Notes under the pieces: model-generated
The model's database searches: none
What the model saw: the letters and a program-made list of their open reading frames with translations, nothing else
Told to the model about the DNA's origin: nothing
NCBI GenBank assembly: GCA_038245905.1
Contig: JBBRRY010000015.1
Span: 19,361 to 83,360, forward strand
DNA length: 64,000 nucleotides
DNA from: Thermoanaerobaculia bacterium
GTDB taxonomy: Bacteria > Acidobacteriota > Thermoanaerobaculia > UBA5066
Reading direction: 5' to 3'
Shown here: positions 1 to 64,000 of the stretch, one piece after another
Numbering within the stretch: the stretch's first letter is position 1
Layout: the number at the start of each line of letters is the position of its first letter
Position numbers and translations under genes: made by a program

Positions 1-162
1 TTCGTCATCGCCGAGGCGCGCGTCGAGAACGCGGACGCGCTGCTCCGGCCCGGAATGCTCGGGAAAGCCAAAGTTTCGACGGGACGCCAGCGGCTTCTCC
101 GCGCCCTCCTCCGCAAGCCGGCGCGCTGGTTCTGGGTACGGCTCTGGCCTCTCCTGCCGTGA
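1..162 (+). CDS. C-terminal end (partial) of a HlyD/RND periplasmic adaptor protein
   Basis: Frame 1 reads FVIAEARVENADALLRPGMLGKAKVSTGRQRLLRALLRKPARWFWVRLWPLLP*. LRPGMxGxAK is the typical adaptor C-terminus. The stop overlaps the next start (GTGA). Confidence 0.8.
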   Translation, partial: FVIAEARVENADALLRPGMLGKAKVSTGRQRLLRALLRKPARWFWVRLWPLLP

Positions 163-2354
163 GCGCAGCTGCGCCGGACCCGGTCTCGCGGTACGTTGCG
201 GCCGCCCGCGGCGGACGCGGCGCGGCGGCTCTCGCCGCGCGCCACACCCCTCGGCAGGACCACCCCGCCCTTCGGGCGGACCTCGTCATCCGCCGCCAGG
301 TGCGAATCGGCGAGGTCACCTGGGTCGTCAAGCAACCGGAGGCGAACAAGTTCTACAACTTCGAGGACGCCGACTGGACCCTCATCGAGCTTTTCGACGG
401 AACGCGGAGTCTCACTGAAATCCGCGAGGAGTACTGCCGGCGGGTCCCGGGAGGCGAGATCGCCTTCACCCTCATCCTCGACTACCAGGAGATGCTGCAA
501 AGGATCGAGTTCCTGGAGCAGTCGGCGGCCGAGAAGAACCTCCAGCTCCTGTCGAAGTTCAAGACCCTGAGGCAGAAAGCGGCGGAGGAGCGCGCGGAGG
601 GTTTCAACATCCTCTTCATGCTCTTCAAGGTCTTCGACCCCGACCGGATCCTCAATCGGACGATCCGGTACGTCCGCTGGCTCTGGAGTCCCCCCGTCGT
701 CGCGGTCGCCTGTGTCGCGTTCCTCTTCACGATCGGTGTCTTCGCGGCGCGCTTCGACACGATCTGGGCCCAGACGATCGAGCTCTACTCGTTCCTGAGA
801 AAGCCGTTCTGGGACTTCGTCCAATTCTGGGTCATCCTGACCACGATCGGCTGCATCCACGAGTTCGGTCATGGCTATGCCACGAAGATGTACGGGGGCG
901 AGGTCCATGACATGGGGATCGCCCTCCTCTACTTCATGCCTGCCTTTTACTGCGACACGACGGACTCGCTCCTCTTCCCGAGCAAGTGGCAGAAGCTGAC
1001 GGTCACGGTGGCGGGGATCTACATCGAGGCGATCCTCTGCACGATCGCGACGGCGCTCTGGGTGGCGAGCTACCCCGACACGCTTCTCCACGAGCTGGCC
1101 TACAAGACGATGCTCTTCACCGGGGTCTCGACGATCTTCTTCAACATCAACCCCCTCGTGAAGATCGACGGCTACTACGCGCTTTGCAGCCTCACCGAGA
1201 TCCCGGAGCTGCGCGAGGAGTCTTTCCGCTGGATGGGCGCGATCTTCCAGCGCCACATCCTCCGCCTGAACGTCGAGGTGCCGGTCGTGTCGCGGCGGAA
1301 GAGGCGGATCTTCCTGATCTACGGTCCGCTCGCGCTGGGCTACATCGGTTTCATCATGGCGTTCATCACGAAGCTCCTCGACAACTTCTACTCGAAGGTC
1401 GTCCCGGAGCTGGCCGTCGTCCTCCTCCTCGTCACGCTCTACTTCTTCTTCCGGAAGAGGGTCCGCCTCGTCCTCCGGATCTCCCGCCTCTTCTATCTCG
1501 ACAAGAAGGAGCTCGTCATGTCGCCGCGCGCCCGTCTCCCTCTCCTTGCTGCCGCCGCCGGCCTCGTCCTCTTTCTCGCCGTCCCCTGGGGCCGGCGGAC
1601 GATCAGGATGGACGCCGTCCTCGAGCCCGCCGCGTCGGTGAAGGTCGAGGCCCCGGAGGACGGAGTCGTGCGGGAGGTCTTCGCGCGCGAAGGGGACATC
1701 CTGCGGGCGGGCCAACCGCTTTTCCGGATCGAGAGCCCCGGCGTCGTGGCCGATTCCGCGTCCCTCTCGGCCCGCCGCGCGGGGGCTGCCGACGAGATGG
1801 GAAGGAGCTTCCGGTCCGGAGACGCCGGGGAGGTCTATCGGGCCGAGCGGAAGGAGGGGGCGGCCGCAGCCGGTCTTGCCCTCGACACGGCGCGCACGGC
1901 GCGACTCTCCGTGCTCAGCCCGATGGACGGGCGTCTCCTTTCGGAAGGCGCGGAAAACCTCGTCGGCAGGTGGGTTACGGCAGGAACCGTTCTCGGAACA
2001 GTTGGCGCCACGCGGCAGCTCACGGCAGTATTCCCGGTCTCGGAGCGCCTTCTGACAGACCTTGTGGTCGGAGCGCCGGTTTCGGTGCAGCTTCGCGCGC
2101 GCCCGTTCCACATCCTCCACGGCACGATTGTTTCCATAGCTCCCGCGTCTCAGGCCGCTTCGTCCGACACCCCCCCGGCACTCCGCCCGTCCGAAACGCC
2201 CGGCCGCATCGTGGCTGTGGCGCGTTTCGAAAATCCCGACGGCAGCCTGAAGCCGAGGCTCGAAGGGAGGGCGAAGATCAGGGGGCCTCGGAGCTCGCTC
2301 CTCGGAGAGGGCTTCCGGATCCTCTCCCGTTGGCTCCGCGCGATCGCCTGGTGA
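159..2354 (+). CDS. PqqD/RRE-like domain + M50 (site-2) zinc metalloprotease + HlyD adaptor fusion
   Basis: HEFGH (HExxH) and NINPLVKIDGY (NPxxxxDG) M50 motifs among TM helices; N-terminal ~90-aa segment 'TWVVKQPEANKFYNF...LFDGTRSLTEI' resembles PqqD/RRE; C-terminal APEDGVV...SPMDG lipoyl/hairpin and LKPRLEGRAKI adaptor end. Confidence 0.85.
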   Translation: MSAAAPDPVSRYVAAARGGRGAAALAARHTPRQDHPALRADLVIRRQVRIGEVTWVVKQPEANKFYNFEDADWTLIELFDGTRSLTEIREEYCRRVPGGEIAFTLILDYQEMLQRIEFLEQSAAEKNLQLLSKFKTLRQKAAEERAEGFNILFMLFKVFDPDRILNRTIRYVRWLWSPPVVAVACVAFLFTIGVFAARFDTIWAQTIELYSFLRKPFWDFVQFWVILTTIGCIHEFGHGYATKMYGGEVHDMGIALLYFMPAFYCDTTDSLLFPSKWQKLTVTVAGIYIEAILCTIATALWVASYPDTLLHELAYKTMLFTGVSTIFFNINPLVKIDGYYALCSLTEIPELREESFRWMGAIFQRHILRLNVEVPVVSRRKRRIFLIYGPLALGYIGFIMAFITKLLDNFYSKVVPELAVVLLLVTLYFFFRKRVRLVLRISRLFYLDKKELVMSPRARLPLLAAAAGLVLFLAVPWGRRTIRMDAVLEPAASVKVEAPEDGVVREVFAREGDILRAGQPLFRIESPGVVADSASLSARRAGAADEMGRSFRSGDAGEVYRAERKEGAAAAGLALDTARTARLSVLSPMDGRLLSEGAENLVGRWVTAGTVLGTVGATRQLTAVFPVSERLLTDLVVGAPVSVQLRARPFHILHGTIVSIAPASQAASSDTPPALRPSETPGRIVAVARFENPDGSLKPRLEGRAKIRGPRSSLLGEGFRILSRWLRAIAW

Positions 2355-2364
2355 CCGTAAACAC

Positions 2365-2392
2365 GAGCGCCCCGGCCGGAGCCGGGGCGCTC
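2365..2392. terminator. Hairpin between convergent genes (likely intrinsic/bidirectional terminator)
   Basis: GAGCGCCCCGGC-cgga-GCCGGGGCGCTC, a perfect 12-bp stem; followed by GTGTTT on the minus strand. Confidence 0.65.
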
Positions 2393-2414
2393 ATGGACGC
2401 GGGGAGATGCGCCG

Positions 2415-2819
2415 TCAGTCGGCGTTGTCCGTCGCCCGCGCGTTCAGGATTTTGGGGGCCGCCTGCGTGCGGGCCGCGGTAACGCGGGGGGCCGCCTGCG
2501 CGCGGGCCGCGGTAACGCGGGGGGCCGCCTGGGCGCGGGCTGCGGTGACGCGAGGAGCCGCCTGCGCGCGGGCTGCGGTGACGCGAGGAGCCGCCTGCGC
2601 GCGAGCCGCGGTGACGCGAGCGGCTGCCTGCGCGCGCGCCATGTTGACGCGGGGGGCCGCCTGCACACGGGCGCTCGTGACCTTGGCCGAAGTCGTCGGC
2701 GTCATGGCGGGGTTGTTGCCGAGATTGCTGACGCGGATCTCACCGACGGCCTGACCGGTCGCCTGCTTGATCTTCGCCTTCTGCTCGTCGGTCAGCTTGA
2801 TCCGTACTTCGTTTGCCAT
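2415..2819 (-). CDS. 134-aa Ala/Arg-rich tandem-repeat protein; candidate multi-core peptide precursor or export substrate
   Basis: ATG at 2819 with AGGAGG RBS; 44-aa unique N-terminus (MANEVRIKLTDEQKAKIKQATG...) followed by 7 full plus 1 degenerate 11-aa repeats (PRVTAARAQAA). Confidence 0.8.
   Translation of the reverse strand: MANEVRIKLTDEQKAKIKQATGQAVGEIRVSNLGNNPAMTPTTSAKVTSARVQAAPRVNMARAQAAARVTAARAQAAPRVTAARAQAAPRVTAARAQAAPRVTAARAQAAPRVTAARTQAAPKILNARATDNAD
2424..2687 (-). repeat. 33-bp coding tandem repeat, 7 copies plus 1 degenerate
   Basis: Unit approx. gcctgcgcgcgggccgcggtaacgcggggggcc on the + strand; no spacers; most variation among the central copies is synonymous. Confidence 0.95.
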
Positions 2820-2882
2820 GGTGGCCTCCTCTTTCTTTCGTTCTTCCGTTCTCGTTGTCCCTGGCTTGGGGCGCAATCTCAA

Positions 2883-2900
2883 TTGCAAAGAGGGGGCCAG
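2883..2900 (-). promoter_or_regulatory. Sigma-54 (-24/-12) promoter for the repeat protein
   Basis: Minus strand CTGGCCCCCTCTTTGCAA has exact GG-N10-GC spacing with TTGCA, ~65 bp upstream of the ATG and next to a GAFTGA activator gene. Confidence 0.8.
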
Positions 2901-2921
2901 ACCAGTCCGGCCGCCAGAGAC

Positions 2922-2937
2922 CCGTAAGTGGTTGAGG
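2922..2937 (-). promoter_or_regulatory. Candidate IHF site
   Basis: Minus strand TCAACCACTTA matches the TCAA-N4-TTR core of the IHF consensus and lies between the promoter and the putative enhancer. Confidence 0.45.
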
Positions 2938-2973
2938 AAACGTCGAGACCGCCTCGTCGCGGTTACGCCGGCT

Positions 2974-3009
2974 CGATGACTCTTTCAACCTCGGTTGACG
3001 GATTCATCG
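2974..3009. promoter_or_regulatory. Candidate enhancer (UAS): two palindromic sites for the NtrC-family regulator
   Basis: GATGA-ctctt-TCAAC and GTTGA-cggat-TCATC together form an imperfect inverted repeat ~75-110 bp upstream of the -24 box. Confidence 0.55.
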
Positions 3010-3015
3010 GTCCGC

Positions 3016-4413
3016 TCAGAGGCGGTACTTCCGGCAGAGGTACTTCATCTGGTTTGCGTCGAGGCCGAGTGCTTCGGCGGCCCGCACCTTCACGCCTCCG
3101 GCGCGGGAAATGGCCTGGCTCACGAGCTCCCGTTCGAACCTTCCGACCGACTCGGCAAGGGAGAGGTCGGCAGAGTGCGTCGCGGCGGGTTGGGCCGGCT
3201 CCCGGGAGCCGCCGGCCCGGCCCAACGTCCCCGGCAGATGCTCCTCCCCGATCGTGTCGCCGTCCACCATGAGCGTCAGCATCTCGACGAGGTGTTCCAG
3301 CTCGCGCACGTTTCCGCGGAAGATGTGTCGCCCGAGCACCTCGAAGGCTTCGGACGAGAAGGCCTTCGGGCGGCGGCCATGGCGCTCTGCGGCCCGCGCC
3401 GTGAAGAATTCCACGAGCAAGGGGATGTCCTCGCGCCGCTCTCTCAGCGGCGGAATCCTCAGGATGACGGTGTTCAGGCGATAGAAGAGGTCATTGCGGA
3501 ACGTTCCCGCCGCCACCTGACGCTCCAGGTCTTCGTTCGTGGCCGCGACGAGCCGGATGTCGACGTGGATCGTCTTCGTCCCGCCGACCCGCTCGAAGTC
3601 GCGCTGCTCGAGGACGCGCAACAACTTGGCCTGTACGGCCGGGGATAGTGTCGCGACTTCGTCCAGGAAGAGCGTCCCGCCGTGAGCCATCTCGAAACGC
3701 CCGGGCCGGGAGGCCACGGCCCCGGTGAAGGCACCCCGCTCATGGCCGAAGAGCTCGGACTCGGCTAGCGTCTCCGTGAGCGCCGAGCTGTTCACGGCTA
3801 CGAACGGCCCGTCCCGGCGAGTGCTCCCCCGGTGGATCGCTTCGGCCACGAGCTCTTTCCCCGTTCCGCTTTCACCGGTCACGAGGACGGTCGCGTCGGT
3901 GGGGGCCACCTTCTCGATGGCGGCGAAGAGCCCGCGCATGCTTGGGCTCTCGCCCACCAGCCCGCCGTACGACCCACGCTTGAAGATCTCCTCCTTCAGC
4001 GCCCGGTTTTCAGCCAGGATGCGGTGTCGCTCCAAGGCTCGCCCGAGAACGAGGAGCAGCTCCGACTTCTCGAAGGGCTTCCGGAAGAAATCGAATGCAC
4101 CCAGCTCGACGGCTTTCAGCGCCCAGCGGCGCTCCGCCTCCGCCGTCATGACCACGACCGTGGCGGCCGGCTGGCGCTGCCGAATGGCCCGCAGCAGACG
4201 GAGCCCCTCTTCCGCCTCGCCCGACGGCGGGAGCCGGAGGTCGACGAGGTAGACGTCGGGCTCGAGCTCGGCCAGCTTGAGCCCCGCGGCGGCGTCCCCT
4301 GCACTGTGGACTTCGAACCTGTCCTTCAGAGCCCAGAGGAGCTGGTCGCGCAGGAGCGGATCGTCTTCCACGACGGCGAGGCGCCCCTCCACCGTCTTTT
4401 GGACCACGCCCAC
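3016..4413 (-). CDS. Sigma-54-dependent response regulator (REC-AAA+-HTH), PrsR/NtrC-like
   Basis: VVEDD and DLRLP receiver motifs, GESGTGKE Walker A, GAFTGA loop, LFLDEV Walker B, Fis-type HTH. Confidence 0.95.
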   Translation of the reverse strand: MGVVQKTVEGRLAVVEDDPLLRDQLLWALKDRFEVHSAGDAAAGLKLAELEPDVYLVDLRLPPSGEAEEGLRLLRAIRQRQPAATVVVMTAEAERRWALKAVELGAFDFFRKPFEKSELLLVLGRALERHRILAENRALKEEIFKRGSYGGLVGESPSMRGLFAAIEKVAPTDATVLVTGESGTGKELVAEAIHRGSTRRDGPFVAVNSSALTETLAESELFGHERGAFTGAVASRPGRFEMAHGGTLFLDEVATLSPAVQAKLLRVLEQRDFERVGGTKTIHVDIRLVAATNEDLERQVAAGTFRNDLFYRLNTVILRIPPLRERREDIPLLVEFFTARAAERHGRRPKAFSSEAFEVLGRHIFRGNVRELEHLVEMLTLMVDGDTIGEEHLPGTLGRAGGSREPAQPAATHSADLSLAESVGRFERELVSQAISRAGGVKVRAAEALGLDANQMKYLCRKYRL

Positions 4414-4415
4414 GC

Positions 4416-5117
4416 CTACACCTGCCGGCCAGGCGCGGCCGGAAGCGGCAGGAAGAGACGGACGCTGGTGCCCTCGCCCTCCGCACTTCTAACCTCGACG
4501 TCGCCCCGGTGGTGGCGCAGGATGCGGCGCGCCGTGTAGAGACCGAGTCCCACGCCTCCGGGCTTCGTCGTCTGGAACGGCCGGAACAGGCGCCGCCGCA
4601 CGAACTCTCCCGACATCCCGGGCCCGTCGTCCTCGACGTCGACCACGGCGAAGTCTCGCGCCCCTCGCCGCTCGAGGCTCGTGCGTACCGTCACGCAGCT
4701 CTTCGCGGCCTCCTGCGCGTTCTGAATCACGCCCTGGATCGCCTCTTGCAAGTAGTAAGGGTCGCCCCAGAGCCCGGGGACCTCGGCGAAGGTCGCGTTC
4801 ATCCGCGGTGTCGACGCCCGCCCCCGGGGGTGGCACGTGTGCAGGGCCTCCCGGATCAGGTCGTTCAGATCGAGCGGCACCTTGATGAGGACCGAGTCGC
4901 GATGAGCCGACCAGCTTCTCGCGATCCCGTCGAGCTTCTGGACGGTGGATTGCAGGAGGTCCGTGGCGCTGCGTTTGAAATCCGGATCGCCGTAGTGCTC
5001 CTCCATGTTCGACAGGAGAAGGCTGAGGCGGAGCTCGAGGTTCCGGATGTCGTGGATGAGGACGGAGTCCTTCGTGGCGCGGATGCGTCGACGCGGGGCA
5101 GCCGTGCGTGTCGCCAT
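4416..5117 (-). CDS. Histidine kinase lacking a sensor domain, PrsK-like catalytic core
   Basis: H-box LIHDIRNL..LSLLLSN.E.H.GDPDF resembles PrsK; N box QNAQEA, G1 DDGPGM, F/G2 LFRPFQTTKPGGVGLGL; no TM or input domain. Alternative GTG start at 5141. Confidence 0.88.
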   Translation of the reverse strand: MATRTAAPRRRIRATKDSVLIHDIRNLELRLSLLLSNMEEHYGDPDFKRSATDLLQSTVQKLDGIARSWSAHRDSVLIKVPLDLNDLIREALHTCHPRGRASTPRMNATFAEVPGLWGDPYYLQEAIQGVIQNAQEAAKSCVTVRTSLERRGARDFAVVDVEDDGPGMSGEFVRRRLFRPFQTTKPGGVGLGLYTARRILRHHRGDVEVRSAEGEGTSVRLFLPLPAAPGRQV

Positions 5118-5121
5118 GGTT

Positions 5122-5904
5122 TCAGGGCCGGGAAGGCGCACGGAACGTGAGCCGGACCGCCATCCCCGGCCGCAGTATTTTTTTCGGATCGTGCTTCACC
5201 CGCACGATCACCTGCACCGTCCCGCTGCCCGGATCGATGACGGGGCTGATGAACGAGACGCGCCCGCTCGAGCGTGCGTCCGGGAAATCCGGAGCCTCCA
5301 CGGTCACTTCGTCACCGGTCTTCACGGTCTGAAGGCCGGAGGCCGGCAGATAGGCGCGCGCCAGAAGCGGCTGGAGCGCCATCACCTTGAAGAGCGGTTT
5401 GCTCTCTTCGAGCGTGAACTTTTCCCCCACGCGCGCGTAACGGTCCGCCACGATCCCGTCGAAGGGAGCGCGCACCACGGACCGGTCGATCACGAGTTTC
5501 GCCCTCTCCAGCTCCACGAGGGCCAGCTCGTGTCGCGATCTTCTCTGCTCGAACTCGGCCTCGCTCGTCAGATTCTGGCGGCGCAGCTCCTCGTACCTTT
5601 TCAGGTCCGCGAGACTCACGGCGAGCGTCTCCTCCGCGGCTCTCAGATCCAGGCGGAACTCGCGCTGGTCCAGCGTGGCGAGCGGCTGCGACTTCCGCAC
5701 GAGCTCGCCCCGCTCGACCTGGATCGAGTCGATCACGCCGCTGACCCGAGTCGTCACCGTGACTTCCTGCTCGACCATCAGGTTCGAGGCGACGGTGAGC
5801 GGCGCAGGAAGCGCCGGCGCCGGCAGAGCGGCGCTGGCCCTCGCGAGCGCAAGGAGGGAGACGGCGATGAACGCCCGACCGGTAAGCCGGATTGAGTCGC
5901 GCGT
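5122..5904 (-). CDS. Efflux RND/HlyD periplasmic adaptor subunit with signal peptide
   Basis: SGVIDSIQVERGELVRKSQPLATLD, VRAPFDGIV, ISPVIDPGSGT and LRPGM motifs. Start placed at ACG 5904, 8 nt after GGAGG (see findings). Confidence 0.85.
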   Translation of the reverse strand, partial: TRDSIRLTGRAFIAVSLLALARASAALPAPALPAPLTVASNLMVEQEVTVTTRVSGVIDSIQVERGELVRKSQPLATLDQREFRLDLRAAEETLAVSLADLKRYEELRRQNLTSEAEFEQRRSRHELALVELERAKLVIDRSVVRAPFDGIVADRYARVGEKFTLEESKPLFKVMALQPLLARAYLPASGLQTVKTGDEVTVEAPDFPDARSSGRVSFISPVIDPGSGTVQVIVRVKHDPKKILRPGMAVRLTFRAPSRP

Positions 5905-5945
5905 GACTTTTTCCTCCAGGGTGTCTGGAACGGAATGATACCGAA

Positions 5946-7172
5946 TCAGGCGGGCGTGAGCGCGCGCACGAGGCGCTTGAGGGCCTCGTAGAAAACACCA
6001 GGCGGCGGCAGGAGGCTGACGACGACGAACGCCTCGAAAGGGAACTCGTAGAAATAGCCGGGCTGGACGAGCAGATCGTGTGATTCGAGGAGATCGAGGA
6101 CGAGCTCCTCCTCGGGGCGGACAGCCGGCACGCGGAGGCACGCGGCCCAGCCGGCCCGGACGGGTAGGACCGTAACACCGCCACCCGCGGGGAAGGCAGC
6201 CTTGAGCGCGCGCTCGTTGCGAAGCACGCGCGCCCAGATCGCTTCCGCCGTCCCGCGCCCGTACTCCAGAAGCCTGGGGAGCGCGAGCTGCACGGGCGTC
6301 GAGACGGAGAGATACGAATCCGCAACCCACTCGAGGCGCTCGATCGCCTGCTCGAGGAGCCCGGCGGGTCCATTCGCGAGTATCCATCCGAGCTTCATCT
6401 GCGGGAGGCCGGCCGACTTGGAGAGCCCGCCCAGCGAGAAAACGAGCGCTTCGGGCGCGTTCGCGGCTGCGGCCACGCGCACGTCGCCGGGCCGGTCCGA
6501 GTAGCGATAGTCGACGAACACCTCGTCGGAGACGACGGCGAACCGGCGCTCCTTCGCCAGCGTCATGAGATCCGACAGCTCCGCGCCAGAGAGGGAGGTG
6601 CCCGTCGGGTTGTTCGGATTGACGACGACCACGGCCGCGACGCGACGTCCTTCCACCTCGACGCGCCGCACTTCCGCCTCCACGGCCGCCGCGTGGAACG
6701 CGAAGCCGTCATCGCTCGCGAGCGCGTAGCGGCGCAGCGACAGGCACTCGAGCTCCGCGAGGGTGTCGAGAAGCGGGTAGGACGGCGCCGGCACGAGGAC
6801 GACGTCGCCGGGATCGCCCACCAGCTTGAAAAGCCAGCCGTAGGCTTCGCTCGACGAGGCCGTCAGGACGATCTGGTGCGGGGGCGCGAGAACGCCGTGC
6901 AACGCCGCGTAGTAGTTGCTCACGGACGTGCGCGCCGCGAGCAGTCCCCTCGGATCGGGTGCATACGAGAGGCCGCGGGGATCGGAGAGAGCCGCGAGAA
7001 TGCGCGCGTCCGGCGCCGACGCAGCGTTGTCGAAGAGGTCGGCTTCGCCCGAACGCAGAGAGACGGCGGTCGGATTCGACACGGCGAGATCGAGGAACGG
7101 GCGCGTTCGCGCCGCGACCGCGCGCGTCAGGCGGTTCACGTCGCGGGGGGCGGGGATCCGCTGCGAGAACAT
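5946..7172 (-). CDS. PLP-dependent aminotransferase class I/II
   Basis: NPNNPTG, SDEVF and GLSKS(K-PLP)...KLGW motifs. Confidence 0.92.
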   Translation of the reverse strand: MFSQRIPAPRDVNRLTRAVAARTRPFLDLAVSNPTAVSLRSGEADLFDNAASAPDARILAALSDPRGLSYAPDPRGLLAARTSVSNYYAALHGVLAPPHQIVLTASSSEAYGWLFKLVGDPGDVVLVPAPSYPLLDTLAELECLSLRRYALASDDGFAFHAAAVEAEVRRVEVEGRRVAAVVVVNPNNPTGTSLSGAELSDLMTLAKERRFAVVSDEVFVDYRYSDRPGDVRVAAAANAPEALVFSLGGLSKSAGLPQMKLGWILANGPAGLLEQAIERLEWVADSYLSVSTPVQLALPRLLEYGRGTAEAIWARVLRNERALKAAFPAGGGVTVLPVRAGWAACLRVPAVRPEEELVLDLLESHDLLVQPGYFYEFPFEAFVVVSLLPPPGVFYEALKRLVRALTPA

Positions 7173-7187
7173 GCGCGGCGCGTTTTC

Positions 7188-9281
7188 TCAGCGCCCGGAC
7201 ACGAGGTCTTCGGGTTTCCACGGCGAGGCGGCGCCGCCGAGGAACCTGTGGAACCAGTCGAGGTGCGCCGCGTAGTAGAGGCCCATCTCGAACGCGCTCG
7301 GCCAGTGGCCCGCCTTCTCGAACACGATCAGGCGCGACGGCACGCCGCGCGCCTGCAGGTCCGTGAAGAATTCGAGCGACTGCGTATAGGGAACGCGGAA
7401 GTCCTTTTCGCCGGTAATGACGAGGCAAGGGGTGCGGAAATCTGTCACGTACGAGGACGGCGATTGCTTCGCGTAGAGGTCTCCGTTCTCCCACGGCGCG
7501 CCCTTGATGTCCCACTGGGGGAACCAGACCTCCTCGGTCGAGGAGTACATCGCGCGCAGGTCGTAGACGCCCATCATCGAGGCGAGGGCCTTGAACCTCG
7601 TCGTGTGGCCTTCGAGCCACATCGTCGCGTAGCCGCCCCAGGACCAGCCCATCGCGCCCATGCGGCTCTTGTCCACATACGGAAGCCTCTCGAGCGCGTC
7701 CGCGACTTTCTCGATGTCGGTCATCACGCGGCCGTTCCAGTCGCCCGAGATGGCCGACGTGTAGGCCTGGCCGAATCCGGTCGAGCCGTGCGGATTCGGA
7801 AATCCGACGACGTAACCCGCGCCCGGATAGACCTGCCAGTCGCCGCGGTAGGAGTCCGCCCACTGCTGCTGCGGCCCGCCGTGGATGTTCAGGATGAGCG
7901 GGTACTTCTTCGCAGGATCGAAGCCGTGCGGCTTGACGATCCAGACCTGCACGGGCTGTCCGTCGGCACCGGGCACGCTGATCTCCTCGGCCGGCCGGAT
8001 GTCGACCTCGTTTTCGAGGGCGGCGTTGTGCGTCGTCAGGCGCTGTCCCGCCTCGTCCGCGCCTTTCGCGAGAGAGAGGCGGTAGAGTTCGAGCGGGCTC
8101 CCGATGCGGCGCCGCGCGGCCACGGCGAAGGTCACGTCCGGCGCGAGCGTCCACGCGTCGAGAGACCCGACGGACGACACCGCGCGGAAGGCGCCCGTCG
8201 CGAGGACGATCTCGTAGAGCGGCGTTCGCCCCTTCACGTCGGCCGTGAAGAAGATCCGGCTTCCGTCCCGCGAGAAGTCGAAGTCGCGGACCGCGTTGTC
8301 GAACCTGGCCGTGAGGTCACGCTCGGCGCCGGTCGCGCGGTCCCGGAGGACGATCCGGAAGCGGTCGGCCTCGTAGCGGGGCGTGAGCTGCCGCTTGAAG
8401 GCGAGGAAGCGGCCGTCGGGGGAATAACGCGGCGACCCGTCGTAGCCCTTGTTCCAGGCCGTGAGATTTTTCGGGACTCCGTCACCCTTCACGGCGACGG
8501 TCCAGACGTCCGCGTTCGTCGAGAAGGCGGCGTCCGCGTCGCGGTTCGAAGAGAACGTGAGCTCGGTCCCGTCCGGCGAGAGGTCGAAGTCCCGCCCGCC
8601 ACCGACCGAGAAGACGGGCGAGTCGAAGTCGCCCGGTGTCAGGTCGCGAATCGCCTTCGCCGCGTCGGGCTCGGCAAGGTCGAGGATGAAAACATGCGTG
8701 CGCTTCCCGTCCTTCCACTCGGTCCAGTGCCGGTAGAGGAGGGCGTCCGCGAGGTGCGCCTTGATCTTGTTCGCCTCGTGCGCGTCGGCCGCCTTCTTGT
8801 TGCACGCCGCGTCGGCGCCGCAGGAGGGGACGACGTCCGCCGCGAAGAAGACGGACCGGCCGTCCTTCGAGAAGGCCGGCCCGTCGATCCCTCCGGGGAA
8901 CCGGGTCTTCTGCTCGGCCTCGCCGCCGCCAAGAGGGAGGAAGAAAAGCTGCGGTTCACCCGTACGCGTCGAAACGAACGCGAGCGTCTTTCCGTCAGGC
9001 GAGAAGAACGGGTGCTCGTCGCGCGCGTCGCCTGCGGTGATCGGCCGGGCGTTTGTCCCGTCCGCGTCCACGCGCCAAAGGGCGGCGGTCTTCCTCTTCG
9101 TCGCCCAGTCGTTCGTCGTGACGGTGTAGACGATCGCCTTCCCGTCGGGCGAGATCGCGGGCTCGCCGACGGCCTTCACGCGATAGAGGTCCTCGAGCGT
9201 GAAGGCGCGGCCGGAGGAGGCGGCGAGAGCGGGAGAGGCGAGGACGAAGAAGAGGGCGAAGGCGGTGGACAGTTTCGGCAT
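7188..9281 (-). CDS. S9 family dipeptidyl/acylaminoacyl peptidase, secreted
   Basis: Signal peptide, SPDG propeller repeats, IHGGP, nucleophile GWSWGG, D in KDFRV, H in AGHW. Confidence 0.93.
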   Translation of the reverse strand: MPKLSTAFALFFVLASPALAASSGRAFTLEDLYRVKAVGEPAISPDGKAIVYTVTTNDWATKRKTAALWRVDADGTNARPITAGDARDEHPFFSPDGKTLAFVSTRTGEPQLFFLPLGGGEAEQKTRFPGGIDGPAFSKDGRSVFFAADVVPSCGADAACNKKAADAHEANKIKAHLADALLYRHWTEWKDGKRTHVFILDLAEPDAAKAIRDLTPGDFDSPVFSVGGGRDFDLSPDGTELTFSSNRDADAAFSTNADVWTVAVKGDGVPKNLTAWNKGYDGSPRYSPDGRFLAFKRQLTPRYEADRFRIVLRDRATGAERDLTARFDNAVRDFDFSRDGSRIFFTADVKGRTPLYEIVLATGAFRAVSSVGSLDAWTLAPDVTFAVAARRRIGSPLELYRLSLAKGADEAGQRLTTHNAALENEVDIRPAEEISVPGADGQPVQVWIVKPHGFDPAKKYPLILNIHGGPQQQWADSYRGDWQVYPGAGYVVGFPNPHGSTGFGQAYTSAISGDWNGRVMTDIEKVADALERLPYVDKSRMGAMGWSWGGYATMWLEGHTTRFKALASMMGVYDLRAMYSSTEEVWFPQWDIKGAPWENGDLYAKQSPSSYVTDFRTPCLVITGEKDFRVPYTQSLEFFTDLQARGVPSRLIVFEKAGHWPSAFEMGLYYAAHLDWFHRFLGGAASPWKPEDLVSGR

Positions 9282-9322
9282 GTGCCGAGTCTATCGGCCC
9301 GCGCCCCCGGGCGCCCCCGCCG

Positions 9323-9826
9323 TCAGCTCGTGAGGCCGTCCTCCTTCTGCAGGATCTCGTTCAGGAACCAGCGGCTCTTCTGGTGCACCTGGACGAGGCG
9401 CGTGTATAGGTCGGCCGTTCCAATGTCGCCCGCGTCCGTCGCGACCTCACAGTCGTCGTGCATCTCTTTGATCACGACGTCGAGCGTGGCGCGGGCCTCG
9501 GCGATCATCTCTTCGAGCGAGAGCTTGCCCTTCGAAGGTTCCACGCTGGCGCTCGGGAGATAGTCGGCCGGATCGCCCAGCGGGGCGCCCCCCACCATGA
9601 TGGCGCGTTCGGCGAACTCGTCGATCGTGTCGTACACGAGCGTCGCTTGCTCGTCGAGCATGAGGTGGATGTCGCGAAAGAGGGGCCCGTAGCTGAGCCA
9701 GTGGTATTTCTTGTAGTTGAGGTACGCGACGAGCGCGTTCGCCTGTTGCCGCTGAAGAGTGCCGACGACGGCCGCCGAGCCGCCGCTCTTGTTCTTCTTC
9801 TTCTGCTTCTTGTCTTTCTTGGCCAT
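9323..9826 (-). CDS. dps: DNA starvation/stationary-phase protection protein (Dps) with Lys-rich N-tail
   Basis: KKYHW..G..F..IH.MLDE, DEFAER and HQKSRWFL ferroxidase motifs. Confidence 0.9.
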   Translation of the reverse strand: MAKKDKKQKKKNKSGGSAAVVGTLQRQQANALVAYLNYKKYHWLSYGPLFRDIHLMLDEQATLVYDTIDEFAERAIMVGGAPLGDPADYLPSASVEPSKGKLSLEEMIAEARATLDVVIKEMHDDCEVATDAGDIGTADLYTRLVQVHQKSRWFLNEILQKEDGLTS

Positions 9827-9875
9827 GAATCCTCCGAGATCCTTAGATTAGACTATGTCTAAAATAAGGTCAAGC

Positions 9876-10115
9876 TCAGGATTTCTTGATGAGACGCACG
9901 ATCGCGACGAGCACGATGGCGCCGACGAGCCGCACGAGAAAATCGCCCAGCAGGCCGCCGCCCATCACGAAGCGGCCGAGGAGGAATCCGCCTATCCAGC
10001 CGCCGACGATCCCGAGCAGAACGTCGACGAGGAGGCCATAGCCGCCGCCCTTCATGATCTGTCCGGTCGCCCAGCCCGCGAGCGCGCAGAGCGCGAGTTC
10101 CACGATCAGCCACAT
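9876..10115 (-). CDS. GlsB/YeaQ/YmgE transglycosylase-associated small membrane protein
   Basis: [31 protein letters not shown] pattern; AAGGAG RBS. Confidence 0.88.
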
Positions 10116-10174
10116 GTTCCTGTTCTCCTTATGCGTCTGATCCTACCCCCCGTTCCTGTTACATTCCCGCCCCC

Positions 10175-11854
<1,680 letters not shown>

Positions 11855-11957
11855 ACGGGCAGGATCTCATTTCGACGCCGCGGCGACCGCCCGCGGACCA
11901 GTCGACGAGACCCGCCGAGTCGTGCTTCGCCCAGAACTCGCGCTCGGCCGCTTACAC

Positions 11958-12740
11958 CTAGGGAACGAGGGCGATGACGGCGAAGGCGGCGCCCTCGCGG
12001 TCGGACAGGAAGGCGTAACGCCCCACCTTCGCGATGTCGTCGGGTGCCCGGAGGACGCGCGCTCCGAGCTTTTCGGCCTTCGCTGCGGCCGCGTCGCAGT
12101 CGGCCACGCGGAAATAAACGTTCCACGCGGGCGTCGTCGCGCCATCCTCCGGCCCGATCGCCGTCATCCCGCCGGCCGGGCGCGGCCCCTTCCAGAGCTC
12201 GACATACGCGTGGAGGTCCGTCTCCTGCTTCTTGATCGCCCAACCGAAGAGACTCGCGTAGAAATGTCCGGCCGCGTCGATGTCTGTCGTGGCGAGCTCG
12301 GTCCAGCAGAGCGTGCTGATCTCGCCGACGACCTGCGCCCCGGGGTGAGCCCGCGCCTCCCAGAGGCACAGCTCCGCGCCCTGCGGGTCCTTTACGATCG
12401 CCATGCGCCCGTTCGGTCCGACGTCGAACGGCGCCCCGAAAATCGTTCCGCCGAGAACCTTCACGCGGAGCGCGCTCTCGTCGGCGCTCTTCACCGCCGC
12501 ATAGGAGTTCCAGTGGGCGACGACGCCGCGCTGCCGCTGCGACTTCTGCAGGACGTACAGCGCGGCCACGTCCTTGCCTACGAGCCGCGCGATCGTGTAG
12601 GTCGTGCCGGGCTCCGGGGACTGGTCGTCGAAGCTCCAGCCGAAGAGGGCCCCGTAGAGCGCCTTCGCCGAATCGGCGTCCGTCGTGGCGAGCTCGGGCC
12701 AGCAGAACGTCCCAGGCTCGTGCTGGATGATCTCTCGCAT
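11958..12740 (-). CDS. VOC/glyoxalase family protein (two domains)
   Basis: Repeated CWxELATTD...FY.aLFGW and DPQGA motifs. Confidence 0.9.
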   Translation of the reverse strand: MREIIQHEPGTFCWPELATTDADSAKALYGALFGWSFDDQSPEPGTTYTIARLVGKDVAALYVLQKSQRQRGVVAHWNSYAAVKSADESALRVKVLGGTIFGAPFDVGPNGRMAIVKDPQGAELCLWEARAHPGAQVVGEISTLCWTELATTDIDAAGHFYASLFGWAIKKQETDLHAYVELWKGPRPAGGMTAIGPEDGATTPAWNVYFRVADCDAAAAKAEKLGARVLRAPDDIAKVGRYAFLSDREGAAFAVIALVP

Positions 12741-12801
12741 CGAAGACCTCCGGATGAGCGTGGATCATAAGGGCGCACGGCGTGTCGCGCCCGGGGAAGG
12801 G

Positions 12802-13701
12802 TCAGGAGCCGGCGGCGATCCGAAGTTCGCGAAAGAAACCCTTAACGAGCGCGGAGGCGACGTGCGCCCGGTAGGCGGCCGTCGAACGGAGATCGTCGAT
12901 GGGGGCGATATCCCGGCGCGTTGCCGCGTCGAGCTCTTCGTCCGAAACCGAGGCGAGGCTGGGGGAGAGGCCGAGCGCCCGTACGGACGGGAGGGAGACC
13001 GTCACGGGAGCGACCGAGGCCATGCCGAATCCGGAGCGGACGCCGCGGCCCCGCTCGACCTCGGCGACGGCCGCGAGGGCGACCTTGGAAATCGCCTGGG
13101 CGGCGCGCGTGCCCACCTTCCTCCAGACCTGGTGGGCACCGGTCCTCGGAAGGGTGAACTCCACCCGGACGATCACTTCGTCTTCGGCCCGGCGTGTCGT
13201 GCGGTATGCCGTGAAGAACTGCGTCATGGGTACGCGCCGCTCGCCGTGGATGCTCGCGAGAACCACGTCGGCGTCGAGGGCCATGAGCGCCGCGGCCCCG
13301 TCGGCCGCGGGAGACGCGCCCGCGAGGTTGCCGCCCAGGGTGCCGCGCGCCTGGATCTGGACGGCTCCCACCTCGCGCGCCATGGCCGTGAGGACCGGTG
13401 CGCGCCGCGAGAGCACGGGATGACTCTTGATCTCGAGGAACGTTGCCGCGGCGCCGATGGTGGCGATCTCCTTCACGACCGTAATGCCGCGCATTTCGGT
13501 GAGACGCGACACGTCGAGCACGAGCGGCAGGTCGTTCGGGTCCTCGGGCGGGGCGAGACGGCGCTCCACGATCCAGTCCGTTCCCCCCGCGAGGAGGACG
13601 GTCTTCTCTTTGCGGCCTGCGCGCGCCGAGAGCGTCCGGCACAGCTCGGCGAGCGTTCCGGGCCGCTCGAACGGGTAGAGAGCGATCTCAGCCGGGTTCA
13701 C
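12802..13701 (-). CDS. Xanthine dehydrogenase/CoxM family FAD-binding subunit
   Basis: LLAGGTD, GTLGGNL..ASPAAD and PIDDLRSTAAYR motifs. Confidence 0.92.
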   Translation of the reverse strand: MNPAEIALYPFERPGTLAELCRTLSARAGRKEKTVLLAGGTDWIVERRLAPPEDPNDLPLVLDVSRLTEMRGITVVKEIATIGAAATFLEIKSHPVLSRRAPVLTAMAREVGAVQIQARGTLGGNLAGASPAADGAAALMALDADVVLASIHGERRVPMTQFFTAYRTTRRAEDEVIVRVEFTLPRTGAHQVWRKVGTRAAQAISKVALAAVAEVERGRGVRSGFGMASVAPVTVSLPSVRALGLSPSLASVSDEELDAATRRDIAPIDDLRSTAAYRAHVASALVKGFFRELRIAAGS

Positions 13702-14164
13702 GCGCAGCCTGCTCCTTTGCGGCTTGCCGGATCGACTCGACGATGCGCTGGTAGCCCGTGCAGCGGCAGATGTTGCCCGCGATGCTCTCGCGAATCTCGC
13801 CCTCGCCCGGCTGCGGGTTCGCCGCGAGGAGCGCGTGCGCAGCCATGAGGATTCCGGGCGTGCAGATGCCGCACTGAGCGCCGCCCTCCTTCACGAAGGC
13901 CTCTTGCAGGTCGGAAAGCGTGTCCTTGCTGGCCAGCCCTTCGACAGTGAGGACCGTTCGCCCGTCGCACTGACCCGCCACGACGAGGCACGCGTTCACG
14001 GGAACGCCGTCCAGGAGCACGGTGCACGAGCCGCACTCGCCTTCACCGCAGCCCTCTTTCGTGCCGGTAAGCCCGAGAGGCCCGCGGAGGATGTCGAGGA
14101 GGCGCGTGAGGGGAGGTGCATCGAGCGTGCGGGAGCGCCCGTTCACGACGAAGGACATTCTCAT
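13688..14164 (-). CDS. Xanthine dehydrogenase/CoxS family 2Fe-2S subunit
   Basis: GTKEGCGEGECGSC, QCGICTPG and CRCTGY; ATGA overlap with the large subunit. Confidence 0.93.
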   Translation of the reverse strand: MRMSFVVNGRSRTLDAPPLTRLLDILRGPLGLTGTKEGCGEGECGSCTVLLDGVPVNACLVVAGQCDGRTVLTVEGLASKDTLSDLQEAFVKEGGAQCGICTPGILMAAHALLAANPQPGEGEIRESIAGNICRCTGYQRIVESIRQAAKEQAAREPG

Positions 14165-16428
14165 CGTCCCGTCTTCCATGCCACGAAGAGGTCTTCCGGG
14201 AGGAGCGGCAGGTCGTCGCGGACGATCCCCGTCGCATGCTCGATCGCGGCGGCGATCGCGGGCGCGCCGCCGTCCATCGGCAGCTCTCCGATGCCTTTCG
14301 CGCCGCCTCCGGGCCCTCTGGAATAGGGATCCTCCACGAGAACCGTCGTGAAGCGGGGCGCGTCGATGCTCGTGGGTACGATGTAGTTCGTCATGCGGGC
14401 ATTGAGGATCTTCCCGTCCTTGAGGACGACCTTCTCGTTCAGGGCCCAGCCGATCGCCTGCAGCGTTCCTCCCTCGATCTGCCCCTTGCACATGAGGGGA
14501 TGAATCGCCTTGCCGACGTCCTGCGCGGCCCAGAAACCGATAACCGTCGTCTCGAACGTGTCGAGGTCCACCTCGACCTCGGCGATGTCGCAGCCCCAGC
14601 CGAAGACGGGATAGGCGTCGCCGCGGTAGGTCGCGTCGTCCCAGACGAAATCCGCCGGTGTTTCGTAGGTCTTCTCGGAGATGACGGTTCCTTCGTGCGC
14701 GATCAGGCGCCGCGCGGCGTCATCGAACGAGCCCCCCTGTTTCTGCCGGTTTTGCTCGATACGCGCGAAGAGGTCGCGCGCGGCGTGCTCGAGGATCGAG
14801 CCGACGATCATCACCGTTCGGGACGCCACGGTGGGCCCCGAATCGGGGACGGTCGCGGTGGACGGCGTCGCGAAGTCCACCCGATCCATCGAGACCCAGA
14901 GCGCCTCGGCCGCGATCTGCCGGAAGACTGTCTCGGTACCCTGGCCGATGTCCGTGGATGCGGTGCGGATTCGGAAACGCGGCTTCTTCTCCGTGAGGAG
15001 CTGAAACATGTCGATCGCGACGCGGCCCTTCAGCTTGCGCTCGCCCGAACCCGTGAATCCCGCGCCGTGGAGGAACACGCTCGCGCCGATTCCGCGCGCC
15101 TTTCGGGACGCGGAGCCCCCTGGGGCGGGCCGGCGAAGAATCGCTGAGACGGGCCGCGCCGCCGCGGCCTGACCGAGCGTCTCGCGCTTCCGTTCCCAGC
15201 CGCTCGCTTTCCGCGCCTCCTCGACGCAGCGCTGGACCCCGACGGACTCCTTCAGGAACTGGCCCGTCGGCGTCGTGTCCCCGACGCGGAGGAGGTTCTT
15301 CTCGCGCAGGGCGAGCGGGTCGGCCGACAGCTCGCGCGCGATCCGGTCCAGGTGCCTCTCGATCGCCCAGATCGTCTGCGGGGCTCCGAAGCCGCGGAAG
15401 GCGCCGTTCGGTGGCGTGTTCGTGGCGACCGCGATGGCCTCGATCGAGACGTGCTCCCATCGGTAGGCGCCGGCCGCGTGGAGAGCCCCGCGCGACAGAA
15501 CGACCGGCGTGAGGGTGACGTACGCACCACCGTCCATGACGATCCGAATTGACACGGCCGACAGGTTTCCCTCGCGATCGCAGCCCGACGAAATCGTCAC
15601 CTCCGACGGATGGCGTTTCGTCGTCGCCTCGATGTCTTCCTGCCGGTCGTAGATCATCTTCACGGGCCGGCCGCTCTTCTTCGCGAGGAGGAGGGCGTGA
15701 AGAGCGAGGAGCGTGGGGTACTCTTCCTTTCCCCCGAAACCTCCACCCGTGACAGCTTGCGTCACGTCCACGTGCGCGTCGTCCAGGCTGAACGTGCGCT
15801 TGACGCCCTTGTGTACGTAGAACGGGCACTGCAGCGAGCCCACGAGGTGGGCGCCGCTCGCGTCCCAGAAGGCGAGCATCCCCTGCGGCTCGATGTAGAG
15901 CTGCTCCTGGTGGTGCGTGCGGTACGTACCGGAGAGACGCACGGCGCTCTCGGCGATGGCCTTCGCCGCGTCGCCCTTCGAGATCCGGTAGGTGGCGAAG
16001 ACATTGTCGGGGCCGTGAATCTGTGCCTTGCGTTGGAGCGCGTCGGCGACCGTCAGGACCGGCGGGAGCGGGTCGATCTCGGGCGTGAGGGCGCGAAGCG
16101 CGCGGGCGAGACGCACCGGGTCCTCGGCCGCCACGAGCGCGATCGGCTCGTACGCGTGGCGGACCTCGTCCGATGCGAGGACGGGCTGGTCCTCCTCGAT
16201 GAGCGCCACGACGTTCACGGGCACGTCTTCCGCGGTCACGACCGTCACGCCGGTCCAGTCGAAGGAGGGATCCCGCCGGATGCCGCGCAGGCGGCCGCGC
16301 GCCACGGGGCTGCGGAGCGTCGCGCCCAGGAGGACGCCCGGCCGCGTGAGATCGTCGACGTAGCGGGCCGTCCCGGCGACCTTGGCCGGTCCATCCGCGC
16401 GCGGAACGCTGCGGCCGACGAGCGCCAT
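14161..16428 (-). CDS. Xanthine dehydrogenase family molybdopterin-binding subunit
   Basis: KVAGTARYVDDL, GGGFGGK, GAFRGFG, GQIEGG and KGIGE motifs; start MALVGRS at 16428. Confidence 0.93.
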   Translation of the reverse strand: MALVGRSVPRADGPAKVAGTARYVDDLTRPGVLLGATLRSPVARGRLRGIRRDPSFDWTGVTVVTAEDVPVNVVALIEEDQPVLASDEVRHAYEPIALVAAEDPVRLARALRALTPEIDPLPPVLTVADALQRKAQIHGPDNVFATYRISKGDAAKAIAESAVRLSGTYRTHHQEQLYIEPQGMLAFWDASGAHLVGSLQCPFYVHKGVKRTFSLDDAHVDVTQAVTGGGFGGKEEYPTLLALHALLLAKKSGRPVKMIYDRQEDIEATTKRHPSEVTISSGCDREGNLSAVSIRIVMDGGAYVTLTPVVLSRGALHAAGAYRWEHVSIEAIAVATNTPPNGAFRGFGAPQTIWAIERHLDRIARELSADPLALREKNLLRVGDTTPTGQFLKESVGVQRCVEEARKASGWERKRETLGQAAAARPVSAILRRPAPGGSASRKARGIGASVFLHGAGFTGSGERKLKGRVAIDMFQLLTEKKPRFRIRTASTDIGQGTETVFRQIAAEALWVSMDRVDFATPSTATVPDSGPTVASRTVMIVGSILEHAARDLFARIEQNRQKQGGSFDDAARRLIAHEGTVISEKTYETPADFVWDDATYRGDAYPVFGWGCDIAEVEVDLDTFETTVIGFWAAQDVGKAIHPLMCKGQIEGGTLQAIGWALNEKVVLKDGKILNARMTNYIVPTSIDAPRFTTVLVEDPYSRGPGGGAKGIGELPMDGGAPAIAAAIEHATGIVRDDLPLLPEDLFVAWKTGR

Positions 16429-16433
16429 CCCGA

Positions 16434-17339
16434 TCAGTCCCTTGTGACGTCCTGGAGAGCGGCTCCGACCTCGGTGAAGCGGAACTTGAAGCCGAGCGCT
16501 TCGGCTTTTCTCGGGACGACCCGTTGCCCCTCGAGGACCACGGTGGCCATCTCGCCGAGCAGGAGCCGAACGGCGGCTGCGGGTGCGGGGAACAGGCTCG
16601 GCCGGTGGAGGGCGCGGCCCAGCGCCTTCGCGAATTCCTTCATCGTGACCGGGTTCGGAGCGGTCCCGTTGATGGGGCCGCGGGCGTCTGCGTTCTCGAT
16701 CGCGAAGACGAACAAGGCGACGAGGTCGCCCACGTGGATCCACGACATCCACTGCTCTCCGCTTCCGATGGGGCCGCCCGCGAAGGCCTTGAACGGCGGA
16801 AGCATCTTTGCGAGGGCGCCGCCGTCTCCGCCGAGCACGACGCCGGCGCGAATCATCACGACGCGGACGCCCTGCGCCTCGATCTTCTTCGCGGCCTCTT
16901 CCCATGCCACACACGTCGTCGCGAGGAAATCGGTTCCAGGCGGGCTGTCCTCGTCGAGTATCTCGTCGCCGTGGGAGCCGTAGTACCCGACCGCTGCCGC
17001 GTTCACGAGGACGGAAGGCTTCACGGCGGCCTTCTCGATCGCGGCGGAGAGCCGGGCCGCCGCGTCGACGCGGCTCGCGACGATCCGCAGCTTGGCGGCC
17101 GCCGTCCAGCGCTGGGCGATGCTCTCGCCCGCGAGGTTCACGATCCCTCCGGCGCCGTCGACCCAGGATTCCCACGCGGCGCCGGGCGCCCACGAGACGA
17201 CGCGTACCTTCGGATGGACCTGGTCCCGCGACCGGGACGCGTCGCGCGTGAAGAGAACCACTTCGTGCCCTTTCGCGACGAGGTTCTCGCACAGCTTCGA
17301 ACCGATGAACCCGGTTCCGCCCGTGACGATGACGCGCAT
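16434..17339 (-). CDS. TIGR01777/YfcH-like NAD-dependent epimerase family protein
   Basis: MRVIVTGGTGFIG, VNLAGESI and GSGEQWMSWIH. Confidence 0.92.
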   Translation of the reverse strand: MRVIVTGGTGFIGSKLCENLVAKGHEVVLFTRDASRSRDQVHPKVRVVSWAPGAAWESWVDGAGGIVNLAGESIAQRWTAAAKLRIVASRVDAAARLSAAIEKAAVKPSVLVNAAAVGYYGSHGDEILDEDSPPGTDFLATTCVAWEEAAKKIEAQGVRVVMIRAGVVLGGDGGALAKMLPPFKAFAGGPIGSGEQWMSWIHVGDLVALFVFAIENADARGPINGTAPNPVTMKEFAKALGRALHRPSLFPAPAAAVRLLLGEMATVVLEGQRVVPRKAEALGFKFRFTEVGAALQDVTRD

Positions 17340-17397
17340 TCCGCTCTCCTTGCGCCCGCATCGTACCCAAAACGCGCCGCCGTATAGTCCGACGGTC

Positions 17398-18300
17398 ATG
17401 AACGCGCGTTTCAGGCCTTGCGCCGCCCTGCTTCTCGCCTTTGCGGCGGGCGTGGCGGAGGCCGACACGGCCGTCCCTCGAACGCCGGACCTGGACGTCC
17501 GGGAGCTCGTGAAGCGCGTCGTGAAGAGCCAGCGCCGTGTCGAGGTCGCGTTTGCCGGCTCGACGTTCGACCAGCGCGAAGTCCGGATCACCTGGGGCGC
17601 CGATGGCCGGGCGAAGGAGGTCGCCTCACGGCTCTTCTACGTCCTCTCGGGCGACGGCGACGTGGAGGGGACGCGCGAGCTCATCGAGGTGGAGGGCCGT
17701 CCGGCGACCGAGGAGGAGAAGCGCAAGGCCGCCGAAGGAGACGAGAAGGGCCGAAAGAAGCGCCTCGAGCAGAAGGCCGCGGCTGAGGCCCGCCTGGCCG
17801 AAAGGGTCTCCGGCGACGAAGACGATCCTCTCGTGGGTCGGCGGCGGCTCTCGGAGCTCATCGGCCGTTTCGTGATCCGCGTCGTCGGGGAGGAGACCGT
17901 CGAGGGCCGCCCCACGTACGTGCTCGACTTCTCGCCGGACCCGGCGGCGCCGCCCGCGACGAACCTCGGGGACCGTGCGCTCAACGCGCTGGCCGGCCGC
18001 GCCCTGATCGACGCGGTGGACTTTCAGGTGCGTTCCGTCGTCGCGCACCTCACGAAGCCCGTGAAGGTGGCGGGAGGAATCGCCGCCAACGTGAAGGAGG
18101 CCGAGATCGTTTACACCGGCCAGCCGCTCGGGGGCAACCTGTGGTTTCCCTGCGTCGTCGAGCTTCGATTGACCGGGAAAACGGCGCTCTTCTTCCGCCT
18201 CGACACGTCTTTTCGATTCGAATTCGCAAATCTGAAAAGGTTCCGCGTGGACACGGAAAGCGACGTCCGTCCCGCTGGAGACCAGGGGAGCGCTCCATGA
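17398..18300 (+). CDS. Secreted hypothetical protein (beta-rich, LolA/MucB-like segment)
   Basis: Signal peptide; VVGEETVEGRPTYVLDF segment; normal GC3 bias; ATGA coupling to the next gene. Confidence 0.7.
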   Translation: MNARFRPCAALLLAFAAGVAEADTAVPRTPDLDVRELVKRVVKSQRRVEVAFAGSTFDQREVRITWGADGRAKEVASRLFYVLSGDGDVEGTRELIEVEGRPATEEEKRKAAEGDEKGRKKRLEQKAAAEARLAERVSGDEDDPLVGRRRLSELIGRFVIRVVGEETVEGRPTYVLDFSPDPAAPPATNLGDRALNALAGRALIDAVDFQVRSVVAHLTKPVKVAGGIAANVKEAEIVYTGQPLGGNLWFPCVVELRLTGKTALFFRLDTSFRFEFANLKRFRVDTESDVRPAGDQGSAP

Positions 18301-18869
18301 CACCGTCCCGCCGCCGCGTGTACCTCCTCGGCGCCATTGCCGTTTTCGGCGTCGCATTCGCCTGGGCCTACTGGCGCTCGCTGACCCCGGCGACGCATGC
18401 GGACCATGACCACGGAATGCTGAGCCTCGACGGAGGAGGGCACCTCAACGTGAAGACGCGCGACGGGAAGACGCGCAATCTCGTCGGGCGCCCGGGAAAG
18501 ACGCTCGTCATTCACTTCTTCTCGACGTCGGCCGAAGGGGCGGCTCCGGAGCTCGGCGGGATCTTTCGGACTCAGGAAGAGCTGAAGGCGGATGCCGGGC
18601 TGGAGTTCGTCCTCATCGCCCAGGACCGCGATTTCGCGACCCTCGATGCGTGGCTGAAGGAGAAGGGGCTGACGCCGCCGCAGCCTGCGACACTCGTTCT
18701 CGATCCGGACGGAGACGTCACAAACAAGATCAACTCGAAACGCCCCCTCGAGACGATGTTCTTCACCGCGGAGGGAAAGCTCTCCTCGCAGGCGCGCGGC
18801 CGGCTGGAGTGGCCGGACGGCGCCATGGGCCATCTCGCGCGCGCCCGTGGCGGAGAAACGATCGAGTAA
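18297..18869 (+). CDS. Membrane-anchored TlpA/redoxin-fold protein lacking CxxC
   Basis: TM anchor, GKTLVIHFFST.. in place of NFWATWCxxC, LVLDPDG, PLETMFFTAEGK...G..EW. Confidence 0.7.
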   Translation: MTPSRRRVYLLGAIAVFGVAFAWAYWRSLTPATHADHDHGMLSLDGGGHLNVKTRDGKTRNLVGRPGKTLVIHFFSTSAEGAAPELGGIFRTQEELKADAGLEFVLIAQDRDFATLDAWLKEKGLTPPQPATLVLDPDGDVTNKINSKRPLETMFFTAEGKLSSQARGRLEWPDGAMGHLARARGGETIE

Positions 18870-18892
18870 CACTCGAGGTGCTCTCGGGACGC

Positions 18893-19378
18893 TTATTTTT
18901 TCGCGGCCGGGGGCGCGGGCGCCGGGTCGTCCGCCGCGTGGTCGGCGACGTACTTCCACGCGCCGTCCTTCTGCTGCGTGGCGACGGCGCACCAGGTTCC
19001 CGTCTCCGTCGTCGCGGCCCCGCCGGCCTTCGGCGCGGTCGTCACCTTGAAGCGGCCCCAGCCCGCCGAGACGCGGCCGGCCGAGCGGTAGTGGTTGTCC
19101 ATGACGGCGGCGTCGGTCACCTTGACGGTGTTGAGCCATCCCGCGTAAGCCTCGGCGATCGCCTTCTTGCCCTGGATCGCCCCCGACCCGGGAAGGACGA
19201 GGACGGCGTCGTCGGCGTACAGGTCGGCGCACGCGGCGGCGTCGTTGGCGAGCATCGCTTTGATCCAAGCGCTATCGACCGTCATAAGGCCGTGCTTTGG
19301 CGCCGCGTCCGCAGCCGCGAGACTGCCGGCCGCGAGGGCCGCGCACACAAACAAAACGACGATTCCGGCTCTTTTCAT
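18893..19378 (-). CDS. Secreted NTF2/SnoaL-like (DUF4440) protein
   Basis: Signal peptide; LYADDAVL.PG...I.GK.AI and KDGAWKYVADH. Confidence 0.85.
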   Translation of the reverse strand: MKRAGIVVLFVCAALAAGSLAAADAAPKHGLMTVDSAWIKAMLANDAAACADLYADDAVLVLPGSGAIQGKKAIAEAYAGWLNTVKVTDAAVMDNHYRSAGRVSAGWGRFKVTTAPKAGGAATTETGTWCAVATQQKDGAWKYVADHAADDPAPAPPAAKK

Positions 19379-19415
19379 CGAGTCCCCCCTATTTCTTCTG
19401 GGTGGAGATTCTGCC

Positions 19416-20309
19416 CTAGACGGATCTTCGGCGCATCTCGCCAAGCGTGATCAGGACGACCGCCCACACGATCACGGCCGCCGCCAGAAGCGTTCTCGGG
19501 GTGACCGGCTCCGCCGCGAGAGCCCAGCCGAGAAACACGGCCACGGCCGGATTCACGAACGCGTAAGTCGAAACGAGGGCCGGGGCCGCCACGCGGAGGA
19601 GCCACATGTAAACCGTGAAGCCGAGGAGCGAGCCGAATACGAGAAGGTAGAGGAGGGCCGCCCAGGAACGCGCGGAGACGTGCGCGGGCGAGAAGCGGGT
19701 CCATTCACCCGTCGCGAGAGAAAGGGCGAGAAGCAGGCCCCCGCCCGCGAGCATCTGCAGCGCCGTCGCCTGAAGCGGTGACGACGCTGGTGTGAAGCGG
19801 CGAGAGAGAACGGAGCCGAGGGCCCACGTGAACGCGGCGAAGAGCACCGCGGCGGCTCCGAGGAGGTCGATGCGATCGCCGCCGAGCCGTGCGGGGCCGA
19901 GCAGGAGCGCGACGCCCCCGAGGCCGAGGGCGACTCCGGCGAGAGCGCGGCCGCCGGGCGCATGCCGCTCGGGCGGCAGCGCCTGCAGGAGGACGATGAA
20001 GAGCGGCTCGATCGCGATGAGGAGAGCGGCGAGGCCCGACGAGATGCGTTGCTCGGCCCAGACCACTCCGCCGTTTCCGCAGAGGAGCAGCAGGGCGCCG
20101 CACGTGAAGGCCGGCGCGAGGTCGCGGGCCGCGATGCGGGGTGCTCCCCTCGCCTTTGCGACCGCGAGGAGGATCGCGCCGGCGGCGGCGTAGCGGACAC
20201 CCGACATCACGAAGGGCGGGATCGACTCGAGTCCGAACCGGATCGCGAGGTAGGTGGATCCCCAAACGACGTAGAGGACGAGAAGGCCGAGGCCGACGCC
20301 GCGTTTCAC
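19416..20309 (-). CDS. EamA/DMT family transporter (YedA-like)
   Basis: YVVWGSTYLAIR and YAFVNPAVAVFLG; GTG start overlaps the upstream stop. Confidence 0.92.
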   Translation of the reverse strand: MKRGVGLGLLVLYVVWGSTYLAIRFGLESIPPFVMSGVRYAAAGAILLAVAKARGAPRIAARDLAPAFTCGALLLLCGNGGVVWAEQRISSGLAALLIAIEPLFIVLLQALPPERHAPGGRALAGVALGLGGVALLLGPARLGGDRIDLLGAAAVLFAAFTWALGSVLSRRFTPASSPLQATALQMLAGGGLLLALSLATGEWTRFSPAHVSARSWAALLYLLVFGSLLGFTVYMWLLRVAAPALVSTYAFVNPAVAVFLGWALAAEPVTPRTLLAAAVIVWAVVLITLGEMRRRSV

Positions 20310-22066
20310 GGCGCGATCATCGCCTCCCACACGGCGCGCGACATTCTCTTCGCCGCCTCGTAAACGCGCGCGCGCCCCTCCTCGTTCTTCCCGAAGTCGT
20401 TCGCGAGGAGGACGAGGACGTACTCACGTCCGTCCGGCAGGCGGACGATCCCCGCGTCGTGCTGGACGGAGGAGATCGACCCCGTCTTGTGGGCGACGAT
20501 GGCGCCCGACTGCGGGTGGAGGCCGGCGGGGATCTCCTCGTTAAACGTCTGTCCTGCGAGGATCTCCCAGGCCTTCGATTTCGCGGCGGCGGAAAGCTTT
20601 GGCGTCCGGACGGCGGCCTCCATGACCGCGCCCATGCCGGCCGCGTCCGTCTCGTTGTTGAGACCCTTGTCGAACGCCTTCGAGTCTTCGACGCAGCGCC
20701 GGACGTGGACGGTCGGCGCGCCGAGTGCGTCGGCGAGCTTCTGGACGTTCTCGGGCGCGACGAGCGAGAGGAGAATGTTCGTCGCGAGGTTGGACGAGCG
20801 GACGATCATCTCGGTCGCAAGGAACTCGACCGTGGCCGTCTTCCCGAGGTGCGCCACGGTAGGGCCGTCGTTGTCCTCGAGGCCGATCGAGAAGAGCGAA
20901 CCGTCGACGAGGCTCTTGAACTCGTTCTTCACGGGCAGCTCGTCGGTCAGCCGAAGGCTTCCCGCGTCTACGCGGCGGAGCACCTCGAGGAGGACGGGCG
21001 TTTTCATCGTTGAGGCGGCGTGCATGACCAGGGAGGGATCCTTTGAAAGGGAAAGACCGCTGGCGAGATCCTTGAACCAGATGCCGAAGCGCGCCCCGCT
21101 CCCGTCGGCGATCGAGTCGAGCGTGCGCTGCAGGGCGCGCACTTTCGTCACGCTGAGACGCGGCCCCTCTTCACCATCTAAGGAATTTCTCTTCAATCTC
21201 CTCGCATAACGAAACAGAGGCTTCAGGAACGGGCTGTCGAACGGCGTGATCTGGACGCCAGGGACGTTGTGCCTTGTGGACTGAAGGACCGTTCCGTCGC
21301 CGATCCACATCGCCTCGTGGTCGATCTTGTCCGGCGTCCCGAAGAAGAGGAGGTCGCCGGGCTGGAGCTTCTCGAACGCGACGGGGACGAGCTGCGGGTC
21401 CTGAAACGCTTGTTCGGAGCTGTTCCTCTTCAGCGTGACGCCGTGCTCCGAGAAGATCCGCGCCATCAGGCCGGAGCAGTCGAACCCGAGGGGCGTCGTC
21501 CCGCCCCACGTGTAGGGCGCGCCGAGGAAGCGCCTGCCGAAGGAGATCCAGGAAGAGGGGGAGGAGAGAGGGGAAGAAGAGGGAGCTTCTTTGAAGGGTA
21601 AGAAGGAGACGTCGCACGCGGCGATGTAACCGCTGCGCCCGTCCGGCAGGACGACCCGCACCCACGAATACGGGTCCCCCTCTTTACCTTCAAAGAAATC
21701 CGAAAAACCCAGGGTTGCTCCAACCGGGGCCGTGAGAAGCGGCTTCTGCTTTGTGAACGAAGGTGCCGCGTATACGTGGGCGAAGTTGGACGTCACGCGC
21801 GCGACCTTCGCTCCCGCCGCCGGCGGCGCGTCGCCCCGGCGGAGTGCCCGCTCGGGGATCCACGCAACCTCGCCCGCGGCCGTCCGTACCTTCGCGAAGC
21901 CGGCGGCGTCTTCGAGGACGGTCACGCGGTCGCCTAGGATCGCCTGGTCGTCCACGCTCGACGTCTCGTCCGGCCTCACGAAGAGGTCCTCGACGGCGGT
22001 GACGACGACCGCCGTTTTCGCCGGAGAGAGGGAAAAGAGGAGGAAGGCTGCCGCAAACGTGCGCAT
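20306..22066 (-). CDS. SH3-NlpC/P60 (YkfC-like) peptidase fused to a class A beta-lactamase-fold serine hydrolase
   Basis: Signal peptide, two SH3b-like domains, PYTWGG..GFDCSG and catalytic H (DHEAM); C-terminal domain with STMK, SSN and HKTG. Confidence 0.9.
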   Translation of the reverse strand: MRTFAAAFLLFSLSPAKTAVVVTAVEDLFVRPDETSSVDDQAILGDRVTVLEDAAGFAKVRTAAGEVAWIPERALRRGDAPPAAGAKVARVTSNFAHVYAAPSFTKQKPLLTAPVGATLGFSDFFEGKEGDPYSWVRVVLPDGRSGYIAACDVSFLPFKEAPSSSPLSSPSSWISFGRRFLGAPYTWGGTTPLGFDCSGLMARIFSEHGVTLKRNSSEQAFQDPQLVPVAFEKLQPGDLLFFGTPDKIDHEAMWIGDGTVLQSTRHNVPGVQITPFDSPFLKPLFRYARRLKRNSLDGEEGPRLSVTKVRALQRTLDSIADGSGARFGIWFKDLASGLSLSKDPSLVMHAASTMKTPVLLEVLRRVDAGSLRLTDELPVKNEFKSLVDGSLFSIGLEDNDGPTVAHLGKTATVEFLATEMIVRSSNLATNILLSLVAPENVQKLADALGAPTVHVRRCVEDSKAFDKGLNNETDAAGMGAVMEAAVRTPKLSAAAKSKAWEILAGQTFNEEIPAGLHPQSGAIVAHKTGSISSVQHDAGIVRLPDGREYVLVLLANDFGKNEEGRARVYEAAKRMSRAVWEAMIAP

Positions 22067-22091
22067 CCCGGGATTCCACCATAATCCGGCC

Positions 22092-23243
22092 ATGACGCAG
22101 CCTCCTTTCCCCTCCCTCTCCCGCCGTGAACTCATTTTCTCGTCCGCTGCCGCCGCCGCGGCTTCCGCGCTGCCCGAGGCCCTGCTCGCGGAGGCTCCTT
22201 CGGGTCCGTCCCCTTCGTCGCCCTCTCTCTCCTACCGCGCTCTTCCCTTGAAGCTCGCACACACGTGGACGATCGCGCGCGGTTCTTCGGACACGAAGAC
22301 GAACGGTCTCCTGTCGCTCTCGGGCGAAGGCGTGACGGGATACGGCGAGGCCGCCGCGAACAAGCGCTGGAACCAGAGTTTCGAGACGTCGGAGGCGGCG
22401 TTCGCGAAGGTGAAGGCGGCCGTCGCGGGGCTTTCGCCCTGGGAGCACCTGACGTGGCTCGAGCGTGCCGAGAAAGAGGCCGGGCCCGACAGCGAAGTCG
22501 TCGCCGCGCTCGACCTCGCGCTATGGGACTGGAAGGGCAAGAGGCTGAACCGTCCGGTTCACGAGCTTCTTGGAATCCCGAAGGGCCGCATGTCGATCAC
22601 GACATTCTCGATCGGGATCGACACCGCGGAGGTCATGAAGCAGAAGGTCCTGGAGGCCGCGGCGTTTCCGAGGTTGAAGATCAAGATCGGCCTCCCGAAC
22701 GACGAGGAGAACATCGCGGCGATCCGGTCCGTGACCGACAAGCCCATCACCGTGGACGCGAACGAGGGCTGGACGAGCGTGGACGAGGCGAAGAAGAAGA
22801 TCGCGTGGCTGAACGGCGTCAAACCCCTCTTCCTCGAGCAGCCCATGCCCGCGGCGATGGACGGCGAGATGGTGAAGCTCAAGGGCCTCGCGACGTTTCC
22901 GATCCTGGGCGACGAGGGGGTGCTGCATGCGTCCGACGTGGCCGCCAAGGCCGGGCTGTTCGACGGCGTCGTCCTGAAGCTCGCAAAGTCGGGCGGCATC
23001 ACCCGTGTCTACGAGATGGCGGCCGTCGCCCGCGCCCACGGCCTCAAGCTGATGCTCGGCTGCATGATCGAGTCGTCGCTCGGCATCGCGGCGGGCGTCG
23101 CCGTGGGTCCGCTCTTCGACTGGCTCGACATCGACGGCAATCTCCTCCTGGCGTCAGACCCGTTCAAGGGCCTCTCGATCGCGAGCGGCCGGTGGGCGCT
23201 GCCCGAGGGACCCGGCCTCGGCGTCGTTTTCGCGGGCGTCTAG
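22092..23243 (+). CDS. L-Ala-D/L-Glu dipeptide epimerase (enolase superfamily) with Tat signal
   Basis: SRRELIF Tat motif; KIK, VDANEGW, EQP, DE, KLAK.GG, GCMIE and DIDG motifs. Confidence 0.9.
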   Translation: MTQPPFPSLSRRELIFSSAAAAAASALPEALLAEAPSGPSPSSPSLSYRALPLKLAHTWTIARGSSDTKTNGLLSLSGEGVTGYGEAAANKRWNQSFETSEAAFAKVKAAVAGLSPWEHLTWLERAEKEAGPDSEVVAALDLALWDWKGKRLNRPVHELLGIPKGRMSITTFSIGIDTAEVMKQKVLEAAAFPRLKIKIGLPNDEENIAAIRSVTDKPITVDANEGWTSVDEAKKKIAWLNGVKPLFLEQPMPAAMDGEMVKLKGLATFPILGDEGVLHASDVAAKAGLFDGVVLKLAKSGGITRVYEMAAVARAHGLKLMLGCMIESSLGIAAGVAVGPLFDWLDIDGNLLLASDPFKGLSIASGRWALPEGPGLGVVFAGV

Positions 23244-23257
23244 CGCCTGTCAGGACG

Positions 23258-24133
23258 TCAGGTCCGAGGCACGAGTGCGATCTTCGGGCGCTCGCCCGAG
23301 CGGGTGAGCCCGCGCGAGCGCAGAAGGCGGTGGTCCGCGCGTGCGATCGTCTTCTCGAGTGTCTCGCCGTCTTCGCGCGCGGCCCAGCCAAGAGAAAAAG
23401 GCACGAGAAGCTCGCGTTCGGCCATGAACGTCAGACGCTCGCTCATCTTCTCGGTTGCCGGTGCATCGGCCCCGTCGAGAAGCAGCAGGAACTCGTCGCC
23501 CCCCATCCGCACCGTGGATTCCTCGGCGCGCGAGGCTCGCATGAGGAAGCGCGCGACCCGGTTGAGCACGGCGTCGCCCGCCTGGTGCCCAAATTCGTCG
23601 TTGTAATGCTTGAAGTGGTCGATGTCGACCATGACGCACCCCCACGAGCCGCCCGCGTCCCCGTGACGCGCGACGAACTCGGTGAGGTAGCGGCGGTTCC
23701 AACAGCCCGTGAGCGGGTCGCGAAGGGTCTGGTCCAGGAGACGGTCCTCGAGCTGTTTTCGGTCCGTGATGTCGATGAGGATGCCCTGGAGGTAGACCTC
23801 CGTCGTCTCGGGATCGACGCAGCGGTACGCGGTGTCGATAACGGTCCGGATCTCGCCGTCCCTGCGCCGGATCTGAAATTCGAAGTCGCGCACGGCTCCG
23901 TCGCGCTCGAGGACGAGCAATTCCACCTCGCGCCGTGACGGGTCGACGAGATAGTCGGCACTCGCATGCTGCCGCGCTTCCTCGAGAGACGCGAAGCCCA
24001 GCATCTCGAGAAATGCCGGGTTGCCGTCGACGATTCTCCCCGCCGCGTCGGTGACGTAGATACCCTCACGCAGGTCGCGTACGAATCGGCGCAACGCCTC
24101 AGCGTCGTCGAGACGGGAGAACCGGCTTGGCAT
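23258..24133 (-). CDS. PAS-GGDEF diguanylate cyclase
   Basis: PAS domain ending DITDRK, DPLTG, DIDHFK..ND.FGH..GD, intact GGDEF. Confidence 0.93.
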   Translation of the reverse strand: MPSRFSRLDDAEALRRFVRDLREGIYVTDAAGRIVDGNPAFLEMLGFASLEEARQHASADYLVDPSRREVELLVLERDGAVRDFEFQIRRRDGEIRTVIDTAYRCVDPETTEVYLQGILIDITDRKQLEDRLLDQTLRDPLTGCWNRRYLTEFVARHGDAGGSWGCVMVDIDHFKHYNDEFGHQAGDAVLNRVARFLMRASRAEESTVRMGGDEFLLLLDGADAPATEKMSERLTFMAERELLVPFSLGWAAREDGETLEKTIARADHRLLRSRGLTRSGERPKIALVPRT

Positions 24134-24173
24134 GGTGGGGTGGGATCCTATAACGAACGCTTGGGGCGGTTTG

Positions 24174-25769
24174 TCAAGGCGTGGTCGAAGCCGAATGCCC
24201 GTTCAGTTTCTCCGCGAGGGCGAGACCGCGTCTCATGATTTCGTTCCACGGGAAGAGGGCGCCGGGGTCGTTCTTGCGGTCCGGGGCGATGTGCTGATGC
24301 CCGGCGATCCACGGCGACTCGAGCTCGAACATCGCCGTGAGAACGCCCACGAGCCGGACGACGGTCTCGATTTGCGCGGGCGTGAACGGATACCGGTTTC
24401 CGTCCCCCGTGATCTCGACGCCGACGGACGTGCGGTTCACGGCCATCCGCCCGTGCAGGAGAGACGCGCCCGCGTGCCACGCCCGATGCTCGAGCGAGAC
24501 GAACTGCACGAGGCGGCCATCGCGTTCGACGAGGAAGTGCGAAGAGACCCTGCTCTCGGGTTTCTGGAAGAGCTCGATGCACTCTTCGTCCGTGTCCTGC
24601 GCGGTGTGGTGGAGGACGAGGGCCGAGATCGGCTCGATCTTCCACGGCATGTATCCGTCCCACCAGGAGTTCGGCATCGGGATGAGGCAGGCGTCCGTCT
24701 CGTCCCCGCCGGCGGCCCGCCAGAGGTCCCAGAAGCGGCGGTCCCCGTCCCGGAAGACGCGGTCGAGGTGCGGCGCGCCTGGGTTCGCGCGGGCCTCGGC
24801 GAGCGTCGTCTCCGCGCGGGGCACGGGCGGCACGAGGACGGGGGGAAGAAAAGGCTCGACGACAGGCGGAAGGTCCGGCAGCGAGGCGGACCAGTCGTTC
24901 ACGATCCCTGCGGCGATATCGCCCATCGCGCGGATGGCGGTGGTCGCGCTTCCCTTCGCGTCGGGGATGCGGTCGGCAAAGGCGACCAGGACGAACCGGC
25001 CCTTCTTCGTCGTGAGGATGCCCGAGTCGTTCCGAACGCCTCCGTAGCTGCCCGTCTTGCCGGCCCACGACGTCCCGCTCTCGTGCAGGAGAAGCCGGGG
25101 CAGGCGGTCGTGCGTGTGCTGCGTCGCAAGGAGCTTCGCGAGAAGGCGATCGCCCGCCGGACCCGTGAGCGTGCGCGTCGCGACGCGCCTGTAGAACTCC
25201 GCCGTGTCCTCGGGCGTCATGCTCCCAAGGGGCGGCCATTTCGGCGGCTCCTGTCCTCGACTCGGGATACGGCCGACGAGCCGGATTCCCGGCAGGCCGA
25301 GCGCGGCCATGCGGGTGTTCACGGCTTCGGCGCCGAAGAGGTCGATGAAGCGCTCGGCCGCCGTGTTGTCGGAGATCGCGATCATAAGCTGCAGGAGATC
25401 GCGATTCGTGGGCGTGAGACCCGGATCGAATTCGTCCAGCATCCCGGAGCCGGCGGCCACGTTCTTCGCGGTCAGCCTCCAGCGATCCGTCAGGTCGAAG
25501 CGGCCCTCGCGCTCGAGGGCGACGGCCTCGGCGAGGAGAGCGATCTTGATGACGCTTGCGCCTTCGAAGTTGTCCGTGGCGTTCAGCTCCAGGCGTCTCC
25601 CGCTCTCGACGTGGAGCGCGACGATTCCCATGCGCGCCCCGCTGCCCGCCGCGAGCTTCGCGACGCGGCGGGCGAGGCCCGCGTCCGGAGGTGACACGCG
25701 CAGCGAAGGCGGAAGAGTCGCGCATGAAGAAAAAAGAAGCAGCCCGGCGACGGGGAGGAGGCGCCTCAT
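24174..25769 (-). CDS. Lipoprotein: beta-lactamase-fold serine hydrolase fused to N-acetylmuramoyl-L-alanine amidase (Amidase_2/AmpD-like)
   Basis: Lipobox-like LFSSC; SVIK, SDN and KTG; then LVLHHT, VSSHF, RAWHAG, GVEI and GH..IAP.RK.DPG. Confidence 0.9.
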   Translation of the reverse strand: MRRLLPVAGLLLFSSCATLPPSLRVSPPDAGLARRVAKLAAGSGARMGIVALHVESGRRLELNATDNFEGASVIKIALLAEAVALEREGRFDLTDRWRLTAKNVAAGSGMLDEFDPGLTPTNRDLLQLMIAISDNTAAERFIDLFGAEAVNTRMAALGLPGIRLVGRIPSRGQEPPKWPPLGSMTPEDTAEFYRRVATRTLTGPAGDRLLAKLLATQHTHDRLPRLLLHESGTSWAGKTGSYGGVRNDSGILTTKKGRFVLVAFADRIPDAKGSATTAIRAMGDIAAGIVNDWSASLPDLPPVVEPFLPPVLVPPVPRAETTLAEARANPGAPHLDRVFRDGDRRFWDLWRAAGGDETDACLIPMPNSWWDGYMPWKIEPISALVLHHTAQDTDEECIELFQKPESRVSSHFLVERDGRLVQFVSLEHRAWHAGASLLHGRMAVNRTSVGVEITGDGNRYPFTPAQIETVVRLVGVLTAMFELESPWIAGHQHIAPDRKNDPGALFPWNEIMRRGLALAEKLNGHSASTTP

Positions 25770-25794
25770 CGTTCTCCCGTTCTAACATGGACGA

Positions 25795-26913
25795 ATCGAG
25801 AAAGAGCAGCGCCTTGCCGCCCTCGACATGTTTCGCGGCCTGACGGTTGTCGGGATGGTGTTCGTCAACAACCCGGGCGATTGGGGGCATCTCTACTGGC
25901 CATTCGACCATGCGGAGTGGCACGGCTGGACGCCGACGGACCTCATTTTTCCGTGGTTCCTGTTCATCGTCGGCGTCGCGGGCGTCTTCTCGCTCGAGAA
26001 GCGCTTGGCACAAGGGGCAGACCGCCTCGACCTCGCGCGCCATGCCTTTCGTCGAGGGATGACGATCGTCTTCGTCGGCTGGCTGATGGCGTTCTACCCG
26101 TTCCTGCCGTTTCTCGAGCGCCTCTCGCGCCTCAGGATCCCCGGCGTCCTTCCGCGAATCGGCGTTGCGTTCGTTTTTGGAACGTGGATCGTTCTCGCGG
26201 CCTGGAAGCGGCGCATTTTCGGGGTCGCAGCGGCGGTCGTGGCGCTTCTCGCCCTGCATACGTGGATTCTCCTCGGGACGGGCTGCGACCTCACGCCTAC
26301 CGGAAATGCCCAGCGCGCCGTGGACCTCGCGGTTCTCAAGGGTCATCTCTGGAAGAACGTGCAGGGCTGGGACCCCGAAGGGATCGTCTCGACGCTGACG
26401 GCGATCGCGACGATGCTCACCGGCACGCTGACCGGCTTTCTCCTGAGGGGCGGGGCGGGCGTGAAGGCGAAGGTCGCGCGTCTCATGACGATCGGGGCTG
26501 CCGCCACCGCAGCGGGACTCCTGTGGGGCCGGTTTCTCCCGATCAACAAGAACCTCTGGACGGCGTCGTACGTCGTTTTCACGTCGGGCGCAGCCCTTCT
26601 CGCGGTCGGCGTCTGCGTCCTCGCGATCGACGTCCTCGGGTGGAGAAAGCCCTTCGGCGTCTTCTTCACGTTCGGCACGAACCCGCTCCTCGTCTTCGTG
26701 CTCTCGGGCTTCCTTGCGAAGACGATGGGCCTGATCAAGTGGACGGACGTCGCCGGAAAGGCGATCACGCTTCACACGTGGCTCTACAGAACGTGGTTTT
26801 CCTGGATCGCGGACCCCACGTTGCGCTCGCACGCGTTTGCGCTCGTGACGATCCTCTTTTGGTGGGTGGTCCTGCGCGCCTTCGAGAAAAAGGGCTGGTT
26901 CTGGAAGATCTGA
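25795..26913 (+). CDS. Heparan-alpha-glucosaminide N-acetyltransferase-like membrane protein (HGSNAT/NagX/DUF5009)
   Basis: RLAALDMFRG, VNNPG, HAEWHG.TPTDL.FP.FLFIVG, DPEG and PINKNLWT.SYV. First in-frame ATG is at 25828; ATC at 25795 proposed as start. Confidence 0.88.
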   Translation: MEKEQRLAALDMFRGLTVVGMVFVNNPGDWGHLYWPFDHAEWHGWTPTDLIFPWFLFIVGVAGVFSLEKRLAQGADRLDLARHAFRRGMTIVFVGWLMAFYPFLPFLERLSRLRIPGVLPRIGVAFVFGTWIVLAAWKRRIFGVAAAVVALLALHTWILLGTGCDLTPTGNAQRAVDLAVLKGHLWKNVQGWDPEGIVSTLTAIATMLTGTLTGFLLRGGAGVKAKVARLMTIGAAATAAGLLWGRFLPINKNLWTASYVVFTSGAALLAVGVCVLAIDVLGWRKPFGVFFTFGTNPLLVFVLSGFLAKTMGLIKWTDVAGKAITLHTWLYRTWFSWIADPTLRSHAFALVTILFWWVVLRAFEKKGWFWKI

Positions 26914-26914
26914 G

Positions 26915-27859
26915 TCAGTCCGTGTCGAGGATGCGGCGCGGGACGTTCGAGGCCATCCGGCGGGCCGATTCGGGCGGGAGGCCGAGCGATGCGGCCCGGC
27001 TGACGCAGTCGTCGAGGAGCGCCGTCGAGCCCGCGAGCGCGCCCGACGCGTTGCGCGCGGCCCCGCCCTTCACGGTCAGCGTCTCCCCCCAGACCGCGTA
27101 GTCGCCGTCGGCCAGGCCCGCCGCGGGCATCGCGTCGCTGATGAGGGCGACGCGGTCTTCTCCCTTCACCTTCAGGACGAGTCGCAGCATCTCCGGCGCG
27201 AGGTGCTGCCCGTCCGCGATGACGTCGACCGTCACGCCGTCCGTCACGAGGCCCCAGCCGATCGGGCCGACATCGCGGTGGTGGAGCGGCTTCATCGCGT
27301 TGCCGAAATGCGTCATGTGCCGCGCACCGGCCGCGAGCGCGGCGTCGAGCGTGGAGGCGTCGGCCTCCGTGTGGCCGATCGAGACGACGAACCCACGCTT
27401 CACGAACTCCTTCACGACCGCGATGCCTCCGGGGATCTCGGGCGCGAGCGTCGTCATCCCGCGCCCCGGAGCGCTCGATGCGATCTCGAAAAACGCGCCG
27501 AGCGCGAGGGCGTCTCTCCCGTCGAGGAAATCCTCGCGGTGGAGAGCACCGCAGCGCGCGCGGGAGACGAACGGCCCCTCGAAGTGAATGCCGAGCGGCA
27601 GCGCGCCCTTCCCGTCCCCCGGCCGGCGCGACCGAATCCACGCGGAAAGCCGCGCCACGGCAACGGCCATCTCCGGCAGCGGCAGAGGGATGAGCGTAGG
27701 CAGGAAGCCAGAGACGCCGCGGGACGAGAGCCCGAACGCGAGCCTGTCCATGTCGGCGGCCGACGCCGTGACGACGTCGATGCCGAAAGCGCCGTGGATG
27801 TGGAGGTCGATGAAAGCAGGGGACGCAGAGGAAGACGAATTCTTTGTTCCGGAGCTCAC
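26915..27859 (-). CDS. nagA: N-acetylglucosamine-6-phosphate deacetylase
   Basis: FIDLHIHG, GIHFEGPF, TLAPE, GHT, THFGNAM, ADG.H, SDAM and LAGS. Confidence 0.92.
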   Translation of the reverse strand: MSSGTKNSSSSASPAFIDLHIHGAFGIDVVTASAADMDRLAFGLSSRGVSGFLPTLIPLPLPEMAVAVARLSAWIRSRRPGDGKGALPLGIHFEGPFVSRARCGALHREDFLDGRDALALGAFFEIASSAPGRGMTTLAPEIPGGIAVVKEFVKRGFVVSIGHTEADASTLDAALAAGARHMTHFGNAMKPLHHRDVGPIGWGLVTDGVTVDVIADGQHLAPEMLRLVLKVKGEDRVALISDAMPAAGLADGDYAVWGETLTVKGGAARNASGALAGSTALLDDCVSRAASLGLPPESARRMASNVPRRILDTD

Positions 27860-28713
27860 GGGAGGTTTCGCTCCGGAGGCGAGGTCAATGCGGCGGCCAC
27901 GTTTGAAGATTGCTTAGAAAGGTAATCGTCCGCGGCCTCGCACGAAAGTCCCCATTTCGCCGAGACGAGCGCGGTGGGCAGCCGCCACCCACACCTTCTA
28001 AGAAAATCTTCCGCGTTCTCTTCGGACGTGCCCGCAATGTCCCGGACGATCCTCACGGCGCGCGTCTTCAGTTTCTCGTTCGTCGGCTGCATCGCGACCA
28101 TCTCGTCCCGGTAGACGAGGCCGCGCCTCGCCATGACGGCGGTCGAAAGCATGTTGAGGGTGATCTTCTGCGCGGTTCCGGCCTTCAGGCGGCTGGACCC
28201 CTCGAGGACTTCCTTTCCCGTGTCGAGAAGGATGGCGATGTCGGCCAGCTTCTCGATCGGCCCGCCCGGGCGGCACACGACGGCGATCGTGAGGGCGCCC
28301 GCGCTCTTCGCGTGCTCCAGCGCGCCGATCACATAAAGTGTCACCCCGCTCGCGGCGATGCCGACGACGGCGTCCTTCCCCGTGAGGCCGGCGATGGAGA
28401 GGTCTTTCCCGCCGGCATCGGCGTCGTCCTCCGCGCCCTCCACGGCCTCGAACATCGCCGCCCGCCCGCCCGCGAGGAGCGCGACGACGAGCGAAGGATC
28501 CGTCCCGAAGGTGGGCGGAAGCTCCGCGGCGTCCAACGCGCCGAGGCGGCCGCTCGTCCCCGCTCCGGTATAGAACCACCGGCCGCCCGTCTCGAGCCGC
28601 TCGGCGATCGCGTCGGCCGCGCGCGCGATCGCGGGAAGGGCGGCCGTGAGCGCGACCTCGACCGCCCGATCGGCTTCGTGGAGACGCGTGACGAGATCGA
28701 GCGAATCGCTCAT
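27856..28713 (-). CDS. murQ: N-acetylmuramic acid 6-phosphate etherase
   Basis: GAGTSGRLG.LDAAE.PPTFG, EGAED and GSSRLKAGTAQK. Confidence 0.93.
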   Translation of the reverse strand: MSDSLDLVTRLHEADRAVEVALTAALPAIARAADAIAERLETGGRWFYTGAGTSGRLGALDAAELPPTFGTDPSLVVALLAGGRAAMFEAVEGAEDDADAGGKDLSIAGLTGKDAVVGIAASGVTLYVIGALEHAKSAGALTIAVVCRPGGPIEKLADIAILLDTGKEVLEGSSRLKAGTAQKITLNMLSTAVMARRGLVYRDEMVAMQPTNEKLKTRAVRIVRDIAGTSEENAEDFLRRCGWRLPTALVSAKWGLSCEAADDYLSKQSSNVAAALTSPPERNLP

Positions 28714-29651
28714 GAAGGACTCGTTTCGGTCGTGAGGGCGAGGCGGATCGCGCCCATTTCCGGGGAATGGGCGGCGGGACCGACGCGCGCGAGCGGGGCC
28801 ACGCGCCGGATCGCTTCGGCGAGAGGGTCCGTGACGAACGCGCCGGCCGCGAAGACGCCGCCGATGGTCGCGACGGGAAACGAGGCGCTCTCGAGGCCCA
28901 GCTTTTTCACGACCGTCACGACGTCGAGCGCGAGATCGTGTCCGGCCTCCGCGAGGATGCGCCGCGCCTCGCCATCGCCCGCGCGGGCCGCCGCGAGAAC
29001 GACCGGAAAATACGCCGCGATGTCGGCGGCGCCGTCCTCGGAGCGGTAGATTCTCTCGAGCAGCTCGGTCAAAGACGAGACACCGCCCGTGGAGAAGAGA
29101 AGCTCCTTGATCGCCGTCGGGGGACCGCGGCCGTCGAGCTCGCGAACGACGGCGACGAGGCCCTGCCGGGCGATGGCATAACCGCCCCCTTCGTCGCTCA
29201 GGAGGGGTCCGAATCCGCCGGCGCGCGCCGTGGCGCCGCCTTCTCCCTGCCCGAAGGCGATGGCTCCCGTGCCTGCGATGACCACGACCGCAGGCGCGTC
29301 GACGCGATCGGGAGCCGCGCCCGAGAGAGCGATCCGCGCGTCGCTCGTGAGGAGGACGCGGCTCTTCACGAAGACCGACTCGAGTGCCTTGAGGAGGGGC
29401 TGCCGGTCCCGGATCGAGTCGACGCCGGCAAGGCCCACGACGACGGCTTCGGGGGGCACATCCCCGAGATCCGCCGCGAGAAGAGCGTCCGATGCAGCTT
29501 CCTGGACGGATTCCACGACCCGGGGGAGGGGGCGGGTGGCCACGTTCCCGGGGCCGGACGCGCCCCGGCCCAGCGGCGCGAGGTCCTTTCGAGCGACGAC
29601 GGCGCGCGTACGGGTCCCCCCGCCGTCAATTCCGATGAAGAACGGCCCCAC
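28710..29651 (-). CDS. BadF/BadG/BcrA/BcrD family N-acetylglucosamine/MurNAc kinase
   Basis: GIDGGGT, IAGTG and RAGG.G.L.SDEG.G; operon with murQ and nagA. Confidence 0.88.
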   Translation of the reverse strand: MGPFFIGIDGGGTRTRAVVARKDLAPLGRGASGPGNVATRPLPRVVESVQEAASDALLAADLGDVPPEAVVVGLAGVDSIRDRQPLLKALESVFVKSRVLLTSDARIALSGAAPDRVDAPAVVVIAGTGAIAFGQGEGGATARAGGFGPLLSDEGGGYAIARQGLVAVVRELDGRGPPTAIKELLFSTGGVSSLTELLERIYRSEDGAADIAAYFPVVLAAARAGDGEARRILAEAGHDLALDVVTVVKKLGLESASFPVATIGGVFAAGAFVTDPLAEAIRRVAPLARVGPAAHSPEMGAIRLALTTETSPS

Positions 29652-29726
29652 GGAGCCAGCTTAGCAAGGGCGGCCAGATTCACCCGCATCAGTTCCGGCG
29701 ATCCGCGGGCGCGTTAGATTCACCCC

Positions 29727-31043
29727 ATGACGTTCGACACCGACTGGAAGACCCGCTACTCCCGAAAGGTCGCGACGGCCGAAGACGCCGTACGTGCCAT
29801 CCTCCCGGGCCGCCGCATCCTGATCGGCTCCGGCGCCGGCGAACCGGGGCGCCTCGTCGAGGCCCTCGTGTCGCACGCCACGCAGCTCCGCGGAAACGAA
29901 ATCGTCCACCTCATGACGCTCGGGGCCGCCCCTTACGTCGCCCCGGGACTCGAGGACCGCTTCCGCCACATGGCGTTCTTCATCGGGTCGAACGTGCGGG
30001 GCGCCGTCCAGGAAGGACGCGCCGACTTCCTGCCCGTCTTCCTGTCCGAGATCCCGCAGCTCATCACGAGCGGGCGTCTCGGAGTGCATGCGGCGCTCGT
30101 ACAGGTGAGTCCGCCCGACCACCACGGATTCGTAAGCCTCGGGGTTTCCGTCGACATCGTGCGGGGTGCCGTGGACACGGCCGACATCGTCCTCGCCGAG
30201 GTCAATCCGAACATGCCGCGGACGCTCGGCGACTCTTTCCTCCACGTGGACCGCATCGCGCACCTCGTGCCCGTGGACGACCCGCTGCACGAGCTCAAAC
30301 CCGAGCCGCTCGACGAAGTCTGCCGGCAGATCGGGCATCACGCCGCGCAGCTGATCCAGGACGGGTCGACTCTGCAGATGGGAATCGGGCGCATCCCGGA
30401 TGCGGTCATGAGCGGCCTCCGGGAGCGAAGCGACCTCGGGATCCACACGGAGATGCTGTCCGACGGCGTCATGGCGCTCGCGAAGGCCGGCGTGATCACG
30501 GGCCGGAAGAAGACGCTCCTCCCGGGCAAGATCGTCACGTCCTTCATCATGGGCACGCGCGCTCTCTACGACTGGGTGGACGACAACCCCGTCGTCGAAA
30601 TGCGCCCTTCGAGCTTCACGAACGACTCGTTCCAGATCGCGCGAAACGACAAGATGGTCGCGCTGAACTCGGCCCTTGCCGTTGACCTCACCGGCCAGGT
30701 CGCGGCCGACTCGATTGGCGGGCGCTTCTTCTCGGGCATCGGGGGCCAGGTGGACTTCATCCGGGGCGCCGCGCGCAGCAAAGGCGGCAAGCCCATCATC
30801 GCCCTGCCGTCGACCGCCAAGAACGGCGCGATCAGCCGCATCGTCCCGGTGCTCGAGGAAGGGGCCGGTGTCGTGACGAGCCGCGGAGACATTCACTACG
30901 TCGTCACGGAGTACGGGGCCGCGGATCTGTGGGGCAAGAACATCCGCCAGAGAACGGAAGCGCTCATCGGCATCGCGCACCCGGATTTCCGCGCCGACCT
31001 CCTGGCGAGCGCGAAGGCCCGGAAATACGTATTCGCCGGCTGA
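29727..31043 (+). CDS. Acetyl-CoA hydrolase/4-hydroxybutyrate CoA-transferase family
   Basis: LQMGIG.IP, LGIHTEM, SGIGGQVDF.RGA and VVTEYG.A.L.GK. Confidence 0.93.
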   Translation: MTFDTDWKTRYSRKVATAEDAVRAILPGRRILIGSGAGEPGRLVEALVSHATQLRGNEIVHLMTLGAAPYVAPGLEDRFRHMAFFIGSNVRGAVQEGRADFLPVFLSEIPQLITSGRLGVHAALVQVSPPDHHGFVSLGVSVDIVRGAVDTADIVLAEVNPNMPRTLGDSFLHVDRIAHLVPVDDPLHELKPEPLDEVCRQIGHHAAQLIQDGSTLQMGIGRIPDAVMSGLRERSDLGIHTEMLSDGVMALAKAGVITGRKKTLLPGKIVTSFIMGTRALYDWVDDNPVVEMRPSSFTNDSFQIARNDKMVALNSALAVDLTGQVAADSIGGRFFSGIGGQVDFIRGAARSKGGKPIIALPSTAKNGAISRIVPVLEEGAGVVTSRGDIHYVVTEYGAADLWGKNIRQRTEALIGIAHPDFRADLLASAKARKYVFAG

Positions 31044-31062
31044 CCCGCGCTAACCTCGCGGC

Positions 31063-32985
31063 GTGCGCCGCCGGCTCCCGACGTTTCTCGCGCCTCTCCT
31101 GCTCCTTCTCGCCGCCTTCGCCCTGAAGACGGCGCTGCTCGAGCATTTCGACACGCATCCGCTCCTCCAGCCCGCGGGAGACATGGACAGCGGCGTTTAT
31201 GCGCGGCTCGCGGCCGACGTCGCACGCGGCGACTTGCTCCTCCGCGGGCCGGGTCCCGTCCCGTATTTCGTCTCGCCGCTCTACATCTATTTCCTCGCAG
31301 CGGTTCACGCGCTCTCGGCGGGCTCGCTGTTCGCGGCGAAAGTCGTCCAGATCGTCCTTGGGACGGCCGTCGTTGGGCTCGTCTGGGCGATGACGCGCCG
31401 GCTCTTCGACGACCGCGCCGCGCTCGTCGCGGGAATCCTCTACGCGCTCACCGGCATCGTGTCGTTCCACGAGATTCTGATCTTGCAGGCCGCGCTGGAT
31501 CCCTTCCTGACCGCGCTCTTTCTTTTCCTGCTGGCGGTTGCACTCAGTCCAGACCAGCCGAAGACTTCTTTGAAGGTGAATGAGGAGAAGGCAGCAGCAT
31601 GGGCGGCGGCCGGGGCCGCGCTGGGCCTTTTCGCGTTGAATCGCCCCAACGTTCTCCCATTCGCGGCGGTCGTCGCAGTCGGACTCGTCGTGCGGGGCAT
31701 CGGCGCACGCGGCGAGCGTCCTCTCTCTCCTCCTTTCAAAGAGAATCCTCTTCGAACGCTGGGATTTGCCGGGGCCTTCCTCGCAGGCACCGCCGCGATC
31801 GTGGCGCTGCCCCTCGCGCGCAATCTCATCGTCTCCGGCGAGCCCGTCCTGATCTCCTCGCACGGCGGCCTGAACCTCCTCGTCGGTAACGGGCCCGGCG
31901 CGAACGGGGTATACCGATGGCTGGACGGCATCACGCCGTCTGTCTCCGGCCAGGCCGCGGACGCGAAAAAGCTCGCGGAACGTGAGACGGGACGGCCGCT
32001 CACGACGCGCGAGGTGTCGTCGTTCTTCGCGCGGCGCGCATTTTCCTGGATGGCCGAACAGCCCCAGGCGGCGGTACGCCTCTTCGCCCGGAAAATCTGG
32101 TACGTCTTCTCGAACGACGAGCTGTCGCTCAATTTCAGCGCGACGTGGTACCGCCGCGAGAGCGTCCTCCTCCGGCTTCTCGCCGTGGGGCCGTGGCTGC
32201 TGGTGCCGCTCGGGATGGCGGGCCTCGTTCTCGCCGTCCTCGGCGCAGGGAGATTCCCGGGGCGTGTCGCGGGGATCTGGGCTTCCTTCGTGCCGGTCTA
32301 CGCGCTCCTCGTCGCCGCGTTCTTCGTGGCGACGCGCTATCGGCTGCCCCTCGCAGTCCCACTCGCGGCCGGAGCGGGCGGGGCGGTGTCGATCGTGTGG
32401 ACGTCGCTCCTGAAGCGAGACGGGAAGCGCGACCGGAAGCCAGTTCTCGTAGCCGCATGCGTCGCCCTGCCGTGCCTGCTCCTCGCGCTCTGGCCGACCG
32501 GCGTCGACGACGGCTCGTCGGAAGAAGAAATGCAGTGGGTGCTCGCCCTGATCGAGACGGGCGATGTCTCCGAGAGCACGACGCGCCTCCACACGCTCGC
32601 GAAAACGTATCCGATGCCGGGCGTCCTGTGGTTCCGGGCGGGCCAGGCCTGGGCCGCTGCCGGCCGCCTCGACGACGCGATCTCCGCTCTCGAGCGGGCG
32701 CGCGCGATCGACCTCGAGCAGAAGGAGACGAGAGGCGTGCTCGCGGCCGCACGCGAGAGGCGGGGAATGGAGCGCGCGACGGCGGGAAAGATGTCGGACG
32801 CGGCGGCGGACATGGAGGAGGCCGCGCGCCTCGACCCGGGCAATCCGGCCATCCGGGTGAACCTCGCCGCGATTCTGGCGGAGCAGGGAGATAGTGCGCG
32901 GGCACGCTCTCTCGCGTCGGAGGCGCTCGCGCTTCGGCCCGGCTACGACAAGGCCGAGGCGCTCCTCCGGGCCCTTCCCAAATGA
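31063..32985 (+). CDS. GT39/PMT-like membrane glycosyltransferase with C-terminal TPRs
   Basis: GDMD...Y, PLYIYFL, multiple TMs, GGLNL.VGN, RYRLP and C-terminal TPR helices. Confidence 0.8.
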   Translation: MRRRLPTFLAPLLLLLAAFALKTALLEHFDTHPLLQPAGDMDSGVYARLAADVARGDLLLRGPGPVPYFVSPLYIYFLAAVHALSAGSLFAAKVVQIVLGTAVVGLVWAMTRRLFDDRAALVAGILYALTGIVSFHEILILQAALDPFLTALFLFLLAVALSPDQPKTSLKVNEEKAAAWAAAGAALGLFALNRPNVLPFAAVVAVGLVVRGIGARGERPLSPPFKENPLRTLGFAGAFLAGTAAIVALPLARNLIVSGEPVLISSHGGLNLLVGNGPGANGVYRWLDGITPSVSGQAADAKKLAERETGRPLTTREVSSFFARRAFSWMAEQPQAAVRLFARKIWYVFSNDELSLNFSATWYRRESVLLRLLAVGPWLLVPLGMAGLVLAVLGAGRFPGRVAGIWASFVPVYALLVAAFFVATRYRLPLAVPLAAGAGGAVSIVWTSLLKRDGKRDRKPVLVAACVALPCLLLALWPTGVDDGSSEEEMQWVLALIETGDVSESTTRLHTLAKTYPMPGVLWFRAGQAWAAAGRLDDAISALERARAIDLEQKETRGVLAAARERRGMERATAGKMSDAAADMEEAARLDPGNPAIRVNLAAILAEQGDSARARSLASEALALRPGYDKAEALLRALPK

Positions 32986-32987
32986 AA

Positions 32988-33011
32988 CGGCCCGGCGTTT
33001 CCGCCGGGCCG
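32988..33011 (-). terminator. Intrinsic terminator downstream of the TonB-dependent receptor
   Basis: CGGCCCGGCG-tttc-CGCCGGGCCG stem followed by TTTCATTT on the minus strand; lies between convergent genes. Confidence 0.75.
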
Positions 33012-33033
33012 GGAGGAATCGGGAGGGGCGCTT

Positions 33034-35796
33034 CTAGAAGTTGAAGAGCGCCGTCAGGAGGAAGCGGCGAGCCGCCGTGTATGCCGTCGGGGCCCCGAAG
33101 TTCGCGTTCGGCTTCGTCGTCCCCTGCGGACCGAGGTTCCGCGCCGGCGTCCCGTCGACGTAGTCGTCGAAGTACTGGGTGCGGTCCACGGCGGAGATGA
33201 TCTGCGTGTTGAAAACGTTCTGGACGCGGCCTTCGAGGCGGAGGCCCATGTCGCCGCCGAGCTTGAACGTGTAGCCGAGGAGAAGGTCGAGGTTCGACCA
33301 CGTCGGCAGGCGGCGCGATCCGGCCGGCTCGAGGTAGCGCAGGAAGCTGCCGTTCGCGTCCATACCCGTCGCCTGCCAGGCCGCGCCGCTCTGGAGGCGG
33401 TAGAAGCCGCCCAGCGAGAATCCGTAGGGCAGGTCATAGCTCGCGAAGATCTTGAGGATGTGAGGGCGGTCCTGCCCGAGCGTGCCGTTGCGGTTCGGCT
33501 CGGCGCTGTTGATGCCCGGGTTGTCCTCGAGGAGCGAGGACGTATTGAAGAGTCCGAGGCCGTATTCCTCGTCGAAGTTCCCGCGGAGCTCGCTGTAGGT
33601 GTAGTTCACGTTCGCGTACCAGCCGTGGGAATACCGCTTCGTGAGGTCGAGGGTGACGCCTCGGTAGTTGCGCGTCGCGCCCGCGATGTTCGCGGCCTTG
33701 AAGGAGCCGAAGTAGTTGTCCGGGTCGATCGGCGCGTCCTCGAAGGCGTCCTTGAGGGCCCGCTGCTGGTAGTAGACCTCGAAGGAGAAGTCGCTCCCCA
33801 ACGGGGCGGCGTAGCCGAGGATGAATTCCTGATAGGAGGGCGGCTTGAGGTCGGCGGGAATGACCTTGCCGCCGGAAGAGCCGCGGATCTGCTGGCCGAG
33901 GTACACGCCGGTCACCTTGTCGAACCACGCCTGGTCCTGACGGATCCGGAAGGGCGCGAACGAGCGGGCGGTCGACTTCTGGTCGAGGCTCAGGTAGCGC
34001 CCGAAGCTGCCGTAGAACTTGTCACCGGCGAGGAGCTCGGCGTTGTACGCGAGGCCGATGCGCGGCTGTATCTCGTCCTTCCAGTCGAAGGACATGAAGT
34101 TGTAGCGCGTCTCCTCGGTCACGAGACTGGTGCCGCAGACGACGCCCGGCATGCACACCTGCGCGAAGTCGTCCTTATTCACGAGGACGCCGACGGTGGC
34201 CGTCAGGCGCTTCCACGTGAGCTGGTCCTGAAGAAATACGGAGTAGGTGCGCGCTTTGCTGTTCTGCTCGGGCTGCAGCGTGTAGTAGCGGGCGCGGATC
34301 TGGCCGGACCGCGATGTCCCACAGACGGAGGCAGGGCATGTCGAGCTTGCGATGAAGGCTCCCCACCCGTTCGTCTGCCGCACGAGGTCGTAGGTGTCGT
34401 TCTCGTAGCCGCCGCCGGCCTTGAGCTGATTCTGCGTCTCGCCGAGGTCGAAGAACGTGCTCGCCGTGAGCTTGATCTCGTCACGCTTGTACGAGTCGCC
34501 GACGTTCGCGAACTCGTAAAAGCCTGTGTTGCCACCCGAGCGGTTCACGTTGTCGTAGAACGCGCCGTAATTCCCGAGGTTTGCCGGGTCAACCGTGCGC
34601 GGCTGGCCCGAGAGTGTGTTCTGGGCCTGTTGCGTGTCGTTCTCCGTAAGGTGGACGTATTTCGCCTCGACGTAGCTGTCCTTGTTGACGAACCAGTTCG
34701 CGACGACGCTGGTTACGTAATTCGTCGTATCGGCGTCCCACCCTGCCTTCGGCGTGTCGAACAGCGAGTCGAAGCCGTTCGAGACCTTGTTCGGAAGCGC
34801 CCGGAACCCGGCGTTCAGGAGGAAGGAGGAGCCGAGGTAGCCGGTCAGCTTTCCGAAGTAGTCCTGGTTGTGGGTCGTTGTGTCCGGGAGGGAGCCGTAC
34901 TGGCTGCCCTGACCGGTGGACTTCGCGGAGAAGTAGCGGCCGGACGCATAGCCGAAGAGCATGTCCTTGACGATCGGGAACCCGATGTTCGCGGCGCCCG
35001 TATACCGGTCGGTCGTCTGGGTGGACGCGCCCGTGACCGGTGCGGCGATGAACCCGTCGGGTTGCGCCTCGACGCGGAGGCCACCGTGGATGTCGTTCGT
35101 GCCCGACTTCGTGACCGCGTTGACGATGGCGCCCGACGTGCGTCCGAACTCGGCGGAAATTCCGCCCTTCTTGATGTTGACGTCCGCGATGTCGAGCTCG
35201 TTCGTGTCGACCTGCAGGTAGCCATAGCCGGGGTTCGTGATGTTGACCCCGTCGACCATGTACTTGTTGTCCTGCCGCGTCCCGCCCGCGACGGAGACGT
35301 ACCCGTTGCCCGCGGTGGCGGCGGCGCCCGGGATCAGGTTCAGGATGCCCTCGTACGTGCGCGCGAGCGGGAGCGACTTGATCTCGGTGTCGGTGAAGTT
35401 CGCGTTGACCTCGGCGCTCTTCTTGTCCACTTCGGCGGCGGTGGCGGTGACCGTCACCTCGGCCCTGGCGGACTGAACCAGCTTGAGATGGACCTGCGCG
35501 TCGACGTCGACCTGAACCTGTACCGTGCTCGCGGCCTTGCCGAGTCCCTGAAGACTCGCCTCGACCGTGTATTTGCCGGGAATCAGGACGGGGAAGTTGT
35601 AGGCGCCCCTGGCGGACGTGACGGCGGACCGGCCCGCGGGGAGCTGCGGACCGGAAACCTTCACCGTCGCGCCCGGGACTCCGACGCCGCTCGAATCCGT
35701 GATGGCGCCGGAAATCGATCCAGTCTCCGCCGCCCACGTGGCGGTGGCCGTCACGAGGAGCACGAGTGAGAGCAGTGCACGCGAGATAAACCTCAT
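33034..35796 (-). CDS. TonB-dependent receptor with carboxypeptidase-regulatory-like N-domain (Oar-like)
   Basis: AGGAGG RBS, signal peptide, TGSISG...PGATV, SAEFGR.SG.IVNAVTKSGTN plug, QPRIG, terminal Phe. Confidence 0.92.
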   Translation of the reverse strand: MRFISRALLSLVLLVTATATWAAETGSISGAITDSSGVGVPGATVKVSGPQLPAGRSAVTSARGAYNFPVLIPGKYTVEASLQGLGKAASTVQVQVDVDAQVHLKLVQSARAEVTVTATAAEVDKKSAEVNANFTDTEIKSLPLARTYEGILNLIPGAAATAGNGYVSVAGGTRQDNKYMVDGVNITNPGYGYLQVDTNELDIADVNIKKGGISAEFGRTSGAIVNAVTKSGTNDIHGGLRVEAQPDGFIAAPVTGASTQTTDRYTGAANIGFPIVKDMLFGYASGRYFSAKSTGQGSQYGSLPDTTTHNQDYFGKLTGYLGSSFLLNAGFRALPNKVSNGFDSLFDTPKAGWDADTTNYVTSVVANWFVNKDSYVEAKYVHLTENDTQQAQNTLSGQPRTVDPANLGNYGAFYDNVNRSGGNTGFYEFANVGDSYKRDEIKLTASTFFDLGETQNQLKAGGGYENDTYDLVRQTNGWGAFIASSTCPASVCGTSRSGQIRARYYTLQPEQNSKARTYSVFLQDQLTWKRLTATVGVLVNKDDFAQVCMPGVVCGTSLVTEETRYNFMSFDWKDEIQPRIGLAYNAELLAGDKFYGSFGRYLSLDQKSTARSFAPFRIRQDQAWFDKVTGVYLGQQIRGSSGGKVIPADLKPPSYQEFILGYAAPLGSDFSFEVYYQQRALKDAFEDAPIDPDNYFGSFKAANIAGATRNYRGVTLDLTKRYSHGWYANVNYTYSELRGNFDEEYGLGLFNTSSLLEDNPGINSAEPNRNGTLGQDRPHILKIFASYDLPYGFSLGGFYRLQSGAAWQATGMDANGSFLRYLEPAGSRRLPTWSNLDLLLGYTFKLGGDMGLRLEGRVQNVFNTQIISAVDRTQYFDDYVDGTPARNLGPQGTTKPNANFGAPTAYTAARRFLLTALFNF

Positions 35797-35820
35797 TCCA
35801 GATCTCCTCCTTAAATAGAT

Positions 35821-35833
35821 AATCAATAATTTA
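35821..35833 (+). promoter_or_regulatory. IHF consensus site in an AT-rich divergent promoter region
   Basis: AATCAATAATTTA is an exact WATCAA-N4-TTR match. Confidence 0.5.
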
Positions 35834-35953
35834 ACGTGAACCACGGGGGTTTTTACCACGAAAGGGCAATCGTGATCGAGTGTCCAATGGCCGTCCAATT
35901 CATTGGAGCCACGGCTTCGCCGCTCCTTCGCGGATAATCGGGCGGAACCTCAC

Positions 35954-37387
35954 TTGAGCGACTCGACCAGAATCCTTAACGGCACGTACGAACTTCTGGG
36001 AAAAGTGCGCGCGGGCGGCATGGGGGCGGTCTGGAAGGCGCGTCACGTGAAGCTCGGGACGACCTGCGTCGTGAAGCTGCTGCACGAGTCGCTCATCGAC
36101 GATCCCTCGGCGCAGGAGCGCTTCAAGCGCGAGGCTCAGACCGCCCTGAAAGTGAACCACCCGAACGTCGTGCGTTTCTTCGACTACGCGATGGAGCCGG
36201 ACGGAACGGCCGTTCTCGTCATGGAGTACATCCCGGGAGTCGATGTCTCCGAGCTCATGAAGTCCACGGGGCGGCCCCCGCTCCCCGTGGCGCTCGAGAT
36301 CGCGCGTCAGACGCTTGCCGCGCTCGGAGCGCTCCACGCAATGGGAATCGTCCATCGCGACGTCTCGCCGGACAACCTCATGCTCACGGTCGACAAGGAC
36401 GGCACGCTCCTTGTGAAGCTCGTCGACCTCGGCCTCGCGAAGGAGATGGACCAGAAGAGCCTGACCGAGACTGGCATGTTCATGGGCAAGCTCAAGTACG
36501 GCTCGCCCGAGCAGCTCGGTCCCGCCCGGAAGGCGGGGATAGACCTCAGGAGCGACCTCTACGGCTTCTCGGTCGTGCTCTATCAGATCCTGACGGGGAC
36601 GCCGCCCTTCGAGGCGGACACGCCTGGAGGCTGGGTCTACGCGCACCTGTCCGAGGCACCGCGGCCGTTCGCCGAGACCGATCCTCAAGGACGCATCCCC
36701 GGGGACGTCTGCATCGCCGTGATGCGCGGCCTGGAAAAAGACCGCGCCCAGCGGTTTCAGTCGGCTGCGGATTACGCGAAGGCGCTCGAGCCCGTGCGGA
36801 GGCGACTCGGAGACGCCGGTCTCGCCGAGACGCTCGGCACGATCCGCACGCTGGCCGAGGCACGGAAGGCGCGCTCCGTCGAGGCGGTCCGCTTCGGCTC
36901 GAAGGTCGCGCGCGATCCCTCTTCAGGCGCGGGGTACGGGCCGTCCTGGTCCGCAGGGCGCCTGAGGTGGGGTGTTGCCGCCGGCGTTGCGGCGGTTGGA
37001 CTCGCCTTGTTGCTCTTCTGGATGCGGCGCGGCAATCCACAGGAGCCAAGGCTCGCGCCGTCTGCCTCGCCCGGCACGCCACGCGTGTCGCCCGCCGCGC
37101 GTGCGGTGCGGACCGTCCTGGCGAAGGGCGGGATCTCGTTCGTCGCTCTCCCGAATGCCGACATCCGCGTCTTTGCCGCGGCGACATCGGAGGAAGTCCC
37201 CCTCCCCGGACACACCACGCCGCTGTATGTCTCGCTCTCGCCGGGTATCTATCGCGTCGAGCTGACGTTCCCGGGCGCGCGGCCGGCAACCCGGCTCGTG
37301 ACCGTGGAGCCGGGGCGCGCGATCGCGGTGCGCGTCGAAGACCCGAAGTTCGACGTCGAGAAGCTCGTGGCCGCCTATGTACCTTAG
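35954..37387 (+). CDS. Membrane Ser/Thr protein kinase with C-terminal PEGA-like domain
   Basis: GGMGAV, VVK, RFKREA, HRDVSPDN, DLG (for DFG), YGSPEQ, one TM helix. Start uncertain (TTG 35954 or 35903). Confidence 0.9.
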   Translation: MSDSTRILNGTYELLGKVRAGGMGAVWKARHVKLGTTCVVKLLHESLIDDPSAQERFKREAQTALKVNHPNVVRFFDYAMEPDGTAVLVMEYIPGVDVSELMKSTGRPPLPVALEIARQTLAALGALHAMGIVHRDVSPDNLMLTVDKDGTLLVKLVDLGLAKEMDQKSLTETGMFMGKLKYGSPEQLGPARKAGIDLRSDLYGFSVVLYQILTGTPPFEADTPGGWVYAHLSEAPRPFAETDPQGRIPGDVCIAVMRGLEKDRAQRFQSAADYAKALEPVRRRLGDAGLAETLGTIRTLAEARKARSVEAVRFGSKVARDPSSGAGYGPSWSAGRLRWGVAAGVAAVGLALLLFWMRRGNPQEPRLAPSASPGTPRVSPAARAVRTVLAKGGISFVALPNADIRVFAAATSEEVPLPGHTTPLYVSLSPGIYRVELTFPGARPATRLVTVEPGRAIAVRVEDPKFDVEKLVAAYVP

Positions 37388-38237
37388 GCCAGCGCTTCTC
37401 CTCGCCCTCTGCCTCCTGGCTGGGCGACTCTTCGCGCAGGACGCGGCGGATTCCTATCAAGCGGGGCTCGACGCGTTTGCAAGGAGGGACTTCGGCGCGG
37501 CGGCGAATGCGTTTCGGCAGGCGATCCGGCGGGAGCCCGGCGAGCAGCGGCGGCTTCACATCAGCGGCACGTTCTTTCACGAGAACTACGTTCCGCACTT
37601 CTTTCTCGGGCTTTCGCTGAAAGAGCTGGGAGACGCTCCGGGGGCGCGCGCGGAGCTCGTGCTTTCCAGGAGCCAGGGCCTCGTCCCCCAGCACCCGGCC
37701 TACGGCCCGCGTCTTGCCGCCGCGCTCCTCGAGCTGGAGGCGAAGAGGTCCTCGTCGGCTCCTTTGCCCGCGAAGCCCGTCGCGATTCCGGCGACGGTGG
37801 TGACGACGACCGCGGCGACGCCGCGCCCGGGCCTCTCCGCCCCGCTCGGACCCGCCGCCGGCGTTCCGCCTCTTCCCGCCGCGTCGGGGGCTGAGACCGC
37901 GTTCCAACCCGAAGCGGCTCCCGTGTCGGAGACGCGGATCGTGCTTCGGAACGGCATCCGTTCCTTTTTCCGCGGCGACTACGATGGCTCGATCAAGACG
38001 CTCTCGGGTCTTTCCGACGCCGGCAACGAAACGGCGCGTCTCTTCACCGCGTACGCGATGGCGGGGTCCGTGCTCGCGGGCGGCCGGGAGGCGGGTCCGG
38101 AGCTGCCGCGCGCCCGCGCCCTGTTCGAAGGCTTGCCCGGCCGCACGCGGCCGAGGAAGCCGCCCGGCGTATCCGCGCGGATTCTGGAGGCGCTTGCCGC
38201 CCCGGCCGGCGGCCGCTCGGCCGATCGCTCCCCATGA
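37377..38237 (+). CDS. Secreted TPR-like protein with Pro/Ala/Thr linker
   Basis: Signal peptide; YQAGL.AF..RDF..A..AF..AI TPR-like helices; overlaps both neighbours. Confidence 0.7.
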   Translation: MYLRPALLLALCLLAGRLFAQDAADSYQAGLDAFARRDFGAAANAFRQAIRREPGEQRRLHISGTFFHENYVPHFFLGLSLKELGDAPGARAELVLSRSQGLVPQHPAYGPRLAAALLELEAKRSSSAPLPAKPVAIPATVVTTTAATPRPGLSAPLGPAAGVPPLPAASGAETAFQPEAAPVSETRIVLRNGIRSFFRGDYDGSIKTLSGLSDAGNETARLFTAYAMAGSVLAGGREAGPELPRARALFEGLPGRTRPRKPPGVSARILEALAAPAGGRSADRSP

Positions 38238-39835
38238 ACGCACGAACGGTGAGCATCGTCCTCGGGGGCTCTCTTCTCGTGCTCGCGCTGCCGGCGTCCG
38301 CCCAACGGCGGGTTCCGGGTGCCCCTGTCGACGAGAGCTATCTCCTCAATCTCCAGACGTTCAATTCCGCGCTCGGGGTCGGGGCCCGCGCTCTCGGAAT
38401 GGGCGGCGCGTTCGTCGCCGTCGCCGACGACGCGACGGCCGCGTCCTGGAATCCAGCCGGGCTGGCCTTCCTCATCCGTCCCGAAGTGAGTCTCGTTCTG
38501 GACCGGACGACGTCCTCGCTTGCGACGAGCGACTTCGTCGACACGACGCCCAATCCGGATTCTCCCGGTCAGATACGCCGCGTGCCGGGAACGGACGAAG
38601 GGAAAGGAAGCGGACTGTCGTTCCTGTCGGTCGCATACCCGTTGAAGACGCTCTCACGCCGCGTGACGCTCCAGCTTTCGTACCAGCGCCAGGTCCGGCC
38701 GCTCTCCGCGGACCTCTATAGCCGCGACGACACGGGGGCCGTCCCCGCCGCCGACGCGCCGTTCGTTCCGGATTACTCGACGGAAAGAAGGACGCACGTG
38801 GCGTCGAGCGGGGGAGTCGACAACCTCTCCTTCGGCTTCGGCGCCGCCCTGTCCGAGACGGTCTTCGTCGGCGCGACGGTCAATTACTGGTTCGGCTCGC
38901 CGGCGGCCGAGCGCCATACCGCCACGCGCGTCGAGTCCCTTCCGGGGCGCGGCGACCCGCAGGTCTTCACCGACTTCGTCGAGACGACGACCGAAGCACA
39001 ACGGATCTCGTCGCTCTCGGCGAACCTCGGCATCCTCTATCGCCCCGTCTCGTGGCTCACGCTGGGGGCCGTTTACCGGAGCGGGTGGGTGGGCCGCGCG
39101 AATACGACCTACGCGACGTCGCGGACGGGCGTCGACTACGTGCTCTACACGCCGCCTGGAGGCGAAGCCGAGTACCGGACGCAGCGCGTGGACTGGTCGG
39201 GTCAGACCGAGGCGTCGGGCTCGCTCGCGTGGCCGGCGTCGTACGGCGTCGGCGCGGCTCTCCGCCCCGTGTCGACGCTCGTCCTTTCGTTCGACGTCAC
39301 GCGGCAGGAATGGAGCCGCGCCTCGGTCGACTTGCCGCGCGTCCATCTCGCCTGCGTGAACGACGGCGTCACTCAGACCTGCCGCCCAAACGGGATGCCA
39401 GGCTTCTCCGATCCCGCCGTCGGCGCGGGCGAATACGTGACGCACGTGCAGTACCCGACCCAGCTCGATGCCGCGAACCTCGCGCAACGGGACCAGAACT
39501 CCTTCCGGGCCGGCGCCGAATGGGTCCTGTTCCTCGGGCGCGTGACGATTCCCGTGCGCGCGGGCGTCTACCGCGTCGATTCGATTTCTCCCTACTTCGA
39601 GGCCTCGACGACCCAGCGGGCGACGCAGTTCGTCGTGCCGGAGGCCGGGCGCATTTCACTGACGGGCTACACGCTCGGGTTCTCGGTGGGGCTCGGCGGC
39701 CTCGTCTTCGACGCCGCCTTCGTGCGCGACCGCTCGACGGACGATCGCGAGCAGATCGACGACACGCCGCCGGACATCGGGCACCGCGTCCTCACGAACA
39801 CGCGCTTCCTCGCCGGGCTCACGTACCGGTTCTGA
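38234..39835 (+). CDS. Outer-membrane beta-barrel, FadL/OmpP1/TodX-like
   Basis: GARALGMGGAFVAVADDATAASWNPAGL hatch motif; C-terminal LTYRF. Confidence 0.88.
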   Translation: MNARTVSIVLGGSLLVLALPASAQRRVPGAPVDESYLLNLQTFNSALGVGARALGMGGAFVAVADDATAASWNPAGLAFLIRPEVSLVLDRTTSSLATSDFVDTTPNPDSPGQIRRVPGTDEGKGSGLSFLSVAYPLKTLSRRVTLQLSYQRQVRPLSADLYSRDDTGAVPAADAPFVPDYSTERRTHVASSGGVDNLSFGFGAALSETVFVGATVNYWFGSPAAERHTATRVESLPGRGDPQVFTDFVETTTEAQRISSLSANLGILYRPVSWLTLGAVYRSGWVGRANTTYATSRTGVDYVLYTPPGGEAEYRTQRVDWSGQTEASGSLAWPASYGVGAALRPVSTLVLSFDVTRQEWSRASVDLPRVHLACVNDGVTQTCRPNGMPGFSDPAVGAGEYVTHVQYPTQLDAANLAQRDQNSFRAGAEWVLFLGRVTIPVRAGVYRVDSISPYFEASTTQRATQFVVPEAGRISLTGYTLGFSVGLGGLVFDAAFVRDRSTDDREQIDDTPPDIGHRVLTNTRFLAGLTYRF

Positions 39836-39843
39836 GGCTCGTT

Positions 39844-41199
39844 CTAAGCGGGCTTCCGCCCCACGGTCAGGTAGTAGACCGGGATCCCTGCCGCCACGAC
39901 GCCGAGGACTGCGAGCGTCGACCAGCGACTCTCGGGCTGGATGACGGCGTTCGCGAGGAGATAGAGGACGGACGCGAGGAAGAGGACCGGCACGAGCGGG
40001 AAGAGCGGCGCGCGGAAGGACGGCGCGTAGCCGGGTTGGCGGCGCAGCCGGAAGATCGACGCGACGGCGAGCGCGTAAAACGGCAGAAACGCCGTCACGA
40101 ACGCGTCCGCGAGCTGCTCGAAGCTGCGCGAGAGGACGAACACGATCCCGAGAGAGGCCGTCATCGCGATCGAGACCCACGGAGTTCCCCAGCGGGGATG
40201 AACGGACGCGACGGACTTGAAGAAGAGGCGATCCGACGCCATCGCGAAGAAGATCCGCGGGCTCGTGAAGAGGACCGTGTTGAGCGTCCCGAAGGTCGAG
40301 ATCATCACGGTGACCGACACGAGCGCGACGCCGGCCGGTCCGAGGACAGCCTGCGCGACGTCAGCGGCGACGAGCTTCGAGACGCGGATCTGCTCGATCG
40401 GCAGTACGGCTAGATACGCGAGATTCGCGAGGAGATAGATCGCGACGACGGCGAGCGTGCCACCGATCAGCGCGCGGGGAAGGTTCCGCTGCGGGTCCTT
40501 CACTTCGCCCGCGTTGTAGGCGAGGTCGGCCCAGCCGTCGAACGCCCACAGCGTCGACACGAGCGCGAGGCCGAACGCGGCCGGGGTGAAGCTGCCCGCG
40601 GGAATCGCCGGCGTGAAGTGGCCGCCCGTGTGCGGCAGCCCGAAGACGAACGCGATGAAGACGATGAAGACGAGCCCGCCGTACTTCGCGAGGACGGTCA
40701 CGTTGCTGACCATCGCGGCGAGGGACACGCCCCGGATGTTGAAGAAGCCCGTGAGGGCGATCGCGAACGCGGCGAAGATCCGCACACTCCAGAGATTTGC
40801 GGGATCCTGGGGACTGATCCCGATCACGCGGAAGAAATACTCCGAGAACACGATCGCGATCGCGCCGAGCGAGGCCGCGCGGATCATGGCGAACTGCCCC
40901 CAGCCGAAGAGGAATCCCGCGAGACGGCCCCAGCCGTCCCGGCAGAAGACGTACATCCCGCCGGTCTTCGGCAGCGCGCTCGCGATCTCCGCGAGCGTCA
41001 GGGCGCCGCAGATCGCGAAGAGGCCGCCGGCGGCCCAGACCGAGAGCATCGGAAGAGGGCCCGGGAGCTTCGCGGCGATGCCGGCGGGGGAACGAAAGAT
41101 CCCCGACCCGATCGTGGAGCCGACAACGACGGCGACGGCGCTCCAGAGGCCGATGCGGCGCTCCAGCGCCTTTACGGGTCCGGCGGGACGGTCGGGCAT
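39844..41199 (-). CDS. APC family amino acid permease
   Basis: IGSGIF, GG.Y, AFDGW and GEVKDPQRNLPRA. Confidence 0.93.
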   Translation of the reverse strand: MPDRPAGPVKALERRIGLWSAVAVVVGSTIGSGIFRSPAGIAAKLPGPLPMLSVWAAGGLFAICGALTLAEIASALPKTGGMYVFCRDGWGRLAGFLFGWGQFAMIRAASLGAIAIVFSEYFFRVIGISPQDPANLWSVRIFAAFAIALTGFFNIRGVSLAAMVSNVTVLAKYGGLVFIVFIAFVFGLPHTGGHFTPAIPAGSFTPAAFGLALVSTLWAFDGWADLAYNAGEVKDPQRNLPRALIGGTLAVVAIYLLANLAYLAVLPIEQIRVSKLVAADVAQAVLGPAGVALVSVTVMISTFGTLNTVLFTSPRIFFAMASDRLFFKSVASVHPRWGTPWVSIAMTASLGIVFVLSRSFEQLADAFVTAFLPFYALAVASIFRLRRQPGYAPSFRAPLFPLVPVLFLASVLYLLANAVIQPESRWSTLAVLGVVAAGIPVYYLTVGRKPA

Positions 41200-41208
41200 C
41201 CGGAGATG

Positions 41209-44198
<2,990 letters not shown>

Positions 44199-44232
44199 CG
44201 GCTACTTGCCCTGCACCTGCACCGCGGGGAGC

Positions 44233-45060
44233 TTACGGGGTCAGCGTCGACGTCGTCGTGTTGTTGCCTTCGTTGCTCTCGGCGACTGCATTCGTCGCGT
44301 CCGCGGTCGCCGTGAAGTGGTAAATGCCCTTGGGCCACTTCGTGTTCGCCCACCACGGCATCGTCGCCGTGAACTCGGCGTGGCAGGCGAGCGCCGGGAT
44401 GTTGACGCCGAGCGCGTCCGGCGTCGCGAAGAACGGAGGCGCGAGCGCGGAGGCGGGGAGGTCGACGCAGCCGCCGCCGGGGCCCACGTGGCCCTGCTTG
44501 ACGCACTTGATAAAGAGGCGGCTCGCCCCCGCGTTGCCCATTCCGACGTTCTTCACGGCGACCCAGCCATCCATCGGCGTGTGGAGGAGCGGGACGAGAT
44601 CGGGCTTGCCGTCGCAGCGGGCGTTGGGATTCGGGTGCGTCGGGCCCGTGCCCGGATTGCCGGCGCCGCAGTCGAGCTTGAACTCGGCGGGCCCCGAGAG
44701 CTTGTCGGTCGGGGTCAGGACGTGGAGCTTCACCCAGCCGTGAAACGGGTGGAAGGCGGGCATCGCGGCGCCGAGCGTCCACGTCTCCGACACGAGCGCG
44801 GCGTTGACGCCGTCGTACACGACGGCCGGATGCGCGAGCGTGTCGACGGCGCCGTCGCTCCGCTCCCACTTGTACGTGAACCGCCCCCTGCCGTTGAGGG
44901 CGACCTTGCCCGTGAACTTGAACACCGCAGGGCAGGGTCCCTCGCTGTGAGTGGGCGAGACCGACACGGTGACCGCCGTGACGGACAGGGCCGAGGCCGG
45001 CAGGGCCGCGGCGGCGAGAGCGGCGGAGACGAGACAGAGGGCGAGTCCTTTCGTGCGCAT
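44233..45060 (-). CDS. Secreted protein with Ig-like N-domain and C-terminal CARDB-like domain
   Basis: AAGGAG RBS, signal peptide, PDL..VKN.G...A and ADATNAVAESNEGNN CARDB signature. Confidence 0.8.
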   Translation of the reverse strand: MRTKGLALCLVSAALAAAALPASALSVTAVTVSVSPTHSEGPCPAVFKFTGKVALNGRGRFTYKWERSDGAVDTLAHPAVVYDGVNAALVSETWTLGAAMPAFHPFHGWVKLHVLTPTDKLSGPAEFKLDCGAGNPGTGPTHPNPNARCDGKPDLVPLLHTPMDGWVAVKNVGMGNAGASRLFIKCVKQGHVGPGGGCVDLPASALAPPFFATPDALGVNIPALACHAEFTATMPWWANTKWPKGIYHFTATADATNAVAESNEGNNTTTSTLTP

Positions 45061-45259
45061 GGTGGAACTCCTTTCGCTCGACAAGATGGCCCCGGCGCGC
45101 GCGCTGCGCAAGGGCCGCGCATGTGCGGCCCGCGCCGAAGGCTGGTCTGGGCGCGCCAGAGGCCGTTTTGGAGGCCTCGAAATTGACGCCGGTCACGGAA
45201 CGTTCTCTCGAGCAGGCGCCGTGAGAGAGAACCAGGCCCGTGAAGGGTCCGGTTCAGCG

Positions 45260-45982
45260 TTACGAGAAGGGCGACCTCCCCCTCCGAAGCGCCGCGACCG
45301 CGCCAAGGAGGATCGTGACTTCGCGCTTCGTCGGCTTTCCACGGCGCAGGAACGACTCGATCTCGAAGAGCACCTCTTTCGAGCGGCCTCGGTCGGGGTA
45401 GCCCGCAGAGGAAAGAACTTCTTTGAAAGAGATGAGGAGGCGGCGCACGTCTTTCGTGGCGGCTTGCGGTTCCTCGGGCTCCGACGTTCCGCGCTTTCGG
45501 CGTGGTGCTTCGAAGGGTGAAAGAAGAGCCAGCGCAATGGCCATGGACTGCGCGAGGTTGAGGGTCGGGAACTCGGGCCGCGTATCGATCCGGAGGCGTG
45601 CGTCGCAGAGTCGAAGCTCTTCGGTTGTCAGCCCTCCGCGCTCGGGGCCGAAGACGAGGGTGACGCGCTTGCCCCGTCGAAGAGAAGAGGAGATTTCTTT
45701 GAAAGTGGTGGGAGGCGGCAGCCCACGCGAGACGCGCCCGCGCAGCGACGTGAGGGCGACCACGTCGTCGGCTCGCGAGGTGAGGTCCTCCCAGTTTGCG
45801 AGGGTCTTCACCTTTCTAAGCAAATCTTCGGCGCCCGACGCGAAAGAAATGGCATCCGGGTGCGCCGGGTCGGTGCGCGGTCCGAGCAAAGAAATCTCCG
45901 CCCCGAAGTTCTTCGCGACGCGCGCCGCCGCCCCGATGTTGCCGGGGTTGAAGGTTCTCACGAGGACGACGCGAAGCGCCAT
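45260..45982 (-). CDS. TrmJ/LasT (TrmH/SPOUT) RNA methyltransferase
   Basis: VVLV....PGNIGAAAR..KNFG, LVFGPE..GLT.EEL and LNLAQS. Confidence 0.9.
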   Translation of the reverse strand: MALRVVLVRTFNPGNIGAAARVAKNFGAEISLLGPRTDPAHPDAISFASGAEDLLRKVKTLANWEDLTSRADDVVALTSLRGRVSRGLPPPTTFKEISSSLRRGKRVTLVFGPERGGLTTEELRLCDARLRIDTRPEFPTLNLAQSMAIALALLSPFEAPRRKRGTSEPEEPQAATKDVRRLLISFKEVLSSAGYPDRGRSKEVLFEIESFLRRGKPTKREVTILLGAVAALRRGRSPFS

Positions 45983-46012
45983 GACGCGTGATCGTGGTCC
46001 AGAATGCTGCAT

Positions 46013-46216
46013 ATGGCAAAGCTGCGGTCGGAAGAAGAGCAGAAGGCGGTGGAGACGATCCTGTGGGCGCTCGGGCACCGCCTCACGCGCCTGAAGGACG
46101 AGTACACGATGATGGTTCAGCGGGGCGAGGAACCCGAGGGCGTGCCGAAGGGCCTCGACCTGGCGCTCCGCCAGATCAACGACATGCTCCCCCGGCGCAA
46201 ACGTTTCAAGGGCTGA
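46013..46216 (+). CDS. Small hypothetical protein (67 aa)
   Basis: Typical codon usage, helical amphipathic pattern, fills the intergenic gap; no family recognised. Confidence 0.6.
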   Translation: MAKLRSEEEQKAVETILWALGHRLTRLKDEYTMMVQRGEEPEGVPKGLDLALRQINDMLPRRKRFKG

Positions 46217-46319
46217 TCCGCCCCCGGTCTCGGCCTGCGGGATCGCGGCCCTCGACTGAGGTTCCTGCATCATGGCCGCTCGTTGAGCAGAGCGACATGC
46301 TGAGAGCTGGAGGAGATCT

Positions 46320-47567
46320 CTGCTCAAGCCCGTCGAGCTGGAAATCGAGCTGTTCTGCCTCGGAATGCGGATCGACGAGTCCTGTCACGTGGACGAGGAC
46401 GGGCGCCGCATTTCGCGCACGCGCGCTGGCCTCGGCTCGGGACTCGAGCTCGTGCTGCCTTCCCCGAGGAAGAAGATCTGGATCAACGTTCCCGTCGTCG
46501 AGCCGTTCGCGGCGAGGTCTCCCTTTCTCCTCGTCAAGAGCGGGAGCGGCTACGCGGTCACGGACACGCGCACGGGCGATCACTATCCCGTCGAGGTGCC
46601 TCCCGAGCCAGAGTGGTACTCGTGGAAGACGACGTCCGGCACGGAGATGAGCCGCGTCGGCGTCCTCCAGGGCACGTACCTCGGGATCTACGTCTCGAAT
46701 GCGTGCCTTTACTGGAGCCTGCCCGCTTCGCCCGCCTGTGCGTTCTGCACGACGGGCCGGAACGTCGGCGAGGCCGAGGAGTCGCGCAAGAGGGTCGAGG
46801 ACGTCGTCGAGGTTGCGAAGGCCGCGCGCGACCACTCCGGCTCGATCTTCACGCACCTGAACACCGGGTATCACTTCGAGGACGTCGACAAGCTCGAGTC
46901 GCTCCACGGCCTCCGGCAGTGCGAGCCGTTCGTCAAGGCGGTCCGCGCCGAGGTCGGCGGCTTCATCGGCGTCCAGGCCGTGCCCGTCCCGCGCCACAAA
47001 TTCAACGAGTACGACGACCTCATCGCCGCCGGGACGGACCACTTCTCCTTCTGCTACGAGTTCGAGGATCCCGAGGTGTTTGCGAGACTCTGCCCCGGCA
47101 AGGCGCAGACGGTCGGGCAGCACGCGTTCTTCGAGGCGATGGAGTACACGGCGAAGAAGCTCGGCGAAGGCAAGGTTTCGGGCGAGATCATCGCGGGCCC
47201 TGAGCCGATCGACGCGACGAAGCGCGCGATCGACCGCATCGTGAACGCGGGCGCGTTCCCGACCGTGTGCATCTTCCGGCCCACGCTCGGGAGCGCGATG
47301 GAGCACGTCGACCCGCCGAAGCCCGACGACATGAAGGAAGTTTTCGCACACCTCTGGCGGGCGGTTACGCGGGCCGGTCTCCCCGTAGGCATCCTCCCGG
47401 GAATCCAGGTCTCCCTCGTCGTCCAGCCCGAGGAGGCCGCCGACCTCGTCCCCGAGACGCTCCGGTCACGCCTCTACGAGACGAAGCTCGCGGCGCTCCG
47501 CGCGCTCGCGAGGCCTTATGTCGCATGGAAACGCAGGCCGCGAGGAAGCAGCTCCACGACGGCCTGA
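46320..47567 (+). CDS. Radical SAM protein with CX10CX2C motif
   Basis: CLYWSLPASPACAFC; TIM-barrel-like core (F...CPGK). Start placed at CTG 46320 after GGAGG; first ATG is at 46365. Confidence 0.85.
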   Translation: MLKPVELEIELFCLGMRIDESCHVDEDGRRISRTRAGLGSGLELVLPSPRKKIWINVPVVEPFAARSPFLLVKSGSGYAVTDTRTGDHYPVEVPPEPEWYSWKTTSGTEMSRVGVLQGTYLGIYVSNACLYWSLPASPACAFCTTGRNVGEAEESRKRVEDVVEVAKAARDHSGSIFTHLNTGYHFEDVDKLESLHGLRQCEPFVKAVRAEVGGFIGVQAVPVPRHKFNEYDDLIAAGTDHFSFCYEFEDPEVFARLCPGKAQTVGQHAFFEAMEYTAKKLGEGKVSGEIIAGPEPIDATKRAIDRIVNAGAFPTVCIFRPTLGSAMEHVDPPKPDDMKEVFAHLWRAVTRAGLPVGILPGIQVSLVVQPEEAADLVPETLRSRLYETKLAALRALARPYVAWKRRPRGSSSTTA

Positions 47568-47596
47568 ACCGCCTCCCAGGGGAAAGAGGCGGCCCC

Positions 47597-47612
47597 TATG
47601 ACGCCGGTCATA
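47597..47612. promoter_or_regulatory. Crp/Fnr-family-like palindrome upstream of the nos-linked operon
   Basis: TATGAC-GCCG-GTCATA, perfect 6-bp arms with a 4-bp spacer; near-identical copy at 60513. Confidence 0.65.
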
Positions 47613-47649
47613 ACGGAACGGCGATGCCCCGGAACAAGGTGAAACTCAC

Positions 47650-49575
47650 ATGCCTGTTCGCGTCCGGTTTCCCGACCTCGACCACTGGAAGGCGCAGGTT
47701 AAGTGCCAGGCCGGCTGTCCGGTCGCGACGGACGCCGGACGGTACGTTCAGCTCATCGCCGAGGGGCGTGACGAGGAGGCGTTTCTCGTCGCCCGGGCGC
47801 CCAATCCGTTCGCGTCGGTCTGCGGGCGCGTCTGCGCGGCCCCGTGCGAGGACGCCTGCCGCCGCGGCTCGATCGACGCGCCGATCTCGATCCGCGCGCT
47901 GAAGCGCTTCGTGACGGAACAGTACGGTGTCGAATCGCGGCATCCGGGAACGCAGGACAGGTTGCTGAGAGAGCCCATCCTGGAAGGAAACCGCTATTCG
48001 GGTCACCTTCCGATGCACTCTTCGGGCGCAAAGAAATCCACCGGTGCTCCCGGTCCCAAGGTAGCGGTGATTGGCGCCGGACCTGCCGGTCTTTCCGCCG
48101 CGCACGACCTCGCGCTCCTCGGCTACGCCGTGACTGTGTTCGAGGCCGCGGGTGAGCCCGGCGGAATGATGCGCTTCGGCATTCCGGAGTACCGGCTCCC
48201 GCGTACGCTCATCAAGGCCGAGATCGACAAGATCCTCTCCCTCGGGGTCACGCTGCGCCTCGGGACGGCGCTCACTTCGTCTTTCGGACTCGCGGAGCTT
48301 CGCGCCGCGGGCTTCGAGGCCGCCTTTCTCTCGGTCGGCGTGTCGAAGGGCCGCGATCTCGACATCCCGGGCGTCGAGCTGGACGGTGTCGTGAAGGCGG
48401 TCGACTACCTCCTGAACGTGAATCGCGGCTTCCGGATGGACCTCGGCCGCCGGGTCGTCGTCATCGGCGGCGGGTTCGTGGCGTTCGACGCCGCGCGCAC
48501 GGCGCTCCGCCTCGGCCGCGAGACCGACGTGGACGCTCGCGAGAAGGCGGGAGAGGCGGACGCGCGCCTCAAGGAGGCGCTCGACTCCGCGCGCGCCGCG
48601 CTGCGCGGAGGCGCGACCGAGGTCACGATCGTCTCTCTCGAGAACTTCGAGGAGATGCCCGTCCTCCGAAGCACGCAGGGCCACGAGGAGTTCGAGGAGA
48701 CGAAGAAGGAAGGCGTCGTCTTCGTGCCGCGCCGCGGGCCGAACCGGTTCCTCGGCAGCGGACGGCTCTCAGCGGTCGAGCTGAAGAGGGTGACGACGGT
48801 CTTCGACGCGGAGGGCCGGTTCGCCCCCGCGTACGACGAGTCGGACCTCGTCAAATTCGAGGCGGATGCCTGCATCCTCGCGATCGGCCAGAAGCCGGAC
48901 CTCTCGTTCCTGAAACCGGCGGACGGTGTCGCCCTGACGCCGGGCGGCACGATCGCGGTCGACCGGACGACCCTCGCGACGTCCGCGCCGGGGATCTTCG
49001 CCGGCGGCGACGTCGCGTTCGGGCCGCGGAACCTCATCGAGGCGGTCGCGAACGGCAAGCGCGCGGCGCGCTCGATCCACGAGCACCTCGCGAAGGAGAA
49101 GGCCTCGATCCGCGCGACGCTCGAGATCGAGAAGATCCCGACGATCTCCTACCGCATGATCGCGGGCTTCGAGATTCTCGACCGCGAGGCGCCTCCCACG
49201 CTCGACGTTGGTCGCCGCACCGGCATCGCGGAAGTCGAAAGCGGTTATGCGGCTGCCGAGGCGCGCACGCAGGCCGCACGCTGCCTCGTGTGCCACGTCC
49301 AGACGATTTACGACCCGGAGGCCTGCGTCCTTTGCAACCGCTGCGTGGACGTGTGCCCGGAGTACTGCCTCGCGCTCGTGCCGCTCGAATCGCTCGACCT
49401 GTCCGAGGAGGAGCGCGCGGCTCTCGTCGCGCGCGCCGAGGGCAACGGATTGCCGCTCTCGGCGATGGTCAAGGACGACGACCGGTGCATCCGCTGCGGC
49501 CTCTGCGCCGTCCGGTGCCCGACGGACGCGATGACGATGGAGAAGTTCTCGATCACGGAGGGATTCCATGAGTGA
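47650..49575 (+). CDS. GltD/NfnB-like FAD-dependent NAD(P)H oxidoreductase with N-terminal Fe-S and C-terminal 2x[4Fe-4S] ferredoxin
   Basis: CQAGCP, CGRVCAAPCEDAC, VIGAGPAG, GIPEYRLP, VIGGG, FAGGD, CLVC, CVLCNRCVDVCP and CIRCGLCAVRCP. Confidence 0.9.
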   Translation: MPVRVRFPDLDHWKAQVKCQAGCPVATDAGRYVQLIAEGRDEEAFLVARAPNPFASVCGRVCAAPCEDACRRGSIDAPISIRALKRFVTEQYGVESRHPGTQDRLLREPILEGNRYSGHLPMHSSGAKKSTGAPGPKVAVIGAGPAGLSAAHDLALLGYAVTVFEAAGEPGGMMRFGIPEYRLPRTLIKAEIDKILSLGVTLRLGTALTSSFGLAELRAAGFEAAFLSVGVSKGRDLDIPGVELDGVVKAVDYLLNVNRGFRMDLGRRVVVIGGGFVAFDAARTALRLGRETDVDAREKAGEADARLKEALDSARAALRGGATEVTIVSLENFEEMPVLRSTQGHEEFEETKKEGVVFVPRRGPNRFLGSGRLSAVELKRVTTVFDAEGRFAPAYDESDLVKFEADACILAIGQKPDLSFLKPADGVALTPGGTIAVDRTTLATSAPGIFAGGDVAFGPRNLIEAVANGKRAARSIHEHLAKEKASIRATLEIEKIPTISYRMIAGFEILDREAPPTLDVGRRTGIAEVESGYAAAEARTQAARCLVCHVQTIYDPEACVLCNRCVDVCPEYCLALVPLESLDLSEEERAALVARAEGNGLPLSAMVKDDDRCIRCGLCAVRCPTDAMTMEKFSITEGFHE

Positions 49576-50074
49576 GCCCCCAAGCCGGCGTGAGGTCTTC
49601 CTGAGGCTGGGATTCGGAGCGGGTGTGGCCGCCCTCGGCGTGCAGGCCGTCGCCTCGCTTCGGTCGCTCGTCCCGAACGTCTCCTACGACTCGCCGACGA
49701 CCGTGAAGATCGGAATGCCGAACGACTTTCCGGACGGCATGAAGTTCCTCCCGGACGAGCGGCTGTTCGTGTTCCGGGAAGGGAAGACGCTCCACGCGGT
49801 CTCCGCGGTGTGTACGCACCTCGGCTGCACCGTGCGCGCGGAGGCGCTGTCCGCACCGGAGACGAAGGACGTCAGCGGCAAGCCGCTGCGCCTCACGCAC
49901 CGCTTCCTCTGTCCGTGCCACGGCTCGAAGTACGCGGGCGACGGCACGAACGTGGCGGGCCCGGCGCCGAAGCCTCTCGCCTGGTACCACCTGTCGCTTT
50001 CGCCGGACGACGGCCAGCTCGTCGTCGACCTCGCGCAGCCCGTGGAGCGCGATTTTCGATTCACTCTGGCCTGA
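49568..50074 (+). CDS. Rieske 2Fe-2S subunit of a Rieske/cytochrome b complex
   Basis: Tat-like SRREVFL; CTHLGC and CPCHGS; GPAPKPL. Confidence 0.93.
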   Translation: MSEPPSRREVFLRLGFGAGVAALGVQAVASLRSLVPNVSYDSPTTVKIGMPNDFPDGMKFLPDERLFVFREGKTLHAVSAVCTHLGCTVRAEALSAPETKDVSGKPLRLTHRFLCPCHGSKYAGDGTNVAGPAPKPLAWYHLSLSPDDGQLVVDLAQPVERDFRFTLA

Positions 50075-50089
50075 AGGGCGGGACGAGAC

Positions 50090-51439
50090 ATGAGCGTACA
50101 TCCCGATAAGCCCGCTCCGAAGCCAGACGGCGCGCCCGGCGTCCACGCGAAGCCGCTCTGGAGCATCCGGCCCGCCTCGGACCGCGAGGCCGGCGACGCC
50201 GTCGTCTCCAACTTCCTCCTGCACTGGTTCCCGGCGAAGACGTACAAGCCGTCCCTCGACTGGAACTACTCGTTCTGGCTCGGCACCGCCTCCGCGGCGC
50301 TGCTGCTGCTCGTGACCGTATCGGGGCTGCCGCTCCTCTTCCTGTACGTCCCGTCCGTCGAGCGCGCGTACGGGTCCGTGAAGGACATCGAGTACGTCAC
50401 GACGTTCGGTTTCTGGATACGCGCCGTCCACCGCCTCTCCGCGCACCTCATGGTGGCCGTCGTCTTCCTCCACATGGTCCGCGTCTTCCTCACCGGCGCA
50501 TACAAGAACGGGCGTGGGCAGGGGCAGAAAAGGGAGCAGAACTGGGTGCTCGGCATCGGCCTCCTCCTCCTGACGCTTCTGCTCTCGTTCACGGGCTATC
50601 TCCTGCCGTGGGATCAGCTCGCGTACTGGGCGATCACCGTCGGCACGAACATCGCGTCCTCGATCCCGTTCGTCGGGCCAGCGATCCGCGAGCTGCTCCT
50701 CGGCGGGCGCGCGATCGACCAGGCCACGCTCATTCGCTTCTACGTTCTCCACGTCATCGCGCTGCCGGCGGCGATCGGCGTGATCTTCCTGTACCACATG
50801 TGGCGCGTGCGCAAGGACGGCGGACTCGCGCGCGCGGACCAGCTCACGCTTCTCCCCGAGAAGGCCGCCGAGGCTCCCTCGAAGACGAAGACCTACACGC
50901 TCCTCGGCGTCGCGCGCGGGACGTCACCGGCCGTGAAGGCATCGACGCTCGAGCGTCCGGACACGACCGTCAACTCGGTTCCGGACCTGACGCGGCGGAT
51001 CCTGATCGTCGTCCTCGCCATCTTTGCGATCGTGAGCATCGCGTCGGTCTTCTACCACGCGCCGCTCGAGGAGCCCGCGAACGCGCTCGTGACGCCGAAC
51101 CCCGCGAAGGCACCGTGGTACTTTCTCTGGCTCCAGGAGATCGTGACCGACACGACGGTGAAGATCGGCTCGTTCACGATCAACGGCGCCTTCCTCGGCG
51201 GCGTTCTGCTGCCGGGGGCGCTCGTCCTGCTCCTCACCGTCTGGCCGTGGCTCGACAAGAGCGCGCCCGGCTCGGCGGGCCTCTGGTTCCCGAAGGACCG
51301 GCGCACGCAGAACGCGGTCTTCCTCGCGTTCGTCGCGGGCGTCCTCGTCCTCACGTTCATCGGCACGTTCTGCCGCGGGCCGTACTGGCACCTTTACTGG
51401 CCGTGGCAGGCGTGGCCCGAGCTGCCGACGAGGATCTGA
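50090..51439 (+). CDS. Cytochrome b (unsplit b6 + subunit IV)
   Basis: R.VHR..AHLM....LHM.R, TGYLLPWDQ..YWA, RFY.LH...H; APWYF in place of PEWY. Confidence 0.93.
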   Translation: MSVHPDKPAPKPDGAPGVHAKPLWSIRPASDREAGDAVVSNFLLHWFPAKTYKPSLDWNYSFWLGTASAALLLLVTVSGLPLLFLYVPSVERAYGSVKDIEYVTTFGFWIRAVHRLSAHLMVAVVFLHMVRVFLTGAYKNGRGQGQKREQNWVLGIGLLLLTLLLSFTGYLLPWDQLAYWAITVGTNIASSIPFVGPAIRELLLGGRAIDQATLIRFYVLHVIALPAAIGVIFLYHMWRVRKDGGLARADQLTLLPEKAAEAPSKTKTYTLLGVARGTSPAVKASTLERPDTTVNSVPDLTRRILIVVLAIFAIVSIASVFYHAPLEEPANALVTPNPAKAPWYFLWLQEIVTDTTVKIGSFTINGAFLGGVLLPGALVLLLTVWPWLDKSAPGSAGLWFPKDRRTQNAVFLAFVAGVLVLTFIGTFCRGPYWHLYWPWQAWPELPTRI

Positions 51440-51440
51440 C

Positions 51441-52685
51441 ATGGAAAAACGCACGGACTCTCCGTATCCGCGTCTCGACCGCCCGATCCTGGCCGTCGTC
51501 GGCGTCCTCCTTGTCATCTCGTGCGCGCTCTTCGCGTGGAGCGACCGCAACCACGACTGGCGCTACTACCAGGCCACGTTCCGGGCCCAGGTCGCGGAGA
51601 AGCTTGGAGCCGAGAAAGCGAAGGAGCTGCACCCGGGTCTCCAGCAGGTGTGGGTCGCCGATCTCAAGCGCGCCGACCGCTGCATGACGTGCCATCAGGC
51701 GGCCCTCTGGAAGGGTTTCGAGACCGCAGAAGAGCCGCTCCGGACGCATCCGGCGGGACCGTTTCGGAACCACCCCGTCGAGAAATTCGGCTGCACGTCC
51801 TGCCACGGCGGACAGGGCTATGCCGTGGACGCGACGGAGGCCCATGGACTGATCGAGCACTGGGAGGAGCCGCTGCTCGGCAGGACCCTCGGCGAGGCCT
51901 ACTCGCTCGTGGACGACAAGAACGCGGCCATGCAGATGAACTGCAACGTCTGCCACCGGTACGACCGCGAGACGAAGGGCGCCGACGCGATCAACCTCGG
52001 CAAGAAGCTCGTGGTTGAGAAGGGCTGCCGCGCGTGTCACGTCGTGAACGGGCGTGGCGGCTCGATCGGACCGGACCTGACGAACGTGGGCGAGAAGGCG
52101 GCCGAGCAGTACGAATACGGCCGTCTCTCGGGGCAGAAGACATCGTTCGCGTGGCACGTCGCGCACTTCAAGGACCCTCGTGCACTCGCGCCCGAGACCG
52201 TCATGCCGAACTTCCACTTTTCGACGAAAGAGGCGCAGGCCCTCTCGATGCTCGTTCTCTCGTGGCGGAGGGCGCCGGTTCCGGCCGACTACCGCCCGGG
52301 AACGCCTCGCACGGACCCGCAGACGGCGGCCGAGGTCGAAGCCGAGGCGAAGATGAAGACCGGCCCGGGCGCGTGGTTCGTCAAGACGGGCTGCTTCGTC
52401 TGCCACTCGATTCAGGCGCTGGGCGTGAAGAGCCCCGCGCAGATCGGGCCGGACCTCTCGACGGCGGTCGAGGACGTGCAGTCGCGCTTCGGCCGGACTC
52501 TCGACGACTTCCTGAGGGAGCCCACGGGCACGATGTCGGTCGTCCTCTCGCGCCAGATCATCCTGACTCCCGAAGAAAAGGCCATCGCCGTCGGAAAGCT
52601 CCGCGAGGCGTTCGCGGAGTACCAGAAACAGAAAGCGGAGGACGCGAAGGGAAAGAAACCCGCGGCCTCCATCGCCGCCCACTGA
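51441..52685 (+). CDS. Membrane-anchored pentaheme cytochrome c
   Basis: N-terminal TM; CMTCH, CTSCH, CNVCH, CRACH and CFVCH. Confidence 0.92.
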   Translation: MEKRTDSPYPRLDRPILAVVGVLLVISCALFAWSDRNHDWRYYQATFRAQVAEKLGAEKAKELHPGLQQVWVADLKRADRCMTCHQAALWKGFETAEEPLRTHPAGPFRNHPVEKFGCTSCHGGQGYAVDATEAHGLIEHWEEPLLGRTLGEAYSLVDDKNAAMQMNCNVCHRYDRETKGADAINLGKKLVVEKGCRACHVVNGRGGSIGPDLTNVGEKAAEQYEYGRLSGQKTSFAWHVAHFKDPRALAPETVMPNFHFSTKEAQALSMLVLSWRRAPVPADYRPGTPRTDPQTAAEVEAEAKMKTGPGAWFVKTGCFVCHSIQALGVKSPAQIGPDLSTAVEDVQSRFGRTLDDFLREPTGTMSVVLSRQIILTPEEKAIAVGKLREAFAEYQKQKAEDAKGKKPAASIAAH

Positions 52686-52716
52686 GGATCACGCCTCGAG
52701 CCGAAGGAGAAGAGAA

Positions 52717-54588
52717 ATGAGACAAGCCTCCGGGAAATGGAAAGCCACCGCCGCGATCGCGTCGATCTTTGCGGCCGCCCTCGTGGCCTGGCAGTGTGCG
52801 CCCTCGGCGCCGAAGGGCGCGAAGAAGGGTCCCGCGAACGCCTCGGACCAGTCCGTCGCGGCGATGAAAACCTACGTGGCCCCGGGCGATCTAGACGAGT
52901 TCTACATGTTCGCGTCCGGTGGGCACTCGGGGCAGGTCTACGTCTACGGAATCCCGTCGATGCGGCACCTCTCGACGATCCCCGTCTACACGCCGTATCC
53001 CGCCACCGGCTACGGTTTCGACGACGAGTCGAAGGCGATGCTCGGGAACCTGACATGGGGCGATGCTCACCACCCGGCGTTGTCGGAGACGAACGGCGAC
53101 TACGACGGCCGCTGGCTCTTCATCAACGACATGAACGGCCGCATCGCGCGAATCGATCTCAGGGACTTCAAGACGAAGCAGATTTTCGGGCCGGTCCCGA
53201 ACGTGTCGGGCAACCACTCCGGATCGTACGTCACGCCGAACACCGAGTACGCGATGATGGGGTCGCGGTTCTCGATCCCGATCCCGAAGGGCAAGGTCCT
53301 TCCCCTCGATAAATACGCGACGGAATGGAAGGGCGTGCTCGCCGCCATCAAGATCGACCCGAAGACGGGCACGATGTCGCTCGCCTGGCAGATCCTGATG
53401 CCTCCCTTCGACTACGACCTCGGCGACGCCGGTAAGAAAGTCTCTGACGGCTGGATGTTCTGGACCTGCTACAACGCCGAGCGTGCAACAGGCAAGCTCG
53501 AGGTCACGGCCTCGCAGCGCGACCGCGATTACATCGCGGCCGTGGACTGGCGGGCGGCCCAGAAAGCGATCGACGAGGGGAAAGGAGACCTGATCGGCGG
53601 CGTGAAGGTCCTCGACCCGAAGAAGGTGCCGGGGATCGTGTGGCTCATGCCGTGCGGCAAGTCGCCTCACGGCGTGGACGTCTCGCCCGACGGCAAGTAC
53701 ATCGTCGGCTCGGGCAAGCTCCAGGGTGTCACGACCGTCTTCAACTTCGAGAAGATCCAGACGGCGATCCGCAACAAGGACCTTACCGGCGACGAGGACG
53801 GGATCCCCGTCCTGAAGTACGAGTCGATCAAGGACGCCGAGGTCGCGGTGGGCCTCGGCCCCCTCCACACGCAGTTCGGGCCGGACGGCTACGCGTACAC
53901 GTCGCTCTTCGTCGACAGCGCGATCGCGAAGTGGAAGCTCGGCACCTGGGAGGTCGTGGACAAGATCCCGATGTCCTACTCGATCGGCCACCTCGCGGCC
54001 GCCGAGGGCGACACCTGCACGCCGAAGGGCAAGTACCTCGTCGGTCTGAACAAGCTGTCGCACGGCCGGCATCTGTCGGTGGGGCCCGGGCAGCCGGAGT
54101 CGTCGCAGCTCGTCGATATTTCCGAGGAGAAGATGAAGCTTCTCTACGACGCGTTCACGGAGCCCGAGCCGCACTACGCCCAGATCGTCCTTGCGAAGAC
54201 ACTCCATCCGATCGAGGTCTATCCCAAGGAAGAGAACAAGAACCCGCTCGCGATCTGGGATCTCAAGGACGCCGGCGTCACGCGCGCGGGAACGAACGTC
54301 ACGGTGAAGGTCGTCCTCGTGCGCTCCACGATCACGCCGCAGGCCATCGAGGTGAACCAGGGAGACACTGTGAAAATCGCACTGACGAACATCGAGCAAA
54401 CGACGGACGAGCTGCACGGCTTCGGCCTGCTCGACTACAACATCAACATCGTGTGCGATCCGGGTGAGACCAAGGTCGTCACGTTCAAGGCCGACAAGCC
54501 GGGTGTCTTCCCGTACTACTGCACGAACTTCTGCTCCGCGCTCCACCAGGAGATGCAGGGCTACCTCATCGTGAAGGGAAAAAGCTGA
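52717..54588 (+). CDS. nosZ: Nitrous-oxide reductase, clade II (Sec-dependent)
   Basis: SGGHSGQ; CuZ His motifs DAHH, GNH, PHG, GPLH, GH, EPH; CuA HGF...CTNFCSALHQEM; no twin-Arg signal; no C-terminal cytochrome c domain. Confidence 0.96.
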   Translation: MRQASGKWKATAAIASIFAAALVAWQCAPSAPKGAKKGPANASDQSVAAMKTYVAPGDLDEFYMFASGGHSGQVYVYGIPSMRHLSTIPVYTPYPATGYGFDDESKAMLGNLTWGDAHHPALSETNGDYDGRWLFINDMNGRIARIDLRDFKTKQIFGPVPNVSGNHSGSYVTPNTEYAMMGSRFSIPIPKGKVLPLDKYATEWKGVLAAIKIDPKTGTMSLAWQILMPPFDYDLGDAGKKVSDGWMFWTCYNAERATGKLEVTASQRDRDYIAAVDWRAAQKAIDEGKGDLIGGVKVLDPKKVPGIVWLMPCGKSPHGVDVSPDGKYIVGSGKLQGVTTVFNFEKIQTAIRNKDLTGDEDGIPVLKYESIKDAEVAVGLGPLHTQFGPDGYAYTSLFVDSAIAKWKLGTWEVVDKIPMSYSIGHLAAAEGDTCTPKGKYLVGLNKLSHGRHLSVGPGQPESSQLVDISEEKMKLLYDAFTEPEPHYAQIVLAKTLHPIEVYPKEENKNPLAIWDLKDAGVTRAGTNVTVKVVLVRSTITPQAIEVNQGDTVKIALTNIEQTTDELHGFGLLDYNINIVCDPGETKVVTFKADKPGVFPYYCTNFCSALHQEMQGYLIVKGKS

Positions 54589-54607
54589 AGAAGGGATCCT
54601 TACCAAG

Positions 54608-55255
54608 ATGAAGAACATCCTCGCGAAGAGCAATCGGTTTCTGGAGCTACCTCTCGATCTCGGGCCTCGCGGCCTCCTCTTGGTGGCCGTCCTCCTCCTC
54701 GTCCCGTCGTACTTGTTCCCGCTCTGGACCCTCACGATGTTCGCGCCCCAGTACGGCGACGGCCTGCGGATGCAGATCTACAGCTGGAGGCTGGACGGCG
54801 GGAACGGCGGCCAGGACATCAAGGAGATCAACGTACTCAACCACTACATTGGCATGCGCGACCTCACGACGGCGGACTTCACGGAATTCAAGTGGATTCC
54901 GTTCGTCGTGGGCATCCTGGCTCTCCTCATGCTGCGGACGGCCGTCCTCGGGAAGATGTCGCACCTCCTGGACAACGTCGTGCTCTATCTCTACTTCGGC
55001 GCGTTCTCGCTCTGGTCGTTCGCGTTCAAGCTCTGGAGCTACGGGCACAACCTCGCCTCGACGGCGGCCGTGAAGGTCGACCCGTTCATGCCCCCGATGT
55101 TCGGCTACAAGAAGCTCGCGAATTTCGAGGTCTATTCGTATCCGGGTGTCGGGTCGTATGCCCTCGGCCTCGTCGCGGTCGTCCTCGTCCTCGCGATGGC
55201 GCTCGCCGTGCGCGGGGGCAGACGCTTGTCCGCAAGCGCCGCCGGCTCCTCATGA
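54608..55255 (+). CDS. nosB: NosB-like four-TM protein
   Basis: PLW....APQY..GL, IN.LNHYIGM, YGHNL and PP..G.K...NF; directly after clade II nosZ. Confidence 0.85.
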   Translation: MKNILAKSNRFLELPLDLGPRGLLLVAVLLLVPSYLFPLWTLTMFAPQYGDGLRMQIYSWRLDGGNGGQDIKEINVLNHYIGMRDLTTADFTEFKWIPFVVGILALLMLRTAVLGKMSHLLDNVVLYLYFGAFSLWSFAFKLWSYGHNLASTAAVKVDPFMPPMFGYKKLANFEVYSYPGVGSYALGLVAVVLVLAMALAVRGGRRLSASAAGSS

Positions 55256-56610
55256 TCGCCTTGCCCTTCGTCCTTCTCCTGCAAGTCACCGGCAACATGG
55301 AGCCGGTGACGCCGGGGGGACTCGAGGGGCGCCCGCCCACGGCGGAGGCGTCCGCGCTGCAGGCGCGCGTGGACCGCGCGTCGCCGGGAGAGACTGTCGT
55401 CGTCGAGCCGGGCACGTACGCGGGGGATCTCGTGCTGGACCGTCCCGTCCGTCTCGTGGGCCGGGGGCGGCCTCTCCTCATGGGTTCCGGAAAAGGGAGC
55501 GTCGTGCGCGTGCGAGCGGACGGCGTCGTTCTCGAAGGATTCGACATCGACGGCCGGAGGGGCGGCGATCTCGGGAGAGATTCCTCGGGTGTCCACGTCG
55601 CCGCCCGAAACGTCGTCGTCCGCGACTGCCGGATCTCGGAGGCCCTGTTTGGAATCTACCTCCGGCAGGCAGACGGCGTCGTCGTGGAGCGCTGCCGCAT
55701 CCGCGGCATCCACGGCAAGGATCCGGGAGAGAAGGGCTCGGGCCTGCACGTCTGGGACACGAAGGGCTTCATGTTCAGGGACAACGTCATCGAGGACGTG
55801 CGCGACGGCTTCTACATCCAGTCCTCCTCGGGCGGGACGATCGCGGGCAACGTGGCGCGGGACCTCCGTTACGGCCTCCACTACATGTTCTCGGACGACA
55901 ACACGTTCGAAGACAACACCTTCGAGAATGGCGCGGCCGGCGCGGCGCTCATGTACAGCAAGCGCATCGTCTTCCGGCGCAACCGCTTCGTGAGGAACCG
56001 CGGATTCGCGTCGGTGGGGCTGCTCTTCAAGGCCTGCGACGACGTCCTCGCCGAGGACAACCTCATCGCGGACAACGCGCGCGGGATCTTCCTCGAGGGC
56101 TCGTACCGGAATATCTTCCGGGGAAACGTCGTAGCTCTCTCGGACGCCGCGATCGTCCTCTACGACTCGTGCGGCCAGAACCGTTTCGAGGGCAACTCGT
56201 TCGTCGGAAACCTGACGCCTCTCGCGCTCGTCGGGCAGCGAACGGACACCGTCTTCGACGGGAACTACTGGTCGGACAACCGCGAGCCGGATCTCGACGG
56301 CGACGGTCGCTCGGACCGGCCGTTCCCGCTCTCGAGCGTCTTCGACCACCTGCGAGGAAACCTCACGGCCGCGGACCTCTTTTCGCGGAGCGTGGCGGCC
56401 CGCGCGCTCGGGGCCGCGGAGCGTGGCTTTCCCGTGCTCCGGGAGGTCGAAGTCTTCGACCACACGCCGCTCGCGCACCCGCCGGCGCTCCCACGCGTTC
56501 CGCGGCCCGAAAGGCCGCCCGCGGGACGCGGGGCGCTCGCGCTCGCCGTGTCCGGCCTCTCGCTCCTCGGCGGCGCCGGTGTGCTTCTCACGGGGCGGAG
56601 GCAGGCGTGA
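55252..56610 (+). CDS. nosD: N2O reductase maturation protein NosD
   Basis: Parallel beta-helix; RYGLHYMFS, GAALMYS and GNYWSD..DLDGDG. Confidence 0.92.
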   Translation: MIALPFVLLLQVTGNMEPVTPGGLEGRPPTAEASALQARVDRASPGETVVVEPGTYAGDLVLDRPVRLVGRGRPLLMGSGKGSVVRVRADGVVLEGFDIDGRRGGDLGRDSSGVHVAARNVVVRDCRISEALFGIYLRQADGVVVERCRIRGIHGKDPGEKGSGLHVWDTKGFMFRDNVIEDVRDGFYIQSSSGGTIAGNVARDLRYGLHYMFSDDNTFEDNTFENGAAGAALMYSKRIVFRRNRFVRNRGFASVGLLFKACDDVLAEDNLIADNARGIFLEGSYRNIFRGNVVALSDAAIVLYDSCGQNRFEGNSFVGNLTPLALVGQRTDTVFDGNYWSDNREPDLDGDGRSDRPFPLSSVFDHLRGNLTAADLFSRSVAARALGAAERGFPVLREVEVFDHTPLAHPPALPRVPRPERPPAGRGALALAVSGLSLLGGAGVLLTGRRQA

Positions 56611-57347
56611 TCCGCTTCGAGTCCTTCTCGAAGAGCTTCGGCGCCCAGCGCGCCGTCTCGGACCTGACTCTCGCGATCGCGCCCGGAGAGATCGTCGCGC
56701 TCCTGGGGCCGAACGGCTCGGGAAAGACGACCTCGCTGAAGGCCGCCGCGGGCCTGATCCATCCGACGAAGGGCGGCGTCACCGTTGGCGAGGCCCGGCG
56801 GCCCGCGACCGAGCCCGCGGCGCGCCTCTCGCTCTCCTTCCTTCCGCAGAAGGTGTCCTTTCCCGACTCCCTGACGGGGCGCGAGGTCCTCGACTTCTAC
56901 CGCGCGCTCCGGGGCGTGCCGCCGGGGCGCGTCGACGCCGTCCTCAGGATGTCGTCCTTGAACGGAGCTTCGGCCCGCGCGGTGGGAACGTACTCGGGTG
57001 GCATGGCGCAGCGGCTCGGGCTCGCCGTCGCCGCGCTGCCCGACACGCCGATTCTTCTCCTCGACGAGCCGACGGCCGCGCTCGACCCTGACGGGCTCCG
57101 CGCGTTCTACACGCTCGCGGAGGAGCGCCGTCGCGACGGCAAGACCGTCCTCTTCACGACGCATCAGCTCGGGGACGTCGAGCGCCTCGCGGACCGTGTC
57201 GCAATCCTCGTGGGCGGGAGGCTCGTCGCGCTCCTGACGCGGCGCGCGCTCGAGGACTGGCTCCTCGCGCACGGAGTTCCGCTCGTGCGCGCCGAGACGA
57301 GTCCGCTCGAGGACCTGTATCGGGAGCTCGTCGGGGAGGAAACGTGA
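56607..57347 (+). CDS. nosF: ABC ATPase NosF
   Basis: GPNGSGKTT, YSGGM and LLDEP; position between nosD and nosL. Confidence 0.88.
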   Translation: MIRFESFSKSFGAQRAVSDLTLAIAPGEIVALLGPNGSGKTTSLKAAAGLIHPTKGGVTVGEARRPATEPAARLSLSFLPQKVSFPDSLTGREVLDFYRALRGVPPGRVDAVLRMSSLNGASARAVGTYSGGMAQRLGLAVAALPDTPILLLDEPTAALDPDGLRAFYTLAEERRRDGKTVLFTTHQLGDVERLADRVAILVGGRLVALLTRRALEDWLLAHGVPLVRAETSPLEDLYRELVGEET

Positions 57348-57802
57348 ACGCCCGCGCGCTCCCCGTCGCACTCCTCCTCGCCGCCCTGGCGGGCTGCTCG
57401 CGCGGCCCTGCGGCGCCCATCGCGGTCGACACGAAGAACGACCGCTGCGCCTGGTGCCGTATGGCCGTGTCGGACGCGCGCTTCGCCGCGCAGCTCGTGT
57501 CGCCGTCGGAGGAGCCCCGCGCGTTCGACGACATCGGATGCCTTGCGACGTTCCTGAAATCGGGCGGCGCTCCCGCGAAGGGACAGGTCGCCTACGTGGC
57601 CGACCACCGCACGAAGGCGTGGGTGCGCGCGGCGGGCGCGGTCTACACGAAGAAACCCGGCCTCGCGACGCCGATGGGCTCCGGCCTCGTCGCCCACGCG
57701 GAGGCCGCGTCCCGCGACGCGGACGCCGAGGCTGTGGGCGGGAGCCCGGTTTCCCGAGAGGACGTGTTCGGTCCTAACGGCGCCCCGGACGGCGGCCGAT
57801 GA
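57344..57802 (+). CDS. nosL: Copper chaperone lipoprotein NosL
   Basis: LAGC lipobox, CAWCRM, FDDIGC and TPMG.G. Confidence 0.92.
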   Translation: MNARALPVALLLAALAGCSRGPAAPIAVDTKNDRCAWCRMAVSDARFAAQLVSPSEEPRAFDDIGCLATFLKSGGAPAKGQVAYVADHRTKAWVRAAGAVYTKKPGLATPMGSGLVAHAEAASRDADAEAVGGSPVSREDVFGPNGAPDGGR

Positions 57803-57809
57803 GCGCGAC

Positions 57810-58649
57810 ATGAGCGCTTCTCCCGGCCCCTTCCTCCTCTGCGCGCGGCAGGAGCTGCTTCTCGCGGTCCGCTCCCGCTGGACCCAGATTTTCGCGGCGG
57901 TCTTCGCGGTGCTCGCTCTCGCCGTCGCGTCTTCGGGCTACGTGCTCTCGGGCGGCCACGGCGTGCAGGACTTCGCGCGCACGGCGGCGTCGCTCGTCGA
58001 GCTGGTGCTCCTCCTCGTGCCCCTCACTGCGCTCCTGATCGGGGTCCTCGCGCTCGCCCCCGAGCGCGGAGCGGCGGAGCTGCTCTTCTCGCAGCCGGTC
58101 GCGCGGCGCGCGATCCTCTTCGGCAAGGTCACGGGCCTGTTCGGCGCGCTCGCCGCGGCGCAGGCCGTCGGGTTCGGCGCGGCCGGCCTCGTCATCTTCT
58201 CGCGGGCGGGCGGCTCAGGGCTCGGCGGCTTCGCGCTTCTGATCCTCGGATCGTTCGTTCTGACGGCGGTCTTCCTTGTCCTGGCGGCGCTCGTCTCGTC
58301 AGGAACCGTGGGTCGCCGTACGCGGGCGCTTGCGATCGCGCTCGTCGTGTGGTTCGGCGCCGTCGTGCTGTTCGACGTGGCCGCGCTCGGATTCGCCTCG
58401 CTCCTCCCGTCCGGTCCCGCATCGCGCGTCCTCATCGTGTCGGTGCTCGTGAATCCCGCGGATGCGGTCCGGACCGGCGCGCTTCTGGGGATCGAGGGAA
58501 GCGGCGCCTTCGGTGCGGCATCCCTCGCGCTTCTGCGCTTCACGCACGGTCCCGTCGGCGCCGCAATCCTCCTCGCCGCTTCTCTCCTCGTCTGGATGGT
58601 CGTGCCGGCTCTGCTCGCCGCGCGCCGGCTGGACAGGGCGGATCTCTGA
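57810..58649 (+). CDS. nosY: ABC permease NosY
   Basis: RT.ASL...L.LVPL, ELL.SQPV.R and NP.D..R; multiple TMs. Confidence 0.9.
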   Translation: MSASPGPFLLCARQELLLAVRSRWTQIFAAVFAVLALAVASSGYVLSGGHGVQDFARTAASLVELVLLLVPLTALLIGVLALAPERGAAELLFSQPVARRAILFGKVTGLFGALAAAQAVGFGAAGLVIFSRAGGSGLGGFALLILGSFVLTAVFLVLAALVSSGTVGRRTRALAIALVVWFGAVVLFDVAALGFASLLPSGPASRVLIVSVLVNPADAVRTGALLGIEGSGAFGAASLALLRFTHGPVGAAILLAASLLVWMVVPALLAARRLDRADL

Positions 58650-58690
58650 GACTTCCGGAACTTCCAGTGAGCGAACCAAAGGGGAACACC

Positions 58691-59305
58691 ATGATGAGTT
58701 TCATCCGAACGTCCGTCGTCGTCGCGTCTGCTCTGGTCACGATCCTGTCGACCGGTCCGGCTCTGGCCCACTGCGATACGGCCGACGGCCCCGTCGTCGC
58801 CGACGCGAGGGTCGCGCTCGAAAAGGGAGACGTCACGCCCGTTCTCAAGTGGGTCAGGCCCGCCGCGGAAGTTGAGGTCAAGGCGGCCTTCGCGCGCGCG
58901 CTTGCGGCACGCGGGAAGGGCCCGGAGATCCGGGCGCTGGCCGACGAGTACTTCTTCGAGAACCTCGTGAGGATCCATCGGGCCGGAGAGGGCGCGCCCT
59001 ACACAGGCATCCTGCCCGCCGGAACGCCCGTCGAACCGGCGATCGCGCTGGCCGACGAGGCTCTCGGCAGCGGCAACGCCGACAAGCTCGTGAAGGCCAT
59101 CGCGCACCACGTCGAGGAAGGGATCCGCGAGCGGTTCGCGCGCGCCGCAGCCGCGAAGAAACAATCCGGCACGAGCGTGGCGTCCGGGCGGGAATTCGTC
59201 GAGGCGTACGTGGAGCTCACGCACTACGTCGAGCGCCTGCACCTCGACGCCACGACGTCGGCCTCGCACGGCGCGGGGGCGCCTGCGGCCGAGCACAAAC
59301 ACTGA
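58691..59305 (+). CDS. Secreted helical protein, DUF6448-like
   Basis: Signal peptide ending ALA, then HCDTADGPVV; FFE.LVRIHRAGEGAPYTG; GRE.V.AYV...HYVE; His-rich tail. Confidence 0.8.
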   Translation: MMSFIRTSVVVASALVTILSTGPALAHCDTADGPVVADARVALEKGDVTPVLKWVRPAAEVEVKAAFARALAARGKGPEIRALADEYFFENLVRIHRAGEGAPYTGILPAGTPVEPAIALADEALGSGNADKLVKAIAHHVEEGIRERFARAAAAKKQSGTSVASGREFVEAYVELTHYVERLHLDATTSASHGAGAPAAEHKH

Positions 59306-59408
59306 ACGTGGCTGGCCGCTGGGGGGACGCGGGAGTCGTCTGAATCTGGAATCTCGCGCCTGACCCGTTGGAGGAACCCCTCGCTACCGTGGTGGAGCCA
59401 CGCCGTCC

Positions 59409-60437
59409 TCACGGGGACGCCGTGCCGACCGCAAGCCGGACGAGCCGTCGCAGGAGGCCGACGAATGCGAGGATCCAGGCGCCCAGCGCAACCCAGACGA
59501 CGACGCGCGGGATGGCGAGGAGGAACGGTAGGTTCACGACATGCGCCAGCCGGAACGTGCAGGCCGTGTACATGCCGAGCGGGAAGATGGCGCCCCAGTA
59601 GAGAGGGTCATACGTGAGCGGAAACCGCCTCAGGACGTGCCGCCAGACGCCGAGGATGAAAAGCATCGGAATCCACCAGGTCGCGGTCGCCCAGAAGAAG
59701 AGCGTGAAGCCGAGGACGAAGGGCGAGAGCGTGGCGAGGAGGGGCGAAAGGGGCGCGCTCGCGTAGAGGAGCGTCCCCGCGAGCGTTGCGATCGCCATGG
59801 CGCCCATGTTGATCCAGTAGGGCGGCATGAGGTCTGAAGGCAAGAGCCTGAAGAAGGTGTAGCGGTAGAAAATGAGGGAAATCAGCCAGATGTACAGCAT
59901 CCCGCCCGCGAGCCAGAAGACGACCGATGTGAAGAGCAGCGCCTCGGCCCGCGCGCGGAAAGCGGGGGCGAGGAGCGAGGCGAGCGTCGAGACGGATTCC
60001 GTCGCGACGACCGCCAAGAGCCACCCGCCGTTGATGCCCGTGTCGAGCGCCGGCTTCTCGTCCTTCACGGTGAGCGCCGTGAACACCGCGTAGACGAGGA
60101 CGAGCCACAACGCGAGCGTGAGGAACCAGAGGACGAGCGCCGGTCCTGGCGCGTCGCGGAGGACGACGAGCTGCGACCCGAAGACGCTCGTCGCCGCGAC
60201 GGTCGTAAAGAAACCGACACCTCGCTGGTGGTCCGCGAGGTCGGCGAGGACCTCGCGCGGAAAGCGGACGATCCGGACCAGCGTGACGGCCCACAGCGCG
60301 ACGAACGCCGCTGCGTTCACCCAGAGCAGCGCTTCGGCCACCTCCGGCATTCCCATGAGGTGCGTGGAGATCGACACGATCCCCGTCGCCATCACGAGCG
60401 CGAAGTAGGCGGGATGGAGCGTGCGGACAGCCTCCAT
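59409..60437 (-). CDS. TDT/SLAC1 (tellurite resistance/C4-dicarboxylate) family anion transporter
   Basis: PAYFALVMATGIVS, INGGWL, PPYWINMGA.AI and YWG..FPLGMY. Alternative ATG at 60473. Confidence 0.9.
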   Translation of the reverse strand: MEAVRTLHPAYFALVMATGIVSISTHLMGMPEVAEALLWVNAAAFVALWAVTLVRIVRFPREVLADLADHQRGVGFFTTVAATSVFGSQLVVLRDAPGPALVLWFLTLALWLVLVYAVFTALTVKDEKPALDTGINGGWLLAVVATESVSTLASLLAPAFRARAEALLFTSVVFWLAGGMLYIWLISLIFYRYTFFRLLPSDLMPPYWINMGAMAIATLAGTLLYASAPLSPLLATLSPFVLGFTLFFWATATWWIPMLFILGVWRHVLRRFPLTYDPLYWGAIFPLGMYTACTFRLAHVVNLPFLLAIPRVVVWVALGAWILAFVGLLRRLVRLAVGTASP

Positions 60438-60512
60438 CCGAGGTGCGGTCCCGACCGATCCAGGCAACGTCATCGAATGTCTCTCTCGCCCCATTCTGCC
60501 TTCTCCACTGCC

Positions 60513-60528
60513 CATGATGCCGGTCATA
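60513..60528. promoter_or_regulatory. Second copy of the Crp/Fnr-like palindrome
   Basis: CATGAT-GCCG-GTCATA; 14/16 identical to the 47597 site; upstream of the TDT gene. Confidence 0.55.
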
Positions 60529-60747
60529 CGGTTATCGCCGTCGAGGCCGTAACGTCTGGTCGTGGCAGGTTGACATGAGCACCACCCTCGGCACCACCGT
60601 TCCGTCCGACGCCCCGACCGGCACGTCGTCTGAGGCTGTCAACCGGGCGAGCGACATCCTCGCGCTCGCGGCGCTCGGGGAGGCCGCCCAGCCTCCCGTG
60701 CGGTTGGCCCGGGGTCGGGTTGCGAAGCCGCTCATGTGAAGCTGGCG

Positions 60748-61056
60748 TCAGGCCAGCCGCTGGATCAATCCGACGAGCGCATCGGCTTCGGCCCTGCCGA
60801 GCACGCGGTCCGCGAGGGGGTAGAGAATTTGCTCTTCCTTGATGTTGTGACCGCCGAAGATGGATGCGAGCCGCGCGCGAATCTCCGACGCACCGGCACC
60901 GCCCCCGTCGAGAGCGGTCGCAATTTCCGCGAGGCAGGAACGGATCTCGACGTGCTCGGCCCGCATGACGGCCGTGGGGCCCGCCGTCGGGCCGAACCCG
61001 ACACGCGCCTCGAGGGCCGGGAAGAGGATCTCCTCCTCGAAGCGAATGTGCCGCTC
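60748..61056 (-). pseudogene. 5'-truncated hemerythrin-domain gene
   Basis: Reads ERHIRFEEEILFP...MRAEH...HNIKEEQILYP; the first His-containing helix and a proper start are missing. Confidence 0.8.
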
Positions 61057-61354
61057 GTCGCCGAAGGCGGTCGTGGCGGTCGTGGCGGTCGTGGCGGTCG
61101 TCTGCGTGCTCCTCGGCTGGGCCGCCCTTCCGCTCCTGCCAGCGCTGAAGGCCTCGCTCGGGACCGGCGCCGTCGCGCTCCTCGCCGCCGGCGGCGTCGT
61201 CTACAGCCTCGGTGCCGCCGTCTACGCACTCCGCCGCGCGGATCCCTTCCCGAGGGTTTTCGGCTACCACGAGATTTTCCACACCTTCGTCATCGTTGCC
61301 GCGGGCTGCCATTTCGCGGCCGTGGCCCGCGCGGTCGCGGCGCTCTCGGTTTGA
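61057..61354 (+). pseudogene. 5'-truncated hemolysin III (PAQR/TrhA) family gene
   Basis: Only the C-terminal part is present: LGW...GGVVYS.GA..Y....DPFP.VFGYHEIFH.FV....CHF. Confidence 0.8.
61066..61101 (+). repeat. 9-bp tandem repeat x4 (GGCGGTCGT)
   Basis: Four exact copies, encoding AVVx4, next to the truncation junction. Confidence 0.9.
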
Positions 61355-61374
61355 CGCCGATCGACGGGCGAAGC

Positions 61375-63906
61375 TCAGGGATGTTTGGGCGCCCCGCGCC
61401 CGATCCGTTCGTCGAGGTCACGCCAAGCCTCGTCGCGCTGGACCATGCCCTTCGCGAGGAACGCCCAGTGCCCGGCAAATGCGCCGCGCGCCGGGAGAGC
61501 CTTGCCGGCTTTCTTCACGTCTCCCTCGCCGGGGGCGGGTGAAGCCTGGGGCCCGAGCGCGGCGAAGGCGGCGTCGAAGAGCCGCGCCCCTTCGGCGTCG
61601 TTCCCCTTCTGCCGCGAGGCGAGGTAGCCGAGGAAGTAGAGCGCCTGAAAGGAGTGGGGGTTCGAGACGAGGACCTTGCGAAACGTCCGCTCGGCGCCTG
61701 CGGCGTCTCCCGTCGCGAGAGCGACTTCGCCCGTGCGCACGACCCACCCCGTCTCCTCCGTGTAGATGCCGCCTGCCGCCTCGTAGTTCTTCCGCGCCGC
61801 CGCAAGGTCCCGGAGCGCACCGGAGGCAGGGTCCGCGAGGAGGTCTCCGAGCGCGCCGTGCCCTCTCTGGCTCCGCGGCTGGATCTTCAGGAGCGCCTCG
61901 AATTCGACCTTCGCCCCCGTGCGGTCGCCCTGTTCGAGGAGGAGGTTTCCGAGCGCGTACCGGCAGTCCTCGTGCCGCGGGTCGATCTCGAGCGCCTTGC
62001 GATATGCGGCGGTCGACGCTGCGGCGTCGCCCTTCGCGAACGCGGATCGCGCCGCGTTGTAGGCGTCCCAGAACGCGAGCGTCTTCGCGCGTGTGTCCGG
62101 CAGGACTCGCGGCGCCGCCTCCCCCTCGACGAGGAGGTACGCGCGGCCGGCCGCGAGGTCGCGGAACGTCGCGGTCGCGCCCGACGGCCAGCGGACGGTC
62201 AGGAGGTCGACTTTCGACCCGCTTCCGAGCCCGAAGATCGCCTCGGGCGCGTTCTGCGACAGGTACGAAGAGCCCGCGCCGATCTCGCGAATCTGGCGTT
62301 TGCCTCCCGCCTCGAGGACGAGCTTCGTCCCGAACGCCGAGCGGTTCGACTTCCGGCCCTCGCATCGGATTGCGATCCGGTGGTTCGGCGGGCCGCCTTC
62401 GGCCTTGAGGAGGACGAGCTTGCCACCGTTCACGACGACGGCGATCTCCTCCCGCAGGTCTCCGTCCACGTCCGCGATCGCGAGCCCCCGCCCGACGCGG
62501 GGCACCGTCAGGTCCGCGCCCGAGAGGGGAGCCACGTCGACGAAGCCCTTCTCGCCGAGATTCCGGAAGAGGCGCATCGGCATCGGGACGAGCTTGCGAG
62601 GATCGGAGGTCTCCTCGAACGTGGAGCCGTTCGCGACGACGAGGTCGGGCAGCCCGTCGCCGTCCACGTCGAGAAAGGCCGTCCCCCACGCGATGTCGTC
62701 CGTGGAGACCGGGCCGAGGCCGGTGCGTTCGGCGGCGTCCTCGAAGTCGAGCGTCCGGCTCTTCCCGCCGCCGAGCTTGTTCAGATAGAGCGCGTTCGCC
62801 TCGGCGATCCAGTGTGTGACGAACAGGTCGAGCGCCCCGTCCCCGTTCGCGTCGCCGACGGCGATCCCCATCGCACCCCGGTAATCCGCCACGTGCGCCT
62901 CGTGCCCGCGGTCGGAGAACAGGCCGTTTCCCTCGTTCACGAAGAGCGCGCCCTCCGAGACGTCGTTCGCGACGTAGAGGTCGGGCTTCCCGTCGTCGTT
63001 GAGGTCGGCGAACGTCGCCGAGAGACTCCGCCCCTCGGCGTTCGCGATCCCGGCCTCGACGGCCATCTCCCGGAAGCGGCCCTTCCCCTCGTTGTGGAAG
63101 TAGAGGTTCGGGACCGGCGGGTACGAAGAAGGGTTGATCGTGAACGGGCTCGTCGCGTGCCCGTCCTTCGAGGTCTTCCCCGCGTCCTTCGGGTCGAACC
63201 GGTAGTCGACGTACGCGCAAACATAGAGGTCGAGAAGGCCGTCTCCGTCCGCATCGCCCCAGACCGCGCCCGTGAAGAAGCCCTTGTGCCCACCCACGCC
63301 CGAGCGCTTCGTGACGTCCTCGAACGTGCCGTCGCCCCGGTTGTGGAAGAGACGGATTCCGCCGTACGACGTCACGACGAGGTCCGGATACCCGTCGTTG
63401 TCGAAGTCGCCCCACGCGGCTCCCATGAACGTCCCCTTCAGGTCGCCGAGGCCCGCCTCGACGGTCACGTCGGTGAACGTACCCCCGTCGTTGCGGTAGA
63501 GGCGGCAGCCCCCTTTCGCGGCGCGCACGTCGTCGGGCGTCATCGTCAGGGGCCCGATCGTGTCGACCACGAAGAGGTCCCAGTCGCCGTCGCCGTCGTA
63601 GTCGGCGAAGGCGCAGCCCGAGCCCATGTCCTCGGGCAGCTGCGTCGAGCGCGCCCCTGCCGAGAAGTGCGAAAAGTCGATCCCGCGGCTCCCGGCCACG
63701 TCCCGAAACACGACGCCCCAGCCCGCGCCCGAGGCGTCCTTCTTGAGAACGTCCGTGATTCCCTCCACCGCGGCCCCCGGCGTGTACGGGGCGTCGTCCC
63801 CTTTCCGCGTGAGCCACAGGATCGCGCAGGCGACGAGCGCGGCGACTCCGGCGGCCATCAGGACGCGCCGGTGGGTCCAGCGTTTCAGGGCGGGTCGGGG
63901 CGCCAC
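61375..63906 (-). CDS. CRTAC1-like FG-GAP repeat + ASPIC/UnbV + TPR protein
   Basis: DYDGDGD.DL repeats, GSSYLSQN...FGLG, VRWPSG and C-terminal TPRs; N-terminal TM. Confidence 0.9.
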   Translation of the reverse strand: MAPRPALKRWTHRRVLMAAGVAALVACAILWLTRKGDDAPYTPGAAVEGITDVLKKDASGAGWGVVFRDVAGSRGIDFSHFSAGARSTQLPEDMGSGCAFADYDGDGDWDLFVVDTIGPLTMTPDDVRAAKGGCRLYRNDGGTFTDVTVEAGLGDLKGTFMGAAWGDFDNDGYPDLVVTSYGGIRLFHNRGDGTFEDVTKRSGVGGHKGFFTGAVWGDADGDGLLDLYVCAYVDYRFDPKDAGKTSKDGHATSPFTINPSSYPPVPNLYFHNEGKGRFREMAVEAGIANAEGRSLSATFADLNDDGKPDLYVANDVSEGALFVNEGNGLFSDRGHEAHVADYRGAMGIAVGDANGDGALDLFVTHWIAEANALYLNKLGGGKSRTLDFEDAAERTGLGPVSTDDIAWGTAFLDVDGDGLPDLVVANGSTFEETSDPRKLVPMPMRLFRNLGEKGFVDVAPLSGADLTVPRVGRGLAIADVDGDLREEIAVVVNGGKLVLLKAEGGPPNHRIAIRCEGRKSNRSAFGTKLVLEAGGKRQIREIGAGSSYLSQNAPEAIFGLGSGSKVDLLTVRWPSGATATFRDLAAGRAYLLVEGEAAPRVLPDTRAKTLAFWDAYNAARSAFAKGDAAASTAAYRKALEIDPRHEDCRYALGNLLLEQGDRTGAKVEFEALLKIQPRSQRGHGALGDLLADPASGALRDLAAARKNYEAAGGIYTEETGWVVRTGEVALATGDAAGAERTFRKVLVSNPHSFQALYFLGYLASRQKGNDAEGARLFDAAFAALGPQASPAPGEGDVKKAGKALPARGAFAGHWAFLAKGMVQRDEAWRDLDERIGRGAPKHP

Positions 63907-63907
63907 G

Positions 63908-64000
63908 TCAGTCGACGATCTCGACCGTCGCCCGGGCCTGGGCGAGGTCCGTGATGGGTGCCGAAAGGCCTTTGCCCGGGAAGAGGAAATCGACGAGGTA
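63908..64000 (-). CDS. C-terminal end (partial) of an upstream gene, product unknown
   Basis: Open frame YLVDFLFPGKGLSAPITDLAQARATVEIVD* ending 1 nt before the next start. Confidence 0.55.
   Translation of the reverse strand, partial: YLVDFLFPGKGLSAPITDLAQARATVEIVD

Follow-up and report, generated by a model that had tools for sequence, protein, structure and literature searches.

RRE-fused site-2 proteases are known from daptide biosynthesis. In daptide clusters, an RRE and an M50 core occur in one chain, a short leader-bearing precursor is encoded next to it, and the leader is removed by this RRE-dependent peptidase (bioRxiv 10.1101/2023.03.08.531785). In a second system, the M50 peptidase EpeP/YydH-LiaK (NCBIfam NF058609) is a membrane protein that matures a small ribosomal peptide, the epipeptide, and is thought to cleave and export it (PMC10885120). 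EpeP has no HlyD fusion, and its operon has a radical SAM epimerase and an ABC transporter. In type I secretion by peptidase-containing ABC transporters (PCATs), such as that of colicin V, a leader-cleaving protease is coupled to a membrane fusion protein and the TolC channel is encoded elsewhere (PMC10352776). Finally, Kamneva, Poudel & Ward (2015, PLoS One 10:e0129066; PMC4452313) described a module of GAF-HlyD, Peptidase_M50, HlyD-biotin_lipoyl and a secondary SecA_DEAD protein. This module was proposed to be T1SS-like, with M50 as the membrane pore and GAF as the sensor.

We analysed a locus of a Thermoanaerobaculia bacterium in a 64,000-nt stretch of contig JBBRRY010000015.1 (assembly GCA_038245905.1), hereafter the window. 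The locus has the three-protein core of Kamneva et al., but no secondary SecA_DEAD occurs in the locus or the genome. The main text of that study names no substrate and does not contain the terms STAS or Acidobacteria, and the sections consulted mention neither an RRE nor sigma-54 control. We found no paper on the cargo, the sigma-54 switch or STAS. The original prediction of an undescribed peptide secretion and maturation system was overstated with respect to the core and to the RRE-protease fusion. Compared with the daptide system, the locus encodes an additional C-terminal HlyD domain in the protease, the host is diderm, the cargo is a repeat protein without the C-terminal Thr logic, and the module has no ABC transporter, oxidative decarboxylase, methyltransferase or DUF-RRE gene. 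Compared with PCATs, the protease is a zinc site-2 type with a predicted RRE guide instead of a C39 cysteine peptidase, there is no ABC domain, and there are three different adaptors instead of one.

A conserved gene module of Acidobacteriota

Positions 1-5907 of the window hold six genes of a seven-gene module, the seventh being an upstream STAS gene. The features originally described (a repeat-protein gene converging on an RRE–M50–HlyD fusion, two further HlyD adaptors, and a kinase and sigma-54 regulator) are all present, with three corrections. Conservation across loci indicates that these features are more than chance. Positions 1-162 (+) are the last 53 codons of a gene for an 806-aa protein that starts 2,259 nt upstream of the window (contig positions 17102-19522). 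The protein contains GAF (Pfam, 83 bits), HlyD_D23 (76 bits) and HlyD_3 (63 bits) domains, with a weak third GAF domain at aa 38-164 for a total of three, and one TM helix at aa 544-562. A 111-aa STAS gene (TIGR00377, 63 bits against a cut-off of 53.45) lies just before it. The original prediction had named the upstream DNA as a place to look for missing components: it holds the GAF-HlyD gene and the STAS gene, but no ABC, TolC, YcaO or peptide-modifying radical SAM gene.

The order STAS, GAF-HlyD, M50-HlyD, small gene, regulator, kinase and HlyD-only adaptor is kept in Thermoanaerobaculia loci at 50-89% protease identity. The same genes recur, rearranged, in 20 further Acidobacteriota loci at 25-39% identity. 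To identify additional conserved components, we clustered all ORFs of 59 loci. No other gene family recurred in the distant loci; specifically, no ABC transporter, OMF or modifying enzyme was among them.

We considered whether the product might be a classical modified RiPP whose tailoring enzymes are unlinked or are represented by a neighbouring class I/II aminotransferase. The RRE, the leader-like head of the small protein and an M50 peptidase related to the daptide and epipeptide proteases are consistent with this possibility, as is the position of the aminotransferase gene 38 nt from the short adaptor gene, since daptides need an aminotransferase. However, the aminotransferase is adjacent only in the closest relatives (loci L003 and L012; 3 kb away in locus L004) and once in a distant locus (L072). 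It is missing from all other loci and did not appear as a conserved cluster in the distant loci. Moreover, its 25 best NCBIfam matches, of 66 families matched, include no daptide family. Finally, the tails of the small proteins have no Cys, and units such as KAT or GAPRA offer few handles for known chemistry. We consider this explanation very improbable.

The predicted RRE–M50–HlyD fusion

The gene at 159-2354 (+) encodes a 731-aa protein with matches to Peptidase_M50 (Pfam, 35.5 bits against a cut-off of 27.2) and HlyD_3 (58.8 bits). The NCBIfam daptide protease model, an RRE-site-2 protease, aligned over aa 53-431 with an E-value of 1.2e-49, although the score of 169 bits is below the family cut-off of 300. 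The epipeptide protease model matched more weakly (E 6e-13; 49 bits against a cut-off of 225).

To investigate the N-terminal domain, we generated an AF2 model of aa 31-172 (pLDDT 75.9). In this model, the domain (aa 43-115; 285-503, +) folds as an RRE, a PqqD-like winged helix, with three strands followed by three helices. In a Foldseek search of the PDB, the seven best matches and 13 of the best 18 listed were RRE/PqqD structures or RRE-bearing RiPP enzymes (TbiB1, PqqD, CteB, lasso B1, ThcOx, LynD and TruD), with E-values from 2e-3 and target TM-scores of 0.61-0.72 for the stand-alone RRE chains. No fold match reached E<=1e-3, and Pfam PqqD did not match the domain even at E<=10.

The HExxH zinc site lies at aa 234-238 (858-872, +), and the NxxPxxxxDG motif of site-2 proteases at aa 329-338 (1143-1172, +). 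H234, E235 and H238 of the former and N329, N331, P332, D337 and G338 of the latter are invariant in 38 of 38 aligned relatives. The C-terminal portion, aa 478-731 (1590-2351, +), is a periplasmic HlyD-type adaptor domain with a short alpha-hairpin (aa 527-582). Consistent with this assignment, the best PDB fold matches of the full-length AF2 model (pLDDT 80.9) were the adaptors MacA, MexA, AcrA, ZneB and EmrA, with E-values of about 1e-12.

A small gene with a conserved head and a variable repeat tail

The small gene, which encodes the proposed cargo, lies at 2415-2819 (−), converges on the protease gene and encodes 134 aa. A strong Shine-Dalgarno sequence precedes the ATG. A GC-rich hairpin followed by a T-run lies between the two convergent genes at 2367-2390 and is terminator-like. 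The evidence for a terminator is weak: a consensus scan reported a stem at 2382-2369 (−), but shuffled sequences also give one such site.

The product comprises a unique N-terminus of about 44 aa, of which aa 1-33 (2721-2819, −) are a conserved, leader-like head, followed by seven full 11-aa units and a partial eighth. Tandem Repeats Finder reported a 33-nt period with 6.6 copies at 2454-2672 (−) and 88% matches, corresponding to the unit AAPRVTAARAQ. In an alignment of 28 heads, 9 columns are invariant and 5 nearly so. Differences in the head codons fall 1203/1250/3075 on codon positions 1/2/3. By contrast, the tail units differ between close relatives, with periods of 3 to 22 aa. No Pfam or NCBIfam family matched the protein at threshold, and no signal peptide or TM segment was found in it.

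We next examined the linkage of the small gene to the protease gene in both directions. Starting from the protease, all 29 of the Acidobacteriota loci with at least 0.7 kb of flank past a full-length protease gene carried a head-plus-repeat ORF converging on it. Starting from the head, an HMM hit 19 of 401 Acidobacteriota genomes at E<=1e-3. In 16 of these, the hit lies within 2.5 kb of the RRE-M50 gene; 2 genomes have both genes on different contigs of fragmented assemblies; and 1 genome (83% complete) has no M50 match. Of four weaker hits, one is co-localised and the other three lie in long or interrupted frames in genomes without an M50 match. Of the 61 genomes with an RRE-M50 relative, only 19 show this head type. 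Other head types were found in 20 loci, by eye rather than by a blind test. In the Gemmatimonadaceae and Bacteroidota loci, we recognised no such small gene.

The tails suggest no single role for the product. In Thermoanaerobaculia they are Ala/Arg/Lys/Pro-rich and strongly basic (net charge +12 to +34), while in Pyrinomonadaceae-type loci they are neutral or acidic, elsewhere they are Gly/Met- or Ser/Pro-rich, and in some loci they are absent. The basic tails raise the possibility that the small protein is a cytoplasmic low-complexity protein, such as a nucleoid- or polyanion-binding protein or a stress protectant, that is only co-regulated with its neighbours. A weak, below-threshold match to the 11-mer repeats of apolipoproteins (30.5 bits against a cut-off of 90) could be viewed in this light, as could the start of the head, which, to our reading of the sequence alone, looks like the strand-helix of ribbon-helix-helix proteins. 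However, the variation in tail composition argues against this explanation, as does the fact that the gene follows the RRE-protease through rearrangements and down to about 25% identity. Moreover, only the head is conserved, which is the pattern of a recognition tag. We regard the low-complexity explanation as highly unlikely.

Predicted sigma-54 control

The sequence TGGCCCCCTCTTTGCA at 2899-2884 (−), 64 nt before the ATG of the small gene, is the only match in the 64-kb window within one mismatch of TGGCAC-N5-TTGCW, a sigma-54 type −24/−12 promoter element. The total of 8 matches within two mismatches is not above chance, as shuffled sequences gave a mean of 11.1. Nevertheless, the element TGG[CT]-N8-TGC lies upstream of the small gene in 29 of 29 loci, as compared to 162 of 10,238 background windows (1.6%). 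In 17 of 18 distant loci, one such element points at the small ORF. The genome contains rpoN.

The gene at 3016-4413 (−) encodes a sigma-54-dependent response regulator with REC (Response_reg, 69.5 bits), AAA+ (Sigma54_activat, 234.5 bits; containing GAFTGA) and HTH_8 (28.7 bits) domains. The nearest NCBIfam family, the PEP-CTERM-box regulator, scored below its cut-off. The gene at 4416-5141 (−) encodes a 241-aa histidine kinase in which only HATPase_c was matched (75.5 bits). It aligned, below the cut-off, to the C-terminal 200 residues of PrsK. No sensor domain was found, and a hydropathy scan revealed no TM segment. The start of the kinase gene overlaps the end of the third adaptor gene by 20 nt.

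The adaptors and a proposed route of export

The third adaptor gene, at 5122-5907 (−), encodes a HlyD-only protein (TIGR01730, 158 bits against a cut-off of 94.9) with an N-terminal signal-anchor (TM helix at aa 11-29). The N-terminus is at 5907 and not, as initially described, at 5904. The start position holds GTC here, and ATG in 3 and ATC in 5 of 8 relatives. At 5563-5598 (−), the adaptor carries an exact RxxxLxxxxxxS (RLS) motif, defined as the TolC-binding hairpin tip of MacA/AcrA/MexA/HlyD (PMC3391258). A loose form of the motif is present in 45 of 49 orthologues, as compared to 4.7% of random 31-aa windows. Only this one of the three adaptors has the motif. All three proteins have PAP-type domains behind TM anchors.

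These data are consistent with the locus being one copy of a conserved envelope module, found in soil Acidobacteria, that makes, recognises, cuts and most likely exports a small unmodified polypeptide. In this model, which we hold with moderate confidence, the kinase and the sigma-54 activator would switch on the small gene from its own promoter. The RRE domain would capture the head of the product at the inner face of the membrane, and the site-2-type zinc centre would remove the head or cut the tail into units. The product would leave through a periplasmic conduit built from the protease fusion, the GAF fusion and the short adaptor, the last of which would dock a TolC-type channel encoded elsewhere. 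The cytoplasmic GAF domains and the STAS protein would gate the machine. The gene content, domain folds, catalytic motifs, promoter and linkage of the cargo gene and machine over deep divergence are shown by our analysis, whereas head–RRE binding, cleavage, export, the outer-membrane partner and the energy source are inferred. The original interpretation, that the RRE recognises the leader and M50 cleaves it during export through a multi-adaptor channel, is thus partly supported. If correct, the module looks like an unstudied way of cutting and probably exporting peptides.

An alternative is regulated proteolysis without export, in which the RRE-M50 protein captures and destroys, or activates, the small protein in the cytoplasm as part of a signalling loop that also involves STAS, GAF, the kinase and the sigma-54 activator. 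The HlyD domains would then be periplasmic sensors or scaffolds and not a conduit. Site-2 proteases are best known for regulated intramembrane proteolysis, and the module is rich in signalling parts, including STAS, three GAF domains and a sensor-less kinase whose gene overlaps that of the short adaptor. The absence of a linked pump or ATPase and of a signal peptide in the small protein is also consistent with this view. By contrast, three separate PAP-type domains with alpha-hairpins, one with a conserved TolC-binding tip motif, are hard to explain without a channel, a variant operon includes SecA-like and TolC-like genes, and a regulator would not be expected to swap its whole tail between close relatives while staying repetitive. 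We therefore consider this alternative possible but unlikely.

The energy for export is unexplained in the proposed model, as no inner-membrane transporter or ATPase is linked. That the system possibly works without an ABC ATPase, as originally suggested, remains a possibility; the genome does not have a secondary SecA either, its single SecA_DEAD match being the canonical SecA. The adaptors could instead form a conventional tripartite exporter with an unlinked ABC, RND or MFS transporter or with the canonical SecA, with M50 only trimming the leader, as MpaP does in daptide clusters. Daptide clusters combine the RRE-protease with ABC transporters (bioRxiv 10.1101/2023.03.08.531785), and relatives in other phyla, as well as the Acidobacteriota locus L076, carry a secondary SecA ATPase in the operon. 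However, no transporter gene recurred in any of the 59 clustered loci, this genome has only a single SecA_DEAD match, and the covalent fusion of adaptor and protease suggests that the protease is itself the inner-membrane partner. This explanation is doubtful, somewhat more so than regulated proteolysis. With respect to the outer membrane, OMF genes are commonly unlinked (PMC4452313). No OMF gene lies on the window's contig, but the genome has 22 OEP-domain matches at about 12 places. In one Acidobacteriota variant (locus L076), a homologue of this protease lies next to both a secondary SecA and an OEP/TolC gene inside the operon, establishing that the SecA/OEP form exists within this phylum.

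Gene content of the locus

To examine the module predicted at the left edge of the window, we annotated region 1-5907, which belongs to a 3.8-Mb, 96%-complete assembly. Names of near-identical proteins and loci place it in the Thermoanaerobaculia, phylum Acidobacteriota. The gene arrangement described in the original prediction was present, although one coordinate required correction. Positions 1-162 (+) are the last 53 codons of a gene and are followed by a 731-aa gene at 159-2354 (+). A 134-aa gene at 2415-2819 (-) converges on the latter. The remaining genes encode a sigma-54-dependent response regulator at 3016-4413 (-), with REC, an AAA+ domain carrying GAFTGA, and HTH_8; a 241-aa histidine kinase at 4416-5141 (-), in which only the ATPase domain was recognized and a hydropathy scan found no TM segment; and a HlyD-only adaptor at 5122-5907 (-) that reached the TIGR01730 cut-off. 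This short adaptor begins at 5907, not at 5904 as originally predicted, and has no standard start codon (5905-5920). Behind a GGAGGA, the start position holds GTC in the window, ATG in 3 and ATC in 5 of the 8 relatives compared. This may reflect weak initiation of the adaptor-kinase-regulator operon or a base error in the assembly.

Tandem Repeats Finder identified a 33-nt period repeated 6.6 times at 2454-2672, corresponding to seven 11-aa units plus a partial one in the 134-aa protein. The array is open in several frames on both strands, yielding ORFs of 115 aa (2407-2754, +) and 74 aa (2444-2668, -) that mirror the repeats and are not genes. The opposite-strand 115-aa ORF was rejected because only the minus-strand frame carries the conserved head, the ribosome-binding site and the promoter. 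A terminator scan found one site, which is what shuffled sequences also gave.

We then retrieved the 19 kb to the left of the window, as called for by the original prediction. The fragment at 1-162 belongs to an 806-aa protein with three GAF domains, one of them weak, a single TM helix and a HlyD domain. A 111-aa STAS protein of the anti-sigma-antagonist superfamily precedes it. Further left lie an alpha/beta hydrolase, an acyltransferase, a TonB-dependent receptor and housekeeping genes. Among the ten long ORFs of the nearest 11 kb that were scanned against Pfam, there was no ABC transporter, TolC or YcaO, and the only radical SAM protein was an RlmN-type rRNA methyltransferase. The alpha/beta-hydrolase gene (15144-16208 of the retrieved upstream sequence, L002) precedes STAS in this genome and in the related loci L003, L004 and L012 only. 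In the window's genome, about 530 nt lie between the two genes and hold ORFs with no family match.

The protease fusion

To investigate the N-terminal region of the 731-aa protein, an AlphaFold model of aa 31-172 was built on 32 homologues (pLDDT 75.9). The model has strands at residues 13-19, 22-29 and 34-39, followed by three helices and then a long helix, as expected for the winged-helix fold of RiPP recognition elements (RREs). Against the PDB, its best matches were TbiB1 with bound leader, PqqD, CteB, another lasso B1 protein, ThcOx, LynD/TruD, TigE and a PbtF RRE, with target TM-scores of 0.61-0.72 for the stand-alone RREs. The E-values were modest: the best was 2e-3 and no match reached E<=1e-3. 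Moreover, a Pfam search of aa 1-210 at E<=10, in which HMMER filters drop most weak matches, returned no PqqD hit and only a hit of 0.11 to a winged-helix domain. The RRE assignment is therefore supported at fold level only. A complex prediction of the RRE (sequence set A1, residues 1-118) with the head of the small protein (set A2, residues 1-48) returned a score of 0.01 and was used neither for nor against binding.

The central region has the features of a site-2 protease. Pfam identified Peptidase_M50 (PF02163) at 35.5 bits against a cut-off of 27.2, and the helical core spans aa 162-474. In an alignment of 38 full-length relatives, down to 23% identity, residues H234, E235 and H238 of the HExxH motif and N329, N331, P332, D337 and G338 of the NxxPxxxxDG motif were invariant. 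The best NCBIfam match was the daptide intramembrane metalloprotease (NF041824), which aligned over aa 53-431 at E 1.2e-49 but scored 169.4 bits, below the family cut-off of 300. The YydH/LiaK epipeptide protease family (NF058609) matched weakly, with 49 bits against a cut-off of 225. The full-length model (pLDDT 80.9) places the predicted RRE first, then a helical membrane core, then an adaptor domain with a short hairpin. The best PDB matches of this model were MacA, MexA, AcrA, ZneB and EmrA.

Conservation of the module

A scan of species-representative genomes with the protease yielded 39 loci. In Thermoanaerobaculia loci at 50-89% protease identity, the order STAS, GAF-HlyD, M50-HlyD and then, on the other strand, small gene, regulator, kinase and HlyD-only is kept. 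In Pyrinomonadaceae-type and other loci, the HlyD-only gene sits between the two fusions. Twenty further loci, from genomes found in a phylum-wide search, hold the same genes at 25-39% identity.

To identify other conserved components, we clustered all ORFs of at least 90 aa from 59 loci. In the 25 distant loci, the recurring families were GAF-HlyD (22 loci), the regulator (21), M50-HlyD (23), HlyD-only (23), STAS (14), the kinase (8) and the small protein (6). Two further clusters also recurred; from their coordinates alone, we take these to be antisense ORFs over the regulator gene. No transporter, outer-membrane factor or modifying enzyme recurred.

No post-translational modification enzyme acting on the core, as in a RiPP biosynthetic gene cluster, is conserved with the module, and no decarboxylase, methyltransferase or ABC gene of a daptide gene set was found in the module. 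A class I/II aminotransferase gene (5946-7172, -) ends 38 nt from the short adaptor gene and was considered as a daptide-like tailoring enzyme. The gene is adjacent in L003 and L012 and 3 kb away in L004, and a 39%-identical one sits next to STAS in the distant locus L072. It is absent from all the other loci and was rejected as a module member because it is not conserved with the module. A modified RiPP with unlinked enzymes is the least likely of the readings considered.

The small gene and its linkage to the protease gene

Of the 39 loci, 29 are Acidobacteriota loci with a full-length protease gene and at least 0.7 kb of flank past it. All 29 contain an ORF that converges on the protease gene and starts with the same head of roughly 33 aa. 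In two of these, L033 and L036, the protease, regulator and small genes are broken into several frames; both are long-read MAG loci, and these are probably assembly frameshifts rather than decay. Five loci end too early to tell. The remaining five, distant loci L037-L041, were left out of this count; in the two of these that were examined, the Bacteroidota locus L037 and the Gemmatimonadaceae locus L038, we recognized no small head-plus-repeat gene. Across 23 heads in the same register, nucleotide differences fell 1203, 1250 and 3075 on codon positions 1, 2 and 3.

To test the linkage in the reverse direction, an HMM of the head (A2) was searched in 401 Acidobacteriota genomes. It hit 23 genomes at E<=0.01 and 19 at E<=1e-3. 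A search for the RRE-M50 part in the same genomes found 61 of 401 at E<=1e-10. Of the 19 stronger head hits, 16 lie within 2.5 kb of the protease gene, 2 are in genomes with both genes on different contigs of fragmented assemblies, and 1, on a 1.8-kb contig of an 83%-complete genome, has no protease match. Of the 4 weaker hits, 1 is co-localized and 3 lie in long or interrupted frames in genomes without a protease match. These counts include the window's own genome and the unpublished genome G024, and the 61 includes the unpublished genome G152. Without those genomes, the figures are 15 of 18 and 59 of 399. A protein atlas search with the head was not informative, as its best scores, 0.76-0.80, were within the range reached by shuffled sequences.

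Only the head is conserved, with 9 invariant and 5 nearly invariant columns in 28 sequences; the invariant head positions include V5, I7, L9, T10, Q13, I17, G22 and E27. It is followed by a short Pro-containing linker and then by tandem repeats, whose unit changes even among loci with 83-89% identical proteases. Examples are the 11-mer in the window, 22-mers, 10-mers and the 5-mer NAAPR. Further away, the units include KAT, GAPRA, LKSPS, KAMRAQ, MRAAKS, a 9-mer and an 18-mer. In Thermoanaerobaculia, the tails carry a net charge of +12 to +34 and, apart from the frameshifted L036, none has Cys. By contrast, the tails are slightly acidic in Pyrinomonadaceae-type loci. We consider it improbable that the product is a cytoplasmic low-complexity protein that is merely co-regulated with its neighbors.

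In more distant loci, other forms were seen by eye rather than by a blind procedure. In the gaps between the protease and regulator genes of L067, L070-L073 and L085, there is a second, Lys-rich head type containing KKSLI with its own repeat tails (LSKNIS, AARPA, AESKL, NSPLS and GGGMA units). In L068, L069, L075, L081 and L086, short basic ORFs without repeats lie behind the sigma-54 element.

Predicted sigma-54 control

A -24/-12-type element lies at 2899-2884 (-), 64 nt before the ATG of the small gene. It is the only site in the window within one mismatch of the consensus, although the window-wide count at two mismatches is not above chance. The element TGG[CT]-N8-TGC occurs in the 130 nt before the small gene in 29 of 29 loci, as compared to 162 of 10,238 background windows of that size in the same loci. 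In 17 of 18 distant loci, one such element in the gap between the protease and regulator genes points at a small ORF. Together with the REC-AAA+(GAFTGA)-HTH activator and the presence of rpoN in the genome, these data meet the sequence criteria for sigma-54-dependent two-component control; transcription from the element is inferred.

We also looked for transcripts. Two soil metatranscriptome runs of one study contained small shares (0.07 and 0.04) of the sampled words. One run yielded 7 short contigs, 90-95% alike, over 2733-2838 and 2890-3099, which cover the head-coding part and the promoter/regulator end, respectively; the other yielded none. As the contigs come from a relative and RNA libraries can hold DNA, this is not evidence of transcription.

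The adaptors and inferred export

Several features hint at export. All three adaptors have a TM anchor followed by PAP domains, with HlyD_3 and HlyD_D23 above cut-off in all three proteins, and the model of the protease fusion has fold matches to MacA, MexA and AcrA at E about 1e-12. The short adaptor has an exact RxxxLxxxxxxS motif at its hairpin tip, a loose form of which is kept in 45 of 49 orthologues, as compared to 4.7% of random windows. This motif is the TolC-binding tip of MacA, AcrA, MexA and, as RLT, HlyD (Lee et al. 2012, PMC3391258). It was not found in the other two adaptors. Further hints of export are the OEP-domain matches elsewhere in the genome and the SecA-like ATPase and OEP genes that follow a homologue of the protease fusion in one Acidobacteriota locus (L076).

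By contrast, no partner ABC, RND or MFS transporter was found in the window, in the retrieved upstream sequence (within the ORFs scanned) or recurring in the 59 loci. The locus does not fit a type I secretion system or a PCAT: no ABC gene is linked, and outer-membrane factor genes occur only elsewhere in the genome, which has 22 OEP-domain matches at about 12 places, none on this contig. An ordinary exporter with an unlinked motor remains a possible but unlikely explanation.

Relation to known systems and interpretation

The core triad has been described. Kamneva, Poudel & Ward 2015 (PMC4452313) reported GAF-HlyD, Peptidase_M50 and HlyD/biotin_lipoyl proteins encoded with a secondary SecA_DEAD protein, proposed a T1SS-like machine with SecA as the ATPase and M50 as the pore, and called its biological role completely unknown; a Methylobacterium extorquens AM1 operon that they name is an example of the SecA_DEAD-carrying variant. 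The three proteins are likewise encoded together here, but the genome contains a single SecA_DEAD match, the canonical one, in a 968-aa frame on another contig. The main text of that paper has no occurrence of 'STAS' or 'Acidobacteria', and the sections consulted name no substrate, RRE or sigma-54 control. The RRE-protease fusion is also in print: Ren et al. assign leader removal in daptide clusters to the daptide peptidase, and those clusters carry ABC transporters and tailoring enzymes. A review of RiPP proteases (PMC10885120), found by searching for RREs together with M50, lists EpeP, thought to cleave and export, and TglG/TmoG. Literature searches on M50 peptidases with HlyD and GAF domains, on daptides with M50, on proteins named 'putative peptide zinc metalloprotease' and on site-2 proteases with membrane fusion proteins and PqqD found nothing on an M50-HlyD fusion or its cargo, in part as judged by title and abstract. 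As far as these searches reach, the adaptor fusion read as a unit, the cargo, the switch and the SecA-less form are not in print.

The best-supported account is a sigma-54-gated, leader-guided processing and export module, which we consider about as likely as not. The gene content, the predicted folds and the motifs, the promoter element and the deep linkage of cargo gene and machine were established by the analysis. Binding, cleavage, export, the outer-membrane partner and the energy source are inferred. The original interpretation is supported only in part: that the RRE recognizes the leader and M50 cleaves it during export is inferred. Proteolysis for signaling without export is the leading alternative, although we regard it as unlikely.

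A more far-reaching and doubtful possibility is that the module represents a distinct kind of trans-envelope peptide exporter in two-membraned (diderm) bacteria. In this view, an RRE-guided site-2 protease fused to an adaptor would take the place of the ABC/PCAT motor, three different adaptors would form the periplasmic duct and, in the Acidobacteriota form, the system would work without any dedicated ATPase. Its cargo would be a family of head-tagged, hypervariable repeat polypeptides released under sigma-54 control, which could be lineage-specific extracellular signals or surface/matrix polymers. If export without a dedicated ATPase holds, it would add a new design to bacterial secretion. 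If the tails are signals or matrix components, this would bear on how abundant but little-studied soil Acidobacteria interact. Kamneva et al. is the only paper we found on the core module, and it left the substrate as well as the role unresolved. Tying the machine to an identifiable, putatively sigma-54-driven cargo gene makes that question testable, as the candidate substrate, the switch and the catalytic residues can now all be named.

Distribution of the family and a SecA-containing variant

The RRE-M50 family is large. In a library clustered at 50% identity, the RRE-M50 part found 6,341 clusters at E<=1e-10 and 1,726 at E<=1e-30. Most of the best hits are 680-750 aa long, consistent with the roughly 700 aa expected for the adaptor fusion. 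Named members come from Blastocatellia and Planctomycetota, and names and loci together show that the family reaches Planctomycetota, Gemmatimonadota and Bacteroidota. Databases call these proteins 'efflux RND transporter periplasmic adaptor subunit' or 'putative peptide zinc metalloprotease'.

A variant of the module occurs in one Acidobacteriota locus (L076:1156-9294). The operon order is a HlyD protein, a homologue of the M50-HlyD fusion, a 662-aa SecA-like ATPase (SecA_DEAD 349 bits, with a preprotein-binding domain), an OEP/TolC-family gene and then a short HlyD. A 101-aa ORF and a 1,548-aa repeat protein lie nearby.

Follow-up and report, generated by a model that had tools for sequence, protein, structure and literature searches.

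The window analyzed here, a 64,000-nucleotide stretch of a Thermoanaerobaculia genome, contains a small gene whose product consists of a conserved leader and a tail of tandem 11-residue units. The explanation that we consider best, with a probability of roughly 55%, is that the leader guides a repeat cargo to a protease-adaptor machine that would cut and export it, and that a two-component system switches the process on. This precursor reading is the best supported because the leader is conserved and the tails are variable, and because the neighboring protease carries a domain with an RRE-like fold. We found no description of a leader-repeat/RRE-M50-HlyD system in the literature, and a bacterial peptide system of this type appears not to have been reported before. 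The gene belongs to a seven-gene cassette (Table 1) that recurs in at least 29 species-level genomes and whose parts are either unnamed or bear generic names such as "HlyD family adaptor" and "putative peptide zinc metalloprotease". Acidobacteriota are among the most abundant bacteria in soil; to our knowledge, hardly anything is known of the chemistry of their peptides or of their cell-to-cell communication.

Our in silico analysis indicates that the reading frame is a real gene, since it possesses a strong RBS, a sigma-54 element, an upstream palindrome, a terminator hairpin, and an excess of synonymous differences between its repeats. The open reading frame listed for it is longer (157 amino acids from a TTG at 2888), but the true start is, judging from the alignments and signals, the ATG at 2819, because the homologues, the RBS and the position of the sigma-54 element within the TTG extension all point there. 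In each of the 38 upstream regions listed, a GGAG-type ribosome-binding site precedes the ATG. The hairpin behind the gene has a computed RNA folding energy of -47.1 kcal/mol (z = -6.2), a value equalled by none of 200 shuffled sequences, and its core was also flagged by a consensus scan; neither Rfam families nor tRNA genes were recognized in the window. With a GC content of about 70% in the window, several overlapping open frames, and an antisense frame (2407-2754; 115 amino acids) that is open as well, one might suspect a GC-rich tandem DNA repeat that is open by chance in several frames. The promoter, RBS, terminator and synonymous excess speak against this suspicion, whose probability we regard as negligible; conservation of the leader at the protein level in 37 loci and 81 representative clusters already refutes it.

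Table 1. Features of the precursor gene and of the genes and signals around it (positions in the window).
Feature	Position	Strand	Basis and remarks
GAF-GAF-HlyD protein, C-terminal end	1..162	+	tblastn; end of a protein of ~807 aa in the loci, remainder outside the window
M50-HlyD fusion, 731 aa	159..2354	+	Pfam Peptidase_M50, HlyD_3, HlyD_D23
RRE-like domain of M50-HlyD	about 264-533	+	predicted fold
HEFGH zinc motif, residues 234-238	858-872	+	motif search
Second metal motif N-x-x-P-x-x-x-x-D-G, residues 329-338 (N-I-N-P-L-V-K-I-D-G)	1143-1172	+	motif search
GC-rich hairpin, 15 bp, terminator-like	2362..2395		between two convergent genes
Leader-plus-repeat protein, CDS, 134 aa	2415..2819	-	translation and homologues; stop codon 2415-2417
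Acidic C-terminal cap T-D-N-A-D, residues 130-134	2418..2432	-	residue composition
Eight tandem 11-aa units, residues 45-132	2424..2687	-	translation split
N-terminal leader, residues 1-44	2688..2819	-	alignments of 26 sequences
RBS GAGGAGG	2825..2831	-	5 nt before the ATG
Sigma-54 type -24/-12 element TGGC-N8-TGCA	2884..2899	-	80 nt upstream of the ATG
Palindrome TCAACC-N2-GGTTGA	2985..2998		candidate enhancer (UAS), 99 nt before the -24 element
Sigma-54-dependent response regulator (receiver + AAA+ + HTH_8)	3016..4413	-	Pfam; Sigma54_activat 234 bits
Histidine kinase, 241 aa	4416..5141	-	HATPase_c (Pfam); H-box visible
Small HlyD-family adaptor	5122..5920	-	Pfam; RND_mfp (NCBIfam) 156 bits; start approximate, listed ORF to 6387

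The repeat array is far beyond chance: at the DNA level, Tandem Repeats Finder delimits it to 2454-2672 with a period of 33 nt, 6.6 copies, 88% matches, 0% indels and a score of 298. Its translation reads AKVTSARVQAA, PRVNMARAQAA, ARVTAARAQAA, three copies of PRVTAARAQAA, PRVTAARTQAA and PKILNARATDN, followed by AD and the stop codon, in exact agreement with the units that an earlier, sequence-only reading of this DNA had listed. What that reading had said about the array was likewise borne out: the ending QAA is present in units 1-7, the pattern basic-V/I-x-x-A-R holds in eight of eight units, and residues 45-134 are devoid of cysteine and aromatic residues and contain just two acidic ones, both in the terminal DNAD. 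The codon variants do occur in adjacent pairs (CCT CGC GTC in units 4-5, CCC CGC GTT in units 6-7), and comparison of each of the central units 3-7 with its neighbor yielded 8 synonymous versus 2 non-synonymous codon differences. The array contains 14 arginine and 2 lysine residues, and the 90-residue tail as a whole is composed of 38% alanine and 17% arginine plus lysine (16 residues), giving a net charge of +14. An acidic C-terminal residue is shared by the window protein and all seven complete close relatives (L001-L006, L008); among 28 complete precursors, 12 possess an acidic residue within their last six positions.

Homology searches produced 11 homologues, 37 genomic loci and, at E<=1e-10, 81 representative clusters, almost exclusively from metagenome-assembled genomes of Thermoanaerobaculia/Acidobacteriota. 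Across the loci, the first ~40 residues are 65-90% identical, whereas the tails share 15-67% identity and are built of tandem repeats whose periods span 5 to 24 residues (6 in L036, for instance) and whose sequences are unrelated. A conserved leader with variable cores had been proposed beforehand as the mark of a precursor, and this comparison thus came out in favor of one. The mean column identity of the leader is 78-80% in two alignments of 26 sequences; it ends at a nearly invariant G-x-N-P-A junction (residues 34-38), and its AF2 model, of low confidence, places strands at residues 5-8 and 27-30 and a helix at 11-21. Even in the loci L002-L006 and L008, in which the M50 proteases are 82-86% identical and the leaders 78-90%, tail identity falls to 27-66%, and in distant loci the leader (72%) is better conserved than the protease (about 50%). 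Copy number varies as well, with P0002 possessing four 11-residue units and L002 eight of the same type. In 29 arrays, the repeats differ from each other by 548 synonymous and 675 non-synonymous codon changes, a synonymous share of 44.8% versus 28.5% expected; the excess is strong in L019 (102 versus 50 non-synonymous) and L020 (62 versus 13), full-length loci in which the precursor gene stands without any partner nearby.

In bacterial multi-core RiPPs and in eukaryotic polyprotein pro-hormones such as yeast alpha-factor, a single leader precedes several tandem copies of a short unit. The window family resembles them in its leader, its tandem units and the variation in copy number between close relatives; unlike them, it possesses neither family-wide flanking recognition or dibasic sites nor a modifying enzyme. 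A search of 1.84 billion proteins recovered distant relatives of the leader (E 1e-4 to 1e-8), which, judged by their sequences, look like classical peptide precursors: in one type the N-terminal segment is followed by a double-glycine-type motif and a short core, in a second by an E-E-R-I-A-P motif and a short core, and in a third by repeats that each end in R-A-N-P. The GG-type motif is confined to these distant relatives; the window protein contains no G-G or G-A cleavage motif, and its locus has no ABC or C39 gene. Other searches added little. Residues 1-45 reached a best score of 0.80 in the ESM Atlas, to unnamed clusters and at chance level; PDB sequence searches with the leader profile or the protease returned biotinyl/lipoyl-like fragments and noise only; and of two tblastn searches against plasmids, with the leader and with an R-A-N-P-type relative, one gave no match and the other only an unrelated match from Streptomyces. 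We found no curated family model that covers the leader-plus-repeat protein.

The composition of the tail invites another reading, in which the protein stays in the cytoplasm and its tail forms a coat on DNA, RNA, polyphosphate or anionic lipid, the N-terminal segment being a small folded module for partner binding or dimerization and the protease serving only to turn the protein over. Histone-H1-like proteins, AlgP and PhaF possess tails of Ala-Lys-Pro repeats, and the window repeat is similarly alanine-rich, punctuated by proline and strongly basic, but it is rich in arginine rather than lysine and stands in the context of a protease and an adaptor. Most family tails are 15-26% basic and almost free of acidic residues, the whole-protein AF2 model shows a single long helix for the tail of the window protein, albeit with low confidence (pLDDT 67, pTM 0.28), the distant relative P0102 matches an H1-like model below threshold (30 bits versus a cut-off of 80), and polycations are difficult to export, their export against an inside-negative membrane potential being unfavorable. 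The window protein itself (P0001), however, matches neither an H1-like nor any other NCBIfam family at E <= 0.1, and although most tails are cationic, those of L022, L031, L033 and L034 are net-acidic behind the common leader (20-21% Asp+Glu), and the repeats of the representatives P0037, P0042 and P0063 are without any basic residue. Three of the acidic cases (L031, L033, L034) retain full synteny; the contig of L022 ends just past the gene. The histone-like polycation proposed by the sequence-only reading hence fits the window protein in its composition and misfits the family, because some tails that share leader and synteny are acidic or neutral; it would also leave the linkage to the RRE-M50-HlyD protease (29 of 31 loci) unexplained. 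We consider it unlikely. A fibre or amyloid-like subunit, another of the earlier suggestions, received no support. The only Pfam match of the window protein is to the Apolipoprotein A1/A4/E family of 11/22-mer repeats (PF01442) and is sub-threshold (30.5 bits versus a cut-off of 90); the idea of an amphipathic helix built of 11-mers, as in apolipoprotein- or LEA-like proteins, was dropped because the 11-residue period is not kept across the family.

Returning to the precursor reading, the genes for the small HlyD adaptor, the histidine kinase, the sigma-54 response regulator and the precursor share one strand, and those for a STAS protein, GAF-GAF-HlyD and M50-HlyD converge on them; all seven are conserved across the loci. 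M50-HlyD is present in 29 of the 31 loci with at least 1.5 kb of downstream sequence, and GAF-GAF-HlyD was found in 29 loci. The STAS protein (111 amino acids), encoded upstream of GAF-GAF-HlyD and outside the window, is kept in 23 of the 25 other loci that extend over 18 kb or more. The small HlyD protein has one N-terminal hydrophobic segment, and its 263-residue homologue in L002 aligns from about residue 160. Neither ABC transporters nor outer-membrane channels are among the genes conserved in the 20-kb loci.

M50-HlyD possesses 5-6 hydrophobic segments and an HlyD periplasmic adaptor domain at residues ~490-731, and it matches Peptidase_M50 with 35.5 bits (Pfam cut-off 27.2). Its HExxH motif and the second metal-ligand motif, in the form known for M50 enzymes, are both intact, which by sequence criteria makes it a member of the M50/site-2 proteases. 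The best NCBIfam matches of this protein are RiPP leader peptidases. The foremost of these, daptide_HExxH (NF041824; 1e-49), aligns at positions 17-366 of its 379 with residues 53-431, i.e., with the N-terminal domain and the M50 core, at 169.4 bits, below the cut-off of 300. None of the companion tailoring enzymes of daptides is conserved around the precursor gene, and the HlyD fusion and the repeats are without a daptide counterpart. The second match, YydH/LiaK (NF058609; E 6e-13), reaches 49 bits, far under its cut-off of 225. It leads to the Bacillus epipeptide system, in which an intramembrane M50 metalloprotease likewise adjoins a small precursor gene; in the excerpted part of one review, that protease, EpeP, is presumed to cleave its peptide as well as to export it (PMC10885120). 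The epipeptide radical-SAM epimerase and ABC transporter are absent from the conserved core of the window locus, its M50 protease is fused to an RRE-like domain and HlyD, and a long tandem repeat takes the place of a short core as cargo.

In the excerpted part of another source, an RRE is defined by three helices and a three-stranded sheet to which the precursor binds as fourth strand (PMC11117315). The AF2 model of the N-terminal domain of M50-HlyD (residues 36-150; pLDDT 84) has the topology beta3-alpha3, and this domain looks to be folded like an RRE. In a Foldseek search, ranks 1-7, 9-12 and 15 were occupied by RRE-containing RiPP proteins, with TbiB1 in complex with its leader peptide at the top (PDB 5v1u; E 1.3e-3, probability 1.00, TM to target 0.67), and with a sactipeptide enzyme (5why/5wgg), a heterocyclase (4v1u) and a lasso B1 protein (6jx3) among the further matches; the E-values are marginal, none being at or below 0.001. 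The predicted topology of three strands and three helices is shared with PqqD-like RREs such as that of TbiB1, from which the window domain differs in its low identity of about 14% and in its fusion to a membrane protease; Pfam PqqD did not match M50-HlyD at E <= 0.01. Complex prediction for the N-terminal domain and the leader scored 0.00 in both runs, which had no controls, and weighs neither for nor against binding.

A rival reading is a true modified RiPP, whose repeats would be multiple cores carrying Thr, Arg or Pro chemistry, with the enzymes encoded elsewhere and the M50 protease providing release. The RRE-like fold would suit it, the nearest curated relatives of the protease serve modified peptides, and P0117, a relative with duplicated leader, weakly matches the ApyA precursor model (E 8e-5, 22.7 bits versus a cut-off of 40). 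Split clusters do exist, since the apy cluster itself is described as lacking a protease in the excerpted part of its report (PMC11117315). Among the hallmarks of RiPP precursors, the conserved leader with variable core is present in the window family and a modification enzyme in the cluster is not: none is conserved within +/-10 kb in the 26 loci of at least 18 kb, a result that leaves the Thr/Arg modification suggested earlier without support. The tails have no residue in common that could be a shared modification site, and the aminotransferase and S9 peptidase genes beside the window locus recur in 3 of 37 loci only. We therefore regard a modified product as quite improbable.

Expression of the precursor gene is, by the spacing of its -24/-12 element and by the activator gene adjacent to it, predicted to be sigma-54-dependent. 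All 38 loci carry the pattern TGG[CT]-N8-TGC at 43-81 nt before the ATG, versus a mean of 0.96 of 38 in shuffled upstream regions; throughout the ~20-kb loci, it occurs almost solely before the precursor gene and never before the protease operon, and no sigma-70-like promoter was found within 2300-3100. A search for the palindrome as TCAAC-N4-5-GTTGA with at most one mismatch located it in 26 of 38 loci, at a distance of 87-121 nt before the -24 element (shuffles, 0.3 of 38). Of the 34 loci whose upstream sequence spans at least 1.6 kb, 32 have a response regulator gene whose end lies 154-311 nt ahead of the precursor ATG. The histidine kinase is without any hydrophobic or TM segment, and therefore soluble, and has no obvious sensor domain. 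PrsK and PrsR of the PEP-CTERM system (TIGR02916/TIGR02915) are the nearest curated models for this pair: the activator scores 429 bits with PEP_resp_reg, below the cut-off of 503, and the kinase aligns solely with the C-terminal third of PrsK (143 bits versus a cut-off of 300) and lacks its membrane part. The locus showed neither an exosortase nor PEP-CTERM proteins.

Since no sigma-54 target other than the precursor gene was seen in the loci, its product might itself be a feedback element of the signaling module: the N-terminal segment would bind the kinase, the activator or the STAS/GAF proteins, the M50 protease would destroy the protein on cue by regulated proteolysis, and the repeats would be a disordered handle or timer. 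A kinase without sensor, the STAS and tandem GAF signaling modules, and a leader that in distant loci is better conserved than the protease, as would fit several binding partners, are all in keeping with this proposal. A mere handle, however, needs no exact repeats that are kept as peptide while the DNA drifts, as in L019 and L020; three periplasmic adaptor domains would be superfluous for turnover in the cytoplasm; and the distant relatives resemble precursors of secreted peptides. We give this regulatory role a low probability.

In the precursor reading that we prefer, the soluble histidine kinase would phosphorylate the adjacent sigma-54 activator, which would bind to the palindrome located ~100 nt before the -24/-12 promoter and turn the precursor gene on. 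Next, M50-HlyD would capture the leader with the RRE-like domain of its cytoplasmic N-terminus, the intramembrane zinc protease would cleave near the G-x-N-P-A junction, and the repeat cargo would pass into a periplasm-spanning assembly of M50-HlyD, GAF-GAF-HlyD and the small HlyD protein, with the STAS and GAF modules gating the handover. The product would be a secreted, unmodified and species-specific peptide, either the entire tail or pieces of it. We infer the binding of the leader to the RRE-like domain, the cleavage site, the export and the dicing into units from the features described above; the product may serve in signaling, in antagonism or as a matrix polycation. Export would need an energy source and an exit duct that we have not seen, because no ABC transporter or outer-membrane channel is conserved, and a feedback loop through the secreted peptide is not closed, because the kinase has neither a sensor nor a membrane segment. 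With its STAS and GAF modules, the machinery looks regulatory rather than simply biosynthetic.

A bolder version, tentative and as a whole somewhat improbable, is that these genes form a new class of bacterial peptide system: the RRE-guided intramembrane protease, fused to its own periplasmic adaptor, would both remove the leader and, without ATP, export the cargo of unmodified tandem-repeat precursors, cutting after each A-A-P in the window clade and after each R-A-N-P in the distant relatives, so that many copies of a short species-specific peptide are freed, in the manner of pro-hormone precursors, under the control of the sigma-54 switch and STAS/GAF gating; peptide signaling or antagonism of this kind would be typical of soil Acidobacteriota. 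If these proposals are true, the RRE principle extends from modifying enzymes to a membrane protease/exporter, bacteria provide a case of hormone-like multi-copy peptide precursors, and the leader profile offers a simple search handle for hundreds of hypervariable secreted peptides.

The class I/II aminotransferase (5946-7172) and the S9 peptidase beside the cassette were also considered as parts of the system and set aside because of their rare recurrence. The S9 peptidase may cut after proline.

The minus-strand frame translates into a 134-residue protein in which eight 11-residue units run from residue 45 and are followed by A-D and the stop codon, the same list of units as that drawn up in the sequence-only reading. 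Its further particulars were found again: Q-A-A closes units 1-7, basic-V/I-x-x-A-R is kept in all eight units, the array is devoid of cysteine and aromatic residues, its sole two acidic residues lie in the terminal D-N-A-D, and codon variants are paired (CCT CGC GTC twice, then CCC CGC GTT twice). Tandem Repeats Finder reports a 33-nt period in 6.6 copies, with 88% matches and no indels. The gene starts at the ATG at 2819; the TTG at 2888 chosen as the mechanical ORF start is wrong. For the full-length protein, the AF2 model (a strand-helix-strand leader, the tail as one long helix) reaches a pLDDT of only 67 and a pTM of 0.28, too weak a result to support inference.

Several independent signals demonstrate that this ORF is a real gene, and the reading that it is not one is refuted. 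A GGAG-type ribosome-binding site is present in all 38 upstream regions (the window and 37 loci carrying homologues, L001-L037), as is a sigma-54-type TGG[CT]-N8-TGC element 43-81 nt 5' of the ATG (0.96 of 38 in shuffled upstream regions). Across the whole loci of about 20 kb, a slightly stricter version of this motif lies nearly always before the precursor gene and never before the protease operon; no sigma-70-like promoter was found in window 2300-3100. In 26 of 38 loci (shuffles: 0.3 of 38), the palindrome TCAAC-N4-5-GTTGA occurs 87-121 nt 5' of the -24 element; in the window, its site is that expected of an enhancer, a role for which it is a candidate. When each codon was compared with its counterpart one repeat on, 29 arrays gave 548 synonymous and 675 non-synonymous differences; 44.8% were therefore synonymous, versus 28.5% expected from random single-base changes (8 and 2 in the central window units, 102 and 50 in L019, 62 and 13 in L020). 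This excess indicates that the peptide is conserved as its DNA sequence drifts. The count excludes nine loci: L007 and L009 are truncated, L012, L017 and L025 are weakly periodic, and the tails of L013, L015, L032 and L037 appear frameshifted. The latter enter long Arg/Pro/Gly-rich read-through frames (maximum 572 aa, in L015) and look like in-repeat frameshifts, either long-read MAG assembly errors or real slippage variants.

Positions of the features discussed, in window coordinates unless a locus or protein is named
Feature	Position	Strand	Remarks
Precursor gene	2415-2819	-	
Ribosome-binding site GAGGAGG	5 nt before the precursor ATG		
Sigma-54-type -24/-12 element	2884-2899		
Palindrome	2985-2998		directly past the end of the sigma-54 activator coding sequence
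Hairpin, 15 bp, GC-rich	2362-2395		-47 kcal/mol, z = -6.2; between the precursor gene and the convergent protease gene
M50-HlyD protease gene	159-2354	+	
Motif HEFGH	protease residues 234-238		
Motif N-x-x-P-x-x-x-x-D-G	protease residues 329-338		which we take to be the second metal-ligand signature of the M50 family
Tail of another HlyD protein	1-162		counterpart in the loci: GAF-GAF-HlyD protein of about 807 aa
STAS gene	L016:15141-15476	-	equivalents in L026 and L031; predicted counterpart left of the window start
Precursors of the synteny exceptions	L019:10001-10750; L020:10001-10606		
Aminotransferase and S9 peptidase genes	5946-9281	-	
Beta-lactamase domain fusions	20306-22135; 24174-25769	-	
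Respiratory block	47650-57802	+	
Tandem repeat GGCGGTCGT	61066-61101		perfect, 9 bp x 4; in or near the HlyIII-like ORF 60860-61354

A word-indexed search yielded 11 relatives of the precursor, and a scan of one genome per species yielded the 37 loci, 36 of them in MAGs labelled Thermoanaerobaculia, Acidobacteriota or Acidobacteria and one in a genome binned as Acidithiobacillales; each locus carries one precursor copy. As the closest of these loci come from Thermoanaerobaculia, the window probably does as well. When 1.84 billion representative proteins were scanned with a profile of residues 1-45, 164 of them matched at E <= 1e-3, and 81 still did so at E <= 1e-10. All close members have in common an N-terminal segment of about 40 residues, the leader (mean column identity 78-80% in 26 sequences), which ends in a nearly invariant G-x-N-P-A junction. 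Past this junction, the tails share only their tandem-repeat character, with best periods from 5 to 24 residues (clear ones include 5, 6, 8, 9, 10, 11, 12, 16, 17, 18, 20, 22 and 24). At loci whose protease is 82-86% identical to that of the window, leader identity is 78-90% and tail identity 27-66% with an altered period; copy number differs even within one unit type, 11-aa units being present four times in the homologues P0002 and P0006, six times in L003 and eight times in L002. A conserved leader with variable tails is the pattern that the sequence-only reading had named as support for a precursor. Arg and Lys make up 15-26% of most tails and acidic residues are nearly absent, and a cytoplasmic histone-like polycation would suit the tail of the window. 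This explanation is nevertheless unlikely, as acidic or neutral tails occur behind the same leader (net acidic in L022, L031, L033 and L034; no basic residue in the repeats of representatives such as P0037, P0042 and P0063), and it leaves the linkage to protease and adaptor genes unexplained.

On the precursor strand, and reading towards the precursor, lie genes for a small HlyD-type adaptor, a histidine kinase (241 aa, no hydrophobic segment) and a sigma-54-dependent response regulator, while a gene whose 731-aa product combines Peptidase_M50 and HlyD domains converges on it. Of the 31 loci that extend 1.5 kb or more downstream, 29 contain the M50-HlyD gene, and of the 34 that extend 1.6 kb or more upstream, 32 contain the response regulator. 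In the loci, the GAF-GAF-HlyD gene is preceded by that of a 111-aa STAS-domain protein; whichever of three reference loci is used, the STAS gene is present in 23 of the 25 others that are 18 kb or longer. This protein is of the anti-sigma-antagonist type (D-S-S-G-L motif) and heads the GAF-GAF-HlyD/M50-HlyD operon, which hints at partner-switching control of the machine. A screen of all ORFs from three divergent loci revealed no further gene conserved across clades, and no conserved ABC transporter, outer-membrane factor or tailoring enzyme. A feedback regulator or proteolysis substrate would suit so signalling-rich a context, but hardly the conservation of exact repeats at the peptide level, and we consider this role improbable. 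Synteny is broken in L019 and L020, where neither protease nor regulator is nearby and the neighbours are housekeeping genes (tRNA-modification, SDR, permease); their precursors carry about 30 copies of G-K-P-G-L-S in a collagen-like Gly-X-Y pattern and keep the sigma-54 element and a related palindrome. The cassette of the window is adjoined by genes for an aminotransferase of class I/II and a secreted peptidase of the S9 (prolyl-oligopeptidase) family bearing PD40 repeats; both were rejected as cassette members, since they are syntenic in only three of 37 loci (L003, L006 and L008). A Pro-directed peptidase beside A-A-P repeats is suggestive, although the linkage is not conserved.

The best curated matches of the M50-HlyD protease are both RiPP leader peptidases: the daptide HExxH protease, matched over residues 53-431 (169 bits versus a cut-off of 300, E 1e-49), and the epipeptide protease YydH/LiaK (49 bits versus a cut-off of 225, E 6e-13). 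Five to six hydrophobic segments span residues 172 to 478. They are preceded by a predicted cytoplasmic N-domain (residues 36-150 in alignment A3), modelled by AF2 at a mean pLDDT of 84 as strand-strand-strand-helix-helix-helix. In a passage of PMC11117315, the RiPP recognition element (RRE) is defined by three helices and a three-stranded sheet that binds the precursor as a fourth strand. RRE-containing proteins occupy ranks 1-7, 9-12 and 15 of the Foldseek matches to the PDB, led by TbiB1 with its leader peptide bound (E 1.3e-3, probability 1.00, TM to target 0.67) and including a sactipeptide radical-SAM enzyme, cyanobactin heterocyclases, a lasso B1 protein and ThcOx. Because no PDB match reached E <= 0.001 and the Pfam PqqD model did not match the protease, the domain is here termed RRE-like and not regarded as a proven RRE. 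Among 8000 candidates scored, at least 621 relatives were found at E <= 1e-20; the names given to them in source records are limited to "putative peptide zinc metalloprotease protein" and "HlyD family efflux transporter periplasmic adaptor subunit".

In its proposed mode of action, the system resembles a cassette for the leader-guided maturation and export of a peptide. With a probability of about 0.55, we favour leader-guided cutting and export of the repeat cargo, switched on by the two-component pair; the sequence features described above are observed, whereas binding, cleavage site, export, product and role are inferred. The pair would turn the precursor gene on via the palindrome and the sigma-54 promoter, the RRE-like domain would dock the leader, the M50 site would cleave near G-x-N-P-A, and, under STAS/GAF control, the cargo would exit via three assembled HlyD-type adaptors. 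A precedent for cutting and export by one M50 protease is EpeP, which, according to PMC10885120, probably does both. Given processing, the chance that the tail is diced into units is roughly one in three; in the window clade (window, L001-L009), whose repeats carry an A-A-P-R/K motif not found family-wide, a cut after each A-A-P would yield 11-mers. In the SREBP literature, Asn-Pro serves as a helix-breaking cue for site-2 proteases, which may be a lead. Against this mechanism speak a cassette with neither energy source nor outer-membrane duct, a kinase without a sensor, the marginal structural match, the two orphan loci (L019 and L020) and the fact that export of a polycation is unfavourable. 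Of what defines a RiPP, the cassette holds a leader and a probable RRE, whereas a modifying enzyme is absent; a truly modified RiPP with its enzymes encoded elsewhere is an explanation of low probability. The membership tests placed the system with none of the daptides, epipeptides, double-glycine bacteriocins, H1-like proteins or apolipoprotein repeats. The precursor belongs to no family modelled in Pfam or NCBIfam, and no description of an RRE-M50-HlyD protein, the leader or the cassette was found in the full-text papers searched, few of which are from subscription journals.

Weaker, full-length N-terminal matches of the leader profile (E 1e-4 to 1e-8) fall into several recognisable types. 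The N-segment is followed by up to nine repeats each ending in R-A-N-P (e.g., P0104, P0105, P0118, P0129, P0131 and P0149), by E-L-E-E-R-I-A-P plus a C-terminal peptide that is short and variable (P0123, P0133, P0145, P0154 and P0155), or by a motif of the double-glycine type plus a short peptide (P0110, P0135, P0142 and P0157); others have two tandem N-segments (P0094, P0117, P0132, P0136 and P0144). The R-A-N-P relatives display a clearer multi-core layout than the window and offer a second good way into the superfamily. The Pro residues of N-N-P-A, R-A-N-P and R-I-A-P fall at one place past the leader in alignment A5. These distant relatives resemble classical precursors of secreted peptides or RiPPs; their NCBIfam matches are all sub-threshold (at E 8e-5 to the ApyA family, and to some models of bacteriocin leaders). 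Multiple matches to profile positions 8-21 alone came from long helical repeat proteins resembling the L-T-x-x-Q type and were treated as spurious.

Elsewhere, the window encodes two unusual class-A-like beta-lactamase domain fusions, one with NlpC/P60 and SH3 and the other with an N-acetylmuramoyl-L-alanine amidase domain; both also adjoin the cassette in L002. They look like enzymes of cell-wall recycling or remodelling. The respiratory block comprises genes for an Fe-S/flavin oxidoreductase, a Rieske protein, cytochrome b and cytochrome c, followed by nitrous-oxide reductase-type genes (nos_propeller with cupredoxin, NosD and NosL), and the organism may reduce N2O.

Follow-up and report, generated by a model that had tools for sequence, protein, structure and literature searches.

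A long asymmetric DNA word that lies in facing pairs within the genes of one Thermoanaerobaculia genus

In one genus of Thermoanaerobaculia, a long AT-rich and purine-rich DNA word is overprinted on genes far more often than shuffled sequence predicts, and neighbouring copies of it almost always face one another at a distance of some 100 bases. The 3.80-Mb genome analysed here carries 441 such copies, which we call arms (~26-45 bp), at a density of about one per 8.6 kb. We propose that the arms are recognition words read by a lineage-specific trans-acting factor, that two facing arms form the unit, and that it is the DNA word that is kept; we give this reading a probability of about 0.4. Each arm is laid out as a purine-rich tail, followed by (A/T)TTT-CTTWGAARG and then by GTGAAGAGGG, with a core of ~26 bp and up to ~45 bp in total, and its information content tapers off on either side without a sharp end. 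The core CTTAGAAAGG is also the exact complement of CCTTTCTAAG in the 3' region of 16S rRNA (seen in one genus member), an observation that hints at an RNA-level link. The carriers are uncultured GC-rich bacteria of soil and sediment, and the genomes compared are metagenome bins throughout.

The window, by which we mean the whole stretch of 64,000 nucleotides that was analysed, holds the following host genes and arms, with scores from the family matrix and spacings from core start to core start.

20306..22135, minus strand: host gene with four arms, an SH3, NlpC/P60 and beta-lactamase fusion of 609 aa
21033..21058, plus strand: arm with core CTTTGAAAG at 21041-21049, score 22.8, facing 21165-21190; it lies in the linker ahead of the beta-lactamase domain, antisense to the host gene
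21165..21190, minus strand: variant arm with core CTTAGATGG, score 25.4, sense in the gene, 133 bp from its partner at 21033-21058
21581..21606, plus strand: arm with core CTTTGAAGG at 21589-21597, score 29.6, in the linker from SH3 to NlpC/P60
21678..21703, minus strand: arm with core at 21687-21695, score 32.8, 98 bp from its partner at 21581-21606
27856..28713, minus strand: host gene with two arms, SIS-domain MurQ-like, 285 aa
27905..27930, plus strand: arm with core CTTAGAAAG at 27913-27921, score 27.2, in the C-terminal tail of the MurQ-like gene
27985..28010, minus strand: arm with core CTTAGAAGG at 27994-28002, score 33.2, 81 bp from its partner at 27905-27930
31063..32985, plus strand: host gene with two arms, a PMT_2 (GT39-like) and TPR membrane protein of 640 aa
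31560..31585, plus strand: arm with core CTTTGAAGG at 31568-31576, score 34.6, in a variable loop of the PMT_2/TPR gene
31724..31749, minus strand: arm with core at 31733-31741, score 28.1, 165 bp from its partner at 31560-31585
45260..45982, minus strand: host gene with three arms and one degenerate copy, a SpoU/TrmJ-like methylase of 240 aa starting MALRVV...
45413..45438, plus strand: arm with core CTTTGAAAG at 45421-45429, in the C-terminal part of the TrmJ-like gene, with no facing partner within 300 bp
45500..45525, plus strand: degenerate copy, TGCTTCGAAGG at 45506-45516, which departs from the 11-mer at 2 positions
45689..45714, plus strand: arm with core CTTTGAAAG at 45697-45705, within the SpoU domain of the TrmJ-like gene
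45803..45828, minus strand: arm with core CTTAGAAAG at 45812-45820, 115 bp from its partner at 45689-45714

All ten sites that a sequence-only reading of the window had listed carry an exact CTTWGAARG core. Dinucleotide shuffles of the window contain a mean of 0.45 such cores (sd 0.70, largest 3) and 0 of 100 reach ten, in agreement with its rough estimate of fewer than one expected. Its host-gene identities (the SH3/NlpC/P60/beta-lactamase fusion, MurQ-like, PMT_2/TPR and SpoU/TrmJ-like genes) hold, as do its five pairs of a plus copy followed by a minus copy, whose cores start 133, 98, 81, 165 and 115 bp apart, and the variant that it placed at 21174-21189 on the minus strand is a genuine arm, the facing partner of the core at 21041. 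A further variant proposed in intergenic DNA near 9838 is an unconvincing member of the family: it reads CTTAGATTA in an AT-rich, promoter-like gap and is not among the matches to the 11-mer TTCTTWGAARG at up to 2 mismatches. The whole genome holds 309 exact CTTWGAARG cores, against about 32 by our own estimate from base composition. The excess persists when synonymous codons are shuffled. In 2631 called genes (crude GC3-based calls, with trmJ among those missed), the 9-mer counts are 102 (sense) and 100 (antisense), compared with 9.6 and 11.1 over 10 codon-preserving shuffles, and the 11-mer counts are 72 and 68, compared with 2.0 and 2.0; these are enrichments of ~10-fold and ~35-fold, respectively.

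The pairing seen in the window extends over the genome, where orientation and spacing are far from random. Neighbouring arms no more than 400 bp apart, drawn from the 441, are arranged facing in 117 cases, back-to-back in 3 and in tandem in 20. For the 207 arms left single, a weak partner (score of 8 or more, 30-330 bp away) lies in the facing position in 78 cases and in the back-to-back position in only 5. The smallest pair spacing genome-wide is 33 bp, and some arms form tandem arrays that repeat every 30 bp. Both arms fall inside one called gene in 71 of the 117 pairs, and the remaining 46 comprise 27 between co-directional, 15 between diverging and 4 between converging genes. Along genes the pairs are evenly spread with no tie to gene ends, and long-spaced pairs enclose ordinary genes, such as those for NUDIX, GlnA and ParA, with no transposase found between their arms. 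The 109 pair spacings lack the 10-11 bp periodicity of helical phasing, which argues, within the limited power of the comparison, against a rigid short DNA loop.

It is the DNA word, and not the peptide it encodes, that recurs. Open, coding-like frames contain 242 of the 441 arms, 112 in sense and 130 in antisense; the arms of the window use three reading frames, and at two NlpC sites one DNA word is read in a frame that differs by species (e.g., FKE vs SKK; FLEGEE vs ISSNGKE). The sequence-only reading had noted that the sites force rare codons. Codons under arms make up 0.35% of the total, yet they account for 15.7% of all TTA, 6.0% of AGA and 6.2% of TCT codons in the genome, and the rare-codon synonymous positions beneath them are conserved genus-wide. 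Arms arise by substitution of existing codons, not by insertion: orthologues without the word keep the same protein length (MurQ in G072, TrmJ site 2 in G032), and what lies between paired arms is orthologous coding sequence of the host, into which nothing has been inserted when it is compared with motif-free orthologues. Purine tracts beside the arms gain and lose units between species. The earlier interpretation can thus be kept in part. A DNA-level code overprinted on genes is supported by the unchanged lengths, the conserved rare codons and the species-dependent frames, whereas relic ends of a miniature element are at odds with host coding interiors that show no insertion, with long-spaced pairs free of transposase and with a genome in which no RAYT gene was matched.

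Arms occupy the same positions in 16-23 species of the genus. By our own count, each of 8 sites between 20300 and 33000 of the window recurs in 10 to 16 of 16 species, and at the arm 45803..45828 (TrmJ site 1) CTTAGAA is unchanged in 17 of the 21 orthologues aligned. Only this one genus reaches high copy numbers, with 102-430 copies in 19 of 19 genomes and, in a sample of the family, 102-348 copies in 7 of 7 relatives belonging to it; G000 itself has 224. A sister genus (g35) shows graded copy numbers of 52, 22, 18, 9, 9, 5 and 2, eight further genera of the family have 0-3 copies, and the remainder of the class is at background. The MurQ pair follows the same gradient in the sister genus, its arms being intact in high-copy genomes and eroded toward GC in low-copy ones. 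Together, the restriction to one genus and the gradient with arm decay at the same gene positions point to a reader of the word that would be lineage-specific and trans-acting.

The two arms of a pair vary independently, and hairpin-specific selection is not seen. Complementarity between true partners (-29.3 kcal/mol) resembles that between shuffled ones (-28.9 +/- 0.37 kcal/mol), as does the number of identical positions (20.91 of 43 for true partners, 20.80 +/- 0.29 for shuffled). Across 18 species of the MurQ pair, 90% of cells can pair, the observed covariation score is reached by 114 of 500 shuffles, and the RNAalifold prediction leaves the arms unpaired. At about -29 kcal/mol, the complementarity between consensus arms would produce a long-range stem in any transcript or single strand, selected or not, which gives a reading at the level of RNA or ssDNA some plausibility. 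Conservation arm by arm without covariation fits the pattern expected of paired sites for a binding protein.

That complementarity is nonetheless the starting point for an RNA-level explanation, in which the arms form a long-range stem that governs how transcripts are processed (e.g., by RNase III), how stable they are, how they are translated, or whether untranslated ones terminate. The facing rule places a purine arm 5' of a pyrimidine arm whichever strand is transcribed, the consensus stem is stable, and the purine arm resembles a Shine-Dalgarno sequence, with CTTAGAAAGG complementing the 16S 3' region. Start-like codons are also raised two- to threefold shortly after the arms, with 22 counted 9-49 nt and 19 counted 49-89 nt downstream, vs 4-13 in control windows, and one pair flanks a start codon and signal peptide. 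Partner-specific complementarity and covariation are absent, however, stem stability does not differ between the sense and antisense orientations of 52 embedded pairs (Wilcoxon p = 0.75), pairing with 16S is weakened by the frequent variants (T or C at W, G at R), and the A at +9 that would complete GGAGG occurs in just 7% of arms. Pairs do not cluster at gene ends, few lie between converging genes, the 64-kb window has 0 Rfam matches at gathering score, and since 29 of 31 family genomes encode Rho, the pairs are no substitute for it. We consider an RNA-level role unlikely. Also rather unlikely, in our judgement, is a drive like that of uptake sequences, in which the lineage's DNA-uptake or recombination machinery favours the word, biased transformation and gene conversion let it accumulate, and selection only purges the copies that damage proteins. 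A lineage-specific word, substituted in at poorly conserved residues and about equally frequent in both orientations within genes, matches the traits of uptake signal sequences (USS/DUS) reported in the portion of PMC2817400 consulted. ComEC and DprA are present, and copy number varies 100-fold among close relatives, with the word decayed where it is low, the pattern predicted if a drive stops. Against this, USS/DUS act singly while the facing pair is the unit here (117 facing, 3 back-to-back), and G079 has an intact ComEC though its word has decayed to 5 copies. The arms are also ~7 times sparser than the ~1 per 1.2 kb in Haemophilus influenzae, a figure obtained from the 1,471 USS copies given in the same portion of PMC2817400 and the size of the H. 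influenzae genome. Of 31 family genomes, 28 have ComEC, irrespective of how often the motif occurs in them; being found in relatives without the word, the competence machinery does not track the motif, and its presence says little.

Two further explanations are less likely still. In one, they are the terminal inverted repeats of a decayed MITE- or REPIN-type mobile element, once inserted into genes and now fixed. Inverted doublets with a spacer do look like REPINs as these are described in the consulted part of PMC3116915, some arms form tandem arrays, and the neighbouring purine tracts change unit number between species. In addition, an in-frame 33-bp segment of the window (31719-31751) that covers exactly the arm 31724..31749 is missing from contigs of a related population, but it sits between TCCTCT direct repeats, which fits replication slippage. 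Between paired arms lies orthologous host coding sequence whose length matches that in genomes lacking the word, arm information fades gradually on both sides, and long-spaced pairs hold ordinary genes; no RAYT was matched in the 96%-complete genome and no TnpB TNB domain in 31 family genomes. A mobile origin is, on these grounds, very unlikely. In the other explanation the arms bound intragenic invertons, segments that a site-specific recombinase flips so as to recode proteins. The arms are indeed inverted repeats around short intragenic segments, but ~200 units in housekeeping genes are conserved across the genus, spacings are as short as 33 bp, and no strand change occurs at a pair among the joints listed (contigs of four runs, 20 kb with four pairs). 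We consider this explanation highly improbable.

The reading that we favour is one of paired recognition words for a lineage-specific factor. An arm would be a strand-asymmetric word read base by base, with a DNA-binding protein acting on double-stranded DNA as the most likely candidate reader. The working unit would be two head-to-head arms, G-rich ends inward, that bracket 30-300 bp of any sequence, and ~200 such units would be dispersed over the chromosome, most of them spelled into genes because the genome is ~85-90% coding. We suppose that the word was written in by point substitution at tolerant positions (linkers, loops and tails) and that purifying selection or a continuing drive acts on the DNA word itself to maintain the units, with the encoded peptide as a passenger. 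We infer that a protein reads the arms and engages both of a pair simultaneously; our guess is that it bridges or brackets DNA locally for chromosome organisation or topology. The factor seems to have been lost in some sister species. If this reading is true, the natural copy-number gradient in the sister species could expose the reader by gene-content comparison.

Several known systems share features with the arms. The USS of Pasteurellaceae and the DUS of Neisseriaceae are likewise lineage-specific words with hundreds of copies, written over tolerant residues by substitution, in either orientation and in several frames, and conserved at orthologous positions (PMC2817400, portion consulted). 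Unlike them, the word described here requires a facing pair with a 30-300 bp spacer, is longer (26-45 bp) and sparser, and has an abundance that ComEC presence does not follow. REPINs are similar in forming an inverted doublet with a spacer, in the excess of doublets over singlets and in long vertical inheritance (PMC3116915 and PMC3337134, in the parts consulted). REPINs, however, are extragenic, inserted, hairpin-folding and accompanied by a RAYT gene, whereas here 71 of 117 pairs are intragenic, and the arms are written by substitution and lack covariation with their partners. RAYT (Y1 transposase, PF01797) had 0 matches in G000 (96.4% complete; control search positive in 6 of 14 reference genomes), and the TnpB TNB domain (PF07282) had none in 31 family genomes (control positive in 8 of 14). 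No small GIY-YIG nuclease (Ssn-type) flanked by the repeat was found, the sole PF01541 match in G000 lying in a 614-aa frame, and no gene for the reader was found alongside these searches for RAYT, Ssn-type and TnpB-type genes.

Rickettsia palindromic elements (RPE) are also repeats translated within genes, but they are insertions that add peptide, while the arms add no length relative to orthologues without the word (MurQ of G072, TrmJ site 2 of G032). Words or protein-binding sites that overprint genes across a whole genome also include cyanobacterial HIP1, Chi, KOPS and matS/SBS/NBS. These measure 5-16 bp and are single or palindromic, or replication-skewed, and to our knowledge none of them follows a rule of facing pairs across a spacer of variable length. 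Long asymmetric protein sites that face one another tens of bp apart occur in the IRI/IRII terminators of Bacillus subtilis, which are bound by RTP, and in the inverted ORB boxes of archaeal origins. ORB boxes combine a dyad core with a one-sided G-string, as TTCTTAGAA plus GGTGAAGAGGG do here, a likeness of architecture only. A chromosome has one or a few such terminators or boxes, located at its termini or origins, unlike the ~200 units found here inside genes. We tentatively suggest, with some doubt, that the arms constitute an undescribed chromosome-wide signal, in which a lineage factor would read two long, facing, asymmetric arms across a variable spacer of 30-300 bp, in ~200 units substituted into genes both essential and ordinary, persisting as long as the genus does and eroding to GC-rich codons once the factor is lost.

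CTTWGAARG had been read from the sequence alone as an over-represented word that forces rare codons, and both parts of that reading hold. Ten exact cores occur in the window (66–72% GC), versus 0.45 in dinucleotide shuffles, and the assembly of this genome (G000; 3.80 Mb, 113 contigs, 67.8% GC) contains 309, where our composition estimate gives approximately 32. At the sites read, the word extends beyond the core as a purine-rich tail, (A/T)TTT, the core, and then G(T/G)GAAGAGGG. A position matrix built from the 309 cores is informative between about −19 and +17 relative to the core, fading gradually on both sides. Scanning G000 with the matrix at a cut-off score of at least 18 returned 441 copies of this strand-asymmetric AT-rich word (arms), which account for 227 of the 731 AT-rich islands in the genome. 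The word is more than codon usage. When synonymous codons were permuted within each gene (10 shuffles of 2631 called genes), the 9-mer core was observed 102 times in sense and 100 times in antisense versus 9.6 and 11.1 in the shuffles, and the 11-mer TTCTTWGAARG 72 and 68 times versus 2.0 for each strand; the underlying gene calls are crude and GC3-based, cover 84% of the genome, and are imperfect (trmJ was missed). Arms comprise 0.35% of codons, yet hold 15.7% of TTA, 6.0% of AGA, and 6.2% of TCT codons.

The arms are also arranged non-randomly. Five successions of a + copy and a − copy had been pointed out in the window, and all five face each other with their G-rich ends inward, at core-start spacings of 133, 98, 81, 165, and 115 bp. 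Genome-wide, neighbors no more than 400 bp apart comprise 117 facing, 3 back-to-back, and 20 tandem arrangements, with facing spacings that range from 33 to 369 bp and a mode of 70–130 bp. Even among the 207 arms that are single at the score threshold of 18, a weak partner (score of at least 8, 30–330 bp away) stands in the facing position for 78 and in the back-to-back position for only 5; the best-scoring partner has a median of 2.7 in the facing position versus −13.3 in the other. The spacing itself appears free: the 109 spacings analyzed for the helical periodicity that had been raised gave no 10–11 bp signal (top power 4.5 versus a null 95% level of 7.05), and no codon (3-bp) periodicity was seen among them (mod-3 counts 31/37/41). 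Pairs cluster mildly, and only at short range (14 gaps below 3 kb versus about 7 expected). A variant near 9838, CTTAGATTA, which the sequence-only reading had listed with the motif, falls outside the arm family and looks like an ordinary promoter region; it lies within an AT-rich gap (9820–9880) directly upstream of a minus-strand gene start (…CTTGGCCAT).

Open, coding-like frames contain 242 of the 441 arms, 112 in sense and 130 in antisense. Both arms fall within one called gene in 71 of the 117 pairs, spread evenly along gene length, and the remaining 46 pairs lie between diverging (15), co-directional (27), or converging (4) genes. Because pairs are placed evenly within genes and seldom between converging ones, the element is not a terminator at gene ends. 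Start-like codons 9–89 nt downstream of arms are in two- to three-fold excess (22 and 19 versus 4–13 in control windows). Within the window, arms are found in linkers between domains, in a variable loop, in a C-terminal tail, and, in trmJ, within the SpoU domain. Two arrangements were observed elsewhere in G000. On contig C69 (2159–2320), a gene junction carries three arms in tandem with a period of 30 bp, the last giving GGAGG immediately before ATG, and a facing arm follows right after the predicted signal peptide, such that the pair brackets the start codon and signal sequence. On contig C40 (15804–16172), the gene that immediately precedes comEC (16529–18952) carries two facing pairs in its 3′ part, which may be coincidence.

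Orthologous DNA from the genus of G000 (23 trmJ loci, and 16–20 syntenic loci for the genes encoding the SH3–NlpC/P60–beta-lactamase fusion, the MurQ-like protein, and the GT39-like protein) places every window site again at the same aligned position, and by our count each of the eight sites between 20300 and 33000 has a counterpart in 10–16 of the 16 species. At the − arm of trmJ (45803–45828), CTTAGAA is exact in 17 of 21 aligned orthologues, and adjacent synonymous positions vary. The alignments do not show the sites as lineage-specific insertions, which had been one possibility: orthologues without the word are equally long, as at the second trmJ arm in a genus member (G032) and at both MurQ arms in a sister-genus genome (G072). 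Judged from these alignments, the arms arose through substitution rather than insertion, and are old. At two NlpC sites, one DNA word is read in a species-dependent frame, encoding P-F-K-E versus P-S-K-K and F-L-E-G-E-E versus I-S-S-N-G-K-E, with compensating indels close by, and the purine/pyrimidine tracts that flank arms gain and lose units among species. Together, the origin by substitution, the conservation at synonymous positions, and the frame switching support the suggestion of a DNA-level code overprinted on genes.

Other changes were observed at these loci. The GT39-like gene bears an extra arm near 32070–32110 in 8 of 16 genus members, which is missing from G000; therefore sites have been gained or lost within the genus. 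A 33-bp stretch (31719–31751), comprising one whole arm in frame, is missing from contigs of two runs (X2 and X3) of a related population, and carries TCCTCT at both ends, as expected of a deletion by replication slippage. The trmJ frame is broken in four assemblies (loci L004, L015, L021, and L017 of genomes G007, G033, G006, and G018), in three of them about 57–66 codons in, at or just past the first arm, and past the break the tblastn match resumes in a different frame. These breaks could be homopolymer or indel errors in assemblies of few contigs, or the frame could truly shift at the arm's T-run.

The word is abundant in one genus and decays by degrees in its sister genus, and it is confined to these two as counted by the exact 11-mer, a pattern that would miss a diverged form in other families.

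Exact 11-mer copies by taxon (the genomes G019 and G024, marked unpublished, contribute counts and support no other result)
Genus of G000, including G000: 19 of 19 genomes, 102–430 copies
Other two families of the order: 12 genomes, 0–3 copies
Class sample, 81 genomes in 49 genera: five genomes of the genus of G000, including G000, 142–348 copies; all others near the reversed-pattern control
Family sample, genus of G000: 7 of 7 relatives, 102–348 copies; G000, 224
Family sample, sister genus: 7 genomes, 52, 22, 18, 9, 9, 5, and 2 copies
Family sample, eight further genera: 0–3 copies

The closest named relatives are metagenome bins labeled Acidobacteriota or Thermoanaerobaculia. The orthologous MurQ pair has intact arms in the genus of G000 and in two sister-genus genomes (G116 and G122); two others (G120 and G126) show partial erosion, and in G118 and G079 most of the arm sequence has eroded towards GC. 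In 400 kb of G079, three arms score at least 18 where about 46 are predicted from the density in G000; these include the orthologue of the GT39 arm seen in the window, and MurQ of G079 carries an exact 11-mer, of which the whole genome has only five. Integrity per site thus tracks copy number genome-wide, which is expected if a trans-acting reader or drive has weakened or been lost in some lineages. The TrmJ loci of other families hold no copy of the word (26 loci, 95 kb), and when the 400 kb of G079 were searched de novo for a counterpart, the top AT-rich 10-mers stemmed from a 150-bp tandem protein repeat. This coding repeat forms long tandem arrays in large genes on contig C2 of G079 (about 51.7–60.7 kb, L080–L081, and 237.9–239.1 kb, L089), encodes a peptide containing GTVFKIT, and is the source of that genome's most over-represented AT-rich 10-mers. 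The same contig carries a short repeat, present about seven times (about 70.5–79.5 kb, L081, and 368.8–369.6 kb, L096), with a GC-rich clamp around TCTCAATTATCAATTATAGA, which is unrelated to the arm word. Among viral contigs, the 20-mer had two matches, both in contigs of 33–37% GC, which were taken as chance.

We consider it possible, with a probability of roughly 0.42, that a lineage-specific factor reads each arm separately, as sequence, and requires two arms head to head; such a factor would probably be a DNA-binding protein, bracketing or bridging the spacer. A competing reading at the RNA level, a long-range stem between the arms, is unlikely. The arms are complementary at the consensus level, and therefore a stem still forms in single strands, which keeps a reading as RNA or ssDNA alive. 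However, the complementarity is not specific to partners: true partners form duplexes of −29.3 kcal/mol versus −28.9 ± 0.37 for shuffled ones, identical positions between arms number 20.91 of 43 versus 20.80 ± 0.29, and sense and antisense transcripts of 52 embedded pairs are alike in stability (p = 0.75). The MurQ arms of 18 species can pair in 90% of cells, with covariation matched by 114 of 500 shuffles, and RNAalifold did not choose their arm-to-arm stem. True partners thus fit no better than strangers, as they should if the hairpin were what is selected. Pairing with the ribosome is disfavored as the selected feature. The only genus member with an assembled 16S rRNA 3′ end (G017, L129 1–60) ends in …GGATCACCTCCTTTCTAAGAG, in a region that also reads …CACCTCCTTTCTAAGAG; downstream of the anti-Shine-Dalgarno CCTCC, it is matched exactly in reverse complement by the core CTTAGAAAGG, a post hoc find, and dropping three bases from the 16S tail gives a sequence that resembles the pyrimidine arm. 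Variants at W and R are common among exact cores (W is T in 39%, and R is G more often than A), the A at +9 that would restore GGAGG occurs in only 7% of arms, and antisense arms are as frequent as sense arms, all of which argue against such pairing.

A drive resembling that of uptake sequences is rather unlikely. Both competence genes, comEC and dprA, are present, but decay of the word makes no difference to the presence of ComEC; a loss of ComEC tracking the loss of the motif was considered and rejected, as G079 retains ComEC despite its decay (G118, at 94% completeness, has no match). The relic ends of a miniature element that the sequence-only reading had offered, or any decayed mobile element, are very improbable: proteins keep the same length without the word, G000 has no detectable RAYT, no TnpB-type domain was found among 31 family genomes, and no transposase lies within the scanned long-spaced pairs. 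As candidates for a transposon with arm ends, nine facing pairs 400–4000 bp apart were considered. The frames inside four of them encode NUDIX, glutamine synthetase, ParA-like, and ABC-transport proteins and one with a bifunctional nuclease domain, and another pair, on contig C73, has ORFs only and no called gene inside. Pairs acting as invertons are scarcely credible. Neither a small GIY-YIG nuclease nor, by a crude k-mer test, a CRISPR array was found in G000, no Rfam family matched in the window, and replacement of Rho by the pairs was rejected since Rho is present.

For the putative lineage-specific reader, a search based on autoregulation gave no DNA-binding candidate among the 60-residue starts of the 41 listed of 53 start-proximal frames, most of them spurious. 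Synteny gaps identify 55 G000 genes without a match in the 400-kb sample of G079, nine of them in the window; of the eight scanned, six are metabolic, transport, or outer-membrane genes and two have no Pfam family. These two well-coding frames (37377–38237 and 41209–42267; 286 and 352 aa) have no Pfam match at E ≤ 1e-5 and none in the syntenic G079 sample. The graded decay in the sister genus turns the question of the reader into a tractable comparison, one that comparative genomics and DNA pull-down could test directly.

The word accounts for unusual low-complexity stretches and clusters of rare codons in proteins of this lineage that could otherwise be mistaken for errors or functional motifs, and in practice it serves as a marker of an uncultured lineage in metagenomes. 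If a dedicated factor reads the pairs, protein coding would bear a measurable cost (arms can force changes such as FKE to SKK), and the pairs would represent a new class of genome-wide bacterial cis signal. Literature searches on Thermoanaerobaculia repeats, at the level of titles and abstract openings, and on Acidobacteriota uptake sequences or coding inverted repeats returned no description of the element. Its company would be uptake sequences (PMC2817400), Chi, KOPS, and REP elements (for REPINs, PMC3116915), among which facing arms around a free spacer would, if true, be an unusual grammar.
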